In this document: positions 1 to 64,000 of the stretch, piece by piece | Numbering within the stretch: position 1 is the first letter of the stretch | Layout: each line of letters begins with the position of its first letter | Virus record (IMG/VR): IMGVR_UViG_3300013426_000014 | Location: 1 to 64,000 of that record | Length of the DNA: 64,000 bases | DNA from: a virus | Lineage: Duplodnaviria > Caudoviricetes | Strand: one strand, 5' to 3' | Notes under the pieces: model-generated | Databases searched by the model: none | Seen by the model: only the letters and a program-made list of their open reading frames with translations | What the model was told of the DNA's origin: nothing | Made by a program: the position numbers and the translations under genes

Positions 1-3000
1 GGCGCGCGGAGGATCGCGGCGGCGGCGTCGGCGCTGTCCGCCGTGGGGAAGGTCGACGCCGCGGGGATCAGGTCCGTCGGGGACGCGCTGCCGGCGGTCA
101 GGGCGGCGGCGTCGGCGGTCAGGGCGCTCGCCGGGATAAAAGACCCCGGGATCGACCTGTCGTGGATCGGGAAGGCGGCGGACGGGATCCGGGCGCTCGC
201 CGGGATAAAAGACCCCGGGATCGACCTGTCGTGGCTGGCCGATATAAAAAGGGCGCAGAAGGACGCGGCCGGGATAAAGCCGGCGGCGTGGTCCGGCCTG
301 GAGGCCGCGGCCGGGTCGCTGAGGGGCGCGGCGGAGATACTGGCGTCGCTGCCGGAGGGGGTCGACCTGTCCGGGCTGGCCGTGTCTTTGCCGGACGGGC
401 TGGCGGGGATATCCGCGGCGGGGAAGGACGGATCGCTCGACGGGCTGGCCGCGGCGGGCGGCGCGATATCCGCGTTCGCAGGGGCGCTCGCGGCGGCGAA
501 GGGGGTCGACCCGGCCGCGCTGGCCGCGCTGGGCAAGATAAAGGGGAACGAGCTCGACGGGCTGGCGGCGGTGTCGAAAAAGCTGTCGGCCGCCGGATCC
601 GCGAACGCGGCGGCGAGGAACATCTCCGCGCTGGCCGGCGCGATGTCCGGGATATCCGCTGACCCCGCGGCCGCGGCGAGGTCGAGACGCGCGGTCAACG
701 CGGTGTTCAGGGAGATCGGCAGGATAAGGATCGACCCCGCGGCGGCGGACGCGCTGAAAAGGGTCGGCTCAAAGGCCGGCGAGGCGGTCGAGGCGATGGC
801 GAAGGCGGCGGCGGCCCTCGGATCGGCGGAGGTGCCGGCCGGCGCGGGCCGGAAGGCGAGGCGGATAGGCCGGGTGTTCAAGGAGATCGGCGCGGCGGCG
901 AAAGACATGTCGGCGGGTCTGACCGCGAAGGACGTCACCGGCGTGAGACGGTCCGCGGAGGGTTACGAGACGTTCATCCGCCTGACGTCCGGCCTGTCGC
1001 TCAGGCTGACCGCGGCGGCGCTGCTCGCCCCGGCGGCGCTGGTCGGGGCGGCGGCGCTCCGGCTCGAGCTCGCGATAATCGGGAAGCATGTAAAGGAGAT
1101 CGCGTCGATGTCCGCCAACAACGACAACGCGGCGAAGAACATCAAGGCGATGACGGGGTTCGTCCTCGCGCTGGGCGGGCTGACCGCGCTCACGGCTGGC
1201 GTCGCGCTCGTCATCGACGGGAAGATCATCGGCGCCATAGCCGCGGAGGCGGTCCTGTGCGGGATGCTGATCGGGGCGATGAAGCTGGTCCTGACGATAT
1301 CGGAAAAGGACGTCGCGGCGGCGGACCGGAACGTCAGGTCGATGTCGGTCCTCGCCGGGACGCTGACGGCGATGACGGCCGGGATAGCGGCCGTGTCGTG
1401 GATCGCCGGGTCGGGGAACGTGATGGCGACGCTCGGAATCGCGGCGGCGTCGGCCGGGATGCTGATCGGGACGGCGTGGCTGCTGTCGAGGATCGACGGG
1501 ATGGATAAGGCGGAGAAGGGCGCGAGCGCGCTCGCGCTGTTCAGCGGGTCGCTGCTCGCCGTGACCGCCGGGGTCGTCGTCCTTTCGAAGGCGGTCGAGT
1601 CAGCCGACGCCGGCGCGCTGATCGGGACGATCGGCCTGATGACCGTCGTCGGGGCGGCGCTGATCGGGGCGGCGGCGCTGATGGCGAAGCCGCGGGTGTC
1701 GGACGGATCCGCGGTCAAGGGCGCGGCGGCGCTGGCTCTGTTCGCGGCGACGTCGATCGGGATGATGACGGCGGTCGTGCTGCTGTCGAAGATCTCCGGC
1801 TTCGACGAAGGCGGCGGGTCGAAGATATGGCAGACAGTCCTGCTGATGACGGCGGTGACGGGGATCATGGCGGGGACGGCGTTCCTCGTGTCGAGATTCG
1901 GCCTCGCCGCCGCGCCGGGCGCGCTGGTCGGCATCGCGGCGCTGGGCATGATAGGATTCGGCATGGTGCTCATGACGAAATCCATAATGTCGATATCGGA
2001 AAAATACGACGGCAAGAAGGTGTGGAGTACGTTCGGCCTGATGGCGGCGGTGACGGCCGGCGTCATAGGGGTGGGCGCCCTGCTCGCGGCGGCGGCGCCG
2101 GTGACGTTGGCCGCGCTCGCCGGCGGGATCGCGTTCCTGCTTGTCGCGACGTCAATAACCGGCGGCATCGCCGCGGTGGCGGGCGTCAGGAAAACGCTCG
2201 AGGAAAACGGGCTCGACAAGCCGGACGGGAACGGACAGACATGGATAACGACCATGATAAAACCGGTGCTGAACGAGACGATGGGACTGTTCGCTGGAAT
2301 CGACATGCCGGTGAAAATGGCGGTCGTCAGAAAGGGAAAACGCGCCGTCATGAAAGTCATCAAGGCGATCGACGGGATCGCCAAGTCGATGGTCGCGCTG
2401 AAAAAGGCGGGCATCGGCGCGGAGGAGGCGGTCGAATACGCGGCGAGCATGAAGACCGCGGTGTCGGGATTCATGACGGTCGTGACCGACATGCTGGCGG
2501 CGTGGGAGAAATCCGCGGACGACGGGCACAAGATACACAGGTCGACGATACGGAAGCAGAAGAAGACACTCAAGAACGTCGCGCGACTCGTGGGCGTCAC
2601 CCGCGGTCTGATGAAAATCATCAGGGATTTCGACAAGGACGGGAAGGACGGTCGGAACATGATTGACTCCGCGGCGGAGAACGCGGCGGTCATTTCCGGC
2701 GCGGTGCTGTCGTTCACGACGGCGTTCTTCGCCGGCGACGAGTTCGAGAACGCGATCGGCGAGTCGTTCAGGCGGACGCGGCGGAGCCTGAAGATGGTGA
2801 ACAGGCTGGTGAGGACGTCGTCGCGGTTCATGTCGATGATGAACGGCATCGGCGACAAGACAAGGGCAGACATGGAGAAGTCCGCGTCCGCCGGCGAGGG
2901 GACGGAGTTCGAGTCGAAAGGACGGCAGGTGTCGGACGCGCTGCTGAGGTTCACGACCGGATTCTTCGGCGGGATGGCGGCGCTCGACAAAACGGTCGAC

Positions 3001-4410
3001 GAGAGGATGCGCGCGGCGAGGAAGCCGCTGAAGAACCTCCGCCGGCTGGTCGCGATAGTCCCGAATTTCCTCGGCGCGCTGCAGAAATATACCGACATGA
3101 CGAGCGGGGAGGACGGGAAGCCGACCGCGGAAGACATCATGGCGAACGCGGAGAGTCTCGCCGCGATAGTGACGAACTTTACCGGCACGCTGTTCGGCAA
3201 ATTCCAGGAGCTGTCTGAGCCGGGGACGGTGAGGAAGAACATAAAGAACCTCCGCCGCGTCATAAAACCGGTGACGTCGCTGGTCGAGATGCTGGCGTCA
3301 TATGACAGCGGCGACGGCGAGACGCTCGCCAGGGTGTCGGTCGTCAACGGAAAGATAGAGAGGACCGGGACGGTGAACGTCACGAACGTGTCGAAGGCGA
3401 TCATATCGGCAGTCACGCTGTTCCTGAAGACCATGTACGCGAAGGAGAACGTCGACAGGTGGAACGAGCTGTCCGGCCGCGAGCTCAACCGCGGCGCCGC
3501 CGTGTTCGGGAAGCTCGGCGTCGTCATCGAGCCGATCACCGCGTTCACGGAGATGCTGCTGAAGTTCAAAGACGGCGGGCTGCTCGACAAGGACGGTAAC
3601 GTGCAGCCGATAGAGCCGGTCGGCGCCGCCATCGCGGGGACGGTCGTCAACTTCCTGAACACGCTGTACAGCGACGACAACAAGCGGATGTGGAAAAACA
3701 TGTCGAAGATGTCGGCGGAGGACGGGAGGTCCGCGCTGTCGGCGATAATCGACCCGGTTGAGTCGTTCGTAAAAATGATATCCGACATCGGCGCCGGCAT
3801 GACGGCGGACGGCGTGATGACGGTCAAGACCGACGGCGGCGCGGAGAGGAAAGTGAACATGCCGTCGATAGCGCGCCAGTTGTCCGGCGGGTTCAAGGCG
3901 TTCGCCGACGCCGTGGAGGGCGCGGCCGACCCGAAGAAGTCGAAGACCGCCGCGAAGGCGATAGAGAAATCCGCCGCGTCCGTGTCGAAGGCGTTCAAGG
4001 AGATCGACGGAGTGCTCGCGAAGTCGAAGAACGACAGCAGGGTCGCGGAGCTCAGGCGCCTGACGGAGGAGATCCAGAAGCTCGCGGAATCGGTCGACAA
4101 GATCGACATGGAGAAAATAAAGGAACAGATCGAGCTGCTGAAGACACAGACGTCGCTCATGCAGGCGGAGGCGCAGCGGGAGTACGCGAAGAAAGGACCT
4201 TCCGCCGCGGAACAGGTTGACGAAACGTCCGGGACCGGAAACCGTGGGGCGGGCAGAGGGAACGTCCCGGCGGATCAGCCGAAGGTCACGCCGGCAATCA
4301 TCGACCCGACCGCGCTGGCGCAGGCGTTCGTCGCGGCGATGTCGAACAGTCCGTGGACTATGACGGTCATCGACGACAAGAACATTATGTTCACCGTCGA
4401 CGGCGATTAG
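1..4410 (+). CDS. Tape-measure-like protein, 5'-truncated (frame open from base 1)
   Basis: More than 1460 codons, Ala/Gly-rich helical repeats, long hydrophobic middle segments, next to tail tube and sheath. Ends in TAG followed by a terminator hairpin. 12 Trp codons, all TGG. Confidence 0.65.
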   Translation, partial: GARRIAAAASALSAVGKVDAAGIRSVGDALPAVRAAASAVRALAGIKDPGIDLSWIGKAADGIRALAGIKDPGIDLSWLADIKRAQKDAAGIKPAAWSGLEAAAGSLRGAAEILASLPEGVDLSGLAVSLPDGLAGISAAGKDGSLDGLAAAGGAISAFAGALAAAKGVDPAALAALGKIKGNELDGLAAVSKKLSAAGSANAAARNISALAGAMSGISADPAAAARSRRAVNAVFREIGRIRIDPAAADALKRVGSKAGEAVEAMAKAAAALGSAEVPAGAGRKARRIGRVFKEIGAAAKDMSAGLTAKDVTGVRRSAEGYETFIRLTSGLSLRLTAAALLAPAALVGAAALRLELAIIGKHVKEIASMSANNDNAAKNIKAMTGFVLALGGLTALTAGVALVIDGKIIGAIAAEAVLCGMLIGAMKLVLTISEKDVAAADRNVRSMSVLAGTLTAMTAGIAAVSWIAGSGNVMATLGIAAASAGMLIGTAWLLSRIDGMDKAEKGASALALFSGSLLAVTAGVVVLSKAVESADAGALIGTIGLMTVVGAALIGAAALMAKPRVSDGSAVKGAAALALFAATSIGMMTAVVLLSKISGFDEGGGSKIWQTVLLMTAVTGIMAGTAFLVSRFGLAAAPGALVGIAALGMIGFGMVLMTKSIMSISEKYDGKKVWSTFGLMAAVTAGVIGVGALLAAAAPVTLAALAGGIAFLLVATSITGGIAAVAGVRKTLEENGLDKPDGNGQTWITTMIKPVLNETMGLFAGIDMPVKMAVVRKGKRAVMKVIKAIDGIAKSMVALKKAGIGAEEAVEYAASMKTAVSGFMTVVTDMLAAWEKSADDGHKIHRSTIRKQKKTLKNVARLVGVTRGLMKIIRDFDKDGKDGRNMIDSAAENAAVISGAVLSFTTAFFAGDEFENAIGESFRRTRRSLKMVNRLVRTSSRFMSMMNGIGDKTRADMEKSASAGEGTEFESKGRQVSDALLRFTTGFFGGMAALDKTVDERMRAARKPLKNLRRLVAIVPNFLGALQKYTDMTSGEDGKPTAEDIMANAESLAAIVTNFTGTLFGKFQELSEPGTVRKNIKNLRRVIKPVTSLVEMLASYDSGDGETLARVSVVNGKIERTGTVNVTNVSKAIISAVTLFLKTMYAKENVDRWNELSGRELNRGAAVFGKLGVVIEPITAFTEMLLKFKDGGLLDKDGNVQPIEPVGAAIAGTVVNFLNTLYSDDNKRMWKNMSKMSAEDGRSALSAIIDPVESFVKMISDIGAGMTADGVMTVKTDGGAERKVNMPSIARQLSGGFKAFADAVEGAADPKKSKTAAKAIEKSAASVSKAFKEIDGVLAKSKNDSRVAELRRLTEEIQKLAESVDKIDMEKIKEQIELLKTQTSLMQAEAQREYAKKGPSAAEQVDETSGTGNRGAGRGNVPADQPKVTPAIIDPTALAQAFVAAMSNSPWTMTVIDDKNIMFTVDGD
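123..234 (+). repeat. Direct repeat with 69-nt period encoding ALAGIKDPGIDLSW twice
   Basis: ggcgctcgccgggataaaagaccccgggatcgacctgtcgtgg occurs at about 123 and about 192. Confidence 0.85.
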
Positions 4411-4435
4411 AAGCCCGTGACCGCGGCTTTACATG

Positions 4436-4467
4436 AAAAATGACCGGATTACCATCCGGTCATTTTT
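4436..4467. terminator. Bidirectional intrinsic terminator
   Basis: AAAAATGACCGGAT-tacc-ATCCGGTCATTTTT perfect inverted repeat between convergent genes. Confidence 0.85.
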
Positions 4468-4502
4468 ATTGTCTTAAAACGCGAATAAACAGTGTTCGTG
4501 GA

Positions 4503-4676
4503 CTATATAATCTTTTTGTTGCTGCATCCGCCGTAACGGAACTGCTCGACTGAATGCGACAGCACGCAATATGGCGTCAGATCTGACTCCTTGTAGCGGA
4601 GCCAGTCGCATCCGCGGCAGAAGAACGGTTTAGCCACGCCGAACGCCGACACTTCTTTCGCCTTGACGTTTTCCAT
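4503..4676 (-). CDS. Small Cys-containing protein (57 aa), absent from the ORF track
   Basis: MENVKAKEVSAFGVAKPFFCRGCDWLRYKESDLTPYCVLSHSVEQFRYGGCSNKKII*. CxxC plus two more Cys, fills the gap between two terminators. Confidence 0.5.
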   Translation of the reverse strand: MENVKAKEVSAFGVAKPFFCRGCDWLRYKESDLTPYCVLSHSVEQFRYGGCSNKKII

Positions 4677-4714
4677 AGGTCGTTTTCATATTTTATGTTT
4701 TACAAAAGACGAAG

Positions 4715-4740
4715 AAAGACGGCGTCGCCGCCGTCTTTTT
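4715..4740 (-). terminator. Intrinsic terminator after tail tube gene
   Basis: AAAGACGGCG-tcgc-CGCCGTCTTT hairpin about 20 nt past the tube stop codon. Confidence 0.7.
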
Positions 4741-4759
4741 CGCTTTTCCGCACGGACGA

Positions 4760-5410
4760 TTAGAGCTGGACCTCGTCCCAATGGTCGCAGCGGAGCTTGA
4801 AACCGCTGACCTTGACGATGTCGTTCTTGTTCGTGTAGTCGAGATCTATCGACCCGATGCCCTGCTGGATAGGGAAGCAGTCGTAAAGCGTCCACTGCCA
4901 ATACGGGTTCATCACCTTGTCGTGCATGGTGATGACGACTTCAGGGGCGGCGTAGTCTTTCTTCAGACCCATGCGGCCGGTTAGCGGATCCCAGATGAGG
5001 TCCGTCCAGCGGCGGAGAAGTTTGATGACATAGTTCTCGACGCCGGAGCCGCCGAGCGTTTCCTGCGCGCCGGCCTGGTTGTACGACTCATAGCTCAGAT
5101 TGACGTTGAAATCCATCGAGACATCGATAGTTGTCTTCGCCGGTCCAGCCTGCGCGTACGACCTGGTCGCGAACTTATACTGCTGCTCAGTCACATCCGG
5201 AACCGGGTTCGTGTCGAGTCCCGATACCTTCGTCACCTCTTCAAGAAGCAGGTTGCGTTCCTCGTCCTCCATCGCCACCGCGGCCGGAAGCGTGATCTGG
5301 ACCCAGAACAGGTTCTTCCACTCCGGCTCATACATCATAGACGACGCCCTGGAGTTGTTATAATGCGGCAGGCCAAGAGTACCTTTGCTGGTTACATTCT
5401 GCAATGCCAT
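4760..5410 (-). CDS. Tail tube protein (T4 gp19-like)
   Basis: 216 aa, directly downstream of sheath. Motifs LRRWTDLIWDPLTGRMGLKKDY, WTLYDCFP, LDY and C-terminal CDHWDE are typical of the gp19 family. Confidence 0.85.
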   Translation of the reverse strand: MALQNVTSKGTLGLPHYNNSRASSMMYEPEWKNLFWVQITLPAAVAMEDEERNLLLEEVTKVSGLDTNPVPDVTEQQYKFATRSYAQAGPAKTTIDVSMDFNVNLSYESYNQAGAQETLGGSGVENYVIKLLRRWTDLIWDPLTGRMGLKKDYAAPEVVITMHDKVMNPYWQWTLYDCFPIQQGIGSIDLDYTNKNDIVKVSGFKLRCDHWDEVQL

Positions 5411-5483
5411 ATATTTTCCTTGTTATTTTTCTTATGAAAGGCGGGGCGGAAACTCAAGTCCCGCGCCGCCGTCCAGAAATCTT

Positions 5484-7952
5484 TTAAGCTGACAGCCTGT
5501 TGACCTTGATCCTCGTGACGATCTTCTCGAGGTTCTTGCCCATCTTGACGCCGATGTCAAGAATGCCATAGCTGCGCTCGATCACCTCGTCGGTGTTGTT
5601 GTTCTCGTCCATCTGGATCTCGAAGCTATAGAGCGCGCCGGAATCCTGCATGGCCTGTAAAATAGGTGTCACCTTACGCACGATTTCCGCCCTTGTCTCC
5701 GCTGTGTTGTACTTGAACACGTATGGGTGAAGCTTCGCTTGCACCTCGATCTCAATCGTGTTGAGAAGTTCGCGCACGTGCAGGTAATTGTAGTCAGAGA
5801 TGACGTCTTGATACGCAGTCTTGTCACCGTAAATGAGAACCTTGCCGTTCCTCGTGATGATCGGGTTGATGCCATACGGCTCGATGTTGCCACGGTCTGT
5901 CTTATCGAACATGTATTCGACGCCGCCTATCGACGAGTTGGAAAGCACGCCGTTCATGTTGGCGACAGTGATGTACGGATTGCCGGTGGCAGAGAACTTG
6001 CGGTAGTATGCGTTCGCGACGTCGGCGGCAGGCGGAACAAGAATGTTCTTCACGCCGTCTGTGTACTTAAGGTATGGTGCGAACACGCCGGTGAACTTCG
6101 ATCCCTCGTCCTCGCTCGGCAGCGTCACCGCGCCGGCGCCTATCGCGTCAGGGTTTCCGCCAGTCGACAGGTATTTCGTGTCGAAGTCGCCCGGACGTCC
6201 GTTTATGTCGCGGAATATCGGCTGCTCCGAAGAGGCGAGATACTCCATCGACGGATAAGACAGGATCGCCGTGCACGAGCCGGCATCCTTCGCGAGCATC
6301 GACAGGTGTTTCTTTCCACCGAGTCCCTGGCCCTTGCCGCCGCCCATCGTGTCGATAATATACCGGAACATGATCATGTCGGTGTTGGTGAGTCCGCGGT
6401 GTATGCCGGCGTCATCAAGCATGCCATATATCTTCTCGATACCAGCCTCGATGTCGACGTTACCGTCCTTGTCATATCCAGGAATGTGACGGTTACCGAT
6501 CTCGAGACCCTTGAGGTAAAGGCCAGAGAGCGAGTCATAAAGGTCGGTTATTGCCCTGTGACGTGACACGGCGTGCGTCGTCTTTCCGATTTCATCACCG
6601 GTGGAGGAGTCTTTAATCGAAACCTCGCCGAAATCAGCAACCTTGTCCGTACAGGTGAATACGTAAACCGCCTCGCCTTCATTGATTCCAGAGAACAGTT
6701 TATGGTAAAGGCCGCTCTCGTCATTCTTGTCATCTGCAGTCACAACCTTATACGTCTTCTTAATCACCCTTGACAAGTGCTCGTCCTCCACACTGCCGTC
6801 GCTGGCGGCGGTTCCGGAAACAATGAGATCACCGATTGTGATGTTGTTATAATTGACGAGATTACCGCTGGCGTCCGTCGCGCTGACGGCGAACATATTG
6901 CCGTCGACGGCATCCGCGGTTTCGGTGAACGCGATCGATCCGTCCACCGCCGGGTACGACAGGAATCCATTGAACTTGCAGTCTTCACCATCCAAGATCG
7001 TGTGGCCAACAAGATCGACGACGTAGCCGTCCTCATGCACATCCTCTATCGTCTCGAGCAGCTCCTCGTTAAGTGAGACCATGAAGCCGGTCCGCGGAGT
7101 CGCCTGATTAATGACAGGGACTATCGACTCATACTGCCCGTTCTTCGCGTAAAAATCCGGGATGATCGTGCCGGTCCAGTTGCCGATCACGTTGATCGCA
7201 TCGTCAGCAAGGAAGCCGGAAAGCTTGTCCTTCTTGACGCCGGTGGCGGAGAAGAAATCTTTCCACTTGCTGTCGGTCGAAAGCTTTTTATAGTCGTCCC
7301 ACTTGCCCTCGACAACAATGACCTGAATGAAGTAGTCAGACAGGTAATCGGACGGAAGGATCCACTTGTACGGGATCTTATCCTCCGCGCCATAAAAATC
7401 CTTCGCGGTAACATTATAACCCTTGACGTTCTCCGCCTTGCGGATGAACACGGTTATATCCTTCGTCCCGGTATTCGCGATGTTGAAGATGTTCGACTCC
7501 AGTGCGTCCGCGTTGTCGTTCGCCAACGCCTGAAGCTTCTCCGGCTTCGCGTACCAGAACTTGCTCCTGTCAAAGTACTGATCATACGCCGCGGCGATCT
7601 TCTCGCCGTTCTCTTTATTCGCCTGCACGCTCACGCGCTGCAGTTCAGACTTGTCACGCTCATCGACCCTGAGCAGGTTGAGAGCGAAGACCGGCGCCTG
7701 CTTGAGCAGCGTGTTAAGTGAACGCTGGAAGAAGCTGCCCTTGCGCTCGAGCTTTGTGTCGATCGTGCCGAAATACTTCTCGGCGTCAGAGACACTGTTC
7801 AGGAAAACAGGCACGTTGTACGGACCTTTCTTACTGAAGCCTACCGCAAGACGCAAAGCCTCGACGTCTATCGACTCGATTACTGAGTTATCCTCCTCGA
7901 GAAAGTACACGCCGGCGCTCTTATAATCGCTGTAATTAAGACTTTTCGCCAT
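5484..7952 (-). CDS. Tail sheath protein (T4 gp18-like)
   Basis: 822 aa. N-terminal SAGVYFLEED...VGFSKKGPYNVPV, C-terminal VPPAADVA...INPII...IYGDKT...LHVRELL...FKYNT...MDENNNT. Confidence 0.93.
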   Translation of the reverse strand: MAKSLNYSDYKSAGVYFLEEDNSVIESIDVEALRLAVGFSKKGPYNVPVFLNSVSDAEKYFGTIDTKLERKGSFFQRSLNTLLKQAPVFALNLLRVDERDKSELQRVSVQANKENGEKIAAAYDQYFDRSKFWYAKPEKLQALANDNADALESNIFNIANTGTKDITVFIRKAENVKGYNVTAKDFYGAEDKIPYKWILPSDYLSDYFIQVIVVEGKWDDYKKLSTDSKWKDFFSATGVKKDKLSGFLADDAINVIGNWTGTIIPDFYAKNGQYESIVPVINQATPRTGFMVSLNEELLETIEDVHEDGYVVDLVGHTILDGEDCKFNGFLSYPAVDGSIAFTETADAVDGNMFAVSATDASGNLVNYNNITIGDLIVSGTAASDGSVEDEHLSRVIKKTYKVVTADDKNDESGLYHKLFSGINEGEAVYVFTCTDKVADFGEVSIKDSSTGDEIGKTTHAVSRHRAITDLYDSLSGLYLKGLEIGNRHIPGYDKDGNVDIEAGIEKIYGMLDDAGIHRGLTNTDMIMFRYIIDTMGGGKGQGLGGKKHLSMLAKDAGSCTAILSYPSMEYLASSEQPIFRDINGRPGDFDTKYLSTGGNPDAIGAGAVTLPSEDEGSKFTGVFAPYLKYTDGVKNILVPPAADVANAYYRKFSATGNPYITVANMNGVLSNSSIGGVEYMFDKTDRGNIEPYGINPIITRNGKVLIYGDKTAYQDVISDYNYLHVRELLNTIEIEVQAKLHPYVFKYNTAETRAEIVRKVTPILQAMQDSGALYSFEIQMDENNNTDEVIERSYGILDIGVKMGKNLEKIVTRIKVNRLSA

Positions 7953-7991
7953 ATTACTTTTCTTATTTTTCTTATTATGCGCTTCGCATAG

Positions 7992-7998
7992 TATTTAT
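7992..7998 (-). promoter_or_regulatory. ATAAATA late-promoter-like box upstream of sheath
   Basis: Same heptamer lies 20-65 nt upstream of at least 16 genes. It resembles the T4 late promoter TATAAATA. Confidence 0.6.
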
Positions 7999-8035
7999 TT
8001 TTATACCTTTGCTATTTTTAGCCCCATATGGGCAT

Positions 8036-8061
8036 AAAAAAACCGGGCTTTTGAAGCCCGG
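8036..8061 (-). terminator. Intrinsic terminator
   Basis: CCGGGCTT-ttg-AAGCCCGG stem with a T7 tract on the minus strand. Confidence 0.75.
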
Positions 8062-8087
8062 CCGGAAAATAAAATGTGAATAGACGA

Positions 8088-10169
8088 TTACTCGTCGTCT
8101 TTCTTGTCGTCCTTTCCGAAGATGTCGTCGAAGTCCATGTCGTCGAAGTCCGGCTCCTTGTCGTCGTCGGATTTGTCGTCGTCGGATTTGTCGTCCGACT
8201 CCGGCGGAACGATCTCGCCGCCGAGTTTATCCTCGAGATCGACGCCTTTGGTATCCAACCAGTCCTTAAGCGCCATAATCGAGTTGGCGTCGACCTTGAT
8301 CTCGACATCCTCATCGTCATCATCATTGTCAACCACGTCAATGTCATCCTCCTCGACGCCGGCCTCTATCATCTGGCGCTTCGCCTTGTCAACATCCTCC
8401 TTCGCGACCTTGACGAGAACGGCGGTCATCGGAACCTCCTCGTTGTCATTGTCGTCGGAATCGCCGCCTTTCTTGTCCGCGTCCTGCCCGTCGTCATTAC
8501 CGAGGTCCTTAAACATATCCTCGAAACCGTCGTCTGACTTGTCGTCGTCACCGTCCGACTCGAACACCCGGCGGTAACGACCAAACCTCGAGCGGACCGA
8601 CTCATTCATCTTGTTCTTCTTGCGGAATGAGATCTCGTTCTTGATCATGTCAATCTCGTTCTGAAGCTTGTCGATCAACTTCTGTATCCGCGCCGCCTTG
8701 CGCTCATCTTTCTCTGTACGAAGCGCTTTCTTCTGGTCAGAAAGCAACGCCTTCTTATCGGCAAGCAAATCGGCGAGATCGGAAAGCTTATACTCCTTTA
8801 TCTTCTGTCCGTCGACCGACCTACCGCCAAAATCGGATTTCGGAACGGACGAACGAGCGGCCTCTGACACGGCGTAACCGCGACGGACGGAACGGTCATT
8901 ACGGTATTCAACACCGTCAACACTGTTTGCGTCAACCGCCTCGTTCAGACGAAGCGCGCGCCCGAAATAACGCACGGACTCGTCGAGCGACGGCGTGTTA
9001 AACATCTTGTCGCCGACAACGACACTGTATCCCGGTTTCTTTGTGACACCCGCCATGCCGAGTTTCTTATGCGTCAGGTAAGACGCGAGATCGACGAACT
9101 TCTTGCCGTCGTATCCATTCGACTCGTTGATGACGAAATTCTTTATGTTGAGAAGCATGTTGCAGTACTCCTCCGGATTCGGCTGATTGCTCGCGGTGTA
9201 TCCGGTTTCGTTGACGAGCATGTCGACAAACCTACGGCCGGCGAGATTCACGTCAGCGGCCCGCCTGTCACGGCTCTCATTCAATCTGTTTGGTCTCATA
9301 TTCAATTTTGATTCGTTTATCTTTTTGCGGCGAACGCCAGACATGGTCCGCTCCGACTCCTGCACGCCCTGATCATCAACACCGACGCCAGCGGACAAAC
9401 TGCCATATGACACATGATCCGGCCGCCGCGACACCTGCACGCCGTCCGTCATGTCGGCGCCCACCACGAAGCACGCGCATTTCCTGCCAAAATCAGGTGA
9501 GAATCTGACATAGTTAACGCCGTCGTCATGGAATGTCGTTATAAACACATTGCGGACAGAATCATTTACATAGATATCCGGTGTGATTTCGGTTATCGTC
9601 GACGCGAGCCCTTCGCGTGTGCATGCATCGGCGAGCTTGTCAAATGTCGTGACACCAACCTTACCCTGCAGTGAAGGCAGGTTCTTCGCCAGCGCCCTGC
9701 GAACATCACCAACAAGCCCGTCAAAGACGAAGACAACAATCTTCTTTCCGTTACGGAGCAGCGCCGGTATCATTCTGACCAACTCGTCAACAGACACATC
9801 GAGCACGCCGTCGGACTTGTGATCAAATTTTTCGTTTAATGTATATTTCGCCATTCTTATAGGCATTTTATTTTCTGTGTTAACTGGCGCGGCGGACTCG
9901 TCCGTCTTTTTCCTGACATGCGGTTTCACCGATCCGATGACAGAATCAATGTACGCTTTGTCCGCGCCGTATTTGCGCATGAACCTTTTTATCTTGTCGA
10001 CTTCGCGGTCACTGTTCGTCTTCACCGATATCTTCTCTCCGCGGACGCACGCGTTCAGCCGGAACTCGTCGTACATGACGTCGACGCAATCACGGGCGGA
10101 CGAAAACTTTCTCCCGCCGCCAAGCTTTTTCCAGTCGATCACATATACACGAAGTCTCTTATAATCCAT
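8088..10169 (-). CDS. Hypothetical late protein with coiled coil and very acidic C-terminus, possible prohead core or internal protein
   Basis: 693 aa. ATAAATA at 10192-10198. Many [LIVM]-x-E motifs (TLNE, KINE, RLNE, VINE, KMNE, RVFE). D-rich tail. Confidence 0.55.
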   Translation of the reverse strand: MDYKRLRVYVIDWKKLGGGRKFSSARDCVDVMYDEFRLNACVRGEKISVKTNSDREVDKIKRFMRKYGADKAYIDSVIGSVKPHVRKKTDESAAPVNTENKMPIRMAKYTLNEKFDHKSDGVLDVSVDELVRMIPALLRNGKKIVVFVFDGLVGDVRRALAKNLPSLQGKVGVTTFDKLADACTREGLASTITEITPDIYVNDSVRNVFITTFHDDGVNYVRFSPDFGRKCACFVVGADMTDGVQVSRRPDHVSYGSLSAGVGVDDQGVQESERTMSGVRRKKINESKLNMRPNRLNESRDRRAADVNLAGRRFVDMLVNETGYTASNQPNPEEYCNMLLNIKNFVINESNGYDGKKFVDLASYLTHKKLGMAGVTKKPGYSVVVGDKMFNTPSLDESVRYFGRALRLNEAVDANSVDGVEYRNDRSVRRGYAVSEAARSSVPKSDFGGRSVDGQKIKEYKLSDLADLLADKKALLSDQKKALRTEKDERKAARIQKLIDKLQNEIDMIKNEISFRKKNKMNESVRSRFGRYRRVFESDGDDDKSDDGFEDMFKDLGNDDGQDADKKGGDSDDNDNEEVPMTAVLVKVAKEDVDKAKRQMIEAGVEEDDIDVVDNDDDDEDVEIKVDANSIMALKDWLDTKGVDLEDKLGGEIVPPESDDKSDDDKSDDDKEPDFDDMDFDDIFGKDDKKDDE

Positions 10170-10223
10170 CGCGTGAAATTACTTTACGTTTTATTTATCA
10201 TTTTCATACACTTCTGTTATCAG

Positions 10224-10688
10224 TTAAAACAACGCCGGCGCTAAAGTGACGGAACGGGCGGACGGCGACGGCGAATACTCTGTACAGTCATAACCGTACA
10301 TGTTCATGAGATCCGCCAATATATGCCGGTGACAGAACTCACCGGGTTTTTCATAGCAAAGAAAGATGACCGACCCGTATGACACCGACATCTCGTTCTC
10401 GTATATGTCACGGATTCGCCTGAAATATGATTTGAACGAGTCGAATCCTTTTTTGTACAATGACTCGGCAAGTTCGGTGACATACCGTCTTTTATACATG
10501 GATTCGTCGATGACGCCGGCCTTATAGTCAGCCAGAAGCATGGCAGACGGCGCGAGAAGTTCAGACCTGAACATCCCGCCGGGCAGATCACCCTTGAAAA
10601 AATCGGGCGGATATCTCGACACCGACACCCGCATCGAATCCGTCGGCAGCTTCGGCCACATCGCGAAATATGACGTGTAGAATTTCAT
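10224..10688 (-). CDS. DUF488-like protein
   Basis: FYTSYFA...SVSRYPP...LAPS...LCYEKPGEFCHRHILA motif pattern. Confidence 0.7.
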   Translation of the reverse strand: MKFYTSYFAMWPKLPTDSMRVSVSRYPPDFFKGDLPGGMFRSELLAPSAMLLADYKAGVIDESMYKRRYVTELAESLYKKGFDSFKSYFRRIRDIYENEMSVSYGSVIFLCYEKPGEFCHRHILADLMNMYGYDCTEYSPSPSARSVTLAPALF

Positions 10689-10694
10689 GACAGT

Positions 10695-11165
10695 CTAATT
10701 ATCAGAATGTTCCCGATTCTCATACCGTATATGGCCGGTATAGATCAGGTCGAGATCGTATATAGTGTCGACGGTCGGCACATTCAGCGTCATCACGATC
10801 TTGAGATGATGCTTTATCATACCGAACACATCAGTCAGCGCCAATCCGGCAGCGAGCATCCCGCCGACATAGTCAAGGTTAAAACGGGCGGAACACAGAT
10901 ACTCGAAATACCTTAATGTCACTATGACGGATGTGCCGCCGGTCAACCTGCCAGAAAACTGCGGTTTGTCCAGATCGAACGACTCATACCCGTCGTACAG
11001 CAACGCCTCCGGATCATTGAGTAGGTTGGATTTGGATATAGACAATCCACCACCTTCCTTTATATAAAGGAATGGCGACTCCGGTGAGTTGTTATCCATC
11101 TGACGCTTAACATCCGCCGCCGGCGCCTTTCCCTTAAATTTTTTCGTCCTCGGTTTATCTGACAT
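10695..11165 (-). CDS. Hypothetical protein
   Basis: 156 aa ORF tightly packed between the PolB fragment and the DUF488-like gene. Confidence 0.6.
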   Translation of the reverse strand: MSDKPRTKKFKGKAPAADVKRQMDNNSPESPFLYIKEGGGLSISKSNLLNDPEALLYDGYESFDLDKPQFSGRLTGGTSVIVTLRYFEYLCSARFNLDYVGGMLAAGLALTDVFGMIKHHLKIVMTLNVPTVDTIYDLDLIYTGHIRYENREHSDN

Positions 11166-11183
11166 GGAAATCAACGGTTTTGA

Positions 11184-12455
11184 TTAAAACAACGACGACG
11201 CGTAAGTGAGCGTCGAAGGAACCGGCCTGTAGCCGCACGCGACGACGATACGGTTGAGCGGGTCGAGTATCAGCTTCTCGAACATAACATCCGTGTCGAT
11301 CGGCGGGGCGAACTCCGTCGGAAAGTTGTTCGGCAGGAATGAGAAAACCGGATCCGGCTCACCCGCCGGGCGGATCCGATCGTCCTTTATATAATAAAAC
11401 TTCACCTTGTCGCCCTTGCGGATCATCGAATATTTCGACTTCCACCGCTTGCCTTTGTTGAACAACGTGTTGTTGTATACGGCCGAACCGCGAACATGCA
11501 ACGGGACAGAAGCTGTGTCGTTCAGCACTATCGTCTGCTTATCCTCCAGAATGTATTTTTCATAATCATTGACGTTAAACGTCTTGCACATGTCATCCGG
11601 ACTCTGCAGAACAAACCGTGTCTTGATTGCCCTGATGTTCGCGACAATCTCTTTATAATCGACGTCCTCGTGTTTATTGATCCGTTCCAGCATGAACTTG
11701 ATGAAGCCCTTCATCGCGTCACGGCAAAATTTCGGCGTCGACCCCTGTATCACCTCGATTCCCTTATACACGATCTTGTGAAGCGGGTTAACGAATATAT
11801 CAGGCTCCTTCCACGCTATGTCACCGGTGTATTTTTTCTTCGCCAGAAATATACCGGACCTGAATATCTTTTCGAGCGCGAACTCCTCGAGACTTTCCGG
11901 ACAGTTGAACTTCTTCGCGTACTCGTCGAAGCACATTGTCAAGTACCCTTCCAAAAAATTCTCATACATGAACATAAGGAATTTTGTCTGGCGGTCGATC
12001 GGTATAGACAGCGCGTCGACCAACGGCTGGAACGATATGTACGCGGAGTCGGTATCGCCAGCGCACTGAAGCGTCTCGCCGAACTGTAGTCTGTTCGAGC
12101 ACAACATCATAAACTCGTCCGCGTCGAAATCCGGATACTCTTTTTTCATCGCGGCCGCAATCTTGCGGTGTGTATCATTATCGATATGCCACTTCTCTCT
12201 GAAGTACCAGTTAACGACATTCACCGCGTATTTGATCAAGTCCTGACCTTGAAGCGTGATTGACTCGGCGATGTCGGTGTTGGACAGCGAATAATACTGA
12301 TTCGCGAGCGCGCCATACACGCTGTTGATGAATGTCTTGGCGCCCAACTGATTGTTGTTGTTTTCGTCTGATATCAGTTTAATCCTTTCTATCTCCGCGC
12401 GCAATTCATCAAGCGTGCATGTCTCTGGATCTATCTTGCAATATTTGAACTCCAT
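11184..12455 (-). CDS. Family B DNA polymerase, C-terminal half only (split gp43-like)
   Basis: Motif B KTFINSVYGAL, SITLQGQ, motif C AGDTDSAY, KKKY, KGIE, KGDKVKF. No exonuclease domain or motif A. The upstream neighbour is a divergent gene. Confidence 0.9.
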   Translation of the reverse strand: MEFKYCKIDPETCTLDELRAEIERIKLISDENNNNQLGAKTFINSVYGALANQYYSLSNTDIAESITLQGQDLIKYAVNVVNWYFREKWHIDNDTHRKIAAAMKKEYPDFDADEFMMLCSNRLQFGETLQCAGDTDSAYISFQPLVDALSIPIDRQTKFLMFMYENFLEGYLTMCFDEYAKKFNCPESLEEFALEKIFRSGIFLAKKKYTGDIAWKEPDIFVNPLHKIVYKGIEVIQGSTPKFCRDAMKGFIKFMLERINKHEDVDYKEIVANIRAIKTRFVLQSPDDMCKTFNVNDYEKYILEDKQTIVLNDTASVPLHVRGSAVYNNTLFNKGKRWKSKYSMIRKGDKVKFYYIKDDRIRPAGEPDPVFSFLPNNFPTEFAPPIDTDVMFEKLILDPLNRIVVACGYRPVPSTLTYASSLF

Positions 12456-12571
12456 AATTATTCAGACTCAATTTAATCTGAATATTATATTGGTCACAGA
12501 CGTTTATATTTTCGCCGTTTCGCCCCGTGATACGATAAATATCAGGTAAAGTATTAACGGCTTATCCTATA

Positions 12572-14164
12572 ATGAAAGACGTAACGCGTGACATATATTC
12601 AGACCCGTTCAAGTCGATCACCGAAGTGGCGGATCCGGGGCTGAACTCACTGACGGAATCGCTCGGCATCGACGACAGAAAAGAAACGGAAATCCTGAAC
12701 GAAGCGGGACAGTATTTCGGCGTCGTGCCGCATGACCTGATGCATATGAATCTCGACTTCGACAAGCTAAAGAAAATCGGTCTCGGTGGACTCGGCGCGC
12801 TGGCCGGCGCCGGAGTGTTGGCGGGCAAGGGGATGTCGAACCTGATAAAGCGGTTGCTCACCAAAGAGGGGGCGAAACGCGTATACAGACGGATCGAGGA
12901 GTTGAAGGCATATATATGCGACGGCGAGTACGCCGACAAGCTCCGTCTTACCATCACAATGCGCAATGGAAATCAAGTCAACACGATACGTTCATATGAT
13001 CAGATTGTCGACGCTTTCAAGAAAAACATACAGGACGATCTCGACCAGTACGCGGCGTCCGGCGTGACGAAACGCAAGATTAAAGAAAGTATCGACGAGG
13101 CAGATGAAGTGACGGTCCGCCGTGACGAATATAAGGGAAGCAACACACAGAGCAGACTCATCGATAGATCGACGATGATGTATCTTATCGGAAAGTACAG
13201 CAAGCTGATGCGTCTCGTCAACAAGGAGTTTCCGGATCTCCGCAACGGCGGTTACGGGTATTCCGGTGGCGGTTACGGGGAGGGTGACGACCTGTACGAC
13301 ATGATAAAGCGGACGTGCGAGAAAAACCTTTCACATTCCGACCGGTATATCGACAAGCTTATCGAGAAGTTCGAGAAGAAATTCACGATAAAGAAACTAT
13401 TCAACAAGGACAACCCCGGAAACGAGCGGGCGGTGGCGAAATGATCCGCCGCGCTGCATTCGGCGTGGGACGCGAAGAAGCAGGACATAATGGCAAGGTA
13501 TAACCAGATACCGCGCGACATATGCAGAAGCACTGAATTCCTTGCCATGTACAAGCTGCTCGTCAAGCTTTACCGGAACATGCCTGATTCGAGATACGAT
13601 GTCGACACTATAATGGCGGAGATAAAGAAAGCCGGGGCGGCAGCGCTGCAGTCGATGTTCAACGGGGACTGGTATACGGTAAACCCCGGAAACAACGCGG
13701 TGGTCATCGGGGTAGATAACACAATGGGTAACCAGACGCTTTACAACGCGTTCCTTAATGCGGTCGACGCGGGCGAGATAATAAACAAGTTCAACAAGTC
13801 ACACAAGACCGACTACAAATACGGTAATGAGAACGCGTATTATGTCGTCAGGATGGATTCAGGCAAGACGAAGCAGAAGCCGGCGCCGATGCATCTCGTC
13901 AGCCAGTCCAACCCGCATCTGTTCGCGAAAGAGCTCCCGCAATCGTTGATAAGCAACCCGGCGCAGGCAGACAAAGGATTCTTCAACGACAGGGTGAAGC
14001 TTTACTACACCGCGTCGATGGCGGGGCGGAACGGCGACAACCCGCAAGACATCAGGATAATGTTCGATCTGTCATGGGACGCGCCAATACAGAAGAAATA
14101 TGCGGATGTGTTCGGCAATCCGGGCGGGAACAACAACGGAAACAATGGCGGGCAAAACCCGTAA
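12572..14164 (+). CDS. Hypothetical late protein (530 aa, 1 TGA=Trp)
   Basis: Track ORFs 12572..13444 and 13490..14164 are in one frame, separated only by TGA 13442-13444 (AVAK*SAALHSAWD). ATAAATA at 12535-12541. Confidence 0.75.
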
Positions 14165-14185
14165 CGGATTACATATATAATTAAT

Positions 14186-15229
14186 ATGAACAACACACAA
14201 AAAGAGATACAGCTGTACAACCAGACGGCGAACATGTATAAGCTTGTCAGCGATGCGATATACAGTATTGAGAACGGTGACGACTGCCTGTACAGTCCGG
14301 ATCAGCTTGATCTTTACATCGGGCGGCTGCAGGCGAATCTGAAAAAACTATGCGGCACGATGTTCTTCGATAATCCGAACGTCGCGAGGTGGATCGATGA
14401 CGCCGCGGCGTTCAAGGACGCGGTCGGAAGGATTCGCGGTTATGACGCGCTCGAGGCGGCGGCGCCGTGGATAACAAAGACTTACAACGCGGCGGTGTCG
14501 AAAAGCTCGTCACCGAATCTCAAGTCGAGACGGCTGACACCGGACGACACGAGACGGTTTATCGGCAGGATAACGTCAGGCGACTCGATACGGCGGTATA
14601 AAAACAAAATCAACGCGCTGGCAATGCGTTCCATGACGGACGCTATGCTCGTGAAACTCGTGAACTCGGTCTTGTTCTCGTCTAACTCGACGCCATTGTC
14701 GGAATCGCTCACATACGGCAACGACAGATTGTCACTGCATGAGGGATTCTTTAACCCATACGACATGGATGACGATGATGACAGAAAGAAAATAAGGATC
14801 GAACCGGCGGTGAAGAAACCGGGAATAGTAAAGAACGTCCGCATGTGGAAGTCGAACAGACGGGACAAAACTGTATACAAGAACGGCAGAATGTACGCCG
14901 GCCGGCTGTATTCGGCGGACGACATTGTTGACGAGTGCCCTGTTTATGAGCTCAGCACATCGGATCTGTATTCCCCACGTATACGGGACATCGCGATACT
15001 CATAGATCCGGAGACGAGACGTTACGGCGTGCCGATGGGCATGGCGAACTATTACCGGACATCAGACGAGACCGGGACAAAGCCGAATATTGATTACGTA
15101 TACAATCCAGACGAAGGCATCATCCGGATATACGCGACGAGAAAAATCCGGATCGGCGACGAGCTTGTGATGAAATCGGACATGCCAGAATACGAGAACG
15201 GAATGAAAGATTATCAATTTAGATATTAA
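14186..15229 (+). CDS. Protein with C-terminal degenerate SET-like domain
   Basis: GRMYAGRLYSADDIVDECPV...MGMANYYRTS...PNIDY...IRIYATRKIRIGDELV follows the SET pattern, with NHS replaced by RTS. Confidence 0.6.
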   Translation: MNNTQKEIQLYNQTANMYKLVSDAIYSIENGDDCLYSPDQLDLYIGRLQANLKKLCGTMFFDNPNVARWIDDAAAFKDAVGRIRGYDALEAAAPWITKTYNAAVSKSSSPNLKSRRLTPDDTRRFIGRITSGDSIRRYKNKINALAMRSMTDAMLVKLVNSVLFSSNSTPLSESLTYGNDRLSLHEGFFNPYDMDDDDDRKKIRIEPAVKKPGIVKNVRMWKSNRRDKTVYKNGRMYAGRLYSADDIVDECPVYELSTSDLYSPRIRDIAILIDPETRRYGVPMGMANYYRTSDETGTKPNIDYVYNPDEGIIRIYATRKIRIGDELVMKSDMPEYENGMKDYQFRY

Positions 15230-16137
15230 TGAGAACGAACAGAAAAACCCATACTATGTTGAATCCACGTGGCAAGAGCCTTTACGAAGGTTTCGATTTG
15301 TCCGGCGGAAACGAGACGGACTGAACTGACACGATGTCAGATGCAGACATCAACGCACAGATTGATTACATGCGTGGAATGTCGCTGTCATTACAAACAC
15401 AGATGAATACGACCGCCGATTCATACGCGGTGCCACCGAAGTTCAATGATGACGTGGTGAAAAATCTCGAAAGAATATATGATAACAGCAACAACAGTCC
15501 CGCGAGCAATTCATATTCATATGTGTTTGATCGGGACAATCTTATGGTATACAAGGCGATGCCCGGCATAATAATGGATCCGCAGACATTTATAATGGGC
15601 ACGCCGGAAGCTGATTTCAGCGGGATGATGCGGGAATCGAAAACTTGAAAAAAATACTTCGGCAAGATGAATGTCACTCTGGAGGACAGAGTCAAGTTCA
15701 TATCGGATTGCGTGATGTCGCTGCCACCGCAGCTCGCCGTCGCGAAGGAACACATACAGAGCGTCATGCCGGATGTCGATATCGACTGTGACGCCGATGA
15801 CCAAAATGACTTTGAATTCTCTCTCGCCGCCGACATATTTGCGATAGCATGGCAGTGGAAGAAAATACGCGGTATACATCCATGGACAGGATACACCGAA
15901 GTGTTTGCCCCCGCGGCAGACAGATGGTTTGGATTTTTTATCACGGATGCTGATGCGTTCGAGCCGGATGGACATTCTTCGCTGAGCGACATCGGCGTGT
16001 TCGGATCGATGAATCTGACGAACATGTTTGACCGAATCCCGTCAGAATTCGGAATGGAAAAAGATAATGGCAGATATAAACTATTTTACTCATTAAGACG
16101 TATGTCCGATTACCTAATAGAAAATCACGGACTGTAA
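15229..16137 (+). CDS. Acidic-cassette family protein (302 aa, 2 TGA=Trp)
   Basis: ATG overlaps the upstream TAA. SLYEGFDLSGGNETD*TDTMSDAD cassette. TGAs at 15322-15324 and 15646-15648 join the track ORFs in one frame. Confidence 0.8.
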
Positions 16138-16160
16138 TAAATTATTTCGCACATACATTC

Positions 16161-16190
16161 ATCCGGTATTTTATAATACCGGATTTTTTT
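16161..16190 (+). terminator. Intrinsic terminator
   Basis: ATCCGGTATT-ttat-AATACCGGAT followed by a T run. Confidence 0.8.
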
Positions 16191-16226
16191 ATTATATTCG
16201 CGTCATAATCAAATTTATGAAATTTT

Positions 16227-16892
16227 ATGGTCAACGATTATGAGCAAGGACTTACATCCAACGGTTTCGAAGGAATATTCGACTGCCCGGATGGATGTGA
16301 CATGGAGGACATAACGGTCCCGGCGATGGAAATGATTGAAGACACGCTCGAGCGTGACATGATCGACAGGTGGATGCGGCTGCACACGACACGCAACCGT
16401 AAGTACAAGCATTCGATAAAGGAAAATTATGATCTTGACCGTATAAAAACGGAGCTCGAGCGCATGACGCCCGCCGGCCTTGATGACGCGATGGTCCGTT
16501 ATTCGATCGACCGCCACGGCAGGATCAATGTATACGGGGACTGCATATTTCATGACCACAGATGTCACATGAAGATGGCGGAACTACCTTTTTATATAAG
16601 GTTCAATATCATAAAAGGCGATTTTTACGCGAAAGATATCGGTGTGAAAAACATGAACGGATTCCCGTCGAAAGTGTACGGTGATTTCGACGTGTCAAAA
16701 AACAGGCTGAAATCTTTGAAAGGCGGGCCGTTCTTTGTCAAAGGCATGTACAATGCGGCCGATAACAATCTCAGATCACTCAAGGGCATGCCGTCCGAAC
16801 GACTGGTCAAATTCGGAAAATCGTCAACACCGATCCGCGATATAAAAAAACCGTGCAAACTGAGTCGCTGTATCGGTCGGTCTATTCTCTAA
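16227..16892 (+). CDS. Phage LRR-like repeat protein
   Basis: Repeats GDFYAKD..VKNMNGFP, GDFDVSKNRLKSLKGGP, GMYNAADNNLRSLKGMP. Confidence 0.7.
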   Translation: MVNDYEQGLTSNGFEGIFDCPDGCDMEDITVPAMEMIEDTLERDMIDRWMRLHTTRNRKYKHSIKENYDLDRIKTELERMTPAGLDDAMVRYSIDRHGRINVYGDCIFHDHRCHMKMAELPFYIRFNIIKGDFYAKDIGVKNMNGFPSKVYGDFDVSKNRLKSLKGGPFFVKGMYNAADNNLRSLKGMPSERLVKFGKSSTPIRDIKKPCKLSRCIGRSIL

Positions 16893-16970
16893 TGGTTACG
16901 TCATATTTTTAATGACATGTCGACCTTGTTGAAAATAAATACAATGTAAAAAGACAAGGCAACAGTCGTT

Positions 16971-17459
16971 ATGAAAAATTACGCGACCGCTTATAAGAAT
17001 AGCAAAACCGCGGTGAACGAAGCACGGGCAATTGATATAGACAAGGAACACCGTGTCATTCTCGAAGCGGTGAAGAAGGAGTTCGGCATCAGTAACTTCA
17101 ACGAGCTGTCAGACGACGACAGGTCGATGTACAAGTCGCTCATACTTGAGTACTGGACCCCGACGGCCGGCATGACAGAAAACGGCCGGAAATTCCTCAA
17201 CGAGAGCAAGATCGTGTTGTCGCCTGAATCAACGGACGAAGTGATCAAGCGTTATTTCCAACGTGAGGTGAAGAATGACGCGACAAATTATATGTACGGC
17301 GTACTCAGCGGAAACACGAACGGGCAGAGCGCTGTGAATCTCAAGGCCGGGATTGAAGAGCAGATCGGTAGACGTCTTTCATCAAAGGTAGTCAAAGAAT
17401 GACTGTATGAGGTGTTGTACAAGCATTTGCAGTCAAAAGTGAAATCACTTAAGTTCTAA
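16971..17459 (+). CDS. Hypothetical late protein (162 aa, 1 TGA=Trp)
   Basis: Reading through TGA 17400-17402 gives VVKE*LYEVLYKHLQSKVKSLKF and a TAA 3 nt before the next ATG. ATAAATA at 16935-16941. Confidence 0.75.
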
Positions 17460-17462
17460 TAT

Positions 17463-17972
17463 ATGGCCAAATTCAACAAGGATGAGTTTAAGGCCGGCAT
17501 CAAGGACGCGGTCGAAAGCGCTATCCTTAAAGGTTTGATAACCAAAGAGGATATAGAGAACAAAGATGAAGACCGGCTTAATGGGTTTATAATGTACCAG
17601 CTCACGCAGGCGCTGGAGGACCGCAAATGGTGTGTTGACGTCCTAAAGGATTTCAATTATGATGAGAAAGCAAGTTGGGACCGTCTACAGGAGAAATACG
17701 GCAAGTTCAGGTCACTCGCGGATGTCGCGCTGATAAACCTGTGGAAATTTCTCGAGAATGAAGGAGTGACATCATATGACTCATATGAAGGCGTGATGAA
17801 AAACGCTTTGTCAAAAGGTGACGACACACTACTCGGCAGGATAGCAGCCGACACAGAGTTAAAGACCGATGTTGACGATAAAAGGCAAAAAAGATATGGA
17901 CCTGATATCGACAATGATGATCATGACGCGTATACAGATGAGTCGTGAAACCGCCGGACAATAAGACGTTAA
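17463..17972 (+). CDS. Hypothetical protein (1 TGA=Trp near the C-terminus)
   Basis: Track ORF extended through TGA 17946-17948 to TAA 17970-17972, just before a terminator. Confidence 0.65.
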
Positions 17973-17993
17973 TCGTATAAAATCATATTAAAC

Positions 17994-18022
17994 AAAAAGG
18001 CACGGAATTTATCCGTGCCTTT
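17994..18022. terminator. Bidirectional intrinsic terminator
   Basis: AAAGGCACGGA-attta-TCCGTGCCTTT between convergent units. Confidence 0.8.
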
Positions 18023-18051
18023 GTTATATTATTATTGTCTGTCTGCAATTA

Positions 18052-18228
18052 TTATTCTGGATTGTAATCACAGCCTTTCTTGTAACGCTCGCCGTAATAA
18101 TCGGGAAGGATCTCATGTATCCTGTCGATTTCCAGTTTACACAGTCCTGCTACTTTGAACAGTCTGCCCAGTCTGCCGTCGATTTGTTCCGGTTGATGTC
18201 AGTTCACCGGAATCAAAATCATGATCAT
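18052..18228 (-). CDS. Possible small protein (58 aa, 1 TGA=Trp)
   Basis: MIMILIPVN*HQPEQIDGRLGRLFKVAGLCKLEIDRIHEILPDYYGERYKKGCDYNPE fills the gap between the GNAT gene and the terminator. Confidence 0.35.
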
Positions 18229-18239
18229 CACTTTTATCG

Positions 18240-18599
18240 CTATTTGATATCCAATCGTTTAACCATATATACGCATCCGTCATCATCCGGAGCAGTCATC
18301 TGCCTGTATCCGCGCCGGCGGTACCAGTCCTTCATCCAGCTGTCAGACTCGACGGCGAGTGAAGTCTTGTTCGATTTCAGCCGTTTCATCGCGTACTCCT
18401 CTGCGAAGTCAAGCAATTTGTCCGCATATCCGTTGCCGCGGGCGGATACATGTGTATTCAACGCGTGTATAAATGGAATGTCATCATTCTCTGATACAGA
18501 CATGCGGACGAAGCCAAGCCCATCCGGACGAACAAACGAATAGACGATGCCGTCATCTGGTGTCTTGGTTATGTATATAAGCAGTTTGTCTTTGCCCAT
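18240..18599 (-). CDS. GNAT-family acetyltransferase
   Basis: IHALNTHVSARGNGYADKLLDFAE acetyl-CoA motif and WYRRRGY. Confidence 0.85.
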   Translation of the reverse strand: MGKDKLLIYITKTPDDGIVYSFVRPDGLGFVRMSVSENDDIPFIHALNTHVSARGNGYADKLLDFAEEYAMKRLKSNKTSLAVESDSWMKDWYRRRGYRQMTAPDDDGCVYMVKRLDIK

Positions 18600-19066
18600 T
18601 ATTTCAACATTAAAATTTCAATCGCCTTCCGCATGACCGCCGGCGTCAACCCAGTTTTCGGATCGGTCAGCGCGACATGTTCCTCCTGCTCCGGCAAGAA
18701 CTCATCGCAATCATCTATGATGCAGTAATTGTCGGTATCTGGATCATATCCTTTCTCGTCGAGATACTTCTCGATCTCGTCACCCCTGACATATATGTCG
18801 GGCTCAAGAAACGGAGTGCGGTCATAATCATTCGGCAGGCCGATATTTCTGAACGTATCGACAAGCAATCTGTCTGTACGCCATGACGACGATATCACAA
18901 GCCGCGCGGCGGTCAGCTTCAATATGTCATTGACCCTGCCGACGCACAACGGATCAAAACAACACAACGGAAACGCCGGCTTCTGATCAGCCGGCATATT
19001 CCGTAATTTCACGTACCACGTGTCATGGTTAAGTACGCCGTCTATGTCGAGAAACAGATATCTCAT
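18599..19066 (-). CDS. HAD-superfamily protein
   Basis: YLFLDIDGVLN, VISSSWR, RGDEI, IIDD motifs. Start re-placed at ATG 19066. Confidence 0.85.
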   Translation of the reverse strand: MRYLFLDIDGVLNHDTWYVKLRNMPADQKPAFPLCCFDPLCVGRVNDILKLTAARLVISSSWRTDRLLVDTFRNIGLPNDYDRTPFLEPDIYVRGDEIEKYLDEKGYDPDTDNYCIIDDCDEFLPEQEEHVALTDPKTGLTPAVMRKAIEILMLK

Positions 19067-19073
19067 GAAAATA

Positions 19074-22040
19074 TTATGCGGTCCCTGCCGGTTTTTTTCA
19101 TTTCGGCATCTCCGGGTAGTGTTTTCACACAACATCGACAAGCCTACCTGCTATCTTCCTGTCACGGTTCTGCTTGCCCGGACGCTGGTCATTCCCGTCG
19201 ACGTCCTTGAACAGCGGCGCGATCCTGATGGCGATCTGCTTCCGTTTCGTGTCGTTTATATAGGACGATCCAGTCCTGTACAGAACCGGTCCGATTTCGC
19301 GGACGAGATCTGTCCTGACATTACCGTCCTTATCGAGCGCGTATCTCGACAACGTCTTATCCGCATGGATGTCTTTGTATATCGGGCCGGTCTTGTCACA
19401 TATCCACGGTATGACGTTCCTGTTGATGTAATCGTCATTATCCATGTTGCGTTTCTCTATATAACTGTGTTTCAGATTTTTGTTACCAAGCAACGAGTCG
19501 TCCGCGTACTCACCAGATAAGAAACGATACGGCTGCATCGTCTTGTTGAATACCTTACAGAATTCATCATTCGTGAAATTGCCGATATCAGGGCGTTTCG
19601 TGTCTATCGGATCAAGCGGAACGAACTTTCCATCTTTTTCCTCCGCGATCGTATTCATACCGATATTGTCGGCGCACAGGCGGATCCACGTGCCGAACGA
19701 CGCGTTCAGGAACTCAGCGATCTCCTCCTTCGACGCGGACCCCGGGCGGTCAGACGGCAGGAATTCAAGCCGGCTGAACAGACCCTTGATATAATACGGT
19801 TTCGTGCGCCGCTTGTTGTAATGCACGGCGATGTCCTGACCCTGCAGCGTGTTCGGGTTAAGCATGAACAGCGGCTCATTCTTCAGCACGGTCATGTTCC
19901 CTTTCCTCCGGTCCTCATCGCTCTTGAAATATCCGAAATCACCGAAGAACACGAGAACTTTGCGGTCGCCGACCGAATCCTCGTTGTACTTCTGTATCTC
20001 CTTCTGTATCGACCTTTTCTTCGACGCGATCTCCTTCCGTTTCGCCTCGTACTCATCCGTTCCTTTCGTCAGTCCGACGAGCTCTTTCTTCAGCGCGTCG
20101 ATCTCCGCCTGTATTTTCTTGGACTTCTTCGCGCGAATCACGTTCTCCCTCTCTATCATCTCATTTATGCCGCCTTTCGCGTTAAGCTGCTTATACGACA
20201 TTGCCTTGATGTTGGTGACATGACATTTTTTCGCGTTGGTCGTATTGGAGCCGAGACGGACGTCAAACAATCTCCGCGACATCACCGGCATGTATGTAGG
20301 CGTGAACGCCTCCGCCGCCGTCTTGAACCAAATGTGGTTGATCACTATATCATGGACCGTCTCGATCGTCGTGCCGGTCACTGATCCGTCAGATCCAGCC
20401 GCGGCGTCGACTATATCCGCGTTCGCGATCTTGCAGAATGTCTCGGCCAGTCCGGCGTCGCCACCCGCGTCCTCGACCGCGGCAGATATGATGTCCTTCA
20501 CCTTGTCGATATTCTCCGCCGTCGCCGTGCAGTCGAACATCAGGACCTCAACCGACCCGGCCGCCGCGTCCGTCGCGTTATGCAGATGATCGGATATGCC
20601 GTTGACTACGGCGCCCTCGACGCCCTTGTCAGACAGCGTGCTTGTCACCATTTTTGTGAACTCCTTCATCGACATCGATCCCGGCAGACGCCGTCCGTCA
20701 ATAACGAACATAAGGTTATCTCCCTTGTATGTTCCTGCCATCGCGTCCTGCATCGCGTTTGACGATTTGAACGGGGAGTCCGCTATATTATCCAGCCATT
20801 CTTTCGCGGAATCCAGTTTGTCCGCCGTGACAGTGAACTTATCCTTCAACCTGTCGAACACGTCCGCTATATATGACTTCGCATCTGACCCGTCATAATT
20901 GACGCCTGTCTTCGCGAGCAGGTTCTCAAACCCACTGGTTCCTTCCGGCGATCCGGAAAGGCCAGCGGAATCAATGCCGTCGATCTGTTCAAATCCTTTG
21001 TTCACCTCGACGATCCGCTCCTCCACTGTATAATGCGCGAAATCCTTGCCCGTGAATTTTTCTATCATCCGGTTGAACCAGTCCTCCGCCGTGTCGAACA
21101 CCTTGTCTAATCCGACCGCCGCGCAGAAGTCCTTGAAACCGGCAGTCAGCCATTCCCTCACCACACCGATCTGGAACACAGCCGGAATGCCGATGACAAG
21201 CAGCAGCTGGAAGCATGTCTGGAAATTGAAGAACTTATCCTCCTCCGCCTTGTTCACCCACCTGCTGAGCAAGACCTTCGCCGTGCCGCGACCGACCCAC
21301 AGTATCTTGCACGCCAGCGTCGTGACGGCGACGGCAGAAGCGGACGCGCCGAACCCGGCGACAAGCACGGGGATAACGACCGTCACGACGACGGAGCCGA
21401 GTATCGAGATCAACAGCGTCTTCCACATGCTGAGCCCGCCCGGATACCGGTAACCGAACACCGCCTGAAGCCCCTTGCTGTTACGTCACCGTTCCTTCCT
21501 GTCGAGATCACCTTCATCAAGCGCAGACTCATTAAGCGCACGCCACCCATTCAGCGACGCTACCGATTCAAACAGATCGACGTCAGCGAGCGACCTGTCA
21601 GAAAGCTTTGACTTCACGTAACCTTCCAGCAGGGCGTACGTGTCATCGCCGAATCCGAATCTGCTGAAAATCTCCGATATCTTGTCACCGAGTCTCGACA
21701 TGAGCTCAATGAACTTCTTGACGAGCTCACTGACTTTTGTGATCGCCTTGTCCTTCAGCGCCGTAAAGAATTTCTTCAGCGCCGTATATCTCGCGGCGGC
21801 GGACGATTTAACAGAGTTTCACTTATCCTTCAGCGAGAACTCGTTTAATATCTCAGATTCGAGCACCGCGAACATCGCGCTCACCGCCGCCTGTTCGTTC
21901 AGGTCGAGCATGATGTCATATGAGTCACGAGAGTATCCCTCTATGACAGGGCACAGCGCCATGCGGCGGCTGTACAAGTCAATCTTATGGAAAACCGAAT
22001 CAAGCGCGGACGCGTTGTTCAGCAGTATGGACTCGTTCAT
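19074..22040 (-). CDS. Large hypothetical late protein with hydrophobic segments (988 aa, 4 TGA=Trp)
   Basis: Three track ORFs in one frame joined at TGA 21819, 21486 and 19125, plus one more TGA before TAA 19074-19076. ATAAATA at 22063-22069. Confidence 0.75.
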
Positions 22041-22082
22041 AAATACACGTTTTGTTACGTGATATTTATCCGGCGGCGTAAA

Positions 22083-23237
22083 TTATAACCGCTCAACAAT
22101 ATACATATATTCGTTAAGCTTTCCCGACTTGTTGAAATGTGATTTTCGCGTGTTTACCGGAAACTTGTCAAATTTTGAGAAAGAACCGGCGATTAAATAC
22201 TCATAGTCCTCCCTTATTATCACACCGAGCGTCCCCGCCGACGATTTTTTCCAATTGTCAAACACTTTCTTCATCAGTGTGTCATATTCGTTTCCTGTGA
22301 AACCGCCACATTCATATATCTCCGTGTTGCCGTACGGCGGGCACATGAAAACCGCATCGCAATCGGACGGTATCTCGAAACCCGCGGCGTCACGTTCATT
22401 GATATCACAGTCAAAATCAAGGTAATCACACATCCGTCGGACGTTCTCGACCGTATGGTGGCTCAGGTCGTTGTACACATAGCCGCATCCGGCGGCGGCG
22501 AATCCGATCAGATGGTGACCCCATCCGCCGAACGGGTCCGCCACCTTCTTCAAATGATATTTTTCCGCGAACCATTTTGTCCACAATGGCGAAAAATGTG
22601 AATATGACCGGTATATACCGGATTTCTTAAAACCTTGAAGCAGTATGCCATCTGTCAACGACTCCATCGGTAAATCCAAGTATTTCATCCTGTTTTCAAT
22701 CAACGTCCGGCGGATAACCGCATCTTCAGTGAATAACTGTCGCTCTTTCGCGTAAAATATCTCCTGTTGAAAAAACAGGACGATCTTGTTTCTGTTCGGC
22801 ATGGCGGACAAATCACCGGGCGTCGTCTTGAACATATTATATTCATCACGCATTTCCTTATACGTGATTTCCAAATGAAGTCCGTCTTTTATCTGATGTT
22901 CAAACACACGTTCTATCTTCTTTTTGACTGGTTCTTTCTTTTCGCGTTCCGCCGAACCGGCCAGATGTCTCGCACACGACAAGCAGCAGCACCGATCATA
23001 TCTGAACCTGTACTGTTTTGTCGGTTTACCGCACACCGGACAAATCCCCTCATCCGGTTTTTTAATATATTGATTGTAATATTCTTCATACAGAGAGTCA
23101 TCATCACCGAATCCATGTGATTTCTTGAGATGAACCGATAACGCGCGAAGACTTTTGAACATCCTGCCGCATATCTCACATTTCAGTGATCCTGTATGTA
23201 ATGAGAAATTTCCTGTCTTATTATATGTCCTTGCCAT
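22083..23237 (-). CDS. C2H2 zinc finger / Zn ribbon fused to an amino-type DNA methyltransferase domain
   Basis: CEICGRMFKSLRALSVHLKKSH, CPVCGK...CCLSC, SAM motif VADPFGGWG, catalytic-like MCPPY. Confidence 0.7.
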   Translation of the reverse strand: MARTYNKTGNFSLHTGSLKCEICGRMFKSLRALSVHLKKSHGFGDDDSLYEEYYNQYIKKPDEGICPVCGKPTKQYRFRYDRCCCLSCARHLAGSAEREKKEPVKKKIERVFEHQIKDGLHLEITYKEMRDEYNMFKTTPGDLSAMPNRNKIVLFFQQEIFYAKERQLFTEDAVIRRTLIENRMKYLDLPMESLTDGILLQGFKKSGIYRSYSHFSPLWTKWFAEKYHLKKVADPFGGWGHHLIGFAAAGCGYVYNDLSHHTVENVRRMCDYLDFDCDINERDAAGFEIPSDCDAVFMCPPYGNTEIYECGGFTGNEYDTLMKKVFDNWKKSSAGTLGVIIREDYEYLIAGSFSKFDKFPVNTRKSHFNKSGKLNEYMYIVERL

Positions 23238-24282
23238 TGTCTGTGCCGATTATATGATGAACACCTTTTGAATCACACTTATAGTTCTCTTGTATATACG
23301 CGGGAATTTTATTCAAATCTATGTTATTGAAAATTTCCAGATAATTAAGATTATTGTCCGCGGCAGTTTTTCTTTTAGCCGGATCGCTTTCAGTCCAGAC
23401 TTTTAATGCGGTTATATAAAATTTACTAGACAATGACTTGTCTTTCCATATATTAAATTTTTCAGTATCGTTCTGAACATCATATGGATGTTTTCCGTGT
23501 GTCCACATACCGTTTAGTTCTATGTAAAGATCCAATGACGGTATATAGAAATCACAGGAATACGGGTAATCGGATGATCTGTATTGTCGAATAACGTCCG
23601 GATATTGGATTAACAACAATTTGAATAATTGTTCTTCTTTGCTTGATACGTTAAACGATTTATTTTTCTTTTTTGTATTATAAGCTTTTTTCAAATACAT
23701 TGATGATTTTGCATAAGATTCGACGCCATATCGTTCTTTACATGTTAGATGCTGTTTGTTTTTGATATTCTTATTTTGTAAAGGGTATGTAACGCCATAT
23801 TTTATATTATTAATATATTTTATACGTTCTTTTATTATCTCAGATGCGAACGCGTTTTCCACACCATATCTTTCAATATTGGTTTTTTTAATCTTCTTTT
23901 GTATATCCAACGATTTCATTGGATTGTCGACACCATATTTTTTAATTGACGTGTCCTTTCTTTTTTGTATGACATTTTTATCGTTCGCCCCGCATTTCAT
24001 AGAGCAATATTTCATAAACGGCCATCCGTTACGGTTTCTATGAAATCTATGAGTTGCTTCAAAACGAACTTTGCCGCCACATATAGGACAGACAGGACGA
24101 GTCTCTATATCAAGTAATATTCGATAAAGCGTTTCACGCAAAGATGATGAATCATTATATCGGTTAATCAAATAATCATTGATATCCGGATGAAGTTCGA
24201 GTCACGCCGGTTTCATATAATTAGGATTTAACCATTGATGATCATTAAAAAATAAATTTTTGATATATTCATCATTTAACAT
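23221..24282 (-). CDS. Free-standing homing-endonuclease-like protein (Zn ribbon, YGV repeats, PD-(D/E)xK/Vsr-like domain, 1 TGA=Trp)
   Basis: CPICGG...YCSMKC, repeats KYGVDNPMKS/RYGVENAFAS/KYGVTYPLQN/RYGVESYAKS, YSCDFYIPSLDLYIELNG. ATG 24282 is reached through one TGA. Very AT-rich. Confidence 0.8.
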
Positions 24283-24370
24283 TTCAATGTTATTGTATCT
24301 TTTATAAATTATATAAAAGAATAATAAAATTTATTCTATTGTACATTTAATTTATTCATATTAATAAAAT

Positions 24371-24399
24371 AAAATGGACGGATTTATATCCGTCCATTT
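24371..24399 (-). terminator. Terminator after major capsid gene
   Basis: AAATGGACGGAT-ttat-ATCCGTCCATTT hairpin about 25 nt after the TAG. Confidence 0.8.
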
Positions 24400-24422
24400 A
24401 TCATTTTTAATCGTATTACCGA

Positions 24423-26180
24423 CTAAATCAAACCACCATTCGTTTTAACGAAGTATGTGAGATACTGAGTCTCTGGATAGAAACCAGTCTCGATAAGCGC
24501 ATACCTGCTCTTAATCAAGATCTTAGGCGCCGCTGTGCCCTCTGATATCATCCTGACACTTTCAGCCATGATGTATGGGCAGAAGTTGAGACCCGGCTCA
24601 TCTTTGTCACCCTTACGGCCTACGAGAACACGCGTGTCATCGTATTTCATAAACGGATCTGTGTATATTGTCATTCCCGCCATGGTACCGACAGGGTAAA
24701 GGCTTCCGTTCGTCTGGTTGAACGTGTTCGCGATCGGACTGAACGAATACTGAGCGCCGAGCTGAAGGGCGGTAGCGAGCTTGTAGTTTGTGACCACGAA
24801 GTTCGCGGCGCCGCGACGGCCTCTGTTCATGATGACGTTGCCGGCAGCGAGAGCGCGGGCAGAGATTCTCTTAAGGATGGTATCCTGGTTCTCGAAGTTC
24901 GAGCTTCCGCCATACGTCTCGAAATCAGGGATGCTCATGCTCTCGTTCACAACCTTGCCATCCTCGAGATAAGCGTAAGGAAGGGTCTTCTGGTCCTTCT
25001 CCGGAGTGAGGTTGAGGTTGAGGTTGATGCCCTCAGAACGATTCGCCTGGATGTGGTTCTTCCAACCGAGCGCGAAGAGCCGTGAAAGGATCTCCTTGTT
25101 GATTGACTGAGAAAGCTCGTTGATCGCGGCGTTCTCGACCATCTTAAGAACATCAACACCCCACTGCTTCTGAAGGTCCTGAACCTGCTCCTGAGTTACA
25201 GCGACAGCAACTGAACGGGTCTTAACAGACACGAACTTCGTGAAGAGCTGCAGGCTCATCTGGCGGGCATACTGCTGCTCACCGGTCGCACGGTCCATGG
25301 CGTCATAGATCTTTGTGCCATCCATGAACGTGCCTGACCACGGGTCGTTGTCATTCTTGCCTGAACCAGTGAAGCCCTGAATCTGATCCTCGAGCGCGCT
25401 GATGAGACGCGGTGCTTTGAGCGTAACGCCCTCGGCGGTAACGGAACCGTTCGCGAAGATCTCGCCAAGCGACTTCTGTGTCGGGTTGGAAAGAACACGG
25501 AACATCGGATCAGCGGTAAGCCTTGAAAGACCGATGTACTGAACGTTTACGCCGTCAATCGTGATCTCGTCCGCCTTCGCGAGGTTCTCAATCGCCTCGT
25601 CCTTAAGTTCGGCAGTAGAAGCGTCAATCTTGCAGCGGAACGCGTGCGGAAGATCGAATGACTTATACGCGGTGTTCTTTCCCTTGTTCTCAGGATAAGC
25701 GGCGTTATACTGCGGGTTGGCGGTCTCTACATCGTAACCAGGGGTCGCGCCGTAAGGAGCCTTTGATCCGCTGTAGACGTAATCCATGAAAGGAAGAACG
25801 CCGGTAGGGCCGGAGAACGGAGTCGTGTTTACAAGGTCAAAGCCGACAGTGCGGGCAGCGACCTGAAGCGCCATCGGGAGGAAGTTGTTCCACTTATCGC
25901 CGGAGCCGAAGCTCTTCGCGCTTGTCTGATCCGCGCCAGTCGCGCCGGCGAACTGAGCCGGAACGGCGTTGCCGATACCATTTGTATTGTTGAGCGTCTG
26001 GAACGGGAAACTTACCCCGCCGACCGCCTCCTCGTTGAGGGCCATCGAGTGGTTGTGCGCGTACTGGCACATCCAGGCCATCTTCTCGCTGCCTTCATTG
26101 ACAGCGCCCTTCGTGATCTTCGAGATCATAGGGGACCAAGACTCTACGATCTTAGCCACGTTGACGTTATTTTTAGCCAT
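24423..26180 (-). CDS. Major capsid protein (T4 gp23-like)
   Basis: 585 aa. GFDLVNTTPFSGPTG, EQVQDLQ, INKEIL, RRGAANFVV, IYTDPF, FCPY, KSRYAL. 6 Trp codons, all TGG. Confidence 0.95.
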   Translation of the reverse strand: MAKNNVNVAKIVESWSPMISKITKGAVNEGSEKMAWMCQYAHNHSMALNEEAVGGVSFPFQTLNNTNGIGNAVPAQFAGATGADQTSAKSFGSGDKWNNFLPMALQVAARTVGFDLVNTTPFSGPTGVLPFMDYVYSGSKAPYGATPGYDVETANPQYNAAYPENKGKNTAYKSFDLPHAFRCKIDASTAELKDEAIENLAKADEITIDGVNVQYIGLSRLTADPMFRVLSNPTQKSLGEIFANGSVTAEGVTLKAPRLISALEDQIQGFTGSGKNDNDPWSGTFMDGTKIYDAMDRATGEQQYARQMSLQLFTKFVSVKTRSVAVAVTQEQVQDLQKQWGVDVLKMVENAAINELSQSINKEILSRLFALGWKNHIQANRSEGINLNLNLTPEKDQKTLPYAYLEDGKVVNESMSIPDFETYGGSSNFENQDTILKRISARALAAGNVIMNRGRRGAANFVVTNYKLATALQLGAQYSFSPIANTFNQTNGSLYPVGTMAGMTIYTDPFMKYDDTRVLVGRKGDKDEPGLNFCPYIMAESVRMISEGTAAPKILIKSRYALIETGFYPETQYLTYFVKTNGGLI

Positions 26181-26244
26181 AACTAAATTATGCTTTTTAT
26201 TTTTTGTCCGTTTCGATAAAGCGGTATGGTTATAAACCGCATTT

Positions 26245-26251
26245 TATTTAT
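26245..26251 (-). promoter_or_regulatory. ATAAATA late-promoter-like box upstream of major capsid gene
   Basis: Recurrent heptamer, followed by a GCGGT/ACCGC hairpin in the leader. Confidence 0.6.
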
Positions 26252-26276
26252 CGAGACGGTTTTCGCGGAAAAGCGG

Positions 26277-28049
26277 TTATCATCTTCTGTTGTAACCGTC
26301 CGCGGCCTCACCGACGAGCTTTATATAATCGCTCGAGTAAGGCAGTCCCGCATCTGCCGAAGAATTGTCGGTGATCTTAGGGAGAGAATTGACGTACGCC
26401 TCATTCATCAGCCTTGCCTCCTCCGCCCGCATCAGGCCGGAGTTCTCCCAAAAGTTGTCGATGTCGCGTTGCGACTCGAACACGCAATACTTCGCGCAAA
26501 TTTGCAGGTTCTTTTTCTGGAGATCGCTCGCGGACTCATACAGCTTCCTGTAATTGTCCGGCGCGTTCTTCAGCCACACCGGGGCGTCGTCGACCGTCTC
26601 GGTCAACGCGCCTTCCCACAACGCGTTCACCGCGTCCGGCGTCCATACCTGGTTCTCGTTCAACCATCTCGACACTTTGTCTTGCTGTGCCCTGTCAAGC
26701 TTCGCGAATTTACTGAACGAAGACTCGTTCATCAGCCCGGCATGCGGGTATTTCGCGACGAGCGACTCGTTTTTGGCCTTTTTCTTTTTTAGACCGTCGA
26801 TCAGCTCGTCGAGCTTGTTTCCGAAATCCTTCCTCGATTTCTCGATTCCGTCTTTCTTATCCTTTATCTCGTTTATATCGGTCACGGCTTTCTTGCAGCC
26901 GCGGTCTTTCTTGTCGCACTCAGACGCGTCCGGGGCATCGCCGCACTCGTCGACGTCGTCCTTTTTGTCATCCTTGCCGTCATTGTCGTTGTCATCGTCG
27001 TCCGTCTTGCTGTCTTGTTCATCATCCGATCCGGCCGAATCATCATCCTTGTACACAGGCTCAACGTCCTTCACTATGTCATCGTCTCCGTCATTATCGT
27101 CGAAATCGGCGCGGACGTCAATGATCTTAATATCGTCAGACAATTCAGCTGAATCGTCTTTCTTTTCGACGGACTGCCCGGCATCACCGCCTTGCCCGTC
27201 GTCCGCCTTGTCATCCTCGTTCGTCTTCGACGACACGATCTTCGACGGGTCGAACTGGTTCGTCGATCCTTTCACGTCAAGCGGCTTGTTCAATGTATCA
27301 TCCGGATTAACGGACTCTGTTATGGGTCTGGTCATATCTTCGATGTTATTTTCATTAAGTTTCGCCGCGGCGATCGCCTTCGCTTCCGGCCGTATGTCAG
27401 GATTCGCCTTTGAGTTGAGTATCGAATAGCTCTCGTCCAGGCCGAGCTGGCCGGCGACTGACATCGACTCCTCCGCGACGGCGGCGCGACAGAAATCTCT
27501 CGCCGCGTCCGAATACGCCGGAGCGTCCGCGGACTCGTTCACCCTATGCAGGACTGCATCCTCGAAGCCCGGTTTTATCACGACATCATACGTGAATATT
27601 TGCTGTATATCAACGATGTTATCCTTACCGACAGTGCCACTGGCGCGGGACGAAATGCACAACGGCATCCCCTCATCGACAAGTCCTTTAAGCAGCTTTC
27701 CGTTAGGCGTGTCGAGCAGTTCAATTTTACCCATGACCTGATTCGTCTCCGGCTGGTACCATAGATCAAGGATGCGGTGTGACGCCTCCTTAATGTCAGT
27801 CTCGAACCTGTCCGCCGGATGACCCGGCTCGCCGAGCATCCATCCCTTTTCTGGATGGCGAAGATCGTCACGGAGATACTCAAGGTGTTTAAGATACTCC
27901 TCCTTTGGGTATATGCGCTGGTTCCTGTTTATCTTGTCCAGCGTCGCGACCGGCCCCTCGAGGATATATCTGCCGGTGTTTATTTTTTCTGACTCGTTGA
28001 GGCGGAGCTGATCCGCGTTCTTTGAGCATATCATCAGACTTTTCATCAT
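26277..28049 (-). CDS. Prohead protease (gp21-like) with long acidic scaffold-like C-terminal extension
   Basis: ILEG...NRNQRIYP...LGEPGHP...SHRI...LLDTPNGK...ISSRASG...TYDVV..PGF..A. Ends TGA-TAA (terminal Trp or double stop). ATAAATA at 28074-28080. Confidence 0.92.
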
Positions 28050-28087
28050 CTGCCGTTGTTTTTTATGCTAATGTATTTATTAGCAGG

Positions 28088-29209
28088 TTATACGAGCGGG
28101 GTGAGCCGTTTTCACCGCCCGTCCGTCATCCGTTCGAGAATCTTCGGGTCCATCACATAATACGTCCCGCCGACGCAAACGACGAACGTAGTCCACGGCG
28201 TGTCGGTATGCAGGCTGTTGTTGTCGTTGACCGTAAACATGCCGCCGAGGTCGGACTTCTCCTCTCACCCGTCGATCAGGTGGTCCATCGCGGCGCGGAC
28301 GGAAGGCTTGTAAAACTGCCTGTATTTCCGGAGTGCTGACCATGTCATATACCGAATATAATTCGGGGCACCGTTCCAGTTCAAGTAATTGTTGTAATTC
28401 TGAATAAACACGCCATCATATATGTCAAGCTCATCCGACGAAGGATTAGACAGCATGCCGTAATTTACCATTATCCTGACCGTCGACGGCGCATCCGGAT
28501 CAACGTCGCGGAGTCTGATGTTCTGCATGATATCGTCGAAGAACACAGTGAACGGAACGGTGTCGCTGTATCGCTTATATTTGGCCGGACCCAGCCGGAA
28601 TATGAAATCGTCTATTCCCCTGATGGTAGGGAATCCATTCAGACTGTCAATTTTAAGTTTCTTGTCCGACGTTCACGATCCGATCTCCAGCTGCCGGACA
28701 GAATCAAGCTCACTGAAACACGGCGTCAGATCCGACCATTTGAAAATTCTCGTATCAACGCGGATGGAAAGTTCCCCGTCCTTGTAACCACTGCAGTCGA
28801 AGCAGTCGAGTTTCAGACCCGGATACATACCGGTCACAGATCCTTCCGGCATCGCGTACAAGCTGCCATTTACACCGAATTTAACAGACTTGAACAAGTT
28901 CATCGTCACCTGCCCCATGCCGATCTCGTCTGCAAAATCGCTGTCCGGTATGACAATGCTCATGTGATATCCGTCCGGCTCCGCCGTCACACGGACCGTA
29001 TCGTCGATGAAATTCCGCGTGGCTTCAGATGTGGCGTCTCAGTCTATCGCGAAAATGTTATATGCCGCCCATTTCTTTATATCGGCGATCCGCTCCATCA
29101 TTGCATTGACGTCCGCGTCGCTGAACGTTTCAGTGTAGTCTGTATCCGATATGTCTGACAGGTCAAAACCCTCGGACAATTTATATATGCGGACTTTATT
29201 GCGTGTCAT
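28088..29209 (-). CDS. Acidic-cassette / LRR-like family protein (373 aa, 4 TGA=Trp)
   Basis: KLSEGFDLSDISDTDYTETFSDAD cassette, IDSLNGFP repeat remnant, one frame from ATG 29209 to TAA 28088. Confidence 0.75.
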
Positions 29210-29224
29210 ACGATAATTCTTATT

Positions 29225-31192
29225 TTAACCCCTGAACTCAACCTCTCTTTTCGGTATATCAATGTCGCGTATAATCTCATCAAGTTCAGCGTCAGTGATG
29301 TCATGATTGATTTTCCATGACTTTTTCGAAAACACTAAATGATTAAATTTCCGATTCAATCCATCTTGACACAACGGCTGTATCTTTCTATAAAATACAA
29401 TCGGCACATCTATATAACATAAATTCACCTCACCTGCAAATAATGGCAAACCGGATCCTTTCATTTTAACATTTTCTACTCCATAATATGTAAAGACACA
29501 AAATTCAGAACCGACTGTCTCGGGACATCCGGTAAAATCGGTCGGATACTTTGATTGACGTCTTTTGAATATTATTTCGAAATCACCGGTAATTTCAGAC
29601 GGACATCCTTCTAAAGAACGTATATCAGACTTATCATTATCTACCTTCACATTACCAACAACTTTATACGGCATCCCTATAAAATTGCCGTTTTCATTTG
29701 GTTCTGCATTCAATTCGAATCTATCCGTATTTGCAGATACCGATATATATTCTCTCGCTGTTATAATCGAATCCGTTTTTGGCGTAATTCAAATTCGTAT
29801 ATTCGATATTCCAAGTTCATGTCTATCTCCGCCGAATAAAATACAAGGATCGATATACAATTCATTGTTGTTTAACGTTGTCATATGAACAAGCGCGTTA
29901 GAGGAAAAATGTATAATTATACAACTTTCGGTTTTTTCAACGTCAAATTCACCGTATAGCTCTTTTTTTTCGGTGATTCGTTTGATTTTCCTATACATTT
30001 TTTCATTGTCAATAACCATAAATCCGCATCGTCGACTTGTACCAGCGAATGCCTGTTTAATGATATGCTTTTCCTTCTCCATCTGATCAATATCACTGAA
30101 CGTGTCGGTGTAGTCAACATCTGACATATTCGAGAAGTCAAAATTCTCATTCACTTTCTTCCTCGTCGGAGTCGCCGGGTTTTTCTTCTGTTGATTCAAA
30201 CCTCATTTTCTTCCGTTGACGGTCGACAGTCTCGATATCACTGTCGATTTCTTAAGGAAATTGTTGTAACAATTAAAATCACCACCGATATATTTCGGCA
30301 TACCGACAAGTGACGTCAGGCAATTGTTCGACACGTCACAGTTGCCGTTGATCCTTTCCGGTGATCCAGACAAAGATTCAAGCATGTTGTCATCGACAAT
30401 AAACCTATTAATTTTTGGGTTTCCCGACAGGTTGATCCCGTCGAGATTCCGGAGTTTATTACTGCCGAAATCGATGTCGACGCCTCTGACTGAATCCGAT
30501 TTAAGCACGGGCATTCCCTTTATAGACGACAATCCGCAGTTCGTAAACGAGATGTCACTGCATATCTTTGTCGGCAGACCGGTCAGATCAAGACCAGACG
30601 GAAGGTTATTCCAACCATTGACGACTGTCTGGTTGTCATTGAACCAATTTGAATTACGCAATCCAATATTGACACTCAACCTCCCGTTGATTGTAACCGG
30701 GAACCCGCAGAATGTCATCGGCGGGCACGCATACCAACTATAATTCGTGACGATGAAATCACCGTCGCATATGTCGAACCGTATATAATCTGGAAAATCG
30801 CCGCCGGTTCACTTGTTCGACCCTGAACCTTTCGGATCAGTCGCGTCGTCGACGATCTGAACCCGCCTGCCGTTACGGAATGATTCAGATACGCCAAAAT
30901 AAAATCGCGCCGTATTATTGACTGGTGTATGTTCATCAAACAATATGCTAATCATATGTGACGACGGATCAATGACATAACGGCCAGAATAAGTAGTCAT
31001 ACGATCAGCATTATAATCGGAGACTTTGTCAAACTTGATATGCTTATCACACCATTCCTTTATCAATATTATCGTGTCGTCCATGTCGCTGAACGTGTTT
31101 GTATAGTCGGTGTCAGACATGTCAGTGAAGTCAAAATCTTCGGTTATCGATCAAGAATCCAGACACTGGTTATGATTCAATATATTATCCAT
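29225..31192 (-). CDS. Acidic-cassette / LRR-like family protein with two tandem units (655 aa, 4 TGA=Trp)
   Basis: Four track ORFs share one frame. Cassettes SITEDFDFTDMSDTDYTNTFSDMD and KVNENFDFSNMSDVDYTDTFSDID. Repeats LSSIKGMP, LESLSGSP, LTSLVGMP, IRSLEGCP. Confidence 0.7.
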
Positions 31193-32264
31193 TTTTCTTT
31201 GTTATTCATTTATACGCGGGATCGCCGCCGTGATTATCGATATAAAGTTTCGCCTCGCCGTCCAGCAGCACTTTCGGACCAAGAATTGACTCGAGCTTTT
31301 TCTTATCGGTGTTATCGCGAGAAACCATTATGTCGTTCCGGAACCTATTGAAAATATTCTTCCTGAGTTTCCTGCCGATGTACAAAAAGCTTGAAACCGT
31401 CACGATATTATTCCGCGACACAGGCGTTTTATTCCGAAGAATCGACGATCCTCTTATTATAATAGTCGCTGCATCTATATCCGCGTCTATATCACACAGT
31501 CTATACAAATCATCTTCTGCGAAAGGATTAATCTCAATCGTTTTAACCCGTCCCGGCGCGCCTTTAAGCGAGGATAACATAACGTCGTCCAATTGAAATA
31601 CGCTGCATTCTTTCGGTGATCCGAAAAGGTTGTCCATCATAATCGGACCAGCAGAGACGCCATCCAGTTCACAGTTGCACAGTCGGATTTCGCCACAGAT
31701 TTTCGGCGATCCGATAAGGCTGAACACACCGGAATTCCTGTCATCAACAGAAATGCAGACACACATACCGCAACTGTCCGTTCTGTATGTTCTGCCTATT
31801 CTATTGTCAAATAACAATGGGCATCCGATCATGCCGGTAGAAGGATTCGTATACACATTAAAATATTGACAATTATTATTATACACAAACTTGTATTTTA
31901 ATCCGTCAGGCGATATACCACTACATATGCGGCGAACCTCCCCATCGGACAAATCAAGCAGCAGTTTGAATGCGTCGTCATATGATTCATCCACGCCTAT
32001 GCGGATATCGGTGTAATCGTCGATATCATATCACAAGACGTCTTTGACCGCCTGATCCCGCAGTCTCATCATACCCGCCGGATAATTCAATGTTGAATCG
32101 GTCATATTTGAAAATACCGCATCCAACGGTATCACGTACATGTGGTTTATTATCGCCTTCACTGCAGATTCGTACATGGATATGTAGTCAATGTCAGAGA
32201 ATACGTCCGTGTAGTCGACGTCCGACATGTCAGAGAAGTCGAATCCCTCGTTTATATATGTCAT
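31185..32264 (-). CDS. Acidic-cassette / LRR-like family protein (2 TGA=Trp, alternative start 32279)
   Basis: YINEGFDFSDMSDVDYTDVFSDID cassette, FSLIGSP/DNLFGSP/LSSLKGAP repeats. The TAA overlaps the start of the next gene. ATAAATA at 32288-32294. Confidence 0.75.
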
Positions 32265-32348
32265 ATCGGTATAATACATATCTTTTGTATTTATTGTCAC
32301 TGAGCAAGAATACCGATAAATATGTCAGACAGAAATTTTTGTATAAGC

Positions 32349-32981
32349 ATGAATCAGAATATATTATACGTGGCGGCGGATTTCTCGATAGCAAAACCGG
32401 CAATCAGTACATTATATGGTGACGAACTGAAATTCGCGGTGTTTCCGCAAAAGATAGATTCATTCACAGAGGACCGTCTCAGGACGGTTGGTGTCGAGGT
32501 GACGAACAGGAACCTCGATCCGGTCGACACGAAAGATCCGGGACATATCATGGAGCTGACGAAACGTTACACGAACGCGGCGGATATGATAACAGCATAT
32601 CTGATGTCATTCGACGCGGACAAAATCATATTCTCATCAGAAGGACTTTCGTACGCGTCGAAAGGAAGGATGACACTCGAGCTCGCCGGTGCCAAATACG
32701 TGCTGTTGTCCGCGTTATGGTCCGCCGGCGTGACCGACATAATAACGTACAGTCCGACCACAATAAAGTCGACCGCCGGATGCGCCGGGAAGGGGAAGGG
32801 AAAGGACGACATGATAGCGGCGTTCAAGGCACAGGATCCGAAGAATGAATTCATGCGCAGGATGAAAGATAACGACACGTTCTTCCGCAAGAAGACCGCG
32901 TATATACACACAATAGACGACATCGTCGACTCATACTGATGCATGCGCACGATGGCTTCCAAACTTAACTTCGAGATCTAA
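32349..32981 (+). CDS. RuvC-like Holliday junction resolvase (1 TGA=Trp)
   Basis: AADFSIAKPA, SEGLSY, SPTTIK, GKGKDDM, DDIVDSY*C. Read-through ends at a TAA overlapping the next ATG (TAATG). ATAAATA at 32316-32322. Confidence 0.8.
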
Positions 32982-35900
32982 TGAATAGGACGGCCGGGCC
33001 GGGCGCGCGCCTGGTGGAAAAGATAAAGGAGACGAAATCCGGATATATCGTAAACCTCACGCCGGGCGGATCAAAAACGGAGGATTCAAAAGAGAAAAAA
33101 GGCGGCGATCTCGTCAAGGCAATGAAAGACAAGAAGAAATGCCTGGCGGATAACTGGCTTTCCGATTTCTGTGTGACACAATGGACGAGTATCAGGACAC
33201 GGCTTATCGACTCGATCAACAAGATCACTGTCAAGGCGAAGGAGGTGATCGACGATCTCATGTTCACGTTCACCGGTGACAATTTCATCAACCTTGTTGT
33301 CATAAGCCTGCTGACGACATGCGAGCAGCTTGTCAACGGGATAATCGTCCCGTTCGACCCAGTGTTCGTCGAGATATCATACAAATACAATGAGGTGCTC
33401 CGGAAATGAAGGGAATACAAGAACCTCAGAACAAACCCGGAGGATCCGGACGAGGATGAAAGGAAGACAAGGCTGGCCGAGATGACGGAGTATCTCGTCA
33501 GGCAGGGTGAAGGCGTGTGCTCCGCTATACTGGTGTATATGCTGATCGAACCTGTGTCGGAACTGCTCGACGTCATAAAAGAGATATTTAAGGCGGGACA
33601 GCATGAGTGGGAAAATGTCATCGGCAAGTTCCGCGACCTGTACGCGCTTATCAAAACAGTGTGCGACAGCATGCCCGGCAACAAATTCGCGAAATCACTG
33701 CTGGGAATACTGGCGATAATCATACCAGCGGCGGCGGCGCTGGCGTGCGGGATAGCGTGTGCGCGGGAATCGGACGACAAATTCAGAGCAAAGGCGAGGG
33801 AGTCACTGTCAGAGAACATGAAGGCGAACGGTCTGAAGGAAGACGCGGCTGTATCAGACCAGGCGGCAGACGCGGCAGAACGGTATAACCGCCTGTCGAT
33901 ACTGATAGAGGCGGCGCTGAAGAATCTTGACGGCGTGTCACTGTCATACAAGAAAGACGGTTCCGAATCAAAATCCGCGGATGACACGGTGTCGACAGAG
34001 ACGATATCGGTCTGCTACACGCCGAATGAAAGAATCGATTATGACACATCGGACAAGAAACGTTACGTGCTCGAGATCGGAAAAGACATCATCGCGAAAG
34101 GAGGAAGGCTGACGCCGCAACGGGGAGCGAAGATAAAACAGAACCAGAAAATCGGCGAATGCGAAGGAATCCCTATATTGTCGACCATATCCGGCCGCGT
34201 GACAAAACGGTATTATAACTACATCGTTATCGAGGACGACGCGGATGAAAACGAAATAATGAGCGAGATAAATTCGGCGCGGAACACCGCCGATATGACG
34301 GACAAGTTCTCGCCACTGATCGACCGGTTCAAAAAAATCGCGTACGCGGAGTCATATATCAAGGACCTCGCGGTATACTGCAGATTTCCGTCAATCGCCC
34401 TGCACAGCAAGAAAAAAGGAACATACCGTCTGACGCTGCTCGAGATATTGCTCGGCAAAAAACTCGACTCAAAAGACAGGTTCAAGAAAGATTACAACAA
34501 GGCGCTCGACAAGAAGATGACGTCACATCAGAAAAGCGTCAAACGGAAATGCGGTAAGTCGAAGATAAAGACGGCGGCGAACAACCAGAATATGGACGGC
34601 GTAACGAAGGACATAATGTCAGAGAAGGATGCCGGATACAGAATGGTTGTTGACATGTACAGGAACTGGATCCGGAGATCATCGAAATGATGCGCGGACA
34701 ACGCCGACACATACATGCTGCTGTCCGACTATATCGAGTTCGCCGCTGACAAATCGGTCATGTATGAGGAAGACAACCCGTTCGCGAAACGGCTGTTCGA
34801 CGCGCTCACGTCATTCGTCGACAAGCGGTCGCGCATAGAAAAGGTCGACAAGCAAAATTTGATCAAAAACTTTAACAAAAAATGCTCCGCCCTGCTGGGA
34901 AACAGGATGGGCAAAGGCATGAACTACTGGAACTATTTCTCGTCCAGGTTTCGGGCAAACTATTACGTGCAAGGAAGTTCCGGCGTTATCGGCGTATCGG
35001 ATGCGGCCGCGGCGGGAAACGAATCCGATTTCGATACACTGTACAGAAAGATGTACGACCACATAATGAACCTGCTGCAGTGCGGGACCGTCAAACGCGG
35101 GACGGAGGAGGTCAGCACGGAAGTAGACAGTATCGACGCATTCGTCAATCAGACTGATCAGAATGAGGAGATGTCAGACGCGGACAAAAAAATCATAGAG
35201 AAGCAGAACGACGCGAAGGCGATCGTCCGGTATTACATGCTCGCCCGGGGGGTCAAGGCGAGTAACAAGAAATCATCGTCGAAACAAACGCTGGCGGCGC
35301 AGACGCGGTCAGAGGAGCGGATATTAGACAAGATATTCAACGACGCGGTAAAATGGAGAGAGAAAGACGCCGGCCTGCTCGACATCGACAAGCTGAAGAA
35401 CGAGTTCAAGAAATTCATGTCGGTCGACTGCCCGTACAGGGGGACAATATACCTGAACAACATACCACACACGCATTACGTGTTTTCGACATCGATCGAG
35501 ACCGCCGGCGGCAGCAGTTTCATGACGGATCTTGAGGCGAACGGGCAATGCTCCGCGAAAACCGGGACAGACAACAGATCGATGCATTACTGGCTGCTGT
35601 ACTGCTCGATGGCGACGCTTGTCAACTGCATGATCCCGATCTATTGGGGAACCGGACTAAACATAATGGGCGTGCCGATACCGCTGCCGGTGATATACCT
35701 GCCAATATACTACCTGTCTGGATCATGCGGCGTGCTGTTCGGTCTCGGCATATGCGGCATCGCGGTATGGCCGATGATTGTGCTCATCAACAATACCGCA
35801 TATGACGCGACGATGCTGATACCGATAAACCTTGTCATCGATCTCGTCAGAAAGAAGCTCAACGATCTCGCAGACAAGTCGGTCGGCTCGCTGAAGTCAT

Positions 35901-37093
35901 TCGCGATGCCGTTCATAAAGGAATGCGATGATGAGATCGAGGAAATCGAGAAGCAGATCAAGGTCGTCGACACGGCGATAACAAAATATAAGCTGAACGC
36001 CGCCGGCGTCGACAACATGGCGGTCAGCGGCGCTGCAGTCGACCCAGCAGAAGGGTACGACACCGGTGGCAGTAGACGGAGCCGATACGGCGGGGCGGCG
36101 TCGACAGCCGGACTCGAGACCGGAACAGTCGACATGACGTATGACGAGGCGTATATAGAAGAAATCAGGAAAAAGGGTCAGATGACTGCGGAAGAGTGGA
36201 AGAAAGCAGAGGAAGAAACGAGAAAGGCATACAGGCAGATGACGGAACGCCAGAAAAAAACAGAACAATACGCGAAAGACACGGCCGGATCAGACAGTAA
36301 TGGATCATCGTCCACCGGATCAGACAAATCATATTCATCATCAATTGAATACAACCCGACTGGAACTGGATTTAACAATGTGATTGTCTGTCTCGACGCC
36401 GCGCACAACAAATACAGGTCAGGCAAGCGCACGCCGTGACTATGCACAAAAACACTGCCGACCGGTTACAAGACGAACGAGAGCTGGATGGACCTGTATG
36501 AATATAAGTGATCAAGGGAGGTCATACCTTACATAAAATCCGGGCTCGAACGTTACGGGGTAGAGGTGTACGAGGTGACGCCACAGGATACGGAAGGCGA
36601 CGCTTCACAGGACAATCTGACAAGAAGGAAGAATCGGATCGCGGCGAAAGTCACGCAATCGGGGAAACACGCGGTATACCTGTCGATACACGGAAACGCC
36701 GCCGGGTCGGGGACGAAATGGTACGGCGCGAACGGCTGGGCGATATACACGACAAAGGACCGGTCGAAAGACGCGAAAGGACAGGCAGAAGGGTCGAATA
36801 AACAGAATTCAGTGACGCTCGCGCAGACCCTGTTTGACGAGGCGGCGGAAATCCTGCCGCAATACGGGAAGACGATAAACCGGATAGGGGAACTCCGGAC
36901 AGCAAAGCACTGAGAGACAAACGACTTCGGCGCGGTGAACAACACATTCATACCGACAGTACTGACAGAAAACCTGTTTTACACCAATCCGGACGACTGC
37001 AAGTTCATGTCATCGGACACCGGCAAACGGGTCATCGCACAGATACATGTCAACGGTGTGCTGAAATTCATAAAGAAGATGAAATGGGTATAA
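32981..37093 (+). CDS. 1370-aa multi-domain protein with hydrophobic segments and C-terminal N-acetylmuramoyl-L-alanine amidase (Amidase_3) domain (5 TGA=Trp)
   Basis: One frame joined at TGA 33407, 34688, 36437, 36509 and 36911. VCLDAAH...GKRTP*...YEYK*SRE...LSIHGNA...VLTENLFYTN. Confidence 0.85.
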
Positions 37094-37095
37094 CG

Positions 37096-37125
37096 AAAAA
37101 GTCCGGATTACTCCGGACTTTCTTT
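37096..37125. terminator. Bidirectional intrinsic terminator
   Basis: AAAGTCCGGA-ttac-TCCGGACTTT immediately after TAA 37093. Confidence 0.85.
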
Positions 37126-37144
37126 ATACGACCGACTCGTAACA

Positions 37145-38308
37145 TTACATATTCGCGAGCACGCTCGACAAATCGCCGAATATCGGAGCATTTGCTCCAT
37201 TAATCGGCTCGACATGCGGAAGGGCGGACGCGACATCCGGCAGTTCGATACCGGTGACAGTCGGAGCGGCAGGATTAACCCCACCCTGTGCGGGAGCGCC
37301 AAACTGAGGAGCAGATATACCCGAATTTACTTGTGGCTGAACAGGTTGAGCAGACTGTGCCGGCTGTTGAGACTGCGACCCGCCGAACTGTATTCCTGGA
37401 GTGGGTTGTTGCTGTCCGAATCCTCCAAACTGAATTCCCTGTGGAGCGGAGGACGACGCGGCGGAGATGGCCTGACCAAACGCCGGTCCAGATGGAAGCG
37501 TGCCAGTCTGGACGCAATTTCCGATAATACGCAATGTCTCGTCGACATGCTGCTGAACGGCGGCGCTCCATGGCTGGAAGTCATATGGAGCGAGATCCGG
37601 GGATGTCTTCGCGAGCCACTCCGCGAAGTACTGCTTGTCACTGCTGTCGGTCAGCACCTCCCACTGACCCGCCGCGTTCTGATAACGGATTCCGGACGTG
37701 TCACCAGCCTGACCGGTATAATCGAAGAATGAACTCTGATCATAGTTGTTGAAGTTCGACTGATAGACGACCTTCAATGCGAAGAAACGGCCATGAATTG
37801 GATCAAACGGATTCCTCGCGACCATACCGGCGATAGGTGGGGTCTGCTCCGCCATGAGCTTCTCGTAGATTTTCTTGCCGAACTTAAACACAAGAATCTT
37901 GTTGTTCAGCTCAGGATGCTGCGCGTCATTGATAATCTGGACAAGCGACGCATACACATTCCTTGTGGAAAGGCACTCCTTCGCAAGCTCCTCGAATTTG
38001 GCGTTGTTTGTGTTGATGAGCGACCAGTACATCTGGTTGACCGGCGACTCAGACTGACCGCCACTGCGCGGATCGTCAACATACATGCCGTTTTTCGTCA
38101 CCGGATTCTTCACCCACGCCTGAAGCTTCTGCATGATCGACTTTGACGGATTGCCGATCCACGGGACAAATCTGATAATCGCGTCATACACGCCATTCTT
38201 GCCATCCTTCGGGCTCGGCCTGTATTCATTCGTTGACATCCCGCCCTTCGCGGCCGGCTGATCGAGTTTCGGGTTAAGCAACCCGTTAATGAAATTTGTG
38301 TCGTACAT
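37145..38308 (-). CDS. Single-stranded DNA-binding protein (T4 gp32-like)
   Basis: DAIIRFVP, KILVFKFGKKIYEK, NPFDPIHG..FALKV, NNYDQSSF, low-complexity C-terminal tail. Confidence 0.88.
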   Translation of the reverse strand: MYDTNFINGLLNPKLDQPAAKGGMSTNEYRPSPKDGKNGVYDAIIRFVPWIGNPSKSIMQKLQAWVKNPVTKNGMYVDDPRSGGQSESPVNQMYWSLINTNNAKFEELAKECLSTRNVYASLVQIINDAQHPELNNKILVFKFGKKIYEKLMAEQTPPIAGMVARNPFDPIHGRFFALKVVYQSNFNNYDQSSFFDYTGQAGDTSGIRYQNAAGQWEVLTDSSDKQYFAEWLAKTSPDLAPYDFQPWSAAVQQHVDETLRIIGNCVQTGTLPSGPAFGQAISAASSSAPQGIQFGGFGQQQPTPGIQFGGSQSQQPAQSAQPVQPQVNSGISAPQFGAPAQGGVNPAAPTVTGIELPDVASALPHVEPINGANAPIFGDLSSVLANM

Positions 38309-38434
38309 AAATCTAAAATTATTAAGACTCGTATTGAAGCACAACGCTTCTGTGAATATTATATTGAACGTTTCCGGTTTTTATTACAGAAATGCATAAA
38401 AAATAAATAACCACGAAACATAAAGAAAACAAAT

Positions 38435-39442
38435 ATGTTAAAGAACCTTTCCGACGCGACGGCGGCGGATCTTAAATGCCTGTCGTCAAACGAATGCGTC
38501 ATATATGAGAAACTCGACACATTCTACTTCAACGTCATGATCACAATATCCGGATGCACGGTATTAAAAAGCAATCACCGGATTATAGACGATGTCGACA
38601 TGGCGGTTAATTCGATGTATTCGGATATAACGGAATTTGTAAAGAACCACATCGTCCCGAACAAAGATAGGATAGCAGAAAAATACGGGGATATAATCGC
38701 CGGGATATTCTACTTCCCATGCGGCAAGCCGGGACGCACAGATTACACGGAAACGAGCATGCCGGGATCTTTCGTGATCGGGAACGTCAAAACAATGATG
38801 ACAGAAAAGCATGTTGACGACGTATCTGATCTCGCCACTATGACTGGTATGAGACCGTATCCGGTCATCGCGAGAATGCCGGCCGGCAAGTTCACGCCAG
38901 ATCTCATCAACATGACGCCAGCCGAAATCATTTTGAAAACCGGCGGAAAACCATTCAGCGGGCTGGACATAAACAAAACGGAAGGAATTGTAATCAAGTC
39001 GAAATGCAAGACGTTCCAGGCGTTGAACAACCGTTATGAGAAACCAGACGAATACCAGAAAAAAATCGACACATATGATGATTTCGTCAAACATCTTTGT
39101 GAATGGTATATCCTTTCAGATCACGAGACGCCGTCCGGTGATTACATAGAGAATGTCACGAATCTGTTCATTCAGTTCGCGAATGAAAGTCCATATATGA
39201 AAGAATATGCCGGGAATCCAGACGATCTCACGCCGTCGATCGGCACATATATACCGGATCCGGATTACTCGTTATTTCCGGACGAGACGGTAAAAACTAT
39301 ATGCAAATGTTCCAGGCTCGCCACCAATATATTCAAAATCATGCTACACGGACTACGTTACCGTAAAAACATAAGGAAATCATCATATATGACAACAGAT
39401 GATTTCCTTATATGGAACAAAATAGTCGACGACGTGTCCTAA
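38435..39442 (+). CDS. Divergent nucleotidyltransferase / RNA-ligase-like protein
   Basis: IYEKLD (motif I-like) and TEGIVIK (motif IV-like). ATAAATA at 38403-38409. Confidence 0.45.
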   Translation: MLKNLSDATAADLKCLSSNECVIYEKLDTFYFNVMITISGCTVLKSNHRIIDDVDMAVNSMYSDITEFVKNHIVPNKDRIAEKYGDIIAGIFYFPCGKPGRTDYTETSMPGSFVIGNVKTMMTEKHVDDVSDLATMTGMRPYPVIARMPAGKFTPDLINMTPAEIILKTGGKPFSGLDINKTEGIVIKSKCKTFQALNNRYEKPDEYQKKIDTYDDFVKHLCEWYILSDHETPSGDYIENVTNLFIQFANESPYMKEYAGNPDDLTPSIGTYIPDPDYSLFPDETVKTICKCSRLATNIFKIMLHGLRYRKNIRKSSYMTTDDFLIWNKIVDDVS

Positions 39443-40131
39443 CAATTCTTCTGCTTTGTCGGAGGAATCCAATCGATCGACGGATACCCGTGATATCCCT
39501 TCTGCCAGACGTACCACGCGTAGCACACGGCGCCGCCGTACTGGTTTTCCTTCTCAAAGTCGCCGTTCATCGCGCACTGCATCCGTTCTGAACAGACGAA
39601 CACCCACAATGGCGGATTCTTCATGAACAGCTTGTACCTGTCAATCGTCTCAAGGAACTGTATCTTCAGGAACATCATGACATATGCTCCGTCGTCGACG
39701 ATGTCGAGTGCGTGACGGACGCAATCGTTCGACATGCCGTATGGAGGATTCGTAACAATCGACGCGTGAGGCGGAATCACATAATCAGGCGGGACGAGAC
39801 CGTCACTGACCCTGCCGACTTTGAAAAAGTCGACCGACCTGTCAATACGGATAATACCCGGCGCCAAGGTCCATTCACGAGGAACAAGATCTGATGCGAT
39901 GACTTCAAAATTCTTTTCCGCGAGAATATTCGCGATATGTCCTTTACCACAGCACGGCTCATATACAGGATAATTTCGAAGATTATTATATATACCATGT
40001 TTAGACAGCATATTCAGAAGACCGTTTACAGCGACAGGCGGCGTCGCATAAAAATCGTTTTTCTCCCTTTCCAGTTCCGGACTGTGATTAGACGCGCCCA
40101 GCGCGCCATATACTGATCTCTTATTTCCCAT
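39439..40131 (-). CDS. DNA amino-methyltransferase (NPPY type)
   Basis: DFYATPP, YEPCCGKGHI, IVTNPPY, YAWYVW. Confidence 0.85.
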   Translation of the reverse strand: MGNKRSVYGALGASNHSPELEREKNDFYATPPVAVNGLLNMLSKHGIYNNLRNYPVYEPCCGKGHIANILAEKNFEVIASDLVPREWTLAPGIIRIDRSVDFFKVGRVSDGLVPPDYVIPPHASIVTNPPYGMSNDCVRHALDIVDDGAYVMMFLKIQFLETIDRYKLFMKNPPLWVFVCSERMQCAMNGDFEKENQYGGAVCYAWYVWQKGYHGYPSIDWIPPTKQKNC

Positions 40132-40222
40132 ATAAAATAATATATGGCATTATATTACATTTTTATAAAATAAAAGGCAGTTCAAAAAATGAACTACCTT
40201 TTTATATCAGATATTATATCTG

Positions 40223-40882
40223 TTATTCAGTCTTGTCTGCGGAAATGACAGTGCCTTCCAACTGAGAATCATCCGCAAGAACAGTAGTCTGCTCCCATTT
40301 CTCGCGTTCCTCTTCCGTCAGATATCGAAGTTTGAATCCGGCGCACGCCGCGGCCCAAACCTCCTGTTTCTTCTTGATCTCGAGCTGTTGCTTGTCTGTG
40401 TCCTTCTTCAAATCATCAATCGTCTCGAGAATCTTATTATACTCCTCGTCAATCGACTGCATTTTCTTCGCCGAGGCAAGACCGACGCCGCACGGCTTCA
40501 TCATCAACGTATACAAGAAACCGAGGCATCCGTAATCGATGACGAGATCCTGTTCCTTCTTCTCGAACTCCTTCAAAAAGTCGTTGACAAATTTGTCAAA
40601 CTTCACGACGCCGATCCACTGGTCCTTCTCCCATGCGGCGAACTTTTCATTCCATGTCTTAAGAAATTTGGCGACACGAACCGCGTTACGGGAATCAGCG
40701 ATAGTGAATGTGCGGGTCTGGAACGTCTTTACCGCGTTTTCCCAATCCTCTTTGGTGTTCTTGACAAACTCATCGTCAACCGTCTCGTCTATGAGCTCGC
40801 TGACACCGACATTTTCTTTGTTGTATTGAGAAATGAGTTCTTTCCTCTGCTCCTCGACCGATTTGACATTATTCTCTGCCAT
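40223..40882 (-). CDS. Hypothetical protein
   Basis: 219 aa ORF flanked by terminator hairpins. Confidence 0.7.
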   Translation of the reverse strand: MAENNVKSVEEQRKELISQYNKENVGVSELIDETVDDEFVKNTKEDWENAVKTFQTRTFTIADSRNAVRVAKFLKTWNEKFAAWEKDQWIGVVKFDKFVNDFLKEFEKKEQDLVIDYGCLGFLYTLMMKPCGVGLASAKKMQSIDEEYNKILETIDDLKKDTDKQQLEIKKKQEVWAAACAGFKLRYLTEEEREKWEQTTVLADDSQLEGTVISADKTE

Positions 40883-40939
40883 TGAATATCAATTTAATTT
40901 ATACATAAATTATATGTGTACCGGAACATTTTTTTTAAT

Positions 40940-40966
40940 AAAAAAGACAGGCAAAACCTGTCTTTT
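40940..40966 (-). terminator. Intrinsic terminator
   Basis: AAAAGACAGG-caaaa-CCTGTCTTTT. Confidence 0.7.
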
Positions 40967-40990
40967 CATGATAAATCATTGTACGAAACT

Positions 40991-41254
40991 TTATTCTGTC
41001 TCCGGTGTATCATCTTTCCGAACTAGCTTGAAACCGGCAAGCGGTTCAAGATCACAACCGCAAATAATATTAAGATCCTGTTCAGGGTCAAACGATTCCG
41101 GAAGTCTTCCGCCCTCGGCCTGTGGCGGGCACTCGTCCCTTCACACAATCCTGCCGTTATATGAGATCCAGATGTCGCCTTTCATAAAACCCGGAAGCTC
41201 ATTCCAATTCCGCATGAATATATTGCGTCAAACCTTCTTAGTCTGCTTTATCAT
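40991..41254 (-). CDS. Hypothetical 87-aa protein visible only with TGA=Trp (2 TGA)
   Basis: MIKQTKKV*RNIFMRNWNELPGFMKGDIWISYNGRIV*RDECPP...TPETE. Starts 16 nt after the upstream stop and ends before a terminator. Confidence 0.6.
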
Positions 41255-41270
41255 GACAAACCCTTTGTTT

Positions 41271-41744
41271 TTACATAATATTTAACCGCGCGCAAATCTC
41301 TGGAACAAATCTAATACCCAATGTAACAGCTGCCGTGATTACAGCAATCCATAACGCCGTACGGCGGATCCATCTGCTGCCGAAACGGACGGGTGTGAAC
41401 ACAAGCAGCACACCATATGACAACGTCATCTTACCGTCCTCGTCCGTGAAGTTGTTAAACTCCGGCACGAGATACTCGCTCCATCCGAGATCCGTCATAT
41501 AGTCACATATCGGCTTTATCTTGAAATACACCATCCGCTCCTGGTTATAATCATACTTCTGTAGATCCTCCTCTTTGCAGTTGAACTGGACATACACGAT
41601 ATTCCGAAGCCAGTTCAACTTCAATCCGTAACGATTGAACATCGACGCCGGATCATCCATCTCCCGTTTCATCTCCCGACGGAACCTGAAAAAATTGACG
41701 ACGTCCTTGACGCCCTGTACGAAACCCCAATCAGTTAACGACAT
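41271..41744 (-). CDS. Hypothetical protein with C-terminal transmembrane helix
   Basis: TALWIAVITAAVTLGIRFV hydrophobic stretch. Start overlaps the end of the sigma gene. Confidence 0.65.
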   Translation of the reverse strand: MSLTDWGFVQGVKDVVNFFRFRREMKREMDDPASMFNRYGLKLNWLRNIVYVQFNCKEEDLQKYDYNQERMVYFKIKPICDYMTDLGWSEYLVPEFNNFTDEDGKMTLSYGVLLVFTPVRFGSRWIRRTALWIAVITAAVTLGIRFVPEICARLNIM

Positions 41745-42493
41745 ACCGATTCCTTTTTCTTTTTGCCGCATTCCGGATAATACAAGCGGTATGACTCATA
41801 TAATGTGGAGTACTTGTCTTTTATCACGTCCTGCAGTTTGATTTTACCCTTGTACAGCCAATTGACGACAGTCGTCATCGGAATCTTATTCTCCGCCGCG
41901 ATCTGGTCGATTTTCTTCTTCCGCACAAGCTGCTCCTTCAGCACGAGCCTGTAATTGTCAGGCAAGTAGTCGATGCACTTAATCGACGCGTCCGCCATAT
42001 CATCAATAAGCGTATCTTTATTGATATCGACGAACTTGCCGCCGTCATACAGGCTGTCATATTCCTCTGTATATGATACAGATTCCGAAGACGAATCATT
42101 TCTCGACAGCGTGTCATGCGACGTCTCGATATTGCCATACGAGCTGTCGAACATATCAGAAAGATCGACACTTACCTGCCGTCTCCTTTTCGACGCGAGC
42201 TCCTGCATGTAAAGCAGTGAGTTATTCCTGGCGATACCATACGCCCACGAGCTGAACTGACCACGCTCGCCGTCAAACTGCGAATGTTTTGTCCAGATAT
42301 CCTCAAACGTACGCAGTAGCACCTCATCTGTTGCGTCGTTATCCTGTGTAATCTTGTATATATGTTTTCTGAGTCCCCATGTCATCCTTTCGATAAGGGG
42401 ACGGAACGTGTCGCCGGTCGGATTATCGATAAACGATCTGGAAAGTGCAGTAATATTGCGTTCTTTCCTCTTCATTGTCTTTCCCTGTATCAT
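41735..42493 (-). CDS. ECF-type sigma-70 family sigma factor
   Basis: Region 2 DEVLLRTFEDIW...FDGERGQFSSWAYGIARN and region 4 IDYLPDNYRLVL...IDQIA...TVVNWLYKGK. Confidence 0.88.
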   Translation of the reverse strand: MIQGKTMKRKERNITALSRSFIDNPTGDTFRPLIERMTWGLRKHIYKITQDNDATDEVLLRTFEDIWTKHSQFDGERGQFSSWAYGIARNNSLLYMQELASKRRRQVSVDLSDMFDSSYGNIETSHDTLSRNDSSSESVSYTEEYDSLYDGGKFVDINKDTLIDDMADASIKCIDYLPDNYRLVLKEQLVRKKKIDQIAAENKIPMTTVVNWLYKGKIKLQDVIKDKYSTLYESYRLYYPECGKKKKESVCR

Positions 42494-42494
42494 A

Positions 42495-42785
42495 TTAGTC
42501 TATTTTTACGAGATAAATGTTCTGACTGTTCTCTATGTTGTGCATAAGATCCTTCACGTTCCTGTACGGCAGACGTGACAGACGCTGTATCAACTCATTC
42601 GCCGCCGCGATATACATCCTGCCGCCGCAATTGTCGACCGAGTCGAGCAGGTTTTTTACATCGGCGTACGGAAGGGCGTCACACACAGTATGAATGTCTT
42701 TCACAAACCTGTCAGTCAGGCGGAACCTAACGTCATAATCGACGGTCGCGGGGATCGGCATCTTATTTTCTTTATCCATATTCAT
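42495..42785 (-). CDS. Hypothetical protein
   Basis: 96 aa, internal duplication LPYADVKNLL / LPYRNVKDLM, stop 1 nt before the sigma start. Confidence 0.65.
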   Translation of the reverse strand: MNMDKENKMPIPATVDYDVRFRLTDRFVKDIHTVCDALPYADVKNLLDSVDNCGGRMYIAAANELIQRLSRLPYRNVKDLMHNIENSQNIYLVKID

Positions 42786-42862
42786 ATATCCTTATTTTGA
42801 TGACACAAATATAAAAGAAAATTTTCAAATATGAAAATATCGGCGAAAAAATTTTGACAGGT

Positions 42863-46826
<3,964 letters not shown>

Positions 46827-47165
46827 TTATCTTCTTACAATAGTATTCGTGCAGATCCATATCAAACCTATTTCTTTTATATGACATAGATACCGGCAAT
46901 GTTCAACTGTACAATCGATGATACAGCCTCCTGCTACCGTTACTTTCCGGTCCGAAGCAATACTTAATGTTATACATTACGATACCGTCTCCATCCTGAT
47001 ATGGCTCAAATGAATTCCTTTCACTTTTGATAAATACGCCGTCAAAATTCACAAATACCTTTATTATTTTTATAACGCGAATATAATAAAAATATTTGAA
47101 ATAAAAAAAGAACGGTGAAAAAATTTTTCACCGTCCGTATTAATTGTAATAAACAAGCGGGACCA

Positions 47166-47978
47166 TTATATTGATCTTCTTAGTTTCTTCGCCTTATCTG
47201 ATATATATTTTTTACGTAATGATTTCGACAGAAACAGTTTACCGTCAATTCCATTCTCAGGACGTTCGGACATGTTCCGACCAAGATCATACTTGTTAAG
47301 CGCCCTGTTGCCGGCGAGGTTGATCCTCTGAGCAGGATATTGCTGTCTACTCACATATCCGTAACTATTTGATGACACGGTGAAATTGTTGACCTTACTG
47401 AAGTCGACCGACGGCATGTACCTTTGCGCGTCTGACATGTAATTGTCAGCATTGTCGGATTTCAGGAATTTTCACGTCATGTCTGTCGCCGCCGTGATTT
47501 TGTCCGGGCCGGAAAAATTATTAAATGAAAGCGATATGGCGGGCCAACCACATACCGGCTTCATCACCGGCATATCGATCACAGGCAGATTATCCAGACT
47601 CGTTATAAGATTGTAATTCGCGTTGAACAACCCACCCCGTATGACCTTCGGAAAATTCTTCATCGATGTCAGTCCATTTCATGACACATCGACATTGACA
47701 TCGACGACATTCAACGGGAACGGGAGCTCTGTCTGACCCGGCCGGAGGATGATCCGAATCGCAGGCCGGGTCAGTACATCATCCACATCATCCGAATATA
47801 GCAATGATATCCCGTCTTTATCGATTGACACCAATTTCTCATCTATTCCCTGCTCTTTGCATCACATGATCATCATCTGCTCTGTCGCGGCATCATCCGC
47901 GTCTGACATGGTGTCGGTCCAATCGACATCGTCCATATCAGACAGATTGAAATCTTCGTATAACAAATTGATCTGCAT
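47166..47978 (-). CDS. Acidic-cassette / LRR-like family protein (270 aa, 3 TGA=Trp)
   Basis: LLYEDFNLSDMDDVDWTDTMSDAD cassette, LTSMKNFP and ITSLDNLP repeats. ATAAATA at 48000-48006. Confidence 0.78.
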
Positions 47979-48074
47979 AAAAATAAATCTAATATATGTT
48001 ATTTATTATAAATCCGAAAATACGTTTTCACACGTATTTCCGGATACATTAACAAATTATTAACAAACTGCAAG

Positions 48075-49646
<1,572 letters not shown>

Positions 49647-49657
49647 ACCGTATTGAT

Positions 49658-50449
49658 TTACTTTAATATGCCTTTCGCCCGCGCCGCCGCTACGGCAGCG
49701 TTCCACGCGTCTTTATACCCGTCAATGAAATCCTGCGATATGTTCGGCGGGAGCTGAGGCGGCTGCGGCGGAGTGACGGGCGGATTCTTCTTCAGTTCTT
49801 CGTATATATCCTCATACGCCATATTCGCGTATTTCTCGTCATATAGGAACTGCATCCCGTCTGGGCCCGGCTCGCTGAACACGCCTTTGAAATCTTTATT
49901 GAGATGCTCTATCGCGTAATTGATCTCGTAATCGCCGGCTATGTTCGACAATTCATGCTCCATACCGTACGACTCGCCGCGCGGTATATGCTGGTATATG
50001 ATATGGAACGCCTCATGCGCGAACACGCCGACGAATTTCGTGTCAGTCAACGAGTTCATGAATGCGGGATTGATAAAAAAGCGCACGCCGTCGACACCTG
50101 CTGTCTCTATGCCGAACGTCGGCACCAACGTGAGCATGTTAAGCACCGCGTATATGCCGGCGGTCGACTGGTTCTTCGACATGATCTGCTTCGTCAGATT
50201 GATCCGGCGGCGGAGATACCTGAAATCATAATCCTTGCCGTCCGGCCCGACAACGATATCGTACTGCATCAGATTACGGGCCGGGACCATTGAGTTCGGA
50301 CCGAGTTTCACCTTTTTCGTGTCAGGATCGCCCAGCGCATCCTGCTCGACGCCATCGAACGCACCTGCGAAATCGATGTCGCCGATCTCGACACCCGTGC
50401 CGAACTGCTGAGCCTCGTTTATCTTTTTTCTTATATGAGCTACCGCCAT
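49658..50449 (-). CDS. Putative metallopeptidase (DUF2201 N-terminal type)
   Basis: ETAGVDG..FFINPAF, HEAFH (HExxH), NIAGDYEIN, EDIYEEL. ATAAATA at 50478-50484. Confidence 0.85.
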   Translation of the reverse strand: MAVAHIRKKINEAQQFGTGVEIGDIDFAGAFDGVEQDALGDPDTKKVKLGPNSMVPARNLMQYDIVVGPDGKDYDFRYLRRRINLTKQIMSKNQSTAGIYAVLNMLTLVPTFGIETAGVDGVRFFINPAFMNSLTDTKFVGVFAHEAFHIIYQHIPRGESYGMEHELSNIAGDYEINYAIEHLNKDFKGVFSEPGPDGMQFLYDEKYANMAYEDIYEELKKNPPVTPPQPPQLPPNISQDFIDGYKDAWNAAVAAARAKGILK

Positions 50450-50534
50450 ATGATTAACAATTATATTATTGACAACTTATTTATTATGTCATACAATTAC
50501 AACGGCACAAATATAATCGTTTTCGTCATAATAT

Positions 50535-50562
50535 AAAAAACACCGGAAAAAATTCCGGTGTT
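50535..50562 (-). terminator. Intrinsic terminator after MoxR gene
   Basis: AACACCGGAA-aaaa-TTCCGGTGTT with a T tract on the minus strand. Confidence 0.75.
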
Positions 50563-50584
50563 CATCTATTCAATCAAATCTGAC

Positions 50585-52540
50585 TTATTTATCTTCCGCG
50601 ACGGCGCCGAGTTTCTCGATGTACGGGCGGATCCTCGCGTAATACTCATTGTATCCCGGATCCTTCGGATCGCACGCACGGTCACGCTGTTCCGGCGTAG
50701 CCGGAAGATAGCGTTCAGGAATCGTCGTACCCTTCTTATATACAGGAGTCCTGACTGACATCAGACTGGTCGGCGCGAACATCCCGGTCTGGTTGCGGAT
50801 CAGCTTCACACAGCTGGTCCATGCCAGGGCGCGCATGGACTGATTCGTAATCTGCATCATCCACTTGACATAATTCTCGAACTGCTCCGGCGTCGGATTA
50901 GTCTTGTGGTTACCCGGACGAGCTGCCACTATCGCGTCGACGACGCGGGACACATTCGACGGGTTATCGGCGTTGAACGATATAGGAACCTTGTCGCCTT
51001 TCGTCCAGACATCCTCACAATATTTCTTCGGGAAAATCGCGAACAGGTTAAGGTAGTCATTGAAACGGCGGCCGACATTGCCGACGACCTTCTGACCGTT
51101 CCATCCCTTCGCATCAGGCGAGGACGGGACGACATCTGTCCCCATCACGCCGAAGAACTTCTGCATTTTCTGACCATTGATAAATTCAGCGTCCTTGCCG
51201 TTATTCGAACCCTTGATATATTTGCGGCTATGTTTCAATGTCTTAAACTCGTCACTAAGCTTCGCCCATGATGCCGGAGATTGACCTGCCGTCATCGCGC
51301 CGGCATCCGCGCCAAGATATCATGCGTCCTTGTTGTCCTGAAGAAATCCGATGATATCCTTATCGATGCCGGACCTTGTCGCCCAGTCAATTCATGAGTT
51401 GAAGTCCGGGATGAAATTATACTGCGTCCACCTGCGGCCGAACGCATTCTCCCATGAAATCTCAGCGTCACGCATATCCTCCTGCCTGTTTCCGGCGGCG
51501 ATTATATACCATTTACTGCCGAGACGGGCGTTACCGAGATTGCCCTCGTTAACAAGGTTCATGATAACGTTGAGCACACCGCGGTTCGCGCGGGAAAGCT
51601 CGTCGAAGAACAGCACGCCGCCTCCCTCCGACCCGTGCGAACAGTTCGCGAGCCGGTCGAGCTCCGCGTCCGTCTCTGGATCACCGGTCGGCTCGTACAT
51701 CGGAAGCCAGTTCTTCACAAGCTCGACGACCTTTGTGTGGTTCGCGTCCGGAACGGAAAGTGAGAAGTCATCATAATCCATCTTAGACAAACATGTATCG
51801 ATACAAGTCAACTTGTGGTTGATATCCGGATCCTCAGAAAGTTCCTTGAGTATACTGTGAATGATAGCGGTCTTGCCGATACCAGGCGCTCCCCATATCA
51901 TCATAGGATTCGCGTCGCCTTCGATCAGGTTCCTCCTGATATTCGAATAGAGCAAATCCTCGAAATCCTCGGTGTTGATATTTTCAAGACCGAGCTCCGG
52001 ATTGGCGTCGAGCTTGATGAACGCGTCATCCGGGACGATGCGCGCCTGTGCGATATCATACGCCTCGTTCATCTTCGCCGCACGGCGGGACGCTTTCCTT
52101 GCGTAATGCTCCGACACACCGTCGCCCACGGATATCTTGTCGATAAAATCGCGCCAGTACGCATTGACCTCACGAATGTCGTCACTTATCCTCGCGTCGA
52201 GATCCGCGATACCGATGCTCCTGTCGATGTCGACACCCTGATCGGCGGCGAGCTCGACAATATGCTCAGACGGGATAACCGTCACACCCATCGGAAGGGT
52301 CTCGTTCTGGAAGTTGACCGCGACAGTGAGCGGTGTCACGACCGTCCTGCCAGCGAAGACGGAGACGATCGTATTACCGATCTTCTTGAACATGTTCATA
52401 ATACGGCGCGCGCCGCGGCGAACAGCATCGCCGAACCGACCTTCATTCAAAAACTGGTCGATATCATCCCTGCCGTATTTCCGTACAAGATGCTCGAGAA
52501 GCGCACGATCCTTTCCGATCTCTGTTCTTCTATCCATCAT
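50585..52540 (-). CDS. MoxR-like AAA+ ATPase with N-terminal extension (651 aa, 2 TGA=Trp)
   Basis: WGAPGIGKT, LFFDELSRA, IIAAGNR, then PDFNS*IDWATRSGIDKDIIGFL...SPASW in one frame. Confidence 0.9.
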
Positions 52541-52556
52541 ATATTTGTTCGTTTGT

Positions 52557-52763
52557 TTATTTTTTCTTTATCAATGTCGTCGACTGGTTATGACCGTTAA
52601 ACTCCGCGCCGGAATATCCGGACCTGAATTCGCGAAAACCAGACTCGAACCCGCCCCTGCTCCACGCGTTATCATAAGCGGACCGCATCGCGGAAAAGAT
52701 CCGATGCGTCTCCGGTGGCAGCAGTACCGGACAATCCTTCACGTATTTCAAACCGGCTGACAT
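52557..52763 (-). CDS. Small hypothetical protein
   Basis: 68 aa, 20 nt downstream of ATAAATA (52784-52790), precedes MoxR. Confidence 0.45.
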   Translation of the reverse strand: MSAGLKYVKDCPVLLPPETHRIFSAMRSAYDNAWSRGGFESGFREFRSGYSGAEFNGHNQSTTLIKKK

Positions 52764-52817
52764 ATTCTAATCAATTACTGATTTATTTATTATGTGAAAA
52801 TCTTAATGTTCCACACA

Positions 52818-54680
52818 TTATTCAGCCGGCGGCGTCATCTCCGCGCTGCCTTCGCCTTCCATGCCGGATCCCGACATACCCATCTCGCCGCCCATTCCAG
52901 GACCCATATCCATGCCGCCGGACATTCCGCCCATTCCAGGACCCATATCCATGCCGCCGGACATTCCGCCCATTCCAGGACCCATATCCATGCCGCCGGA
53001 CATTCCGCCCATTCCAGGACCCATATCCATGCCGCCGGACATTCCGCCCATCCCTGCGTTCATTTCTTCCTGCTTCTTCTTCATCTCCGCTTCATCCTCG
53101 GCGCGATATTTCTCGTTCAGTTTCCAGTCGTCATCGGACAGGCCGAGATATTTGACCAGGAATCGCATCGAGAACACCGGACGTCCGTCAGCGCCGTTTA
53201 TACCAGACAAATTCTGTACGAGAGCCGCGCCATCCGATATGATCGCACGTTCCTTCGCGAGCACGAAAAGATTTTCCTCCACATATGAAAGACCAAGTGC
53301 GGAGCGGAGAACATTATTTGTCGCGAATGCGGGGTACTTAAGGCAGAACTGCATCCACATCGGCTTGACGAGCAATTCCTTAAACACCGTCCTGAGCCGG
53401 TTGATAAACAGGCTGAACTTGTACTCCTCCCTTGACACGGTGTTATTCGACGTCGGGACCGGGTTAGACGAGTCTCCGTCGACGCCCATCATCGTGAACC
53501 TGTCTTTCGGCAGCTGTGTCTCGATTATGAACCGCTGCCAGAAATATCGGAGCTGCTCTGTCGAGTTAAGGTCATATCCCTCGACACCGACTTCTGATAT
53601 CTCTGTCTGTGACCCCTCTCTGGACGGGAAGAAGAACGTCTTGTTGAACGAGAACTTCGGTTGGCCGTTGACCGTCACCTCTCCGGAGTTGTCGTCTATT
53701 ATGATATCCTCCTTGTAATACGCCTGCAGCTCATTGAGCCGGGTCCTCGCCATCTGTTCGGACTGCGACCCGATCGGGACAACGAACTTGATGCGTTTCT
53801 GCGCATTCTGCACGTTTCAAATGACACGGGAATTCTCGAGAGTCCTGAGCATGTTGAACGAACGCACGAGCTGCTCCGTGTAAGACAGGCGTGATATGAA
53901 ATTATTCCGCGCCCATGATATGTAAATCACGTTGGAGTCCGGCAGAATCCGCTCCTTCTCGGCGTCGCCGCGATACTGGATCCACACCTTGTACTCATTC
54001 CCGTCTTCATCGAACCTTATATCCGGCTCAAGTGTTACCGGGTCAAGCTCCTGAAAGCCGATTATGTCGACGGCCTTGCCTGTCGCCCGGTCCGTCTGGT
54101 ATATGATCTCGAACGCGAGAAACCCGTCGACCAGGAATCGCTTCATATACTGTCACGCATCGTCCGACTCGTTGAACTTGAACTTCGAGTACACACGCTT
54201 ATACGACTCGTTGATGGCATCGACGATCTCCTTGCCGTTCTCCTTCTTCAATATAGCGGTCAGATTCTTCGTGTTCGGATACGCGAAATAGTGGAAGTCG
54301 TCATACACGACCGTCTCATTCGTTATTGTATCGAGCACATACTCAATCTCGCCTTGAAGCGCGAAACGTCTCAGAAAATCCCGGCGAGCCGCGTAAGACT
54401 TATCGAAAAACGCGACGTACTCGTTGTTCCCGGCGATATTCGCGTATGTATTATACACATTTTGATTTTCCGTAAAGCCGGAGTTCGGATATATCGAGTT
54501 GGATGACTCCGCCGTCTCGGACGACCCGATGCCCCTCGCGAACCTGATGAGTGACTCGTCCCATTTAAGTCCGATGTTGCTGAGATTGAGAAGGTTCCGC
54601 TCGATCCGCCTGTGACCTCCGAAATTCGGCATCCCACCCGGCGCGCCGGCGAGCGCCTTTAATATGAATTTTTTGGCCAT
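52818..54680 (-). CDS. Portal protein (T4 gp20-like, 620 aa, 2 TGA=Trp)
   Basis: GEIEYVLDTITNETVVYD, DDA*QYMKRFLVDG, ELDP, FNMLRTLENSRVI*NV, FFFPSREG..TEI, VSREEYKFSLFINRLR. ATAAATA at 54707-54713. Confidence 0.92.
52888..53051 (-). repeat. Four perfect 39-nt tandem repeats encoding MSGGMDMGPGMGG in the portal C-terminal tail
   Basis: ccgcccattccaggacccatatccatgccgccggacatt x4 plus a partial unit. Confidence 0.95.
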
Positions 54681-54705
54681 CGATTCCTAATTTTCTGTAA
54701 TCATG

Positions 54706-55353
54706 CTATTTATCAGCCCGCAATACCGCCTGCTGCACAGCGGAAAGCGCGGCGCCGCGGATAGATTTGCCATAACTCAAGAACGGTATATATTTTCACA
54801 TGTCATACTCGACAAGCCTGATTTCCGTACAGTTCCGCACATAATACTGACGGCATGCGGAGGTTATATCAGCAGACAACCTGTAATTGACAGATTTCAT
54901 AAACATCCCGCGACGAACCGGATCGGCGAGCGTCTGATACAGGACATTATTCATGGTGAAACCGTCATTCTCGACATTATCATAAAAATCCGGATTCGTG
55001 TCATTGATGATGTCAAGCACCGCGGCCCTGAACTCGGGCAAAAGAAGATTGAAGTTGAGTCCTTCAATATGAGCCGGATCCGACCAGCCCGTCACCATGA
55101 CAAGCGGGACGACATCAGTAAACCTGACATCCGATATGACCTGCTCATCCGGCCTGACGTACATAAACGTGTATATCATACCGGGAATGAACACCGCCGG
55201 CTGTGACGACTCCATATCAAGATCAAACTCAGTCTCGAGCTTGTCTTGCCCGCGGCGTTTCCTTGACAGCGCGTAATCGACAAGATACGTGTACGCGGCG
55301 GATCTTTTCTCAGAATCCGCCGCGTACTTCCTGTAATATTCGGTATACGTCAT
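54706..55353 (-). CDS. DNA end-protector-like protein (T4 gp2-like, 1 TGA=Trp)
   Basis: PGMIYTFMY...DVVPLV...GLNFNLL...RQY...EYDM*KYIPFL, next to portal and gp4. Confidence 0.65.
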
Positions 55354-57383
55354 TATTTGAAGACAATACGTTTAATCGGTTTTATCTGCCGTGGACGCGT
55401 CACGCCAGAAGTGAAGTCAAGTTTTGACGGGGTGTGATCCGGTTTGTCGGAACCATCACAGACCGTGTCACGCTGCGCGAGCACCGGCTGGATGTTGCCG
55501 TCCGTGAACCTGAATGTCGACGGGCGTTTTTTCGGTAGCTTTTCCGGAACCGGAGTCGGATTCATTGAATCTACCGGATCAGCCGCGAACTTCAGCACGG
55601 TCCGGACGACGACCGGCGGCTTCACTGCCTCCACGACCACAGGATCTGCAGGTGTTTCTGTCAGGTTAGTCTCGACCGGACGGGACGGCGCGATGACGAA
55701 ACGGTCAACACCGAATTTCACCGCCTCGTTGTATAGACGGATTTCCTCTGCCGGGTTAACGGAAGTGAAACTTATGACAGCCGGCGGATCCGGGACGGCG
55801 TCATCCGGAACACCCGGCGTCTTCTCGACATCATCCGAATACGGAAAGCCGATCATGCTGACGTAACGGTCGTTGCCGCCATTCTTGACATTCTGCTTGT
55901 ATAGTGCGGAGTCATTATGCTGCGCCTCCAGTATAGGATCGCCGAGTCTTTTTTCATTCGGAACGTACACCGTCTTTATGCCCTTGTTGAACTCACGTTT
56001 CTTCAGCCATATATCATCAGCGTTGACATACTCCATAATAGACGACAGATCATCCGGGCAGATGTTCAGCGCGTCCGGCGGATATAGTATGCCGCCGCAT
56101 CCAGTCGCGATGAGCTGTGACGACGCGGCCTTCGCCTTCGTATAGTCATAGCCTCAGTTCTTATACGGCAGCGGCTTGCGGTCCGCTGAATACCTGATGA
56201 GATGCACGCGTCTGGCACACACCCGTGACGGATTCTTCATATACGCGTCGGTCAGGCTTTCGATGAGATCAGGTGTGTATACAGAATCGTCGTCCACCGT
56301 GATGACCGCGTGACCGCGGTATTTCATCATCGCGTAATAATATTTCTTGTGCGGCTTGAGATCGCCACACGGCTCATCCGACCAGATCAGATCCACACGC
56401 GGATCTGACAGATAATCAGAAAGCTCTGACGTCAGCCTGTCCCTGTCGCGGACGTCAAGGCAGACGACGATTCTACACGGCTGAACAGTCTGCCTGTACA
56501 GCGAGTTAATAACGGCAGGCAGGTATTGGATCCTGTCGCCGTATGATGTCAGCGACACGACGACGCGGGACCGCCGTTCATCGAGCTTCTTCGCGTATTC
56601 CGGAAAATATGAGAACAGCGTGTCATTTATCTTACCGTAATCATTCACCTTATGAAGCGCGGTAGGCATCGACTGTGTGCCCGGTATATAGCTCGCCGAA
56701 TTATCGAATATTTTTGACGACTGACGTATCGTCCTGTCCGCCATTATGTTAAAACAGAACTGCCATGACTCGTCTGACGTCGGGGACAGCCGCATGTAAA
56801 GATCCTCGTCGAAAAACCGCGGATCGGTAAATGTCCCGGCCGGATAGAGCACGCCGCCGGTGCCGTTCGCCGGCCGGGCGGTGTTGAACACGATGTCAGG
56901 AACGTCGTTAAAACTTCCGGCGGCTTTCTGCTTCCTGTTATCAAACCGGATAAGCCGATTCCCCGCGCCGAAGAAATATCCGAATGCTCCGCATATGATG
57001 TCATCCGGATATCTGTCGTGGTCGTCAATGAACATCTGCAGCCAGCCCGGCTGTCTGATGACGTCGTCGTCCGTTATCAGTATCGGGTTGGTCGGGTATT
57101 TCTTCAGCGCCGGCATCAGCTTCTTGTGCGAACGGGTGTTCGTCTCCGTCCAAACAAGTTCGATCTCTTTCTTTCTCACCATCGCGACGAGATCCGGTGG
57201 GAGATCTGCCTTCCCTCCCGGAAACTCCGGACGCGCGAGCGCAAGCATACACTTGTAGAGTCTCCTGTCGACATTCTGGTTCAGAATAGACCGGAACGCC
57301 GGGGCGACACACTCGATACGCGCCGGATACGACGTCATCGAAACTATGACCTTCTTCTTGAACTGTCCGTTGTTTGTTGCCAT
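55353..57383 (-). CDS. Tandem GT-A/GT2-like glycosyltransferase with Pro-rich tail (676 aa, 1 TGA=Trp)
   Basis: Two copies of VSxTSY..RI / SHKK or PHKK / ITxDDD / GxGGxLYP / DE or DD. TGA 56154-56156 lies inside domain 2. Confidence 0.85.
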
Positions 57384-57391
57384 ATCAATGT

Positions 57392-58000
57392 TTACATTAT
57401 TCCCAATTTCGTAAGCGTGTCCTCCGTCCACACGACGAACTTCATACCATGCGAGTCTGCCCACGCCTTTGCCGCTTTCCATTTCGCTTCGTTCGTCAGG
57501 TATGTGCGGCAGTCGAGCACGAACCGTTTCTGCTCCTTGAGCTTCGCCGTCGACTGAGGCGGGATCGGCCGAATCGTCTGTGCTTTCGGCTTCACCTCGA
57601 CGAGAAGCTTATGTGAGGCACAGTCAGAATCCTCGTCCCCGTCGTCATCCGACTGATTAAACTCTATGTAGAAATCGATGAAATAGCTTCGCACCGGCCA
57701 GATCGACGGATCCGCCGGGTTGAGCTGAAGCCGGCGTAACTCGTCAAAATCGAGATTGCCCGGATCACGGTATTCGATCTTCGCAACCTCTATGCCTCAC
57801 TTGCGTACATTCGGGTTGTCGTCACACCACCTGCACAAATCACGCTCCCATCCGGATCTATATATGAGCTCAGCCGGACTGCCGATGATTTTCTCCGGAT
57901 GTTGTGGCACATAATATCCCTGATGCGTGCCCTTCACCTCTCCCGATTCGGTAAGGTGTACGACCGGCTTGTGCGATCTTTTATGTGATTCAACGTCCAT
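57392..58000 (-). CDS. Head completion nuclease (T4 gp4 / TnsA-N-like, 1 TGA=Trp)
   Basis: QGYYVPQHPEK, IYRSGWE, WCDDNPNVRK*GIE, YFIDFY, LVEVKP, NEAKWKAA, FVVWTE. Confidence 0.92.
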
Positions 58001-58019
58001 AATATTTCTGTCTGTTAAA

Positions 58020-58047
58020 TATAAATAGCGTTTTCGGTTATATTTAT
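58020..58047. promoter_or_regulatory. Face-to-face late-promoter boxes: TATAAATA (+, 58020-58027) and ATAAATA (-, 58041-58047)
   Basis: Exact T4 late consensus pointing at the endolysin and a reverse copy pointing at gp4. Confidence 0.55.
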
Positions 58048-58088
58048 TATCCGAATTTTTAAGCCAAACATATTGACTGACAATAAGT

Positions 58089-58748
58089 ATGAATAGAAAT
58101 GATTTCATGGTAATCATCGACTGCGGTCACGGCGAATCGACACCGGGCAAACGATCGCCGTGATCAGCGAACAAAGTTGAGCCGGCCCTGCCGTTCTTTG
58201 AATGAGAATGAAGCAGGAAAGCCGGCAAGCTGGTGGCGGACAAACTGCAAGCGGCGGGGGTGAACACTGCATTCACTGTGAATCCGTCAGACCCGTCCGA
58301 TCTGAAACTCACGTTGAGATACAAATTAGCAAACAGGATCAAACAGGCGAACCCAAACAAGAAATGTATATTCCTGTCAATCCATGTCAATGCCGCCGGG
58401 AACGGCGCCAAATGGATGACCGGAACAGGATGATCCGCATACACGACAAAGGGTCAGAACAGATCCGATGTATACGCGGACAAACTGTATGACGCGGCGG
58501 AGGAAATATTGAAGCCGGCGGGAGTGCGGATCAGAACAGACAAATCGGACGGAGACAGAGACATCGAGGCAAACTTCACTGTGATATATGGGGCGGCAAT
58601 GCCGGCCGTGCTTGTCGAGAACATGTTTCAGGACAACGCATCAGACGTTGAATTCCTGACGAGCACAGACGGCATCGAAATGCTGACCGACGTGATGGTA
58701 AAGGGATCGATTGACTTCCTTGAATCGGAATACGGCGGAAAACGGTAA
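58089..58748 (+). CDS. Endolysin, N-acetylmuramoyl-L-alanine amidase (Amidase_3, 219 aa, 4 TGA=Trp)
   Basis: IIDCGHG..TPGKRSP*...FE*E*SR...LSIHVNA...GTG*SAYT...MPAVLVENMFQDN. TGAs at 58161, 58203, 58209 and 58431. Confidence 0.93.
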
Positions 58749-58762
58749 TTTACATATATAAC

Positions 58763-58792
58763 AAAAAGGACGTCAAATCGACGTCCTTTTTT
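58763..58792. terminator. Bidirectional intrinsic terminator
   Basis: AAAAAGGACGTC-aaatc-GACGTCCTTTTT. Confidence 0.85.
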
Positions 58793-59258
58793 ATTTTCCG
58801 TATGACTGTATCAGTTCTTCGACCTTGACCCGGCTGTTGATTCCATAAATGATATCATCAATAGATTTCAGCGTCTCTTGCATATACTTCGCGAGCGCGT
58901 TCAGCATCTCGATCCCGTATGTGTAATCCGACAAATCCGATGATATCTGAGCATTAATCGCTGAATCGGTGCCATACCGTATTTGAGACTGCGTCTTATA
59001 CCAATTATACCGCTCGGCGTAATCGCGCTTGTACTTCTTGGAATGTTCTGAAATCTTGTTGACAAGTGTGTAATAATACTCAAGACATTCCTGCCGAACG
59101 GGATATACGGTCGTCTGCAGCTCGACAAGATCAGGAAGTTTCTTTAACAATCCCGACATGTAATCCACCTTCGCCTTCCATTTCTCATAATGTGACGTCA
59201 CATATTCCTCGAGTGATGCTGACCGTTCCTCCGTTATCTGCTGACCGGCGTTTTCCAT
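58791..59258 (-). CDS. UvsY-like recombination mediator
   Basis: 155 aa helical protein translationally coupled to the RecA/UvsX gene. C-terminal YMQETLKSIDDIIYGI pattern. Confidence 0.55.
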   Translation of the reverse strand: MENAGQQITEERSASLEEYVTSHYEKWKAKVDYMSGLLKKLPDLVELQTTVYPVRQECLEYYYTLVNKISEHSKKYKRDYAERYNWYKTQSQIRYGTDSAINAQISSDLSDYTYGIEMLNALAKYMQETLKSIDDIIYGINSRVKVEELIQSYGK

Positions 59259-60508
59259 TATTCGTTATTGCCGTTTATGTCGCCGCCGTCATCAGTGAAG
59301 AACTCATCGAGATCGTCATGCGACTGGCCGGAAGGAAGCTGAAACGTCGGCTTGATTATTTCGTCGTCCAACTTGTGGAGCAGCTCGTCGGTGAACACCT
59401 TGTCTGTGAACAATTCAGTGATCGGAAGCGTCTGCCCCAGACGGGCGACGACAATTTTTCGGTTCTTATACTGCGCCGCGACCTTCGGTCTGGCGTACAT
59501 TGTCTGTCCATTATAATCAAATGTCTTCACTACCGATTTCTCCACATCAGAAAGCTTCTCGTAATCCTTCTCTGTCAGCAGCTCCCCCTCCATCACGCCG
59601 GAATTCTCCCACGTGAGATACTGTTCGAGCCCGACATACGGATTCGGCGCCTTGAAGAACGGTATCTGAAACTTTACCTTGACCGGACGGGTGAATCTCG
59701 ACTTGAACGGTGACGCGGTGACAAGCACACCGGTCCTTGTGTAGTCAGTCTTTCCCTTATTCTGCTCTACTATCTTCTCGCCGATCTTGTCGTCACGGAG
59801 CTGCGCCTTTGTCAGGATCATCGTTATCGACGGGTTGTACTTAAGCCCCTGTCCGCCGGAAACCTCGACACCGCCCATGAAATCAATCTTCGCGTAAACA
59901 TGATTGACGATAAGAAACGGAATCGCGAGCTTTGACATTTTTAACCCATTGACACGGAACAAAGCCTTGAGCTGCTGCTGTTTCGTCATATCCCGGACTT
60001 GATTACCCTCGGTCGAGTCGTTTTTCTCCTTGTCGGACGTCAAGTTGCCGACTGAATCAAGGATGACAAACACCTTGTCCTTTGATTTCGCCGCCGCCAT
60101 CTTGTCACACAGATTGGCAAGAAACGTGTTAACCTCTGATATGACGTTGACCGGAACGGCGATAAGTTTTGACGTGTCGACACCAATCCTGCCGGCAAAT
60201 TCCTTGTCCCACGCGCCTTCTGAATCAAGCACGATGACGGTATATCCTTTTTTCTGCGCCTCCCGCGCCATCGACGCGGCGAGATAAGACTTACCCGCGC
60301 CGGACTCGCCGGCGAGCATCATGGATCTCCTGTTGGGCAAACCACCAAACAATGATCCAGATACAGCGGCGTTGAGTATATACGATCCCGTACCGATATA
60401 ATCGTCACTGTTCGCTCACACAGCGGTCTCTATGATATCCGCGTCCGAATTAAGCGACTTGACAAGATCAAAAATCGATCCTCCCGCCACCTCTGTTTTC
60501 TTCGCCAT
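59258..60508 (-). CDS. uvsX: RecA/UvsX-like recombinase (416 aa, 1 TGA=Trp)
   Basis: IGTGSYILNAAVSG..FGGLP, AGESGAGKS, LDSE, ILDSVGNL, VNHVY, SGG. ATG 60508 is reached through TGA 60416-60418. Confidence 0.9.
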
Positions 60509-60592
60509 ATAAATCTAAATTCTTTTAACCATACATAATATAACAATGTCGGACGACTTATTTTTGACAGTCCGGCATAAAATATCACAGAA

Positions 60593-61096
60593 TTATCCCG
60601 CATTGAAACTCAGTTCCGGAATCAACGGAAAACCGGCGTACACGTCATAATCTTTCAGTCCGTCGACAGAATCAATCGACATAATCTCGCCACGCTTCCG
60701 CAAAAACACAAGGTCACACGCGTTCATATGAAGTCTCGCCTGTTTTATAAACTTACGGAGCAGATCGACAGTGACAGGGAACGGATACCCATCAATCACG
60801 GCGTCGCCGCCCGTATCATCCAAATCATCCGCCATGTCCCTGTAATCACGGATTGTTGCCTTTGTGACATGAATCTCGTTGCCATCAATCACTACATGTT
60901 CTGAACATGTCTTGTAATATGACGTCAGGTCATCAACCCGTTCCGATTTCCAGTCATCAACGGTCTTCACATAATCGACCCATCCGTTCTCATAAAATAT
61001 CTCGGGCGTCGGATTAAACACCCATGTTGACTCACCGATCCTGAGTGATTTGCCGTCAGACGTCTCACCGTCCTTAACATATTTAGGAAATTCCAT
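60593..61096 (-). CDS. Hypothetical protein (possibly DUF4376-like)
   Basis: 167 aa, C-terminal LKDYDVYAGFP pattern, coupled to the HD gene. Confidence 0.5.
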   Translation of the reverse strand: MEFPKYVKDGETSDGKSLRIGESTWVFNPTPEIFYENGWVDYVKTVDDWKSERVDDLTSYYKTCSEHVVIDGNEIHVTKATIRDYRDMADDLDDTGGDAVIDGYPFPVTVDLLRKFIKQARLHMNACDLVFLRKRGEIMSIDSVDGLKDYDVYAGFPLIPELSFNAG

Positions 61097-61791
61097 TATT
61101 GTCTGATTATATGTTCCATTGTCAATGATGACACGCTATCCGCTGTCTGGACGACCACAAGAAGCGGTGACATGTCGATGCTGTGCAGATATGCGGTTTT
61201 CGAATCATTCATGGACGAGCCGTCCCACGTGCCCATATGCCACCGTATCGCGAGCATCTCCTCCGCGTTCAGGTCGAGCCCGAATTTCTGGAGCATAATG
61301 ACAGATTTCTCTCCGTGCCCTATAGGAAACCTGTCATCGATCTCATACCCCTTGTAAGACTCCCACCGTCCAGACGAATCTTTTCTCCACTTATCCGCCG
61401 ACTTGTAAAAGCTGCATTTGCAAGTGTCGTGAAGAAGCGTCGTGAGAATCAGGCTGTCTGCCGCGACGCGTGAGCCGATATCCGGATTCATGACCTTCAT
61501 CATTTCAAGCAATCTGTATCCGGTAGACAGGACGAGCAGCGAATGATCGACAAGTCCGCCGTCATAATTAGAATGGTATTTCATACTCGACGGCGCGGTG
61601 AAATAATCCGACGTATCAAGAAATGAAATCACATTGTCAACACCATTCCTGCCCGTGCCGGCAAGCAGCGTCCGCACAGTGTTTCTTTTCTCGTCAGGCG
61701 ACGCGGCGATGACGTTCTTTTTCGTCATGGCCGTTATCAGTTCACGCTCCGTATCCGTAAACTCATACCGCAATATAGAAGAATCTGACAT
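61096..61791 (-). CDS. HD-domain phosphohydrolase
   Basis: APSSMKYH..YDGGLVDHSL, LLHD, GHGEKS, AIRWHMG, AD. Confidence 0.9.
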   Translation of the reverse strand: MSDSSILRYEFTDTERELITAMTKKNVIAASPDEKRNTVRTLLAGTGRNGVDNVISFLDTSDYFTAPSSMKYHSNYDGGLVDHSLLVLSTGYRLLEMMKVMNPDIGSRVAADSLILTTLLHDTCKCSFYKSADKWRKDSSGRWESYKGYEIDDRFPIGHGEKSVIMLQKFGLDLNAEEMLAIRWHMGTWDGSSMNDSKTAYLHSIDMSPLLVVVQTADSVSSLTMEHIIRQ

Positions 61792-61803
61792 ACAACCTAT
61801 TTT

Positions 61804-62334
61804 TTAATCGTCAAACAAACTATTGGCGTGTAATGTACTGTGCTCCATCGGACGATCAACAATGTCATCCACATCATCATCTGATACAGGATCAAGTACA
61901 ATCTCGACCTCATTGGACATGACAGACCAGTCAATATTATTCGGGCATATCTTCACGAACACGACGTTCAAGCCGTCAGCCTTGTACAGATAATCTGACA
62001 TCGCCGAATCATTCAGATATACCGAATATTCGTCATCCGTCACCGTGCGTAACAGACACCGCATTCCGTCAAAATCAATCTGGTAATACTGCTCTGTCCT
62101 GCCTTTCTTAATATCGGACAGCAACATTCCGCCTACTGATTTGTTCCATTCCACCATATACGTGCCGCCACATCCCTGTGACAGCATGAGATTGATCCTG
62201 CCTGCCTTATCCCGCCTTATCAGGACGGATCCGACCGCGATATTGACGCCGGGATCAAACTCATATCTCTTCAACGATCCGCCGGACACGGCGTCACCCA
62301 CACGGCGGATCAAAGACTTATCTAAAAACTCCAT
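61804..62334 (-). CDS. Hypothetical protein
   Basis: 176 aa ORF in a tightly packed operon. Confidence 0.6.
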   Translation of the reverse strand: MEFLDKSLIRRVGDAVSGGSLKRYEFDPGVNIAVGSVLIRRDKAGRINLMLSQGCGGTYMVEWNKSVGGMLLSDIKKGRTEQYYQIDFDGMRCLLRTVTDDEYSVYLNDSAMSDYLYKADGLNVVFVKICPNNIDWSVMSNEVEIVLDPVSDDDVDDIVDRPMEHSTLHANSLFDD

Positions 62335-62344
62335 AACATAAATA

Positions 62345-62782
62345 TTATGATTCTAATGCCGACATCATTTTGTCGTATTCGATTATTTCGGTGGCGGTGT
62401 CATCAGGGAAAAACCTGAGTGACTGCTCGATATCTTTCACCGAAATATTCCGGCCAACTGCGAACCTGCGTATCTGCGCCGCCGTTACCTTACGTCTCGC
62501 GTCGGTTTTCGCCTGAGACTTCTTAACGCCTTTCAAGTAAACCCAATTTGGAGTCCTGCCGCCGGACGCGGTCGAAAGATAATCCGACCAGAACCTGACG
62601 CCATCAACCGGATTGACTTTTGTGTTATTCAAAACCTGCGCCTGGAGCGGATATCTCGCGGCGACGCGCCTGTTGATCATGAACCAGTTGGACTTCACTG
62701 CCTGAACGGGAAGTGACCATATATAGGCGTGATCATTGAATAACGCGCCTATTATATTAAACAGTATATTATCAGACGCCAT
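62345..62782 (-). CDS. Hypothetical protein, weakly like clamp-loader small subunit (gp62)
   Basis: 145 aa, LFNII...FMINRR...AQVLN pattern, replication context. Confidence 0.4.
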   Translation of the reverse strand: MASDNILFNIIGALFNDHAYIWSLPVQAVKSNWFMINRRVAARYPLQAQVLNNTKVNPVDGVRFWSDYLSTASGGRTPNWVYLKGVKKSQAKTDARRKVTAAQIRRFAVGRNISVKDIEQSLRFFPDDTATEIIEYDKMMSALES

Positions 62783-62784
62783 GA

Positions 62785-64000
62785 CTAGAACAACCTGTTA
62801 ATCGGTGTAATATACTTATCAAGATCCTTGATGTCGTCAAAAATCTCATTCCGTTTCGCCTTGCCGTAATTCTTGTCGATGAACCGCGTGCCTTCCAGAA
62901 GCGTCTCCATCCGGAGCGTCTTGCCGAACACATAACCGTCCTGCGCCGCGTGGCCCACTGCGTAATCATAATCATCGACGACCTTCTCCGGAAACAACGT
63001 CGGATCAAGCACGACCAGCCGTCGCTGCCTGTCAGTCCGCGCGGTAAAATCGATGTCATCCGCGTCAGTCTTAAGAACGGACGACAAAGCGTCATGGAAC
63101 GGCTTGAGCGGGGCGAGCCGGATGAAATCGTCAGAATCATTGATGCCACACGCTTCGTTAATTTTATCCATCCTTTTCTCTGTGATCCTGGTCAGTTTCC
63201 CGTTCTTATAAAACTCGTAAAACGACGGGATGTTATCCGACATATCGCCGCACGCCATCTTGACAAGGATGACGCGGTCGGGGTCAATCCGGTCGATCTC
63301 AACCTTGTCACTCACCGCGAAAACACGCGTACGAGATTTCAGGTCGGCGCCACGGACACCGCACGTCGGATCAAACAGGCTTTCCCACGATATACCGGAC
63401 ACTGGAACCGGTTTCGGCTCATCCGGAGCGGAAAGCCAATCGGCAAACCCGTCCGTCACGGAAAACCGCTTGCTCTTCCGTCTGCCGGATGATATCGGGT
63501 CAAGCACACAGCAATATGATCCAGTCGCGCCGTCAAAATCAGCGAGCTGCGTCCAATCCTTATCAGATGACACGAACACCACGCTTTCATGCCGATCCGT
63601 ATACAGGTCACGCTTTATCAACGCCGCGACGTCATCCGCCTCGGCGTCAGGAATCTCATACACGATGACATTCTGTGATCTCAACACTTTTTTATACTCA
63701 TCAAACGCGTTGAAAATCGACTTCCAATCCTTGGTATCGTCTTTTTTCCTGTTCTCTTTGTACCCGACCTTCTCATCGGCAAGCAGAGCCTTCCTCCATG
63801 GATGTTTCGCGTCACAGCAAACAATCACTTTATCGGGGCGGATAAAGTTGATCATATACACCATATCGATCGCGAGCTTCCTTATGAGCACCGCCGTCTC
63901 TGCCTGTGTCGAGAAATCCTTAATCATCACGTCACCCGCGCCTTTCGTGAATGAACAGGTAAACAGCGCCCGCATCGCCATGTTGTTAAAGTCGAACACA
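62785..64000 (-). CDS. 5'-3' exonuclease / T4 RNase H-like, 5'-truncated by the window edge
   Basis: FDFNN, CCD...WRK...YKENR, EADD, VSSDKDWTQL, GDMSDNIP. Confidence 0.9.
   Translation of the reverse strand, partial: VFDFNNMAMRALFTCSFTKGAGDVMIKDFSTQAETAVLIRKLAIDMVYMINFIRPDKVIVCCDAKHPWRKALLADEKVGYKENRKKDDTKDWKSIFNAFDEYKKVLRSQNVIVYEIPDAEADDVAALIKRDLYTDRHESVVFVSSDKDWTQLADFDGATGSYCCVLDPISSGRRKSKRFSVTDGFADWLSAPDEPKPVPVSGISWESLFDPTCGVRGADLKSRTRVFAVSDKVEIDRIDPDRVILVKMACGDMSDNIPSFYEFYKNGKLTRITEKRMDKINEACGINDSDDFIRLAPLKPFHDALSSVLKTDADDIDFTARTDRQRRLVVLDPTLFPEKVVDDYDYAVGHAAQDGYVFGKTLRMETLLEGTRFIDKNYGKAKRNEIFDDIKDLDKYITPINRLF

Follow-up and report, generated by a model that had tools for sequence, protein, structure and literature searches.

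The window analyzed here is a stretch of 64,000 nucleotides, bases 1-64000 of a single virus record of 269,322 bp that has a G+C content of 50.3% and an estimated completeness of 87%. The earlier note on this DNA had described a T4-like phage of about 50% G+C, and both the measured composition (49.1% for nucleotides 12572-60508, 50.3% overall) and the presence of a T4-type portal agree with that description. This portal is 42-44% identical to those of the Lak megaphages, the nearest named relatives. Gene models were generated by a dynamic-programming caller run on nucleotides 12572-60508 and on the whole genome. With table 11 the former region includes 61 genes, 31 of which end in TGA, with a coding density of 0.878 and a mean product length of 229 amino acids; with table 4 it includes 41 genes, each with TAA or TAG as its stop, as had been proposed, with a density of 0.953 and a mean length of 371 amino acids. 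Reading through TAG (0.865) or TAA (0.874) in the same region produced no gain. Genome-wide, table 4 raises the coding density from 0.82 to 0.886 and reduces the number of genes from 362 to 248. The features of the window referred to below are the following.

1-11165, no strand assigned: TGA-free flank, 0 TGA and 27 TGG codons
12572-14164, 15256-16137, 16971-17459 and 17463-17972, plus strand: four genes with 1, 2, 1 and 1 TGA, respectively
19074-22040, minus strand: 988-amino acid protein, no family; TGA at 21819, 21486, 19125 and 19098
24423-26180, minus strand: major head protein, 585 amino acids (PHROG 138 major head protein); 0 TGA, 6 TGG
26277-28049, minus strand: prohead protease (PHROG head maturation protease, 6e-37)
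28088-29209, 29225-31192 and 31185-32300, minus strand: three genes, no family; 4, 4 and 2 TGA, respectively
32349-32981, plus strand: RuvC-like resolvase (PHROG 159, 1.8e-13); TGA at 32937-32939
32981-37093, plus strand: 1370-amino acid protein with a C-terminal Amidase_3 domain; TGA at 33407, 34688, 36437, 36509 and 36911
42863-44647, minus strand: helicase (Pfam and PHROG); no internal TGA
44649-46808, minus strand: NAD-dependent DNA ligase (Pfam and PHROG); no internal TGA
47166-47978, minus strand: 270-amino acid protein, no family; 3 TGA, at 47862, 47679 and 47472
50585-52540, minus strand: MoxR-like AAA ATPase, 651 amino acids (Pfam AAA_5)
52818-54680, minus strand: T4-type portal, 620 amino acids; TGA at codons 176 (54153-54155) and 288 (53817-53819)
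54706-55353, minus strand: gp2-like protein, 215 amino acids; TGA at 54796-54798
55353-57383, minus strand: family 2 glycosyltransferase (Pfam Glycos_transf_2); TGA at 56154-56156
57392-58000, minus strand: TnsA-like nuclease / gp4-like head completion protein (Pfam Tn7_TnsA-like_N, 2.5e-12)
58089-58748, plus strand: endolysin, Amidase_3 type, 219 amino acids (PHROG endolysin, 1.9e-28)
59258-60508, minus strand: RecA/UvsX-like recombinase, 416 amino acids (Pfam RecA); TGA at codon 31 (60416-60418)

The gene models place 44 in-frame TGA codons in 21 of the 41 genes, close to the earlier hand count of about 45 in about 22, and TGG, with 163 occurrences, is still the majority tryptophan codon as had been noted. 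The TAATG at 32979-32983, through which the start of the 1370-amino acid protein gene overlaps the stop of the resolvase gene upstream, was confirmed. The statement that no called gene requires a TGA stop holds within the window: a mixed model chose a TGA end in four cases there. In three of these the extension is short or doubtful, and at the fourth (29789) homology to a paralog runs on beyond the TGA. Paralog alignments of this gene (29225-31192) cross the TGA at 30203 as well. The 988-amino acid protein, for which Pfam/PHROG-type profile searches gave no match, is a single open frame with a positive coding score under table 4, and the 270-amino acid protein has a homolog in L171, a TGA-recoded relative used for codon pairing. 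The product of 17463-17972 shows a weak match to the DnaG helicase-binding domain (24.9 bits, below the Pfam cut-off of 25.9 bits). In the prohead protease gene the sole TGA is the last codon (26280-26282) and is followed directly by TAA, a tandem arrangement because of which the protein is nearly identical under either code.

Homology is found on both sides of in-frame TGA codons in the portal, MoxR-like ATPase, endolysin, RecA and RuvC-like genes. The Pfam Portal_T4 match (2.5e-52, residues 103-528 of the read-through protein) spans both portal TGAs, the PHROG match of the resolvase (residues 72-208) crosses the TGA at codon 197, and the Amidase_3 domain of the 1370-amino acid protein (residues 1136-1361) spans three of its five TGAs. 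The five motifs quoted in the earlier note (gp4, Amidase_3, MoxR, RuvC-like and gp2-like) all lie on in-frame TGAs, that of the TnsA-like/gp4-like protein being at 57797-57799. Alignment to G001, a 364-kb relative that served as reference for the TGA columns, places tryptophan at the TGA of the endolysin G*SAYT motif (58431-58433), at both MoxR-like TGAs (51392-51394, in the quoted motif, and 51320), at that of the gp2-like protein, at that of the glycosyltransferase, and at the TGA at 17400. The recombinase also aligns across its TGA (residues 10-408), where G001 has Thr. The endolysin carries four TGAs (58161, 58203, 58209 and 58431) and one TGG (P for four or more of five = 0.012), and two of the four align to TGA in a paralogous amidase domain.

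Four independent tests, based on portal columns, likelihood, codon exchanges between relatives and paralogs, support the assignment of TGA to tryptophan. Both portal TGA columns, 176 and 288, have Trp in 119 of 119 homologs. The 98 TGA columns that could be compared with G001 contain Trp 35 times, Tyr 18, Phe 10 and Gly and Cys twice each; the enrichment of tryptophan at conserved sites that had been predicted is thus present, and Trp comes first in a likelihood test on these columns, by 74 log-likelihood units over Tyr, about 160 over Cys and no less than 74 over any other residue. TGA and TGG swap freely between relatives. In L174, an independently assembled contig with 89.5% nucleotide identity, three TGAs of our phage, the two in the portal gene and the one in the gp2-like gene, are TGG, and one TGG of our phage is TGA. 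With respect to L171, TGA in our phage pairs seven times with TGA and three times with TGG, and L171 TGA pairs 15 times with TGG in our phage. Finally, all four TGAs of the gene at 210060-211181 align to TGG-encoded Trp in a paralog that is 50% identical.

The claim that the reassignment is genome-wide needs to be divided: it stands for the decoding but not for the distribution of the codon, and beyond the window TGA may have remained the stop of a few genes. The whole genome has about 256 in-frame TGAs in 92 of about 248 genes, about a third. They represent 23% of the tryptophan codons, a share near those of other A-ending codons of A/G pairs (CAA, 19%; TTA, 22%). Three blocks, about 58 kb together, are almost free of them, with TGA/TGG ratios of 0/27 at 1-11 kb (P = 8e-4), 2/99 at 170-200 kb (P = 1.5e-9) and 3/88 at 232-250 kb (P = 1.6e-7). 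The first of these is the flank of the window, which holds an ORF of 60-67% G+C at 43-4410, the tail sheath gene at 5484-7952 and their neighbors. Because the genes of the three blocks end in TAA or TAG, they are identical under either code. The helicase and ligase genes, with 12 TGG codons together, are TGA-free replication genes. A contrast can be drawn between late or lysis genes, such as that of the endolysin in which four of five Trp codons are TGA, and the significantly TGA-poor blocks, but the pattern is imperfect: the genes for the major head protein and the tail sheath have no TGA and those for RecA and the RuvC-like protein have one each. Late genes are not uniformly recoded, since the major head protein lacks TGA.

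A candidate decoder is encoded outside the window. Default tRNA finders detected no opal suppressor in the genome, but ARAGORN with introns allowed identified a clean cloverleaf of a Trp-like tRNA(UCA) at 206860-207225, in an array of 33 tRNA genes and 11 nt after the preceding one. The gene is split after U34 (U34|C35) by a 293-nt intron, so that the anticodon loop would exist only in the spliced RNA; the tRNA-Trp(UCA) that had been proposed as a check is therefore present but hidden. The tRNA has G73 and C35-A36, is nearest to tRNA-Trp(CCA) among the tRNAs of this phage, and has a T arm in common with a tRNA-Trp of G001.

As judged from its predicted fold, the intron is a group I intron of the tRNA anticodon-loop type. 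Seventeen short tRNA introns, including three that score above the Rfam group I threshold, were used to build a covariance model. This model matches nucleotides 206971-207185 over its full length (86.4 bits, E = 7e-21), and the hit stops precisely at the predicted 3' splice site, a G that is the last base of the intron. The core displays a P3-P7 pseudoknot with a bulged A in P7, and P4-P6, P8 and P9 helices; 34 of its 47 pairs, including some in P3 and P7, show compensatory changes, and 95% of the cells are paired compared to about 35% in slid controls. The 5' exon ends with CUU and the 3' exon begins with CAA, and both sides of this CUU|CAA junction pair with the guide, UUGGAG. Among the Leu, Arg and UCA introns, the base that adjoins GAG in the guide covaries with the one that opens the 3' exon. 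A search of the intron with Rfam RF00028 gave no match even at E = 10; some shorter introns from its alignment family reach the gathering score of that model (58-68 bits). In the 5' part, an unusual 78-nt hairpin insertion separates the splice site from the guide. At least 15 further phage contigs of IMG/VR have the same exon junction together with a hit to the family model; table 4 increases the coding density of the four that were tested, all of them AT-rich.

No RF1, RF2 or TrpRS gene was found in the phage genome, a search for RF1 or TrpRS having been suggested by the earlier note. Shine-Dalgarno sequences are at background level upstream of the genes (9% vs 7.6%), where the motif TAnnTTTG is enriched about six-fold. 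Prevotella, a genus with the standard code, is the host of the nearest named relatives (PMC6784885). The host is thus probably a member of the Bacteroidota with the standard code. We propose that the intron removes itself by splicing, that the host TrpRS charges the tRNA(UCA) with tryptophan, as G73, C35-A36 and the likeness to tRNA-Trp(CCA) suggest, and that the charged tRNA would compete with the host RF2 at UGA. Since the three blocks avoid TGA both as sense codon and as stop, their genes could be translated before the suppressor accumulates, and TGA-bearing genes such as those for the portal, the endolysin and the head completion protein would depend on it. The recoding may have arisen in an AT-rich ancestor, given that recoded relatives have 25-32% G+C, and been retained as the lineage moved to 50%. 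Taken as a whole, this explanation, in which TGA is an ordinary tryptophan codon read by the split tRNA and which includes the proposals on host, timing and ancestry, appears to us very probable.

The alternative that deserves most attention is that of a phage with a mixed code, in which TGA is mostly tryptophan but is a stop in a few, probably early, genes; we regard it as possible, although unlikely. It draws on a set of paralogs with the motif RGRRR...VPEWC at 250.8-254 kb, about 174-205 amino acids long, one of which ends in TAA and two in TGA with the next ATG overlapping (ATGA or 8 nt); the extra 24-98 codons gained by reading through these two score strongly negative for coding and contain more TGAs. 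An apparent TGA end that overlaps the following start as ATGA is seen at 251373-251990, 253439-253963 and 224559-225023, the last of which behaves like the RGRRR paralogs, and block-wise mixed codes have been published for crAss-like phages (Mgcod preprint). However, only some 3-6 of about 250 genes are candidates, none of them in the window, no family match fixes their true C-termini, the codon model, for which mid-GC genes were the training set, is not reliable in this segment of 60% G+C, and in the neighboring families of paralogs (209-212 and 255-260 kb) TGA is clearly tryptophan. That the TGAs are not tryptophan at all has a negligible probability: although phages of Absconditabacteria with table 25, in which TGA is Gly, exist (Borges preprint), Gly and Cys (the latter standing also for Sec) each occupy 2 of the 98 columns, with likelihoods more than 150 units below that of Trp, and pseudogene lesions or assembly errors are contradicted by independent assemblies of other samples, which show identical or reciprocal TGA/TGG states. 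As the earlier note had argued, essential single-copy genes are affected. The likelihood test, the exchanges with L174 and the portal columns together refute this reading.

It is quite improbable that table 4 is the code of the host, as in mycoplasmas, so that the phage would share its code and need no decoder of its own. Such a host would fit the lack of release factor and TrpRS genes in the phage, but the avoidance of TGA over about 58 kb would then be purposeless, the phage bears its own tRNA(UCA), and the promoter motif and the missing Shine-Dalgarno signal point to Bacteroidota, among which we know of no table-4 member. Most cultured table-4 phages do infect Mycoplasma or Spiroplasma (PMC11210395), against which stand the relatives of this phage in standard-code Prevotella (PMC6784885). 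Equally hard to accept is that UGA is read by tRNA-Trp(CCA), through a Hirsh-type change in its body or as a near-cognate codon, the split tRNA(UCA) being an inactivated relic. The gene for tRNA-Trp(CCA), at 202836-202907, has C at position 9. In E. coli, UGA is read by variants of tRNA-Trp with the change A9C or G24A. Still, 256 sense TGAs, some at invariant tryptophans of essential proteins, demand efficient decoding, and in the split gene the cloverleaf is perfect and the intron core complete; that its arrangement is conserved in at least 15 other phage contigs argues for function.

Recoding of TGA as such has already been published for gut phages, namely the Jade, Sapphire and Agate clades (10.1101/2021.08.26.457843) and the beta and zeta groups of crAss-like phages (PMC7886860); what is new here is the 50% G+C content and the intron-split decoder. 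Like those table-4 phages, ours reads TGA as tryptophan in a host thought to use the standard code, encodes a suppressor tRNA, has part of its genome free of the recoded codon and carries a strongly recoded endolysin gene. It differs from them in the Lak-type portal, in the group I intron that splits the decoder gene, and in its base composition: low G+C had been proposed as the route to recoding, and the other recoded phages sampled have 25-32%, in line with the remark that such phages are usually AT-rich. Unlike two Jade genomes, it has no RF1 or TrpRS gene. A Sup-TCA tRNA is detectable in just 15-35% of table-4 phages (10.1101/2021.08.26.457843; PMC11210395), and intron-split decoders may be a reason for this low detection. 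With the Lak megaphages (PMC6784885) it shares large tRNA arrays, an alternative code and tRNA genes with introns, which were termed 'enigmatic' in that report. Lak genomes, however, are 540-550 kb long with 26% G+C, recode TAG and encode RF2 (PMC6784885), whereas ours has at least 269 kb and 50% G+C, recodes TGA and has no release factor gene; the phage is a Lak relative with a T4-type portal and not a member of the Lak clade. As in Mycoplasma, Spiroplasma and their phages, TGA would be read through a tRNA-Trp(UCA), but there the host lacks RF2 and the entire cell uses the code, while the TGA-free blocks and the phage-borne tRNA indicate that the code here differs from that of the host.

A more speculative idea, and one we hold to be rather doubtful, is that the intron is not a passenger but the timer of the code switch, and that the device is recurrent in table-4 phages. 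If the UCA anticodon is made only by splicing, the kinetics of this reaction would set the onset of UGA as tryptophan, and TGA-bearing morphogenesis and lysis genes would be translatable no earlier than that. The 78-nt hairpin specific to the lineage, which lies ahead of the guide, may serve to tune these kinetics. Many unrelated phages that recode TGA might use the same device, and ochre and amber suppressors might too. This would constitute a general switch at the RNA level and would explain the 'missing' opal suppressors of table-4 phages. 

The intron has several characteristics of the cyanobacterial tRNA-Leu(UAA) group I introns (RF00028), including the insertion site after U34, the pairing of the U of the 5' exon with a G of the guide, the terminal G, and a P3-P9 core with a bulged A in P7; the P8'-J8/7-P7' sequence is common to members above the Rfam threshold. 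On the other hand, it is located in an opal suppressor tRNA, carries the hairpin insertion ahead of the guide, scores below the Rfam threshold, and has one pair of P7 flipped (GAGU/ACUC), as it is the case for all five tRNA(UCA) introns aligned.

The virus record, of which the window represents the first 64 kb, is 269,322 bp long with a G+C content of 50.3% and a CheckV completeness estimate of 87%, and includes 33 tRNA genes clustered at genome coordinates 202-222 kb. Its portal protein is of the T4 type (Pfam Portal_T4, 2.5e-52), and the best named matches were found with the portal proteins of the Prevotella Lak megaphages (42-44% identity). Portal identities of 63%, 83%, and 79% were found with G001, a 364-kb IMG/VR contig (35% G+C), a 318-kb ENA contig (32% G+C over its 21.8-kb portal-region locus), and a JGI contig (25% G+C), respectively. 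A 2.5-kb ENA contig, L174, shows 89.5% identity at the DNA level. The genes identified in the window are the following.

Structural genes: tail sheath, major head protein, prohead protease, portal, gp4-like nuclease
Replication and repair genes: RuvC-like resolvase, SSB, helicase, NAD ligase, RecA/UvsX
Remaining identified genes: MoxR-like ATPase, glycosyltransferase, endolysin

The G+C content reaches 60-69% at positions 1-4410 of the window and at genome coordinates 250-269 kb, within a phage of 50% G+C. This GC-rich segment, which includes a 1455-amino acids ORF (43-4410) without a Pfam match whose Trp codons are all TGG, could be a recent acquisition or could code for a surface protein subject to constraints of another kind. 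When the contig ends are joined in silico one frame of a 5'-open ORF stays open across the junction, but in DNA of 67% G+C this is weak evidence for a circular genome.

Gene models were generated with a home-made dynamic-programming caller that is weak within the 60% G+C segment. Under the standard code (table 11) the range 12572-60508 is divided into 61 gene pieces, 31 of which end at TGA, with a coding density of 0.878 and a mean length of 229 amino acids. When TGA is read as Trp (table 4) the same range consists of 41 genes with a mean length of 371 amino acids, all of them ending at TAA or TAG, and the density rises to 0.953; reading through TAG or TAA in this range brought no gain. Genome-wide, table 4 reduces the number of genes from 362 to 248 and raises the density from 0.82 to 0.886. 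The earlier note had counted about 45 in-frame TGAs in about 22 genes, and our recount gave 44 in 21. Its other readings also held: TGG is the majority Trp codon in the range (163 TGG versus 44 TGA), each of the conserved motifs it quoted does fall on a TGA, and the TAATG overlap lies at 32979-32983. Pfam and PHROG matches span the TGAs in the genes for the portal, a large amidase protein, and the RuvC-like protein. The recoding observed in the window is confirmed.

To assign the residue, all read-through proteins, with an X placed at every TGA, were compared to G001 using tblastn. Among 98 TGA sites that aligned to a G001 residue, 35 faced Trp, 18 Tyr, 10 Phe, 2 Gly, and 2 Cys, a profile similar to that of TGG-encoded Trp in the same alignments (Trp at 186 of 352). 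A likelihood test using substitution frequencies taken from these alignments gave Trp as the best reading, ahead of Tyr by 74 log units and of Cys by about 160; the 17 sites of the window alone favored Trp over Tyr by 18 log units. Both TGA codons of the 620-amino acids portal protein, 176 and 288, fall in columns where every one of the 119 homologs has Trp (120-sequence alignment), and the enrichment of Trp at TGA columns implied by the earlier note was thus found in the G001 alignments as well as among portal homologs. Within the genome itself, a paralog with 50% identity has TGG at each of the positions aligned with the four TGAs of the gene at 210060-211181. These comparisons indicate that the earlier note was correct in interpreting TGA as Trp.

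The TGA/TGG states in relatives ruled out that the in-frame TGAs are the product of assembly errors or mark pseudogenes, in agreement with the statement of the earlier note that the affected genes are not pseudogenes. An open portal gene in the 318-kb ENA and the JGI relatives likewise requires that TGA encodes Trp. When codons were aligned to those of closer relatives our TGA was found opposite TGA or TGG, and their TGA was opposite our TGG 15 times. L174, which is an independent assembly from a different sample, has TGG at portal codons 176 and 288 and at codon 186 of the gp2-like gene, where our phage has TGA, and TGA at portal codon 381, where our phage has TGG. These exchanges between relatives show TGA and TGG to be interchangeable. 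The base following TGA did not differ clearly from that following TGG (chi-square P = 0.07), which lends no support to selection for a leaky context around the codon.

Trp is encoded genome-wide by 256 TGA and 854 TGG codons. The resulting TGA share, 23%, resembles those of CAA/CAG (19%) and TTA/TTG (22%), and it drops from about 50% to 16% as the GC3 of the gene rises. Three blocks of the genome are poor in TGA.

1-11 kb: 0 TGA, 27 TGG (P = 8e-4)
170-200 kb: 2 TGA, 99 TGG (P = 1.5e-9)
232-250 kb: 3 TGA, 88 TGG (P = 1.6e-7)

These blocks read alike under tables 4 and 11 because the genes there end at TAA or TAG. In the window, TGA is absent from the genes for the ligase, helicase, SSB, an HD protein, an exonuclease, the major head protein, and the sheath, and is found in the portal, gp4-like, gp2-like, and MoxR-like genes as well as at four of the five Trp codons of the endolysin (P = 0.012). 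The late-gene bias known from other recoded phages appears to be present but is imperfect, since the head protein and sheath genes are TGA-free while the RecA and RuvC-like genes have one TGA each. Two minus-strand genes, 184945-185949 (4 TGA, 0 TGG) and 187345-189048 (2 TGA, 4 TGG), are located inside a TGA-free plus-strand block; TGA use appears to track the transcription unit rather than the position. The prohead protease gene ends in TGA-TAA (window 26277-26282), an arrangement that does not stand out as a deliberate double stop; about 10 genes genome-wide have a TGA at most seven codons from their TAA or TAG stop, compared to about 6 expected by chance.

Outside the window, termination at TGA may persist in a few genes; the strongest candidates are tandem paralogs of about 174-205 amino acids each with the motif RGRRR...VPEWC (genome 250816-253963; L167:1816-4963). 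Two or three of these paralogs, at 250.8-254 kb, have an apparent TGA end overlapped by the ATG of the next gene, and one gene at 224.6-225.0 kb has an apparent TGA end overlapped by the next start. A Pfam search with the candidate paralogs yielded no match.

Default ARAGORN and the Rfam tRNA model found 32-33 tRNAs in the genome, none with a UCA anticodon, and ARAGORN with lowered thresholds produced only noise. When introns were allowed, ARAGORN identified one additional gene (genome 206860-207225), co-oriented with the tRNA array and beginning 11 nt past the preceding tRNA, which has a clean cloverleaf with the anticodon UCA and a 293-nt insert after U34. The tRNA-Trp(UCA) sought by the earlier note is thus represented by a Trp-like gene visible only when introns are allowed. 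The predicted spliced form has G1-U72 and G73; its nearest relative among the phage's own tRNAs is tRNA-Trp(CCA), and its T arm and the pattern of its anticodon arm are shared with a G001 tRNA-Trp. A blastn search with the split gene found no match in 50,697 phage records. A Hirsh-type reading of TGA by tRNA-Trp(CCA) had been considered and was dropped once the UCA tRNA was found. Searches of the genome for the RF1, RF2, and TrpRS families were empty, while control genomes matched.

Rfam searches detected no group I match in the insert or, at E values up to 0.1, in the intron-bearing tRNA loci of G001, and a family-specific covariance model was therefore built. The lead to the intron family was a single weak local match of the split gene to G001 (nhmmer/blastn): the 3' part of the insert resembles the inserts in G001 tRNA-Leu(UAA) and tRNA-Lys(UUU). 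A 28-nt pattern from this part (P8'-J8/7-P7') was used to scan IMG/VR and was found at more than 119 loci, 90 of them within intron-containing tRNAs that are mostly Leu(UAA) and Arg(UCU) but include five UCA, three UUA, and one CUA. Short members of the family exceed the Rfam group I threshold, and 17 short members were the source of the model. It matched our insert over its full length (86.4 bits, E = 7e-21), terminating precisely at the predicted 3' splice G. Standard pairs occupy 95% of the pair cells of 32 aligned members, versus about 35% in slid controls, and compensatory changes are seen at 34 of the 47 pairs. Both the P3 helix and the P7 pseudoknot, in which the bulged A is invariant, are included in these counts. 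A flipped P7 pair is common to all five aligned introns of UCA tRNAs. The exon ends CUU/CAA pair with the guide UUGGAG, in which the base beside GAG changes across the family along with the initial base of the 3' exon. This pairing and the terminal G place the junction where splicing would yield the anticodon UCA rather than GCA. Together, the model match, compensatory pairs, guide pairing, and terminal G identify the insert, at the sequence level, as a group I intron belonging to the classic anticodon-loop type and carrying an additional 78-nt hairpin ahead of the guide sequence. G001, the closest large relative, is not TGA-recoded (table 4 brings no gain in coding density). Its tRNA-Lys(UUU) and tRNA-Leu(UAA) genes contain group I introns (L011:2225-2778 and L021:17439-17947; 97 and 117 bits with the family model), and it also has a tRNA(CUA).

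In eleven more contigs a model match ending in ...GTAAG is followed directly by CAAAAC, and a motif scan added four further distinct contigs (those behind loci L071, L078, L105, and L145). The split-intron arrangement of a UCA tRNA is found in at least 15 other IMG/VR contigs. For four of them looked at more fully (28-30% G+C), table 4 raises the coding density by 0.10-0.22 with fewer genes.

Recoding of TGA to Trp in phages, suppressor tRNAs, the late/lysis bias, and a low-GC route to recoding have been described (Borges et al., 10.1101/2021.08.26.457843; Yutin et al., PMC7886860). The phenomenon is established and one more example adds little alone; the unusual features here are the 50% G+C content and the intron-split decoder, the latter located outside the window. 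As the recoded relatives have 25-32% G+C, recoding can outlast the AT-rich phase of a lineage in which it presumably originates, TGA thereafter behaving like other A-ending synonymous codons. Most table-4 phages have no detectable opal suppressor (10.1101/2021.08.26.457843; PMC7886860; Cook et al., PMC11210395), with surveys detecting one in 15-35% of them (10.1101/2021.08.26.457843; PMC11210395). Since default tRNA finders miss a split suppressor, rescanning with introns allowed could fill a large part of this gap and improve the annotation of recoded phages. The tRNA introns of Lak phages were called 'enigmatic' (PMC6784885) and those of recoded jumbo phages appear in a 2026 survey (PMC13037316). 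In our literature searches we found no paper classing these introns as group I or placing a group I intron in the anticodon of an opal suppressor, which is not proof of absence.

The host is likely a member of the Bacteroidota using the standard code, because no Shine-Dalgarno signal was detected upstream of starts over the whole genome (9% versus 7.6% background), intergenic DNA upstream of genes is enriched about six-fold in TAnnTTTG, a Bacteroidota motif, and relatives of the phage infect Prevotella. In such a host the TGA-free blocks would be translated first by the unmodified host system. Transcription of the tRNA array would come next, the intron would then splice out of the tRNA(UCA) precursor, and host TrpRS would charge the spliced product, at which point the TGA-bearing genes would become translatable. 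Splicing, charging with Trp, and the timing of expression are predictions from the sequence, and splicing may gate a change of genetic code during infection.

The tRNA(UCA) genes of other TGA-recoded phages (L071:6520-6830, L145, and L078) have an extra arm after the UCA anticodon arm, with the loop CUCCAAA or CUCCAAC, that copies the anticodon loop of tRNA-Trp(CCA) and might act as a decoy for recognition by TrpRS. The tRNA(UCA) of the phage studied here, in contrast, has no extra arm. Introns with the 28-nt group I core motif were also predicted by ARAGORN in putative ochre (UUA; L062, L073, and L084) and amber (CUA; L072) suppressor tRNAs of other IMG/VR phages. On another phage contig, the stretch L136:5520-5719 strongly matches part of the OLE RNA model (RF01071, 109 bits, positions 284-595); it lies beside a tRNA array, and a tmRNA-like gene is also adjacent.

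What the first reader, a model, noticed from the sequence alone, without database searches (positions are those of the whole stretch)
28088..32264. Expanded family of divergent LRR-like proteins sharing a portable acidic N-terminal cassette
A cassette of about 24 aa, [LIV]-x-E-[GDN]-F-[DN]-[FL]-[ST]-D-M-S-D-x-D-[YW]-T-D-T-[FM]-S-D-x-D, occurs six times: starts of genes at 32264, 31192, 29209, 47978 and 15229, and internally near 30150. The bodies behind it are highly divergent, mostly with LxSLxGxP repeats. All five genes contain TGA and sit in ATAAATA-led units, and three are directly upstream of protease and capsid genes. A conserved tag on variable binding-type scaffolds suggests an addressing system, for example capsid loading or ejection of host-interaction effectors. 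Standard gene calling shatters these genes, so the family may be undescribed.
Basis: partly seen in the sequence, partly recalled or inferred. Interest (0 to 1): 0.8.

Follow-up and report, generated by a model that had tools for sequence, protein, structure and literature searches.

The report
Acidic address tag on phage cargo proteins
A giant gut phage that reads TGA as tryptophan puts the same short acidic peptide, just after a likely head-protease cutting site, on about 25 very different proteins, so they are probably cargo loaded into the phage head, though nobody has measured this.

Summary
The window is the first 64 kb of a 269-kb Lak-related jumbo phage that reads TGA as Trp. The cassette stands at all six stated places, and at 25 places genome-wide with E <= 3.6e-6, the next hit being E 0.5.

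- **Cut-site link:** 24 of 25 copies follow [LIV]-x-E, the cutting rule of T4 gp21. The adjacent gene is a gp21-family protease (Pfam S77), followed by a gp23-type capsid gene.
- **Selection:** the peptide is conserved while synonymous sites are near saturation.
- **Portability:** 16 of 24 bodies carry an InlJ/IpaH-type LRR and 8 do not.
- **Polyproteins:** units are joined at linker + [LIV]xE + cassette, and relatives join different partners there.
- **Motif bias:** the protease's scaffold-like tail is 3-fold enriched in [LIVM]xE, while the tagged bodies are depleted.

Best reading (about 0.5): head cargo of the T4 internal-protein kind, but with a long tag lying after the cut site.

No paper describing the family was found. 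This scan reported the same family from other windows of this genome, and analogous tags in other phages.

The parts
31185..32264 (-). Cassette gene 1 (359 aa from the ATG at 32264; an alternative ATG lies at 32279). It has 2 in-frame TGA and a weak LRR-like body.
   Evidence: LRR profile E 3.4e-4
32187..32249 (-). Cassette copy 1, preceded by I-N-E; the leader is only 6 aa (MTYINE).
29225..31192 (-). Two-unit polyprotein (655 aa, 4 in-frame TGA). Unit A has a clear LRR, and unit B starts at the internal cassette.
   Evidence: a relative reads the TGA-330 place as Cys, and another has Trp there in a table-11 call
31079..31141 (-). Cassette copy 2 (N-terminal, after I-T-E).
30086..30148 (-). 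Cassette copy 3 (internal junction: basic linker KKNPATPTRKK, then V-N-E, then the cassette).
28088..29209 (-). Cassette gene 3 (373 aa, 4 in-frame TGA); its body has no LRR match.
29111..29173 (-). Cassette copy 4 (after L-S-E).
47166..47978 (-). Scattered cassette gene (270 aa, 3 TGA). The cassette lies at about 47892-47957, after L-Y-E, and the body is LRR-like. The gene sits between an HNH endonuclease gene and a DNA ligase gene.
15229..16137 (+). Scattered cassette gene (302 aa, 2 TGA). The cassette lies at about 15286-15351, after L-Y-E, and its conserved Trp is written TGA. The body is not LRR.
26277..28049 (-). Head maturation protease of the T4 gp21 family (residues 1-190), with a 400-aa acidic, scaffold-like tail rich in [LIVM]xE.
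   Evidence: (Peptidase_S77 43.4 bits, cut-off 27)
24423..26180 (-). Major capsid protein of the T4 gp23 family. L-N-E at residues 48-50 is conserved in the Lak phages at the expected maturation site.
   Evidence: (Gp23 128.7 bits)
52818..54680 (-). T4 gp20-type portal protein.
   Evidence: Portal_T4 178.5 bits
32288..32294 (-). ATAAATA promoter-like motif heading the three-gene cassette unit.
28074..28080 (-). ATAAATA motif ahead of the protease gene.
26245..26251 (-). ATAAATA motif ahead of the capsid gene.
48000..48006 (-). ATAAATA motif ahead of the 47978 gene.
12535..12541 (+). ATAAATA motif ahead of the + strand unit 12572-14164, 14186-15229, 15229-16137.

Best explanation
The cassette is a head-loading address combined with a head-protease cut site. 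It marks a family of about 25 late proteins as cargo of the T4-type prohead.

Proposed steps:
1. The genes are transcribed with the head genes (inferred from a shared ATAAATA motif and from operon position).
2. The acidic, aromatic peptide binds a component of the prohead core, most simply the protease-scaffold protein or the inner face of the capsid shell (inferred, not tested).
3. The gp21-family protease cuts after the Glu of [LIV]-x-E. This removes leaders of 3 to about 20 residues and separates the units of the two- and three-unit polyproteins (inferred from the motif, the junctions and the motif statistics).
4. Unlike the T4 capsid targeting sequence, the conserved tag lies after the cut. 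It would therefore stay on the mature protein as its new N-terminus (this follows from the anatomy, if step 3 is right).
5. The mostly LRR-type bodies stay in the head and enter the host with the DNA, where they bind host proteins, for example defence proteins (speculative).
For: - **Number of copies:** 25 cassette copies against a next-best E of 0.5.
- **Cut motif:** 24 of 25 copies are preceded by [LIV]-x-E, with a free middle residue (N10, T4, Y4, S3, R, D, Q). In 50 database relatives, 50 of 52 cassettes follow [LIVM]-x-E (many are close orthologs). This is the gp21 rule L/I-X-E (PMC9026906, passages read).
- **T4-type head module:** the next gene downstream is a Peptidase_S77 (gp21 family) protein, followed by a Gp23-family capsid gene. 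A Portal_T4 gene is also in the window.
- **Capsid maturation site:** the capsid protein has L-N-E at the expected maturation place. It is kept in Lak-A1, Lak-B1 and Lak-C1, and is I-H-E in a 30%-identical relative.
- **Enrichment in the expected substrate:** the protease's 400-aa tail holds 15 [LIVM]xE against 5.0 expected (0 of 2000 shuffles reach it). [LIVM]xD is not enriched (9 against 11.3).
- **Depletion in the bodies:** the 24 tagged bodies hold 29 [LI]xE against 39.2 expected. The other 199 proteins run at 1.17 times expectation (Poisson P 0.005). [LI]xD is not depleted.
- **Internal copies are true fusions:** there is no start codon and no stop under table 4. A relative has Cys, and another has Trp in a table-11 call, at the TGA-330 place.
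- **Shuffling at the junction:** three lineages join unit A to three different partners at the same junction. This is as expected if fused and separate forms end up alike after cutting.
- **Selection on the peptide:** amino-acid identity is 0.60 and third-codon-position identity is 0.41.
- **Promoter-like motif:** ATAAATA occurs 78 times against 36.8 expected, and precedes the cassette units, the protease gene and the capsid gene.
- **Precedent:** T4 internal proteins are diverse and share only a capsid targeting sequence (PMC3012670, passages read).
Against: - There is no direct evidence: no virion proteome, no cleavage assay and no RNA run.
- The copies are homologous, so 24 of 25 counts as one conserved feature, not 24 independent events.
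- The conserved part lies after the putative cut, and leaders can be as short as 3-4 residues (MINE, MLNE, MNE). The T4 logic, in which the tag is removed, does not apply, and the [LIV]xE could simply be part of a binding peptide.
- The bodies are not small basic proteins like T4 IPI-III (pI 4.1 to 10.0).
- The depletion of [LI]xE is modest (z about -1.9 against plain shuffles).
- One copy and its orthologs lack the motif.
- Three Lak phages with the same head type lack the cassette (0 of 3).
- Two of the six window copies lie among DNA-metabolism genes.
Confidence: 0.5

Rival explanations
1. The cassette is a docking peptide for the outside of the virion. It would anchor interchangeable LRR binding modules to a common site on the capsid surface, neck or tail, as conserved N-terminal anchors do on tail spikes and fibres. 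No cutting would take place.
For: - LRR domains are binding modules.
- A conserved N-terminus on variable bodies is the usual build of receptor-binding proteins (established knowledge).
- The family is large and fast-evolving.
- The genes look late.
Against: - Polyproteins with basic linkers and [LIV]xE junctions are not expected for fibre adaptors.
- In the window the genes lie beside the protease and capsid genes or among DNA-metabolism genes, not among recognised tail genes.
- Depletion of [LI]xE in the bodies is unexplained by this reading.
Confidence: 0.13
2. The proteins are not in the virion. They act inside the infected cell as adaptors: the common N-terminal peptide docks them onto one shared machine (a phage or host protease, AAA+ ATPase or similar hub) and the LRR picks the target. 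This is the build of eukaryotic F-box-LRR proteins.
For: - A short conserved N-terminal motif plus variable LRR bodies is the F-box-LRR architecture (resemblance only, recalled).
- Acidic-aromatic peptides are common hub-binding motifs (established knowledge).
- A MoxR-like AAA+ gene lies in the window at 50585-52540.
Against: - No partner was identified.
- The [LIV]xE rule, the polyproteins and the position directly upstream of the head protease are not explained.
- The only PDB hint for a non-LRR body (Cullin-5, E 0.06) is at chance level.
Confidence: 0.12
3. The cassette is only the conserved N-terminal element of one expanded paralog family. It could be a folding, oligomerisation or metal-binding element and would have no addressing role. 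The [LIV]xE before it would be a coincidental part of that element.
For: - All copies are homologous, so motif conservation could reflect any structural need.
- The second half of the cassette (D-x-D-x-T-D-x-F-S-D-x-D) loosely recalls 12-residue calcium-binding loops (my recollection; not tested).
Against: - Eight of 24 bodies share no LRR, and several share no detectable likeness with any other body. The element is therefore not part of one shared fold.
- Internal copies sit behind low-complexity linkers.
- Relatives recombine units at the cassette.
- The middle residue of [LIV]xE is free, which is the pattern of a protease site.
Confidence: 0.15

Closest known systems
Phage T4 internal proteins (IPI, IPII, IPIII, Alt) with the capsid targeting sequence, processed by prohead protease gp21
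   Same: - T4-type head genes are present (gp20, gp21 and gp23 families).
- Diverse proteins share only a short N-terminal signal.
- The signal is tied to an L/I-x-E site.
- The genes are partly scattered through the genome and partly beside the head genes.

T4 facts come from passages of PMC9026906 and PMC3012670.
   Different: - The conserved element is 21-27 aa and strongly acidic, and lies after the putative cut. In T4 it is a 10-aa propeptide before the cut.
- Leaders can be 3-4 aa.
- The bodies are 200-500 aa, mostly LRR, with pI 4-10, not small basic proteins.
- There are about 25 units, some joined in two- and three-unit polyproteins.
- No match to any PHROG or Pfam family was found.
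Ejection and inner-body protein paralog families of phiKZ-like giant phages (SPN3US gp53/gp54 and others), cut by a diverged gp21 homologue
   Same: - A giant phage with a gp21-related protease.
- Paralogous head-internal proteins.
- Cutting after Glu in a three-residue motif.

From passages of PMC10052503 and PMC9026906.
   Different: - Those proteases use a different residue at P3 (S/A/G as I recall it; the passage shown was cut off before the motif).
- Most propeptides are long (111-254 aa) and are removed.
- No short portable tag, no LRR bodies and no polyproteins are reported in the passages I read.
Polyvalent proteins and MuF-fused effectors of phages (Iyer et al. 2017, as cited in PMC9503650)
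   Same: Several host-directed modules are joined in one polypeptide, encoded near head genes, and are predicted to be packed in the head and injected (passages of PMC9503650).
   Different: - Those proteins are anchored by a structural domain such as MuF and carry enzymatic domains.
- Here there is no MuF or any other Pfam domain.
- Here the units are binder-type LRRs, each with its own tag and cut motif.
Bacterial LRR proteins of the internalin-J / IpaH-SspH / YopM class
   Same: The repeat of the bodies (F-x-C-x-x-N-x-L-T-S-L-x-G-x-P-x-x-V-G-G, 21-22 residues) belongs to a family of 3178 representative proteins. That family's profile matches InlJ (E 3.8e-17), SspH2, SspH1, IpaH and YopM.
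   Different: - No NEL ligase, secretion signal or cell-wall anchor is present.
- There are only 2-5 repeats per unit.
- No window protein reaches Pfam LRR thresholds.
- The N-terminal acidic cassette was found only in this phage clade.

Membership tests
T4 internal-protein / capsid-targeting-sequence system | The phage encodes a gp21-family (Peptidase S77) prohead protease. | tested here: met
   Pfam Peptidase_S77 43.4 bits (cut-off 27); phrog_207 E 6e-37.
T4 internal-protein / capsid-targeting-sequence system | T4-type head shell and portal (gp23 and gp20 families). | tested here: met
   Pfam Gp23 128.7 bits; Portal_T4 178.5 bits.
T4 internal-protein / capsid-targeting-sequence system | An L/I-x-E protease site at the end of the N-terminal signal. 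| tested here: met
   [LIV]-x-E precedes 24 of 25 cassettes and [LIVM]-x-E precedes 50 of 52 in relatives. Actual cutting was not tested.
T4 internal-protein / capsid-targeting-sequence system | The targeting information lies in a propeptide of about 10 aa that is removed by the cut. | tested here: not met
   Leaders before the site are unconserved and 3 to about 20 aa long. The conserved 21-27 aa lie after the site.
T4 internal-protein / capsid-targeting-sequence system | Sequence relationship to T4 IPI, IPII, IPIII or Alt. | tested here: not met
   No PHROG family for the 5 window proteins and no Pfam family for 15 tagged proteins.
T4 internal-protein / capsid-targeting-sequence system | The proteins are present inside the mature head and are ejected with the DNA. 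| not testable with these tools
   The phage is uncultured and no proteome is at hand.
Leucine-rich repeat superfamily (bacterial InlJ / IpaH class) | Tandem 20-23-residue repeats with L-x-x-L-x-x-N-x-L-type spacing. | tested here: met
   Consensus of alignments A2 and A3. Sixteen of 24 bodies match the A3 profile.
Leucine-rich repeat superfamily (bacterial InlJ / IpaH class) | A significant profile match to proteins with a solved LRR structure. | tested here: met
   The A3 profile matches InlJ 3bz5 at E 3.8e-17 and SspH2 at 1.8e-10. Window unit A matches A3 by hhalign with 99.0% probability. The link is indirect: P0013 alone finds no PDB chain.
Leucine-rich repeat superfamily (bacterial InlJ / IpaH class) | A match to Pfam LRR models above the curated threshold. 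| tested here: not met
   None of the 5 window proteins matches. Among 9 wider-family members tested, 2 reach LRR_4.
Leucine-rich repeat superfamily (bacterial InlJ / IpaH class) | A curved solenoid fold. | not testable with these tools
Phage polyvalent proteins / MuF-fused effectors | A structural head-anchoring domain (such as MuF) fused to effector domains. | tested here: not met
   No Pfam domain in any of 15 tagged proteins.
phiKZ-type ejection protein paralogs | Long removable propeptides, cut at a motif with a small residue at P3. | tested here: not met
   P3 is L, I or V in 24 of 25 copies, and the leaders are short.

The most novel reading that the evidence does not exclude
The cassette is a new class of capsid-loading signal. 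It is not removed: it stays on the mature protein as its N-terminus after the head protease has trimmed the leader or cut the polyprotein. With it the phage loads a library of about 25 interchangeable LRR-type binders into the head and delivers them with its DNA as ready-made inhibitors or decoys of host defence proteins. Units are shuffled between phages by recombination within the cassette.
Probability: 0.3. Interest if true: 0.8.

Novelty: new variant of a known kind. Interest (0 to 1): 0.62.

Why it matters
If the reading is right, three things follow.
- T4's way of packing protein cargo into the capsid exists, in a larger and more modular form, in uncultured gut megaphage relatives. The cargo is dominated by protein-binding LRR modules, which no cultured phage is known to package.
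- It would give a testable portable tag for loading foreign proteins into large capsids.
- It would point to about 25 candidate host-interaction proteins in a phage group whose biology is unknown.

The family is also invisible to standard annotation. The genes contain TGA codons, so public databases hold only fragments of them.

The same scan has noted comparable tag-and-junction systems in other T4-like giant phages. The principle may therefore be widespread and not yet described in print.

Tried and rejected
- **Family libraries:** Pfam and PHROGs found nothing significant for the five window proteins. Pfam found nothing for ten more tagged proteins of the genome.
- **PDB sequence searches:** P0013 and P0062 gave no hit at E <= 1. 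The profile of the 15229-gene orthologs gave only chance-level hits, the best being Cullin-5 at E 0.06.
- **Cassette in relatives:**
  - 0 of 3 whole Lak records hold it; the positive control on the own genome found 25.
  - 0 of 2 IMG/VR records found through the capsid protein hold it. One of those is only 11% complete.
  - 0 of 44 IMG/VR pattern matches were confirmed by tblastn.
- **Internal cassette as a separate gene behind a leaky TGA:** I considered this for the 655-aa protein. A TGA lies 19 codons upstream and a GTG lies at the Val of V-N-E. I rejected it as the main reading for three reasons:
  - the other four internal junctions show no such TGA pattern;
  - one relative reads that place as Cys and another has Trp there in a table-11 call;
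  - the junction is conserved with different partners.
- **A second conserved cut site after the cassette, which would remove the tag:** none was found. The common D-x-x-A-E has no hydrophobic P3. However, 7 of the 29 [LI]xE sites in the bodies lie within 20 residues after the cassette. This is noted but not interpreted.
- **EF-hand or dockerin-like calcium loop in the second half of the cassette:** the pattern is recalled from memory. By eye it fails at the aromatic fourth position. It was not tested.
- **RNA evidence:** no RNA holder was listed.
- **Contigs of four runs from one study:** these may be the source of the window. They show the same gene order (one contig spans the whole stretch in 3 of 4 runs) and an in-frame 9-base insertion. 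They say nothing about expression.
- **Lak-B1 upstream of its capsid gene:** no protease and no tagged family lies there.
- **Literature:** searches found no description of this family. Subscription journals are not covered.
- **Dropped rows:**
  - The codon test used 21 of 25 copies. Four were left out because they are out of register or truncated.
  - The LRR and motif tests used 24 of 25 bodies. One 9-residue remnant was dropped.


Full report
**What is there.** The window is the first 64 kb of a single 269,322-bp virus record. Under table 4 the stretch 28088-32264 reads as three tightly packed minus-strand genes:
- 31185-32264 (359 aa);
- 29225-31192 (655 aa);
- 28088-29209 (373 aa).

They hold 2, 4 and 4 in-frame TGA codons. 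Under table 11 the same DNA breaks into pieces of 60-260 aa. A pattern search finds the cassette E-[GDN]-F-D-[FL]-[ST]-[DN]-[MI]-S-D-x-D-Y-T-[DEN]-[TV]-F-S-D-x-D at 32249-32187, 31141-31079, 30148-30086 and 29173-29111. Somewhat more diverged copies head the genes 47978-47166 and 15229-16137.

**Beyond chance, and under selection.** I built an HMM from the copies and ran it on the code-4 six-frame translation of the whole genome. It gives 25 hits with E <= 3.6e-6, and the next hit has E 0.5. The genome search returns the same 25. Across 21 copies in the same register (4 of 25 were left out as shifted or truncated), the results are:
- mean pairwise amino-acid identity in the core: 0.60;
- third-codon-position identity: 0.41;
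- identical residues that use the same codon: 46% of 2727 comparisons.

The peptide is kept by selection, not by recent gene conversion. In three copies the conserved Tyr/Trp position is written TGA, which fits TGA = Trp.

**Context.**
- The gene just downstream (26277-28049) is a head maturation protease of the T4 gp21 family. Pfam Peptidase_S77 scores 43.4 bits against a cut-off of 27, and phrog_207 gives E 6e-37.
- The protease carries a 400-residue, very acidic tail.
- The next gene (24423-26180) is a gp23-family major capsid protein (128.7 bits).
- A gp20-type portal gene lies at 52818-54680.
- The closest named relatives are the Prevotella Lak megaphages, at 48-49% capsid identity.
- The motif ATAAATA occurs 78 times on both strands, against 36.8 expected (maximum 56 in 20 Markov-1 simulations). 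In the window it stands just ahead of the three-gene cassette unit (32294), the protease (28080), the capsid gene (26251), the 47978 gene (48006) and the plus-strand unit that ends with the 15229 gene (12535).
- The motif resembles the T4 late promoter TATAAATA (recalled, not looked up). I did not test whether this phage has a gp55-type factor.
- The two scattered copies lie among DNA-metabolism and homing-endonuclease genes.

**The link to the protease.** Twenty-four of the 25 copies are directly preceded by [LIV]-x-E. The middle residue is free (N 10, T 4, Y 4, S 3, R, D, Q) and the next residue is G, D, E, N or K. T4 gp21 cuts after L/I-X-E (PMC9026906, passages). The copies are homologous, so this counts as one conserved feature, not 24 events. 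Three further observations were made independently of the cassette.
1. The capsid protein has L-N-E at residues 48-50, ahead of the part that aligns with mature T4 gp23. The same L-N-E is kept in Lak-A1, Lak-B1 and Lak-C1, and a 30%-identical relative has I-H-E there.
2. The protease's tail, the expected scaffold-like substrate, holds 15 [LIVM]xE against 5.0 expected (0 of 2000 shuffles reach 15). [LIVM]xD is not enriched (9 against 11.3).
3. The 24 tagged bodies hold 29 [LI]xE against 39.2 expected by shuffling. The other 199 proteins of the genome run at 1.17 times expectation. This gives Poisson P = 0.005 against that baseline, and [LI]xD in the bodies is not depleted. The effect is modest (z -1.9 against plain shuffles).

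**Polyproteins.** The 655-aa protein carries a second cassette at residues 349-375, behind a basic linker (KKNPATPTRKK) and V-N-E.
- A TGA lies 19 codons upstream of it. One relative has Cys there and another has Trp in a table-11 call, and both read straight through the junction (P0014, P0013). The fusion is therefore real.
- Three lineages join the same first unit to three different partners at this junction:
  - the window's own second unit;
  - the ortholog of the 29209 gene (P0013);
  - a unit-A-like module (P0029).
- In P0013 the switch of homology lies inside the cassette, so units appear to be lost and gained by recombination there.
- Elsewhere the genome has one three-unit protein and two more two-unit proteins, with the same kind of junction.
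- If fused and separate forms are interchangeable in evolution, the chains are most simply explained as being cut at the junctions.

**The bodies.**
- After removal of the cassette, 14 of the 25 bodies are linked by BLAST, through a repeat region only.
- A search of 1.84 billion representative proteins with P0013 finds 3178 proteins at E <= 0.001. In the 150 listed, nearly all matches outside close relatives go through that repeat.
- The repeat consensus is F-x-C-x-x-N-x-L-T-S-L-x-G-x-P-x-x-V-G-G.
- A profile of 22 such proteins matches internalin J (E 3.8e-17), SspH2, SspH1, IpaH and YopM.
- The window's unit A matches that profile by hhalign with 99.0% probability.
- Sixteen of the 24 bodies tested match it; in the window, 4 of 6 do.
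- Eight bodies do not match, among them the 29209 and 15229 proteins, which match nothing in Pfam or PDB.
- Body pI runs from 4.1 to 10.0.

The tag is thus portable across unrelated scaffolds.

**Distribution.**
- A word-based profile search of 5.8 billion proteins finds 50 cassette proteins. All are unnamed, all lack a Pfam domain, and all come from metagenome assemblies with contigs of up to about 269 kb.
- Fifty of their 52 cassettes follow [LIVM]-x-E. The two exceptions are orthologs of the genome's one exception. Many of these proteins are close orthologs.
- The cassette is absent from three whole Lak genomes (0 of 3), from two IMG/VR relatives (0 of 2) and from 44 IMG/VR pattern matches.
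- As far as these searches reach, the family belongs to one narrow clade of TGA-recoded relatives of the Lak phages.

**Mechanism.** I commit to head cargo with a probability of about 0.5. In this reading:
- the proteins are made late with the head genes;
- the acidic tag binds a prohead core component;
- the S77 protease cuts after the Glu, which trims the leaders and separates the polyprotein units;
- the cargo stays in the head and enters the host with the DNA.

What is shown is the anatomy, the motif statistics, the selection, the shuffling and the identity of the head genes. What is inferred is co-expression, binding, cutting, packaging and ejection.

The main difficulty is that the conserved part lies after the cut, and leaders can be only 3-4 residues (MINE, MLNE, MNE). 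The tag would therefore be retained, unlike the T4 targeting sequence. The [LIV]xE could equally be part of a binding peptide.

The rivals are an external docking peptide for binding modules (0.13), an intracellular adaptor tag of the F-box-LRR kind (0.12) and a family-specific structural element (0.15).

**Comparison with what is known.** The closest system is the T4 internal proteins. They are described as a highly diverse set sharing only a capsid targeting sequence (PMC3012670, passages), and that sequence is a 10-residue propeptide removed by gp21 (PMC9026906, passages).
- **Same:** the head gene families, the cut rule and the logic of a common signal on diverse proteins.
- **Different:** the length, charge and position of the signal, the LRR bodies, the number of units and the polyproteins.

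Further known kinds differ in propeptide type or anchoring domain:
- the giant-phage ejection-protein paralogs (PMC10052503, passages);
- the polyvalent or MuF-fused effectors (PMC9503650, passages).

Five literature searches found no description of this family. I saw the Lak and recoding papers only as search listings with the starts of their abstracts.

**Relation to the scan.** My first reading was written before I saw any note. Follow-up notes on other windows of this same genome reached the same reading (e1-5681632, e1-5681631). Notes on other genomes describe comparable tag-and-junction systems in T4-like giant phages. These are unchecked AI notes and are not counted as evidence. Here I re-derived the count of 25, the motif, the polyprotein and the protease family independently.

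**Limits.** There is therefore no fold, no co-fold and no gene neighbourhood from relatives. No RNA run was listed.

Noticed in passing
window 1-4410 (+): An open reading frame of at least 1469 aa runs off the window's start. Its first 2 kb have 71% GC against about 50% elsewhere. It is Ala/Gly-rich with repeats and hydrophobic stretches, and may be a tape-measure-like or internal virion protein.
   Followed up: partly
window 26277-28049 (-), residues 191-590: The protease carries a 400-aa, extremely acidic tail (long runs of D) with 15 [LIVM]xE sites. It looks like a protease-scaffold fusion that replaces a separate gp22-type scaffold gene between the protease and capsid genes.
   Followed up: partly
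window 31185-31210 (-): The first cassette gene has a TGA six codons before its TAA stop, and its end overlaps the ATG of the next gene. Read by table 11 it would end at ...DPAYK, as the database fragments do, so the last six residues depend on the code.
   Followed up: no
window 30489: Contigs from all four runs of one study (whole stretch in one contig in three runs) carry an in-frame 9-base insertion here, inside the LRR region of unit A. They also show about 60-70 single-base differences over 6.2 kb, mostly transitions.
   Followed up: no
window 22083-24282 (-) and 48075-49706 (-): Homing or HNH endonuclease-like genes sit directly after the capsid gene (DUF7487/phrog_3339 and a C2H2 zinc-finger protein) and next to the 47978 cassette gene. 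Mobile endonucleases are interspersed in the head region.
   Followed up: no
window 32981-37093 (+): A 1370-aa protein with 5 TGA ends in an N-acetylmuramoyl-L-alanine amidase domain (Amidase_3, E 5e-15) and has hydrophobic segments. It may be a giant virion-associated lysin or ejection protein, and is transcribed divergently from the cassette unit.
   Followed up: no
L007 930-1052 (genome 263430-263552, -): This is the one cassette copy without [LIV]xE (T-S-P instead). Its orthologs in two other assemblies also lack it, and an L-N-E lies 10 residues upstream in this genome only.
   Followed up: partly
bodies of the 24 units (genome-wide): The few [LI]xE sites inside the tagged bodies cluster near their ends. 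Seven of 29 lie within 20 residues after the cassette and about nine within the last 50 residues. This could mean further trimming.
   Followed up: no
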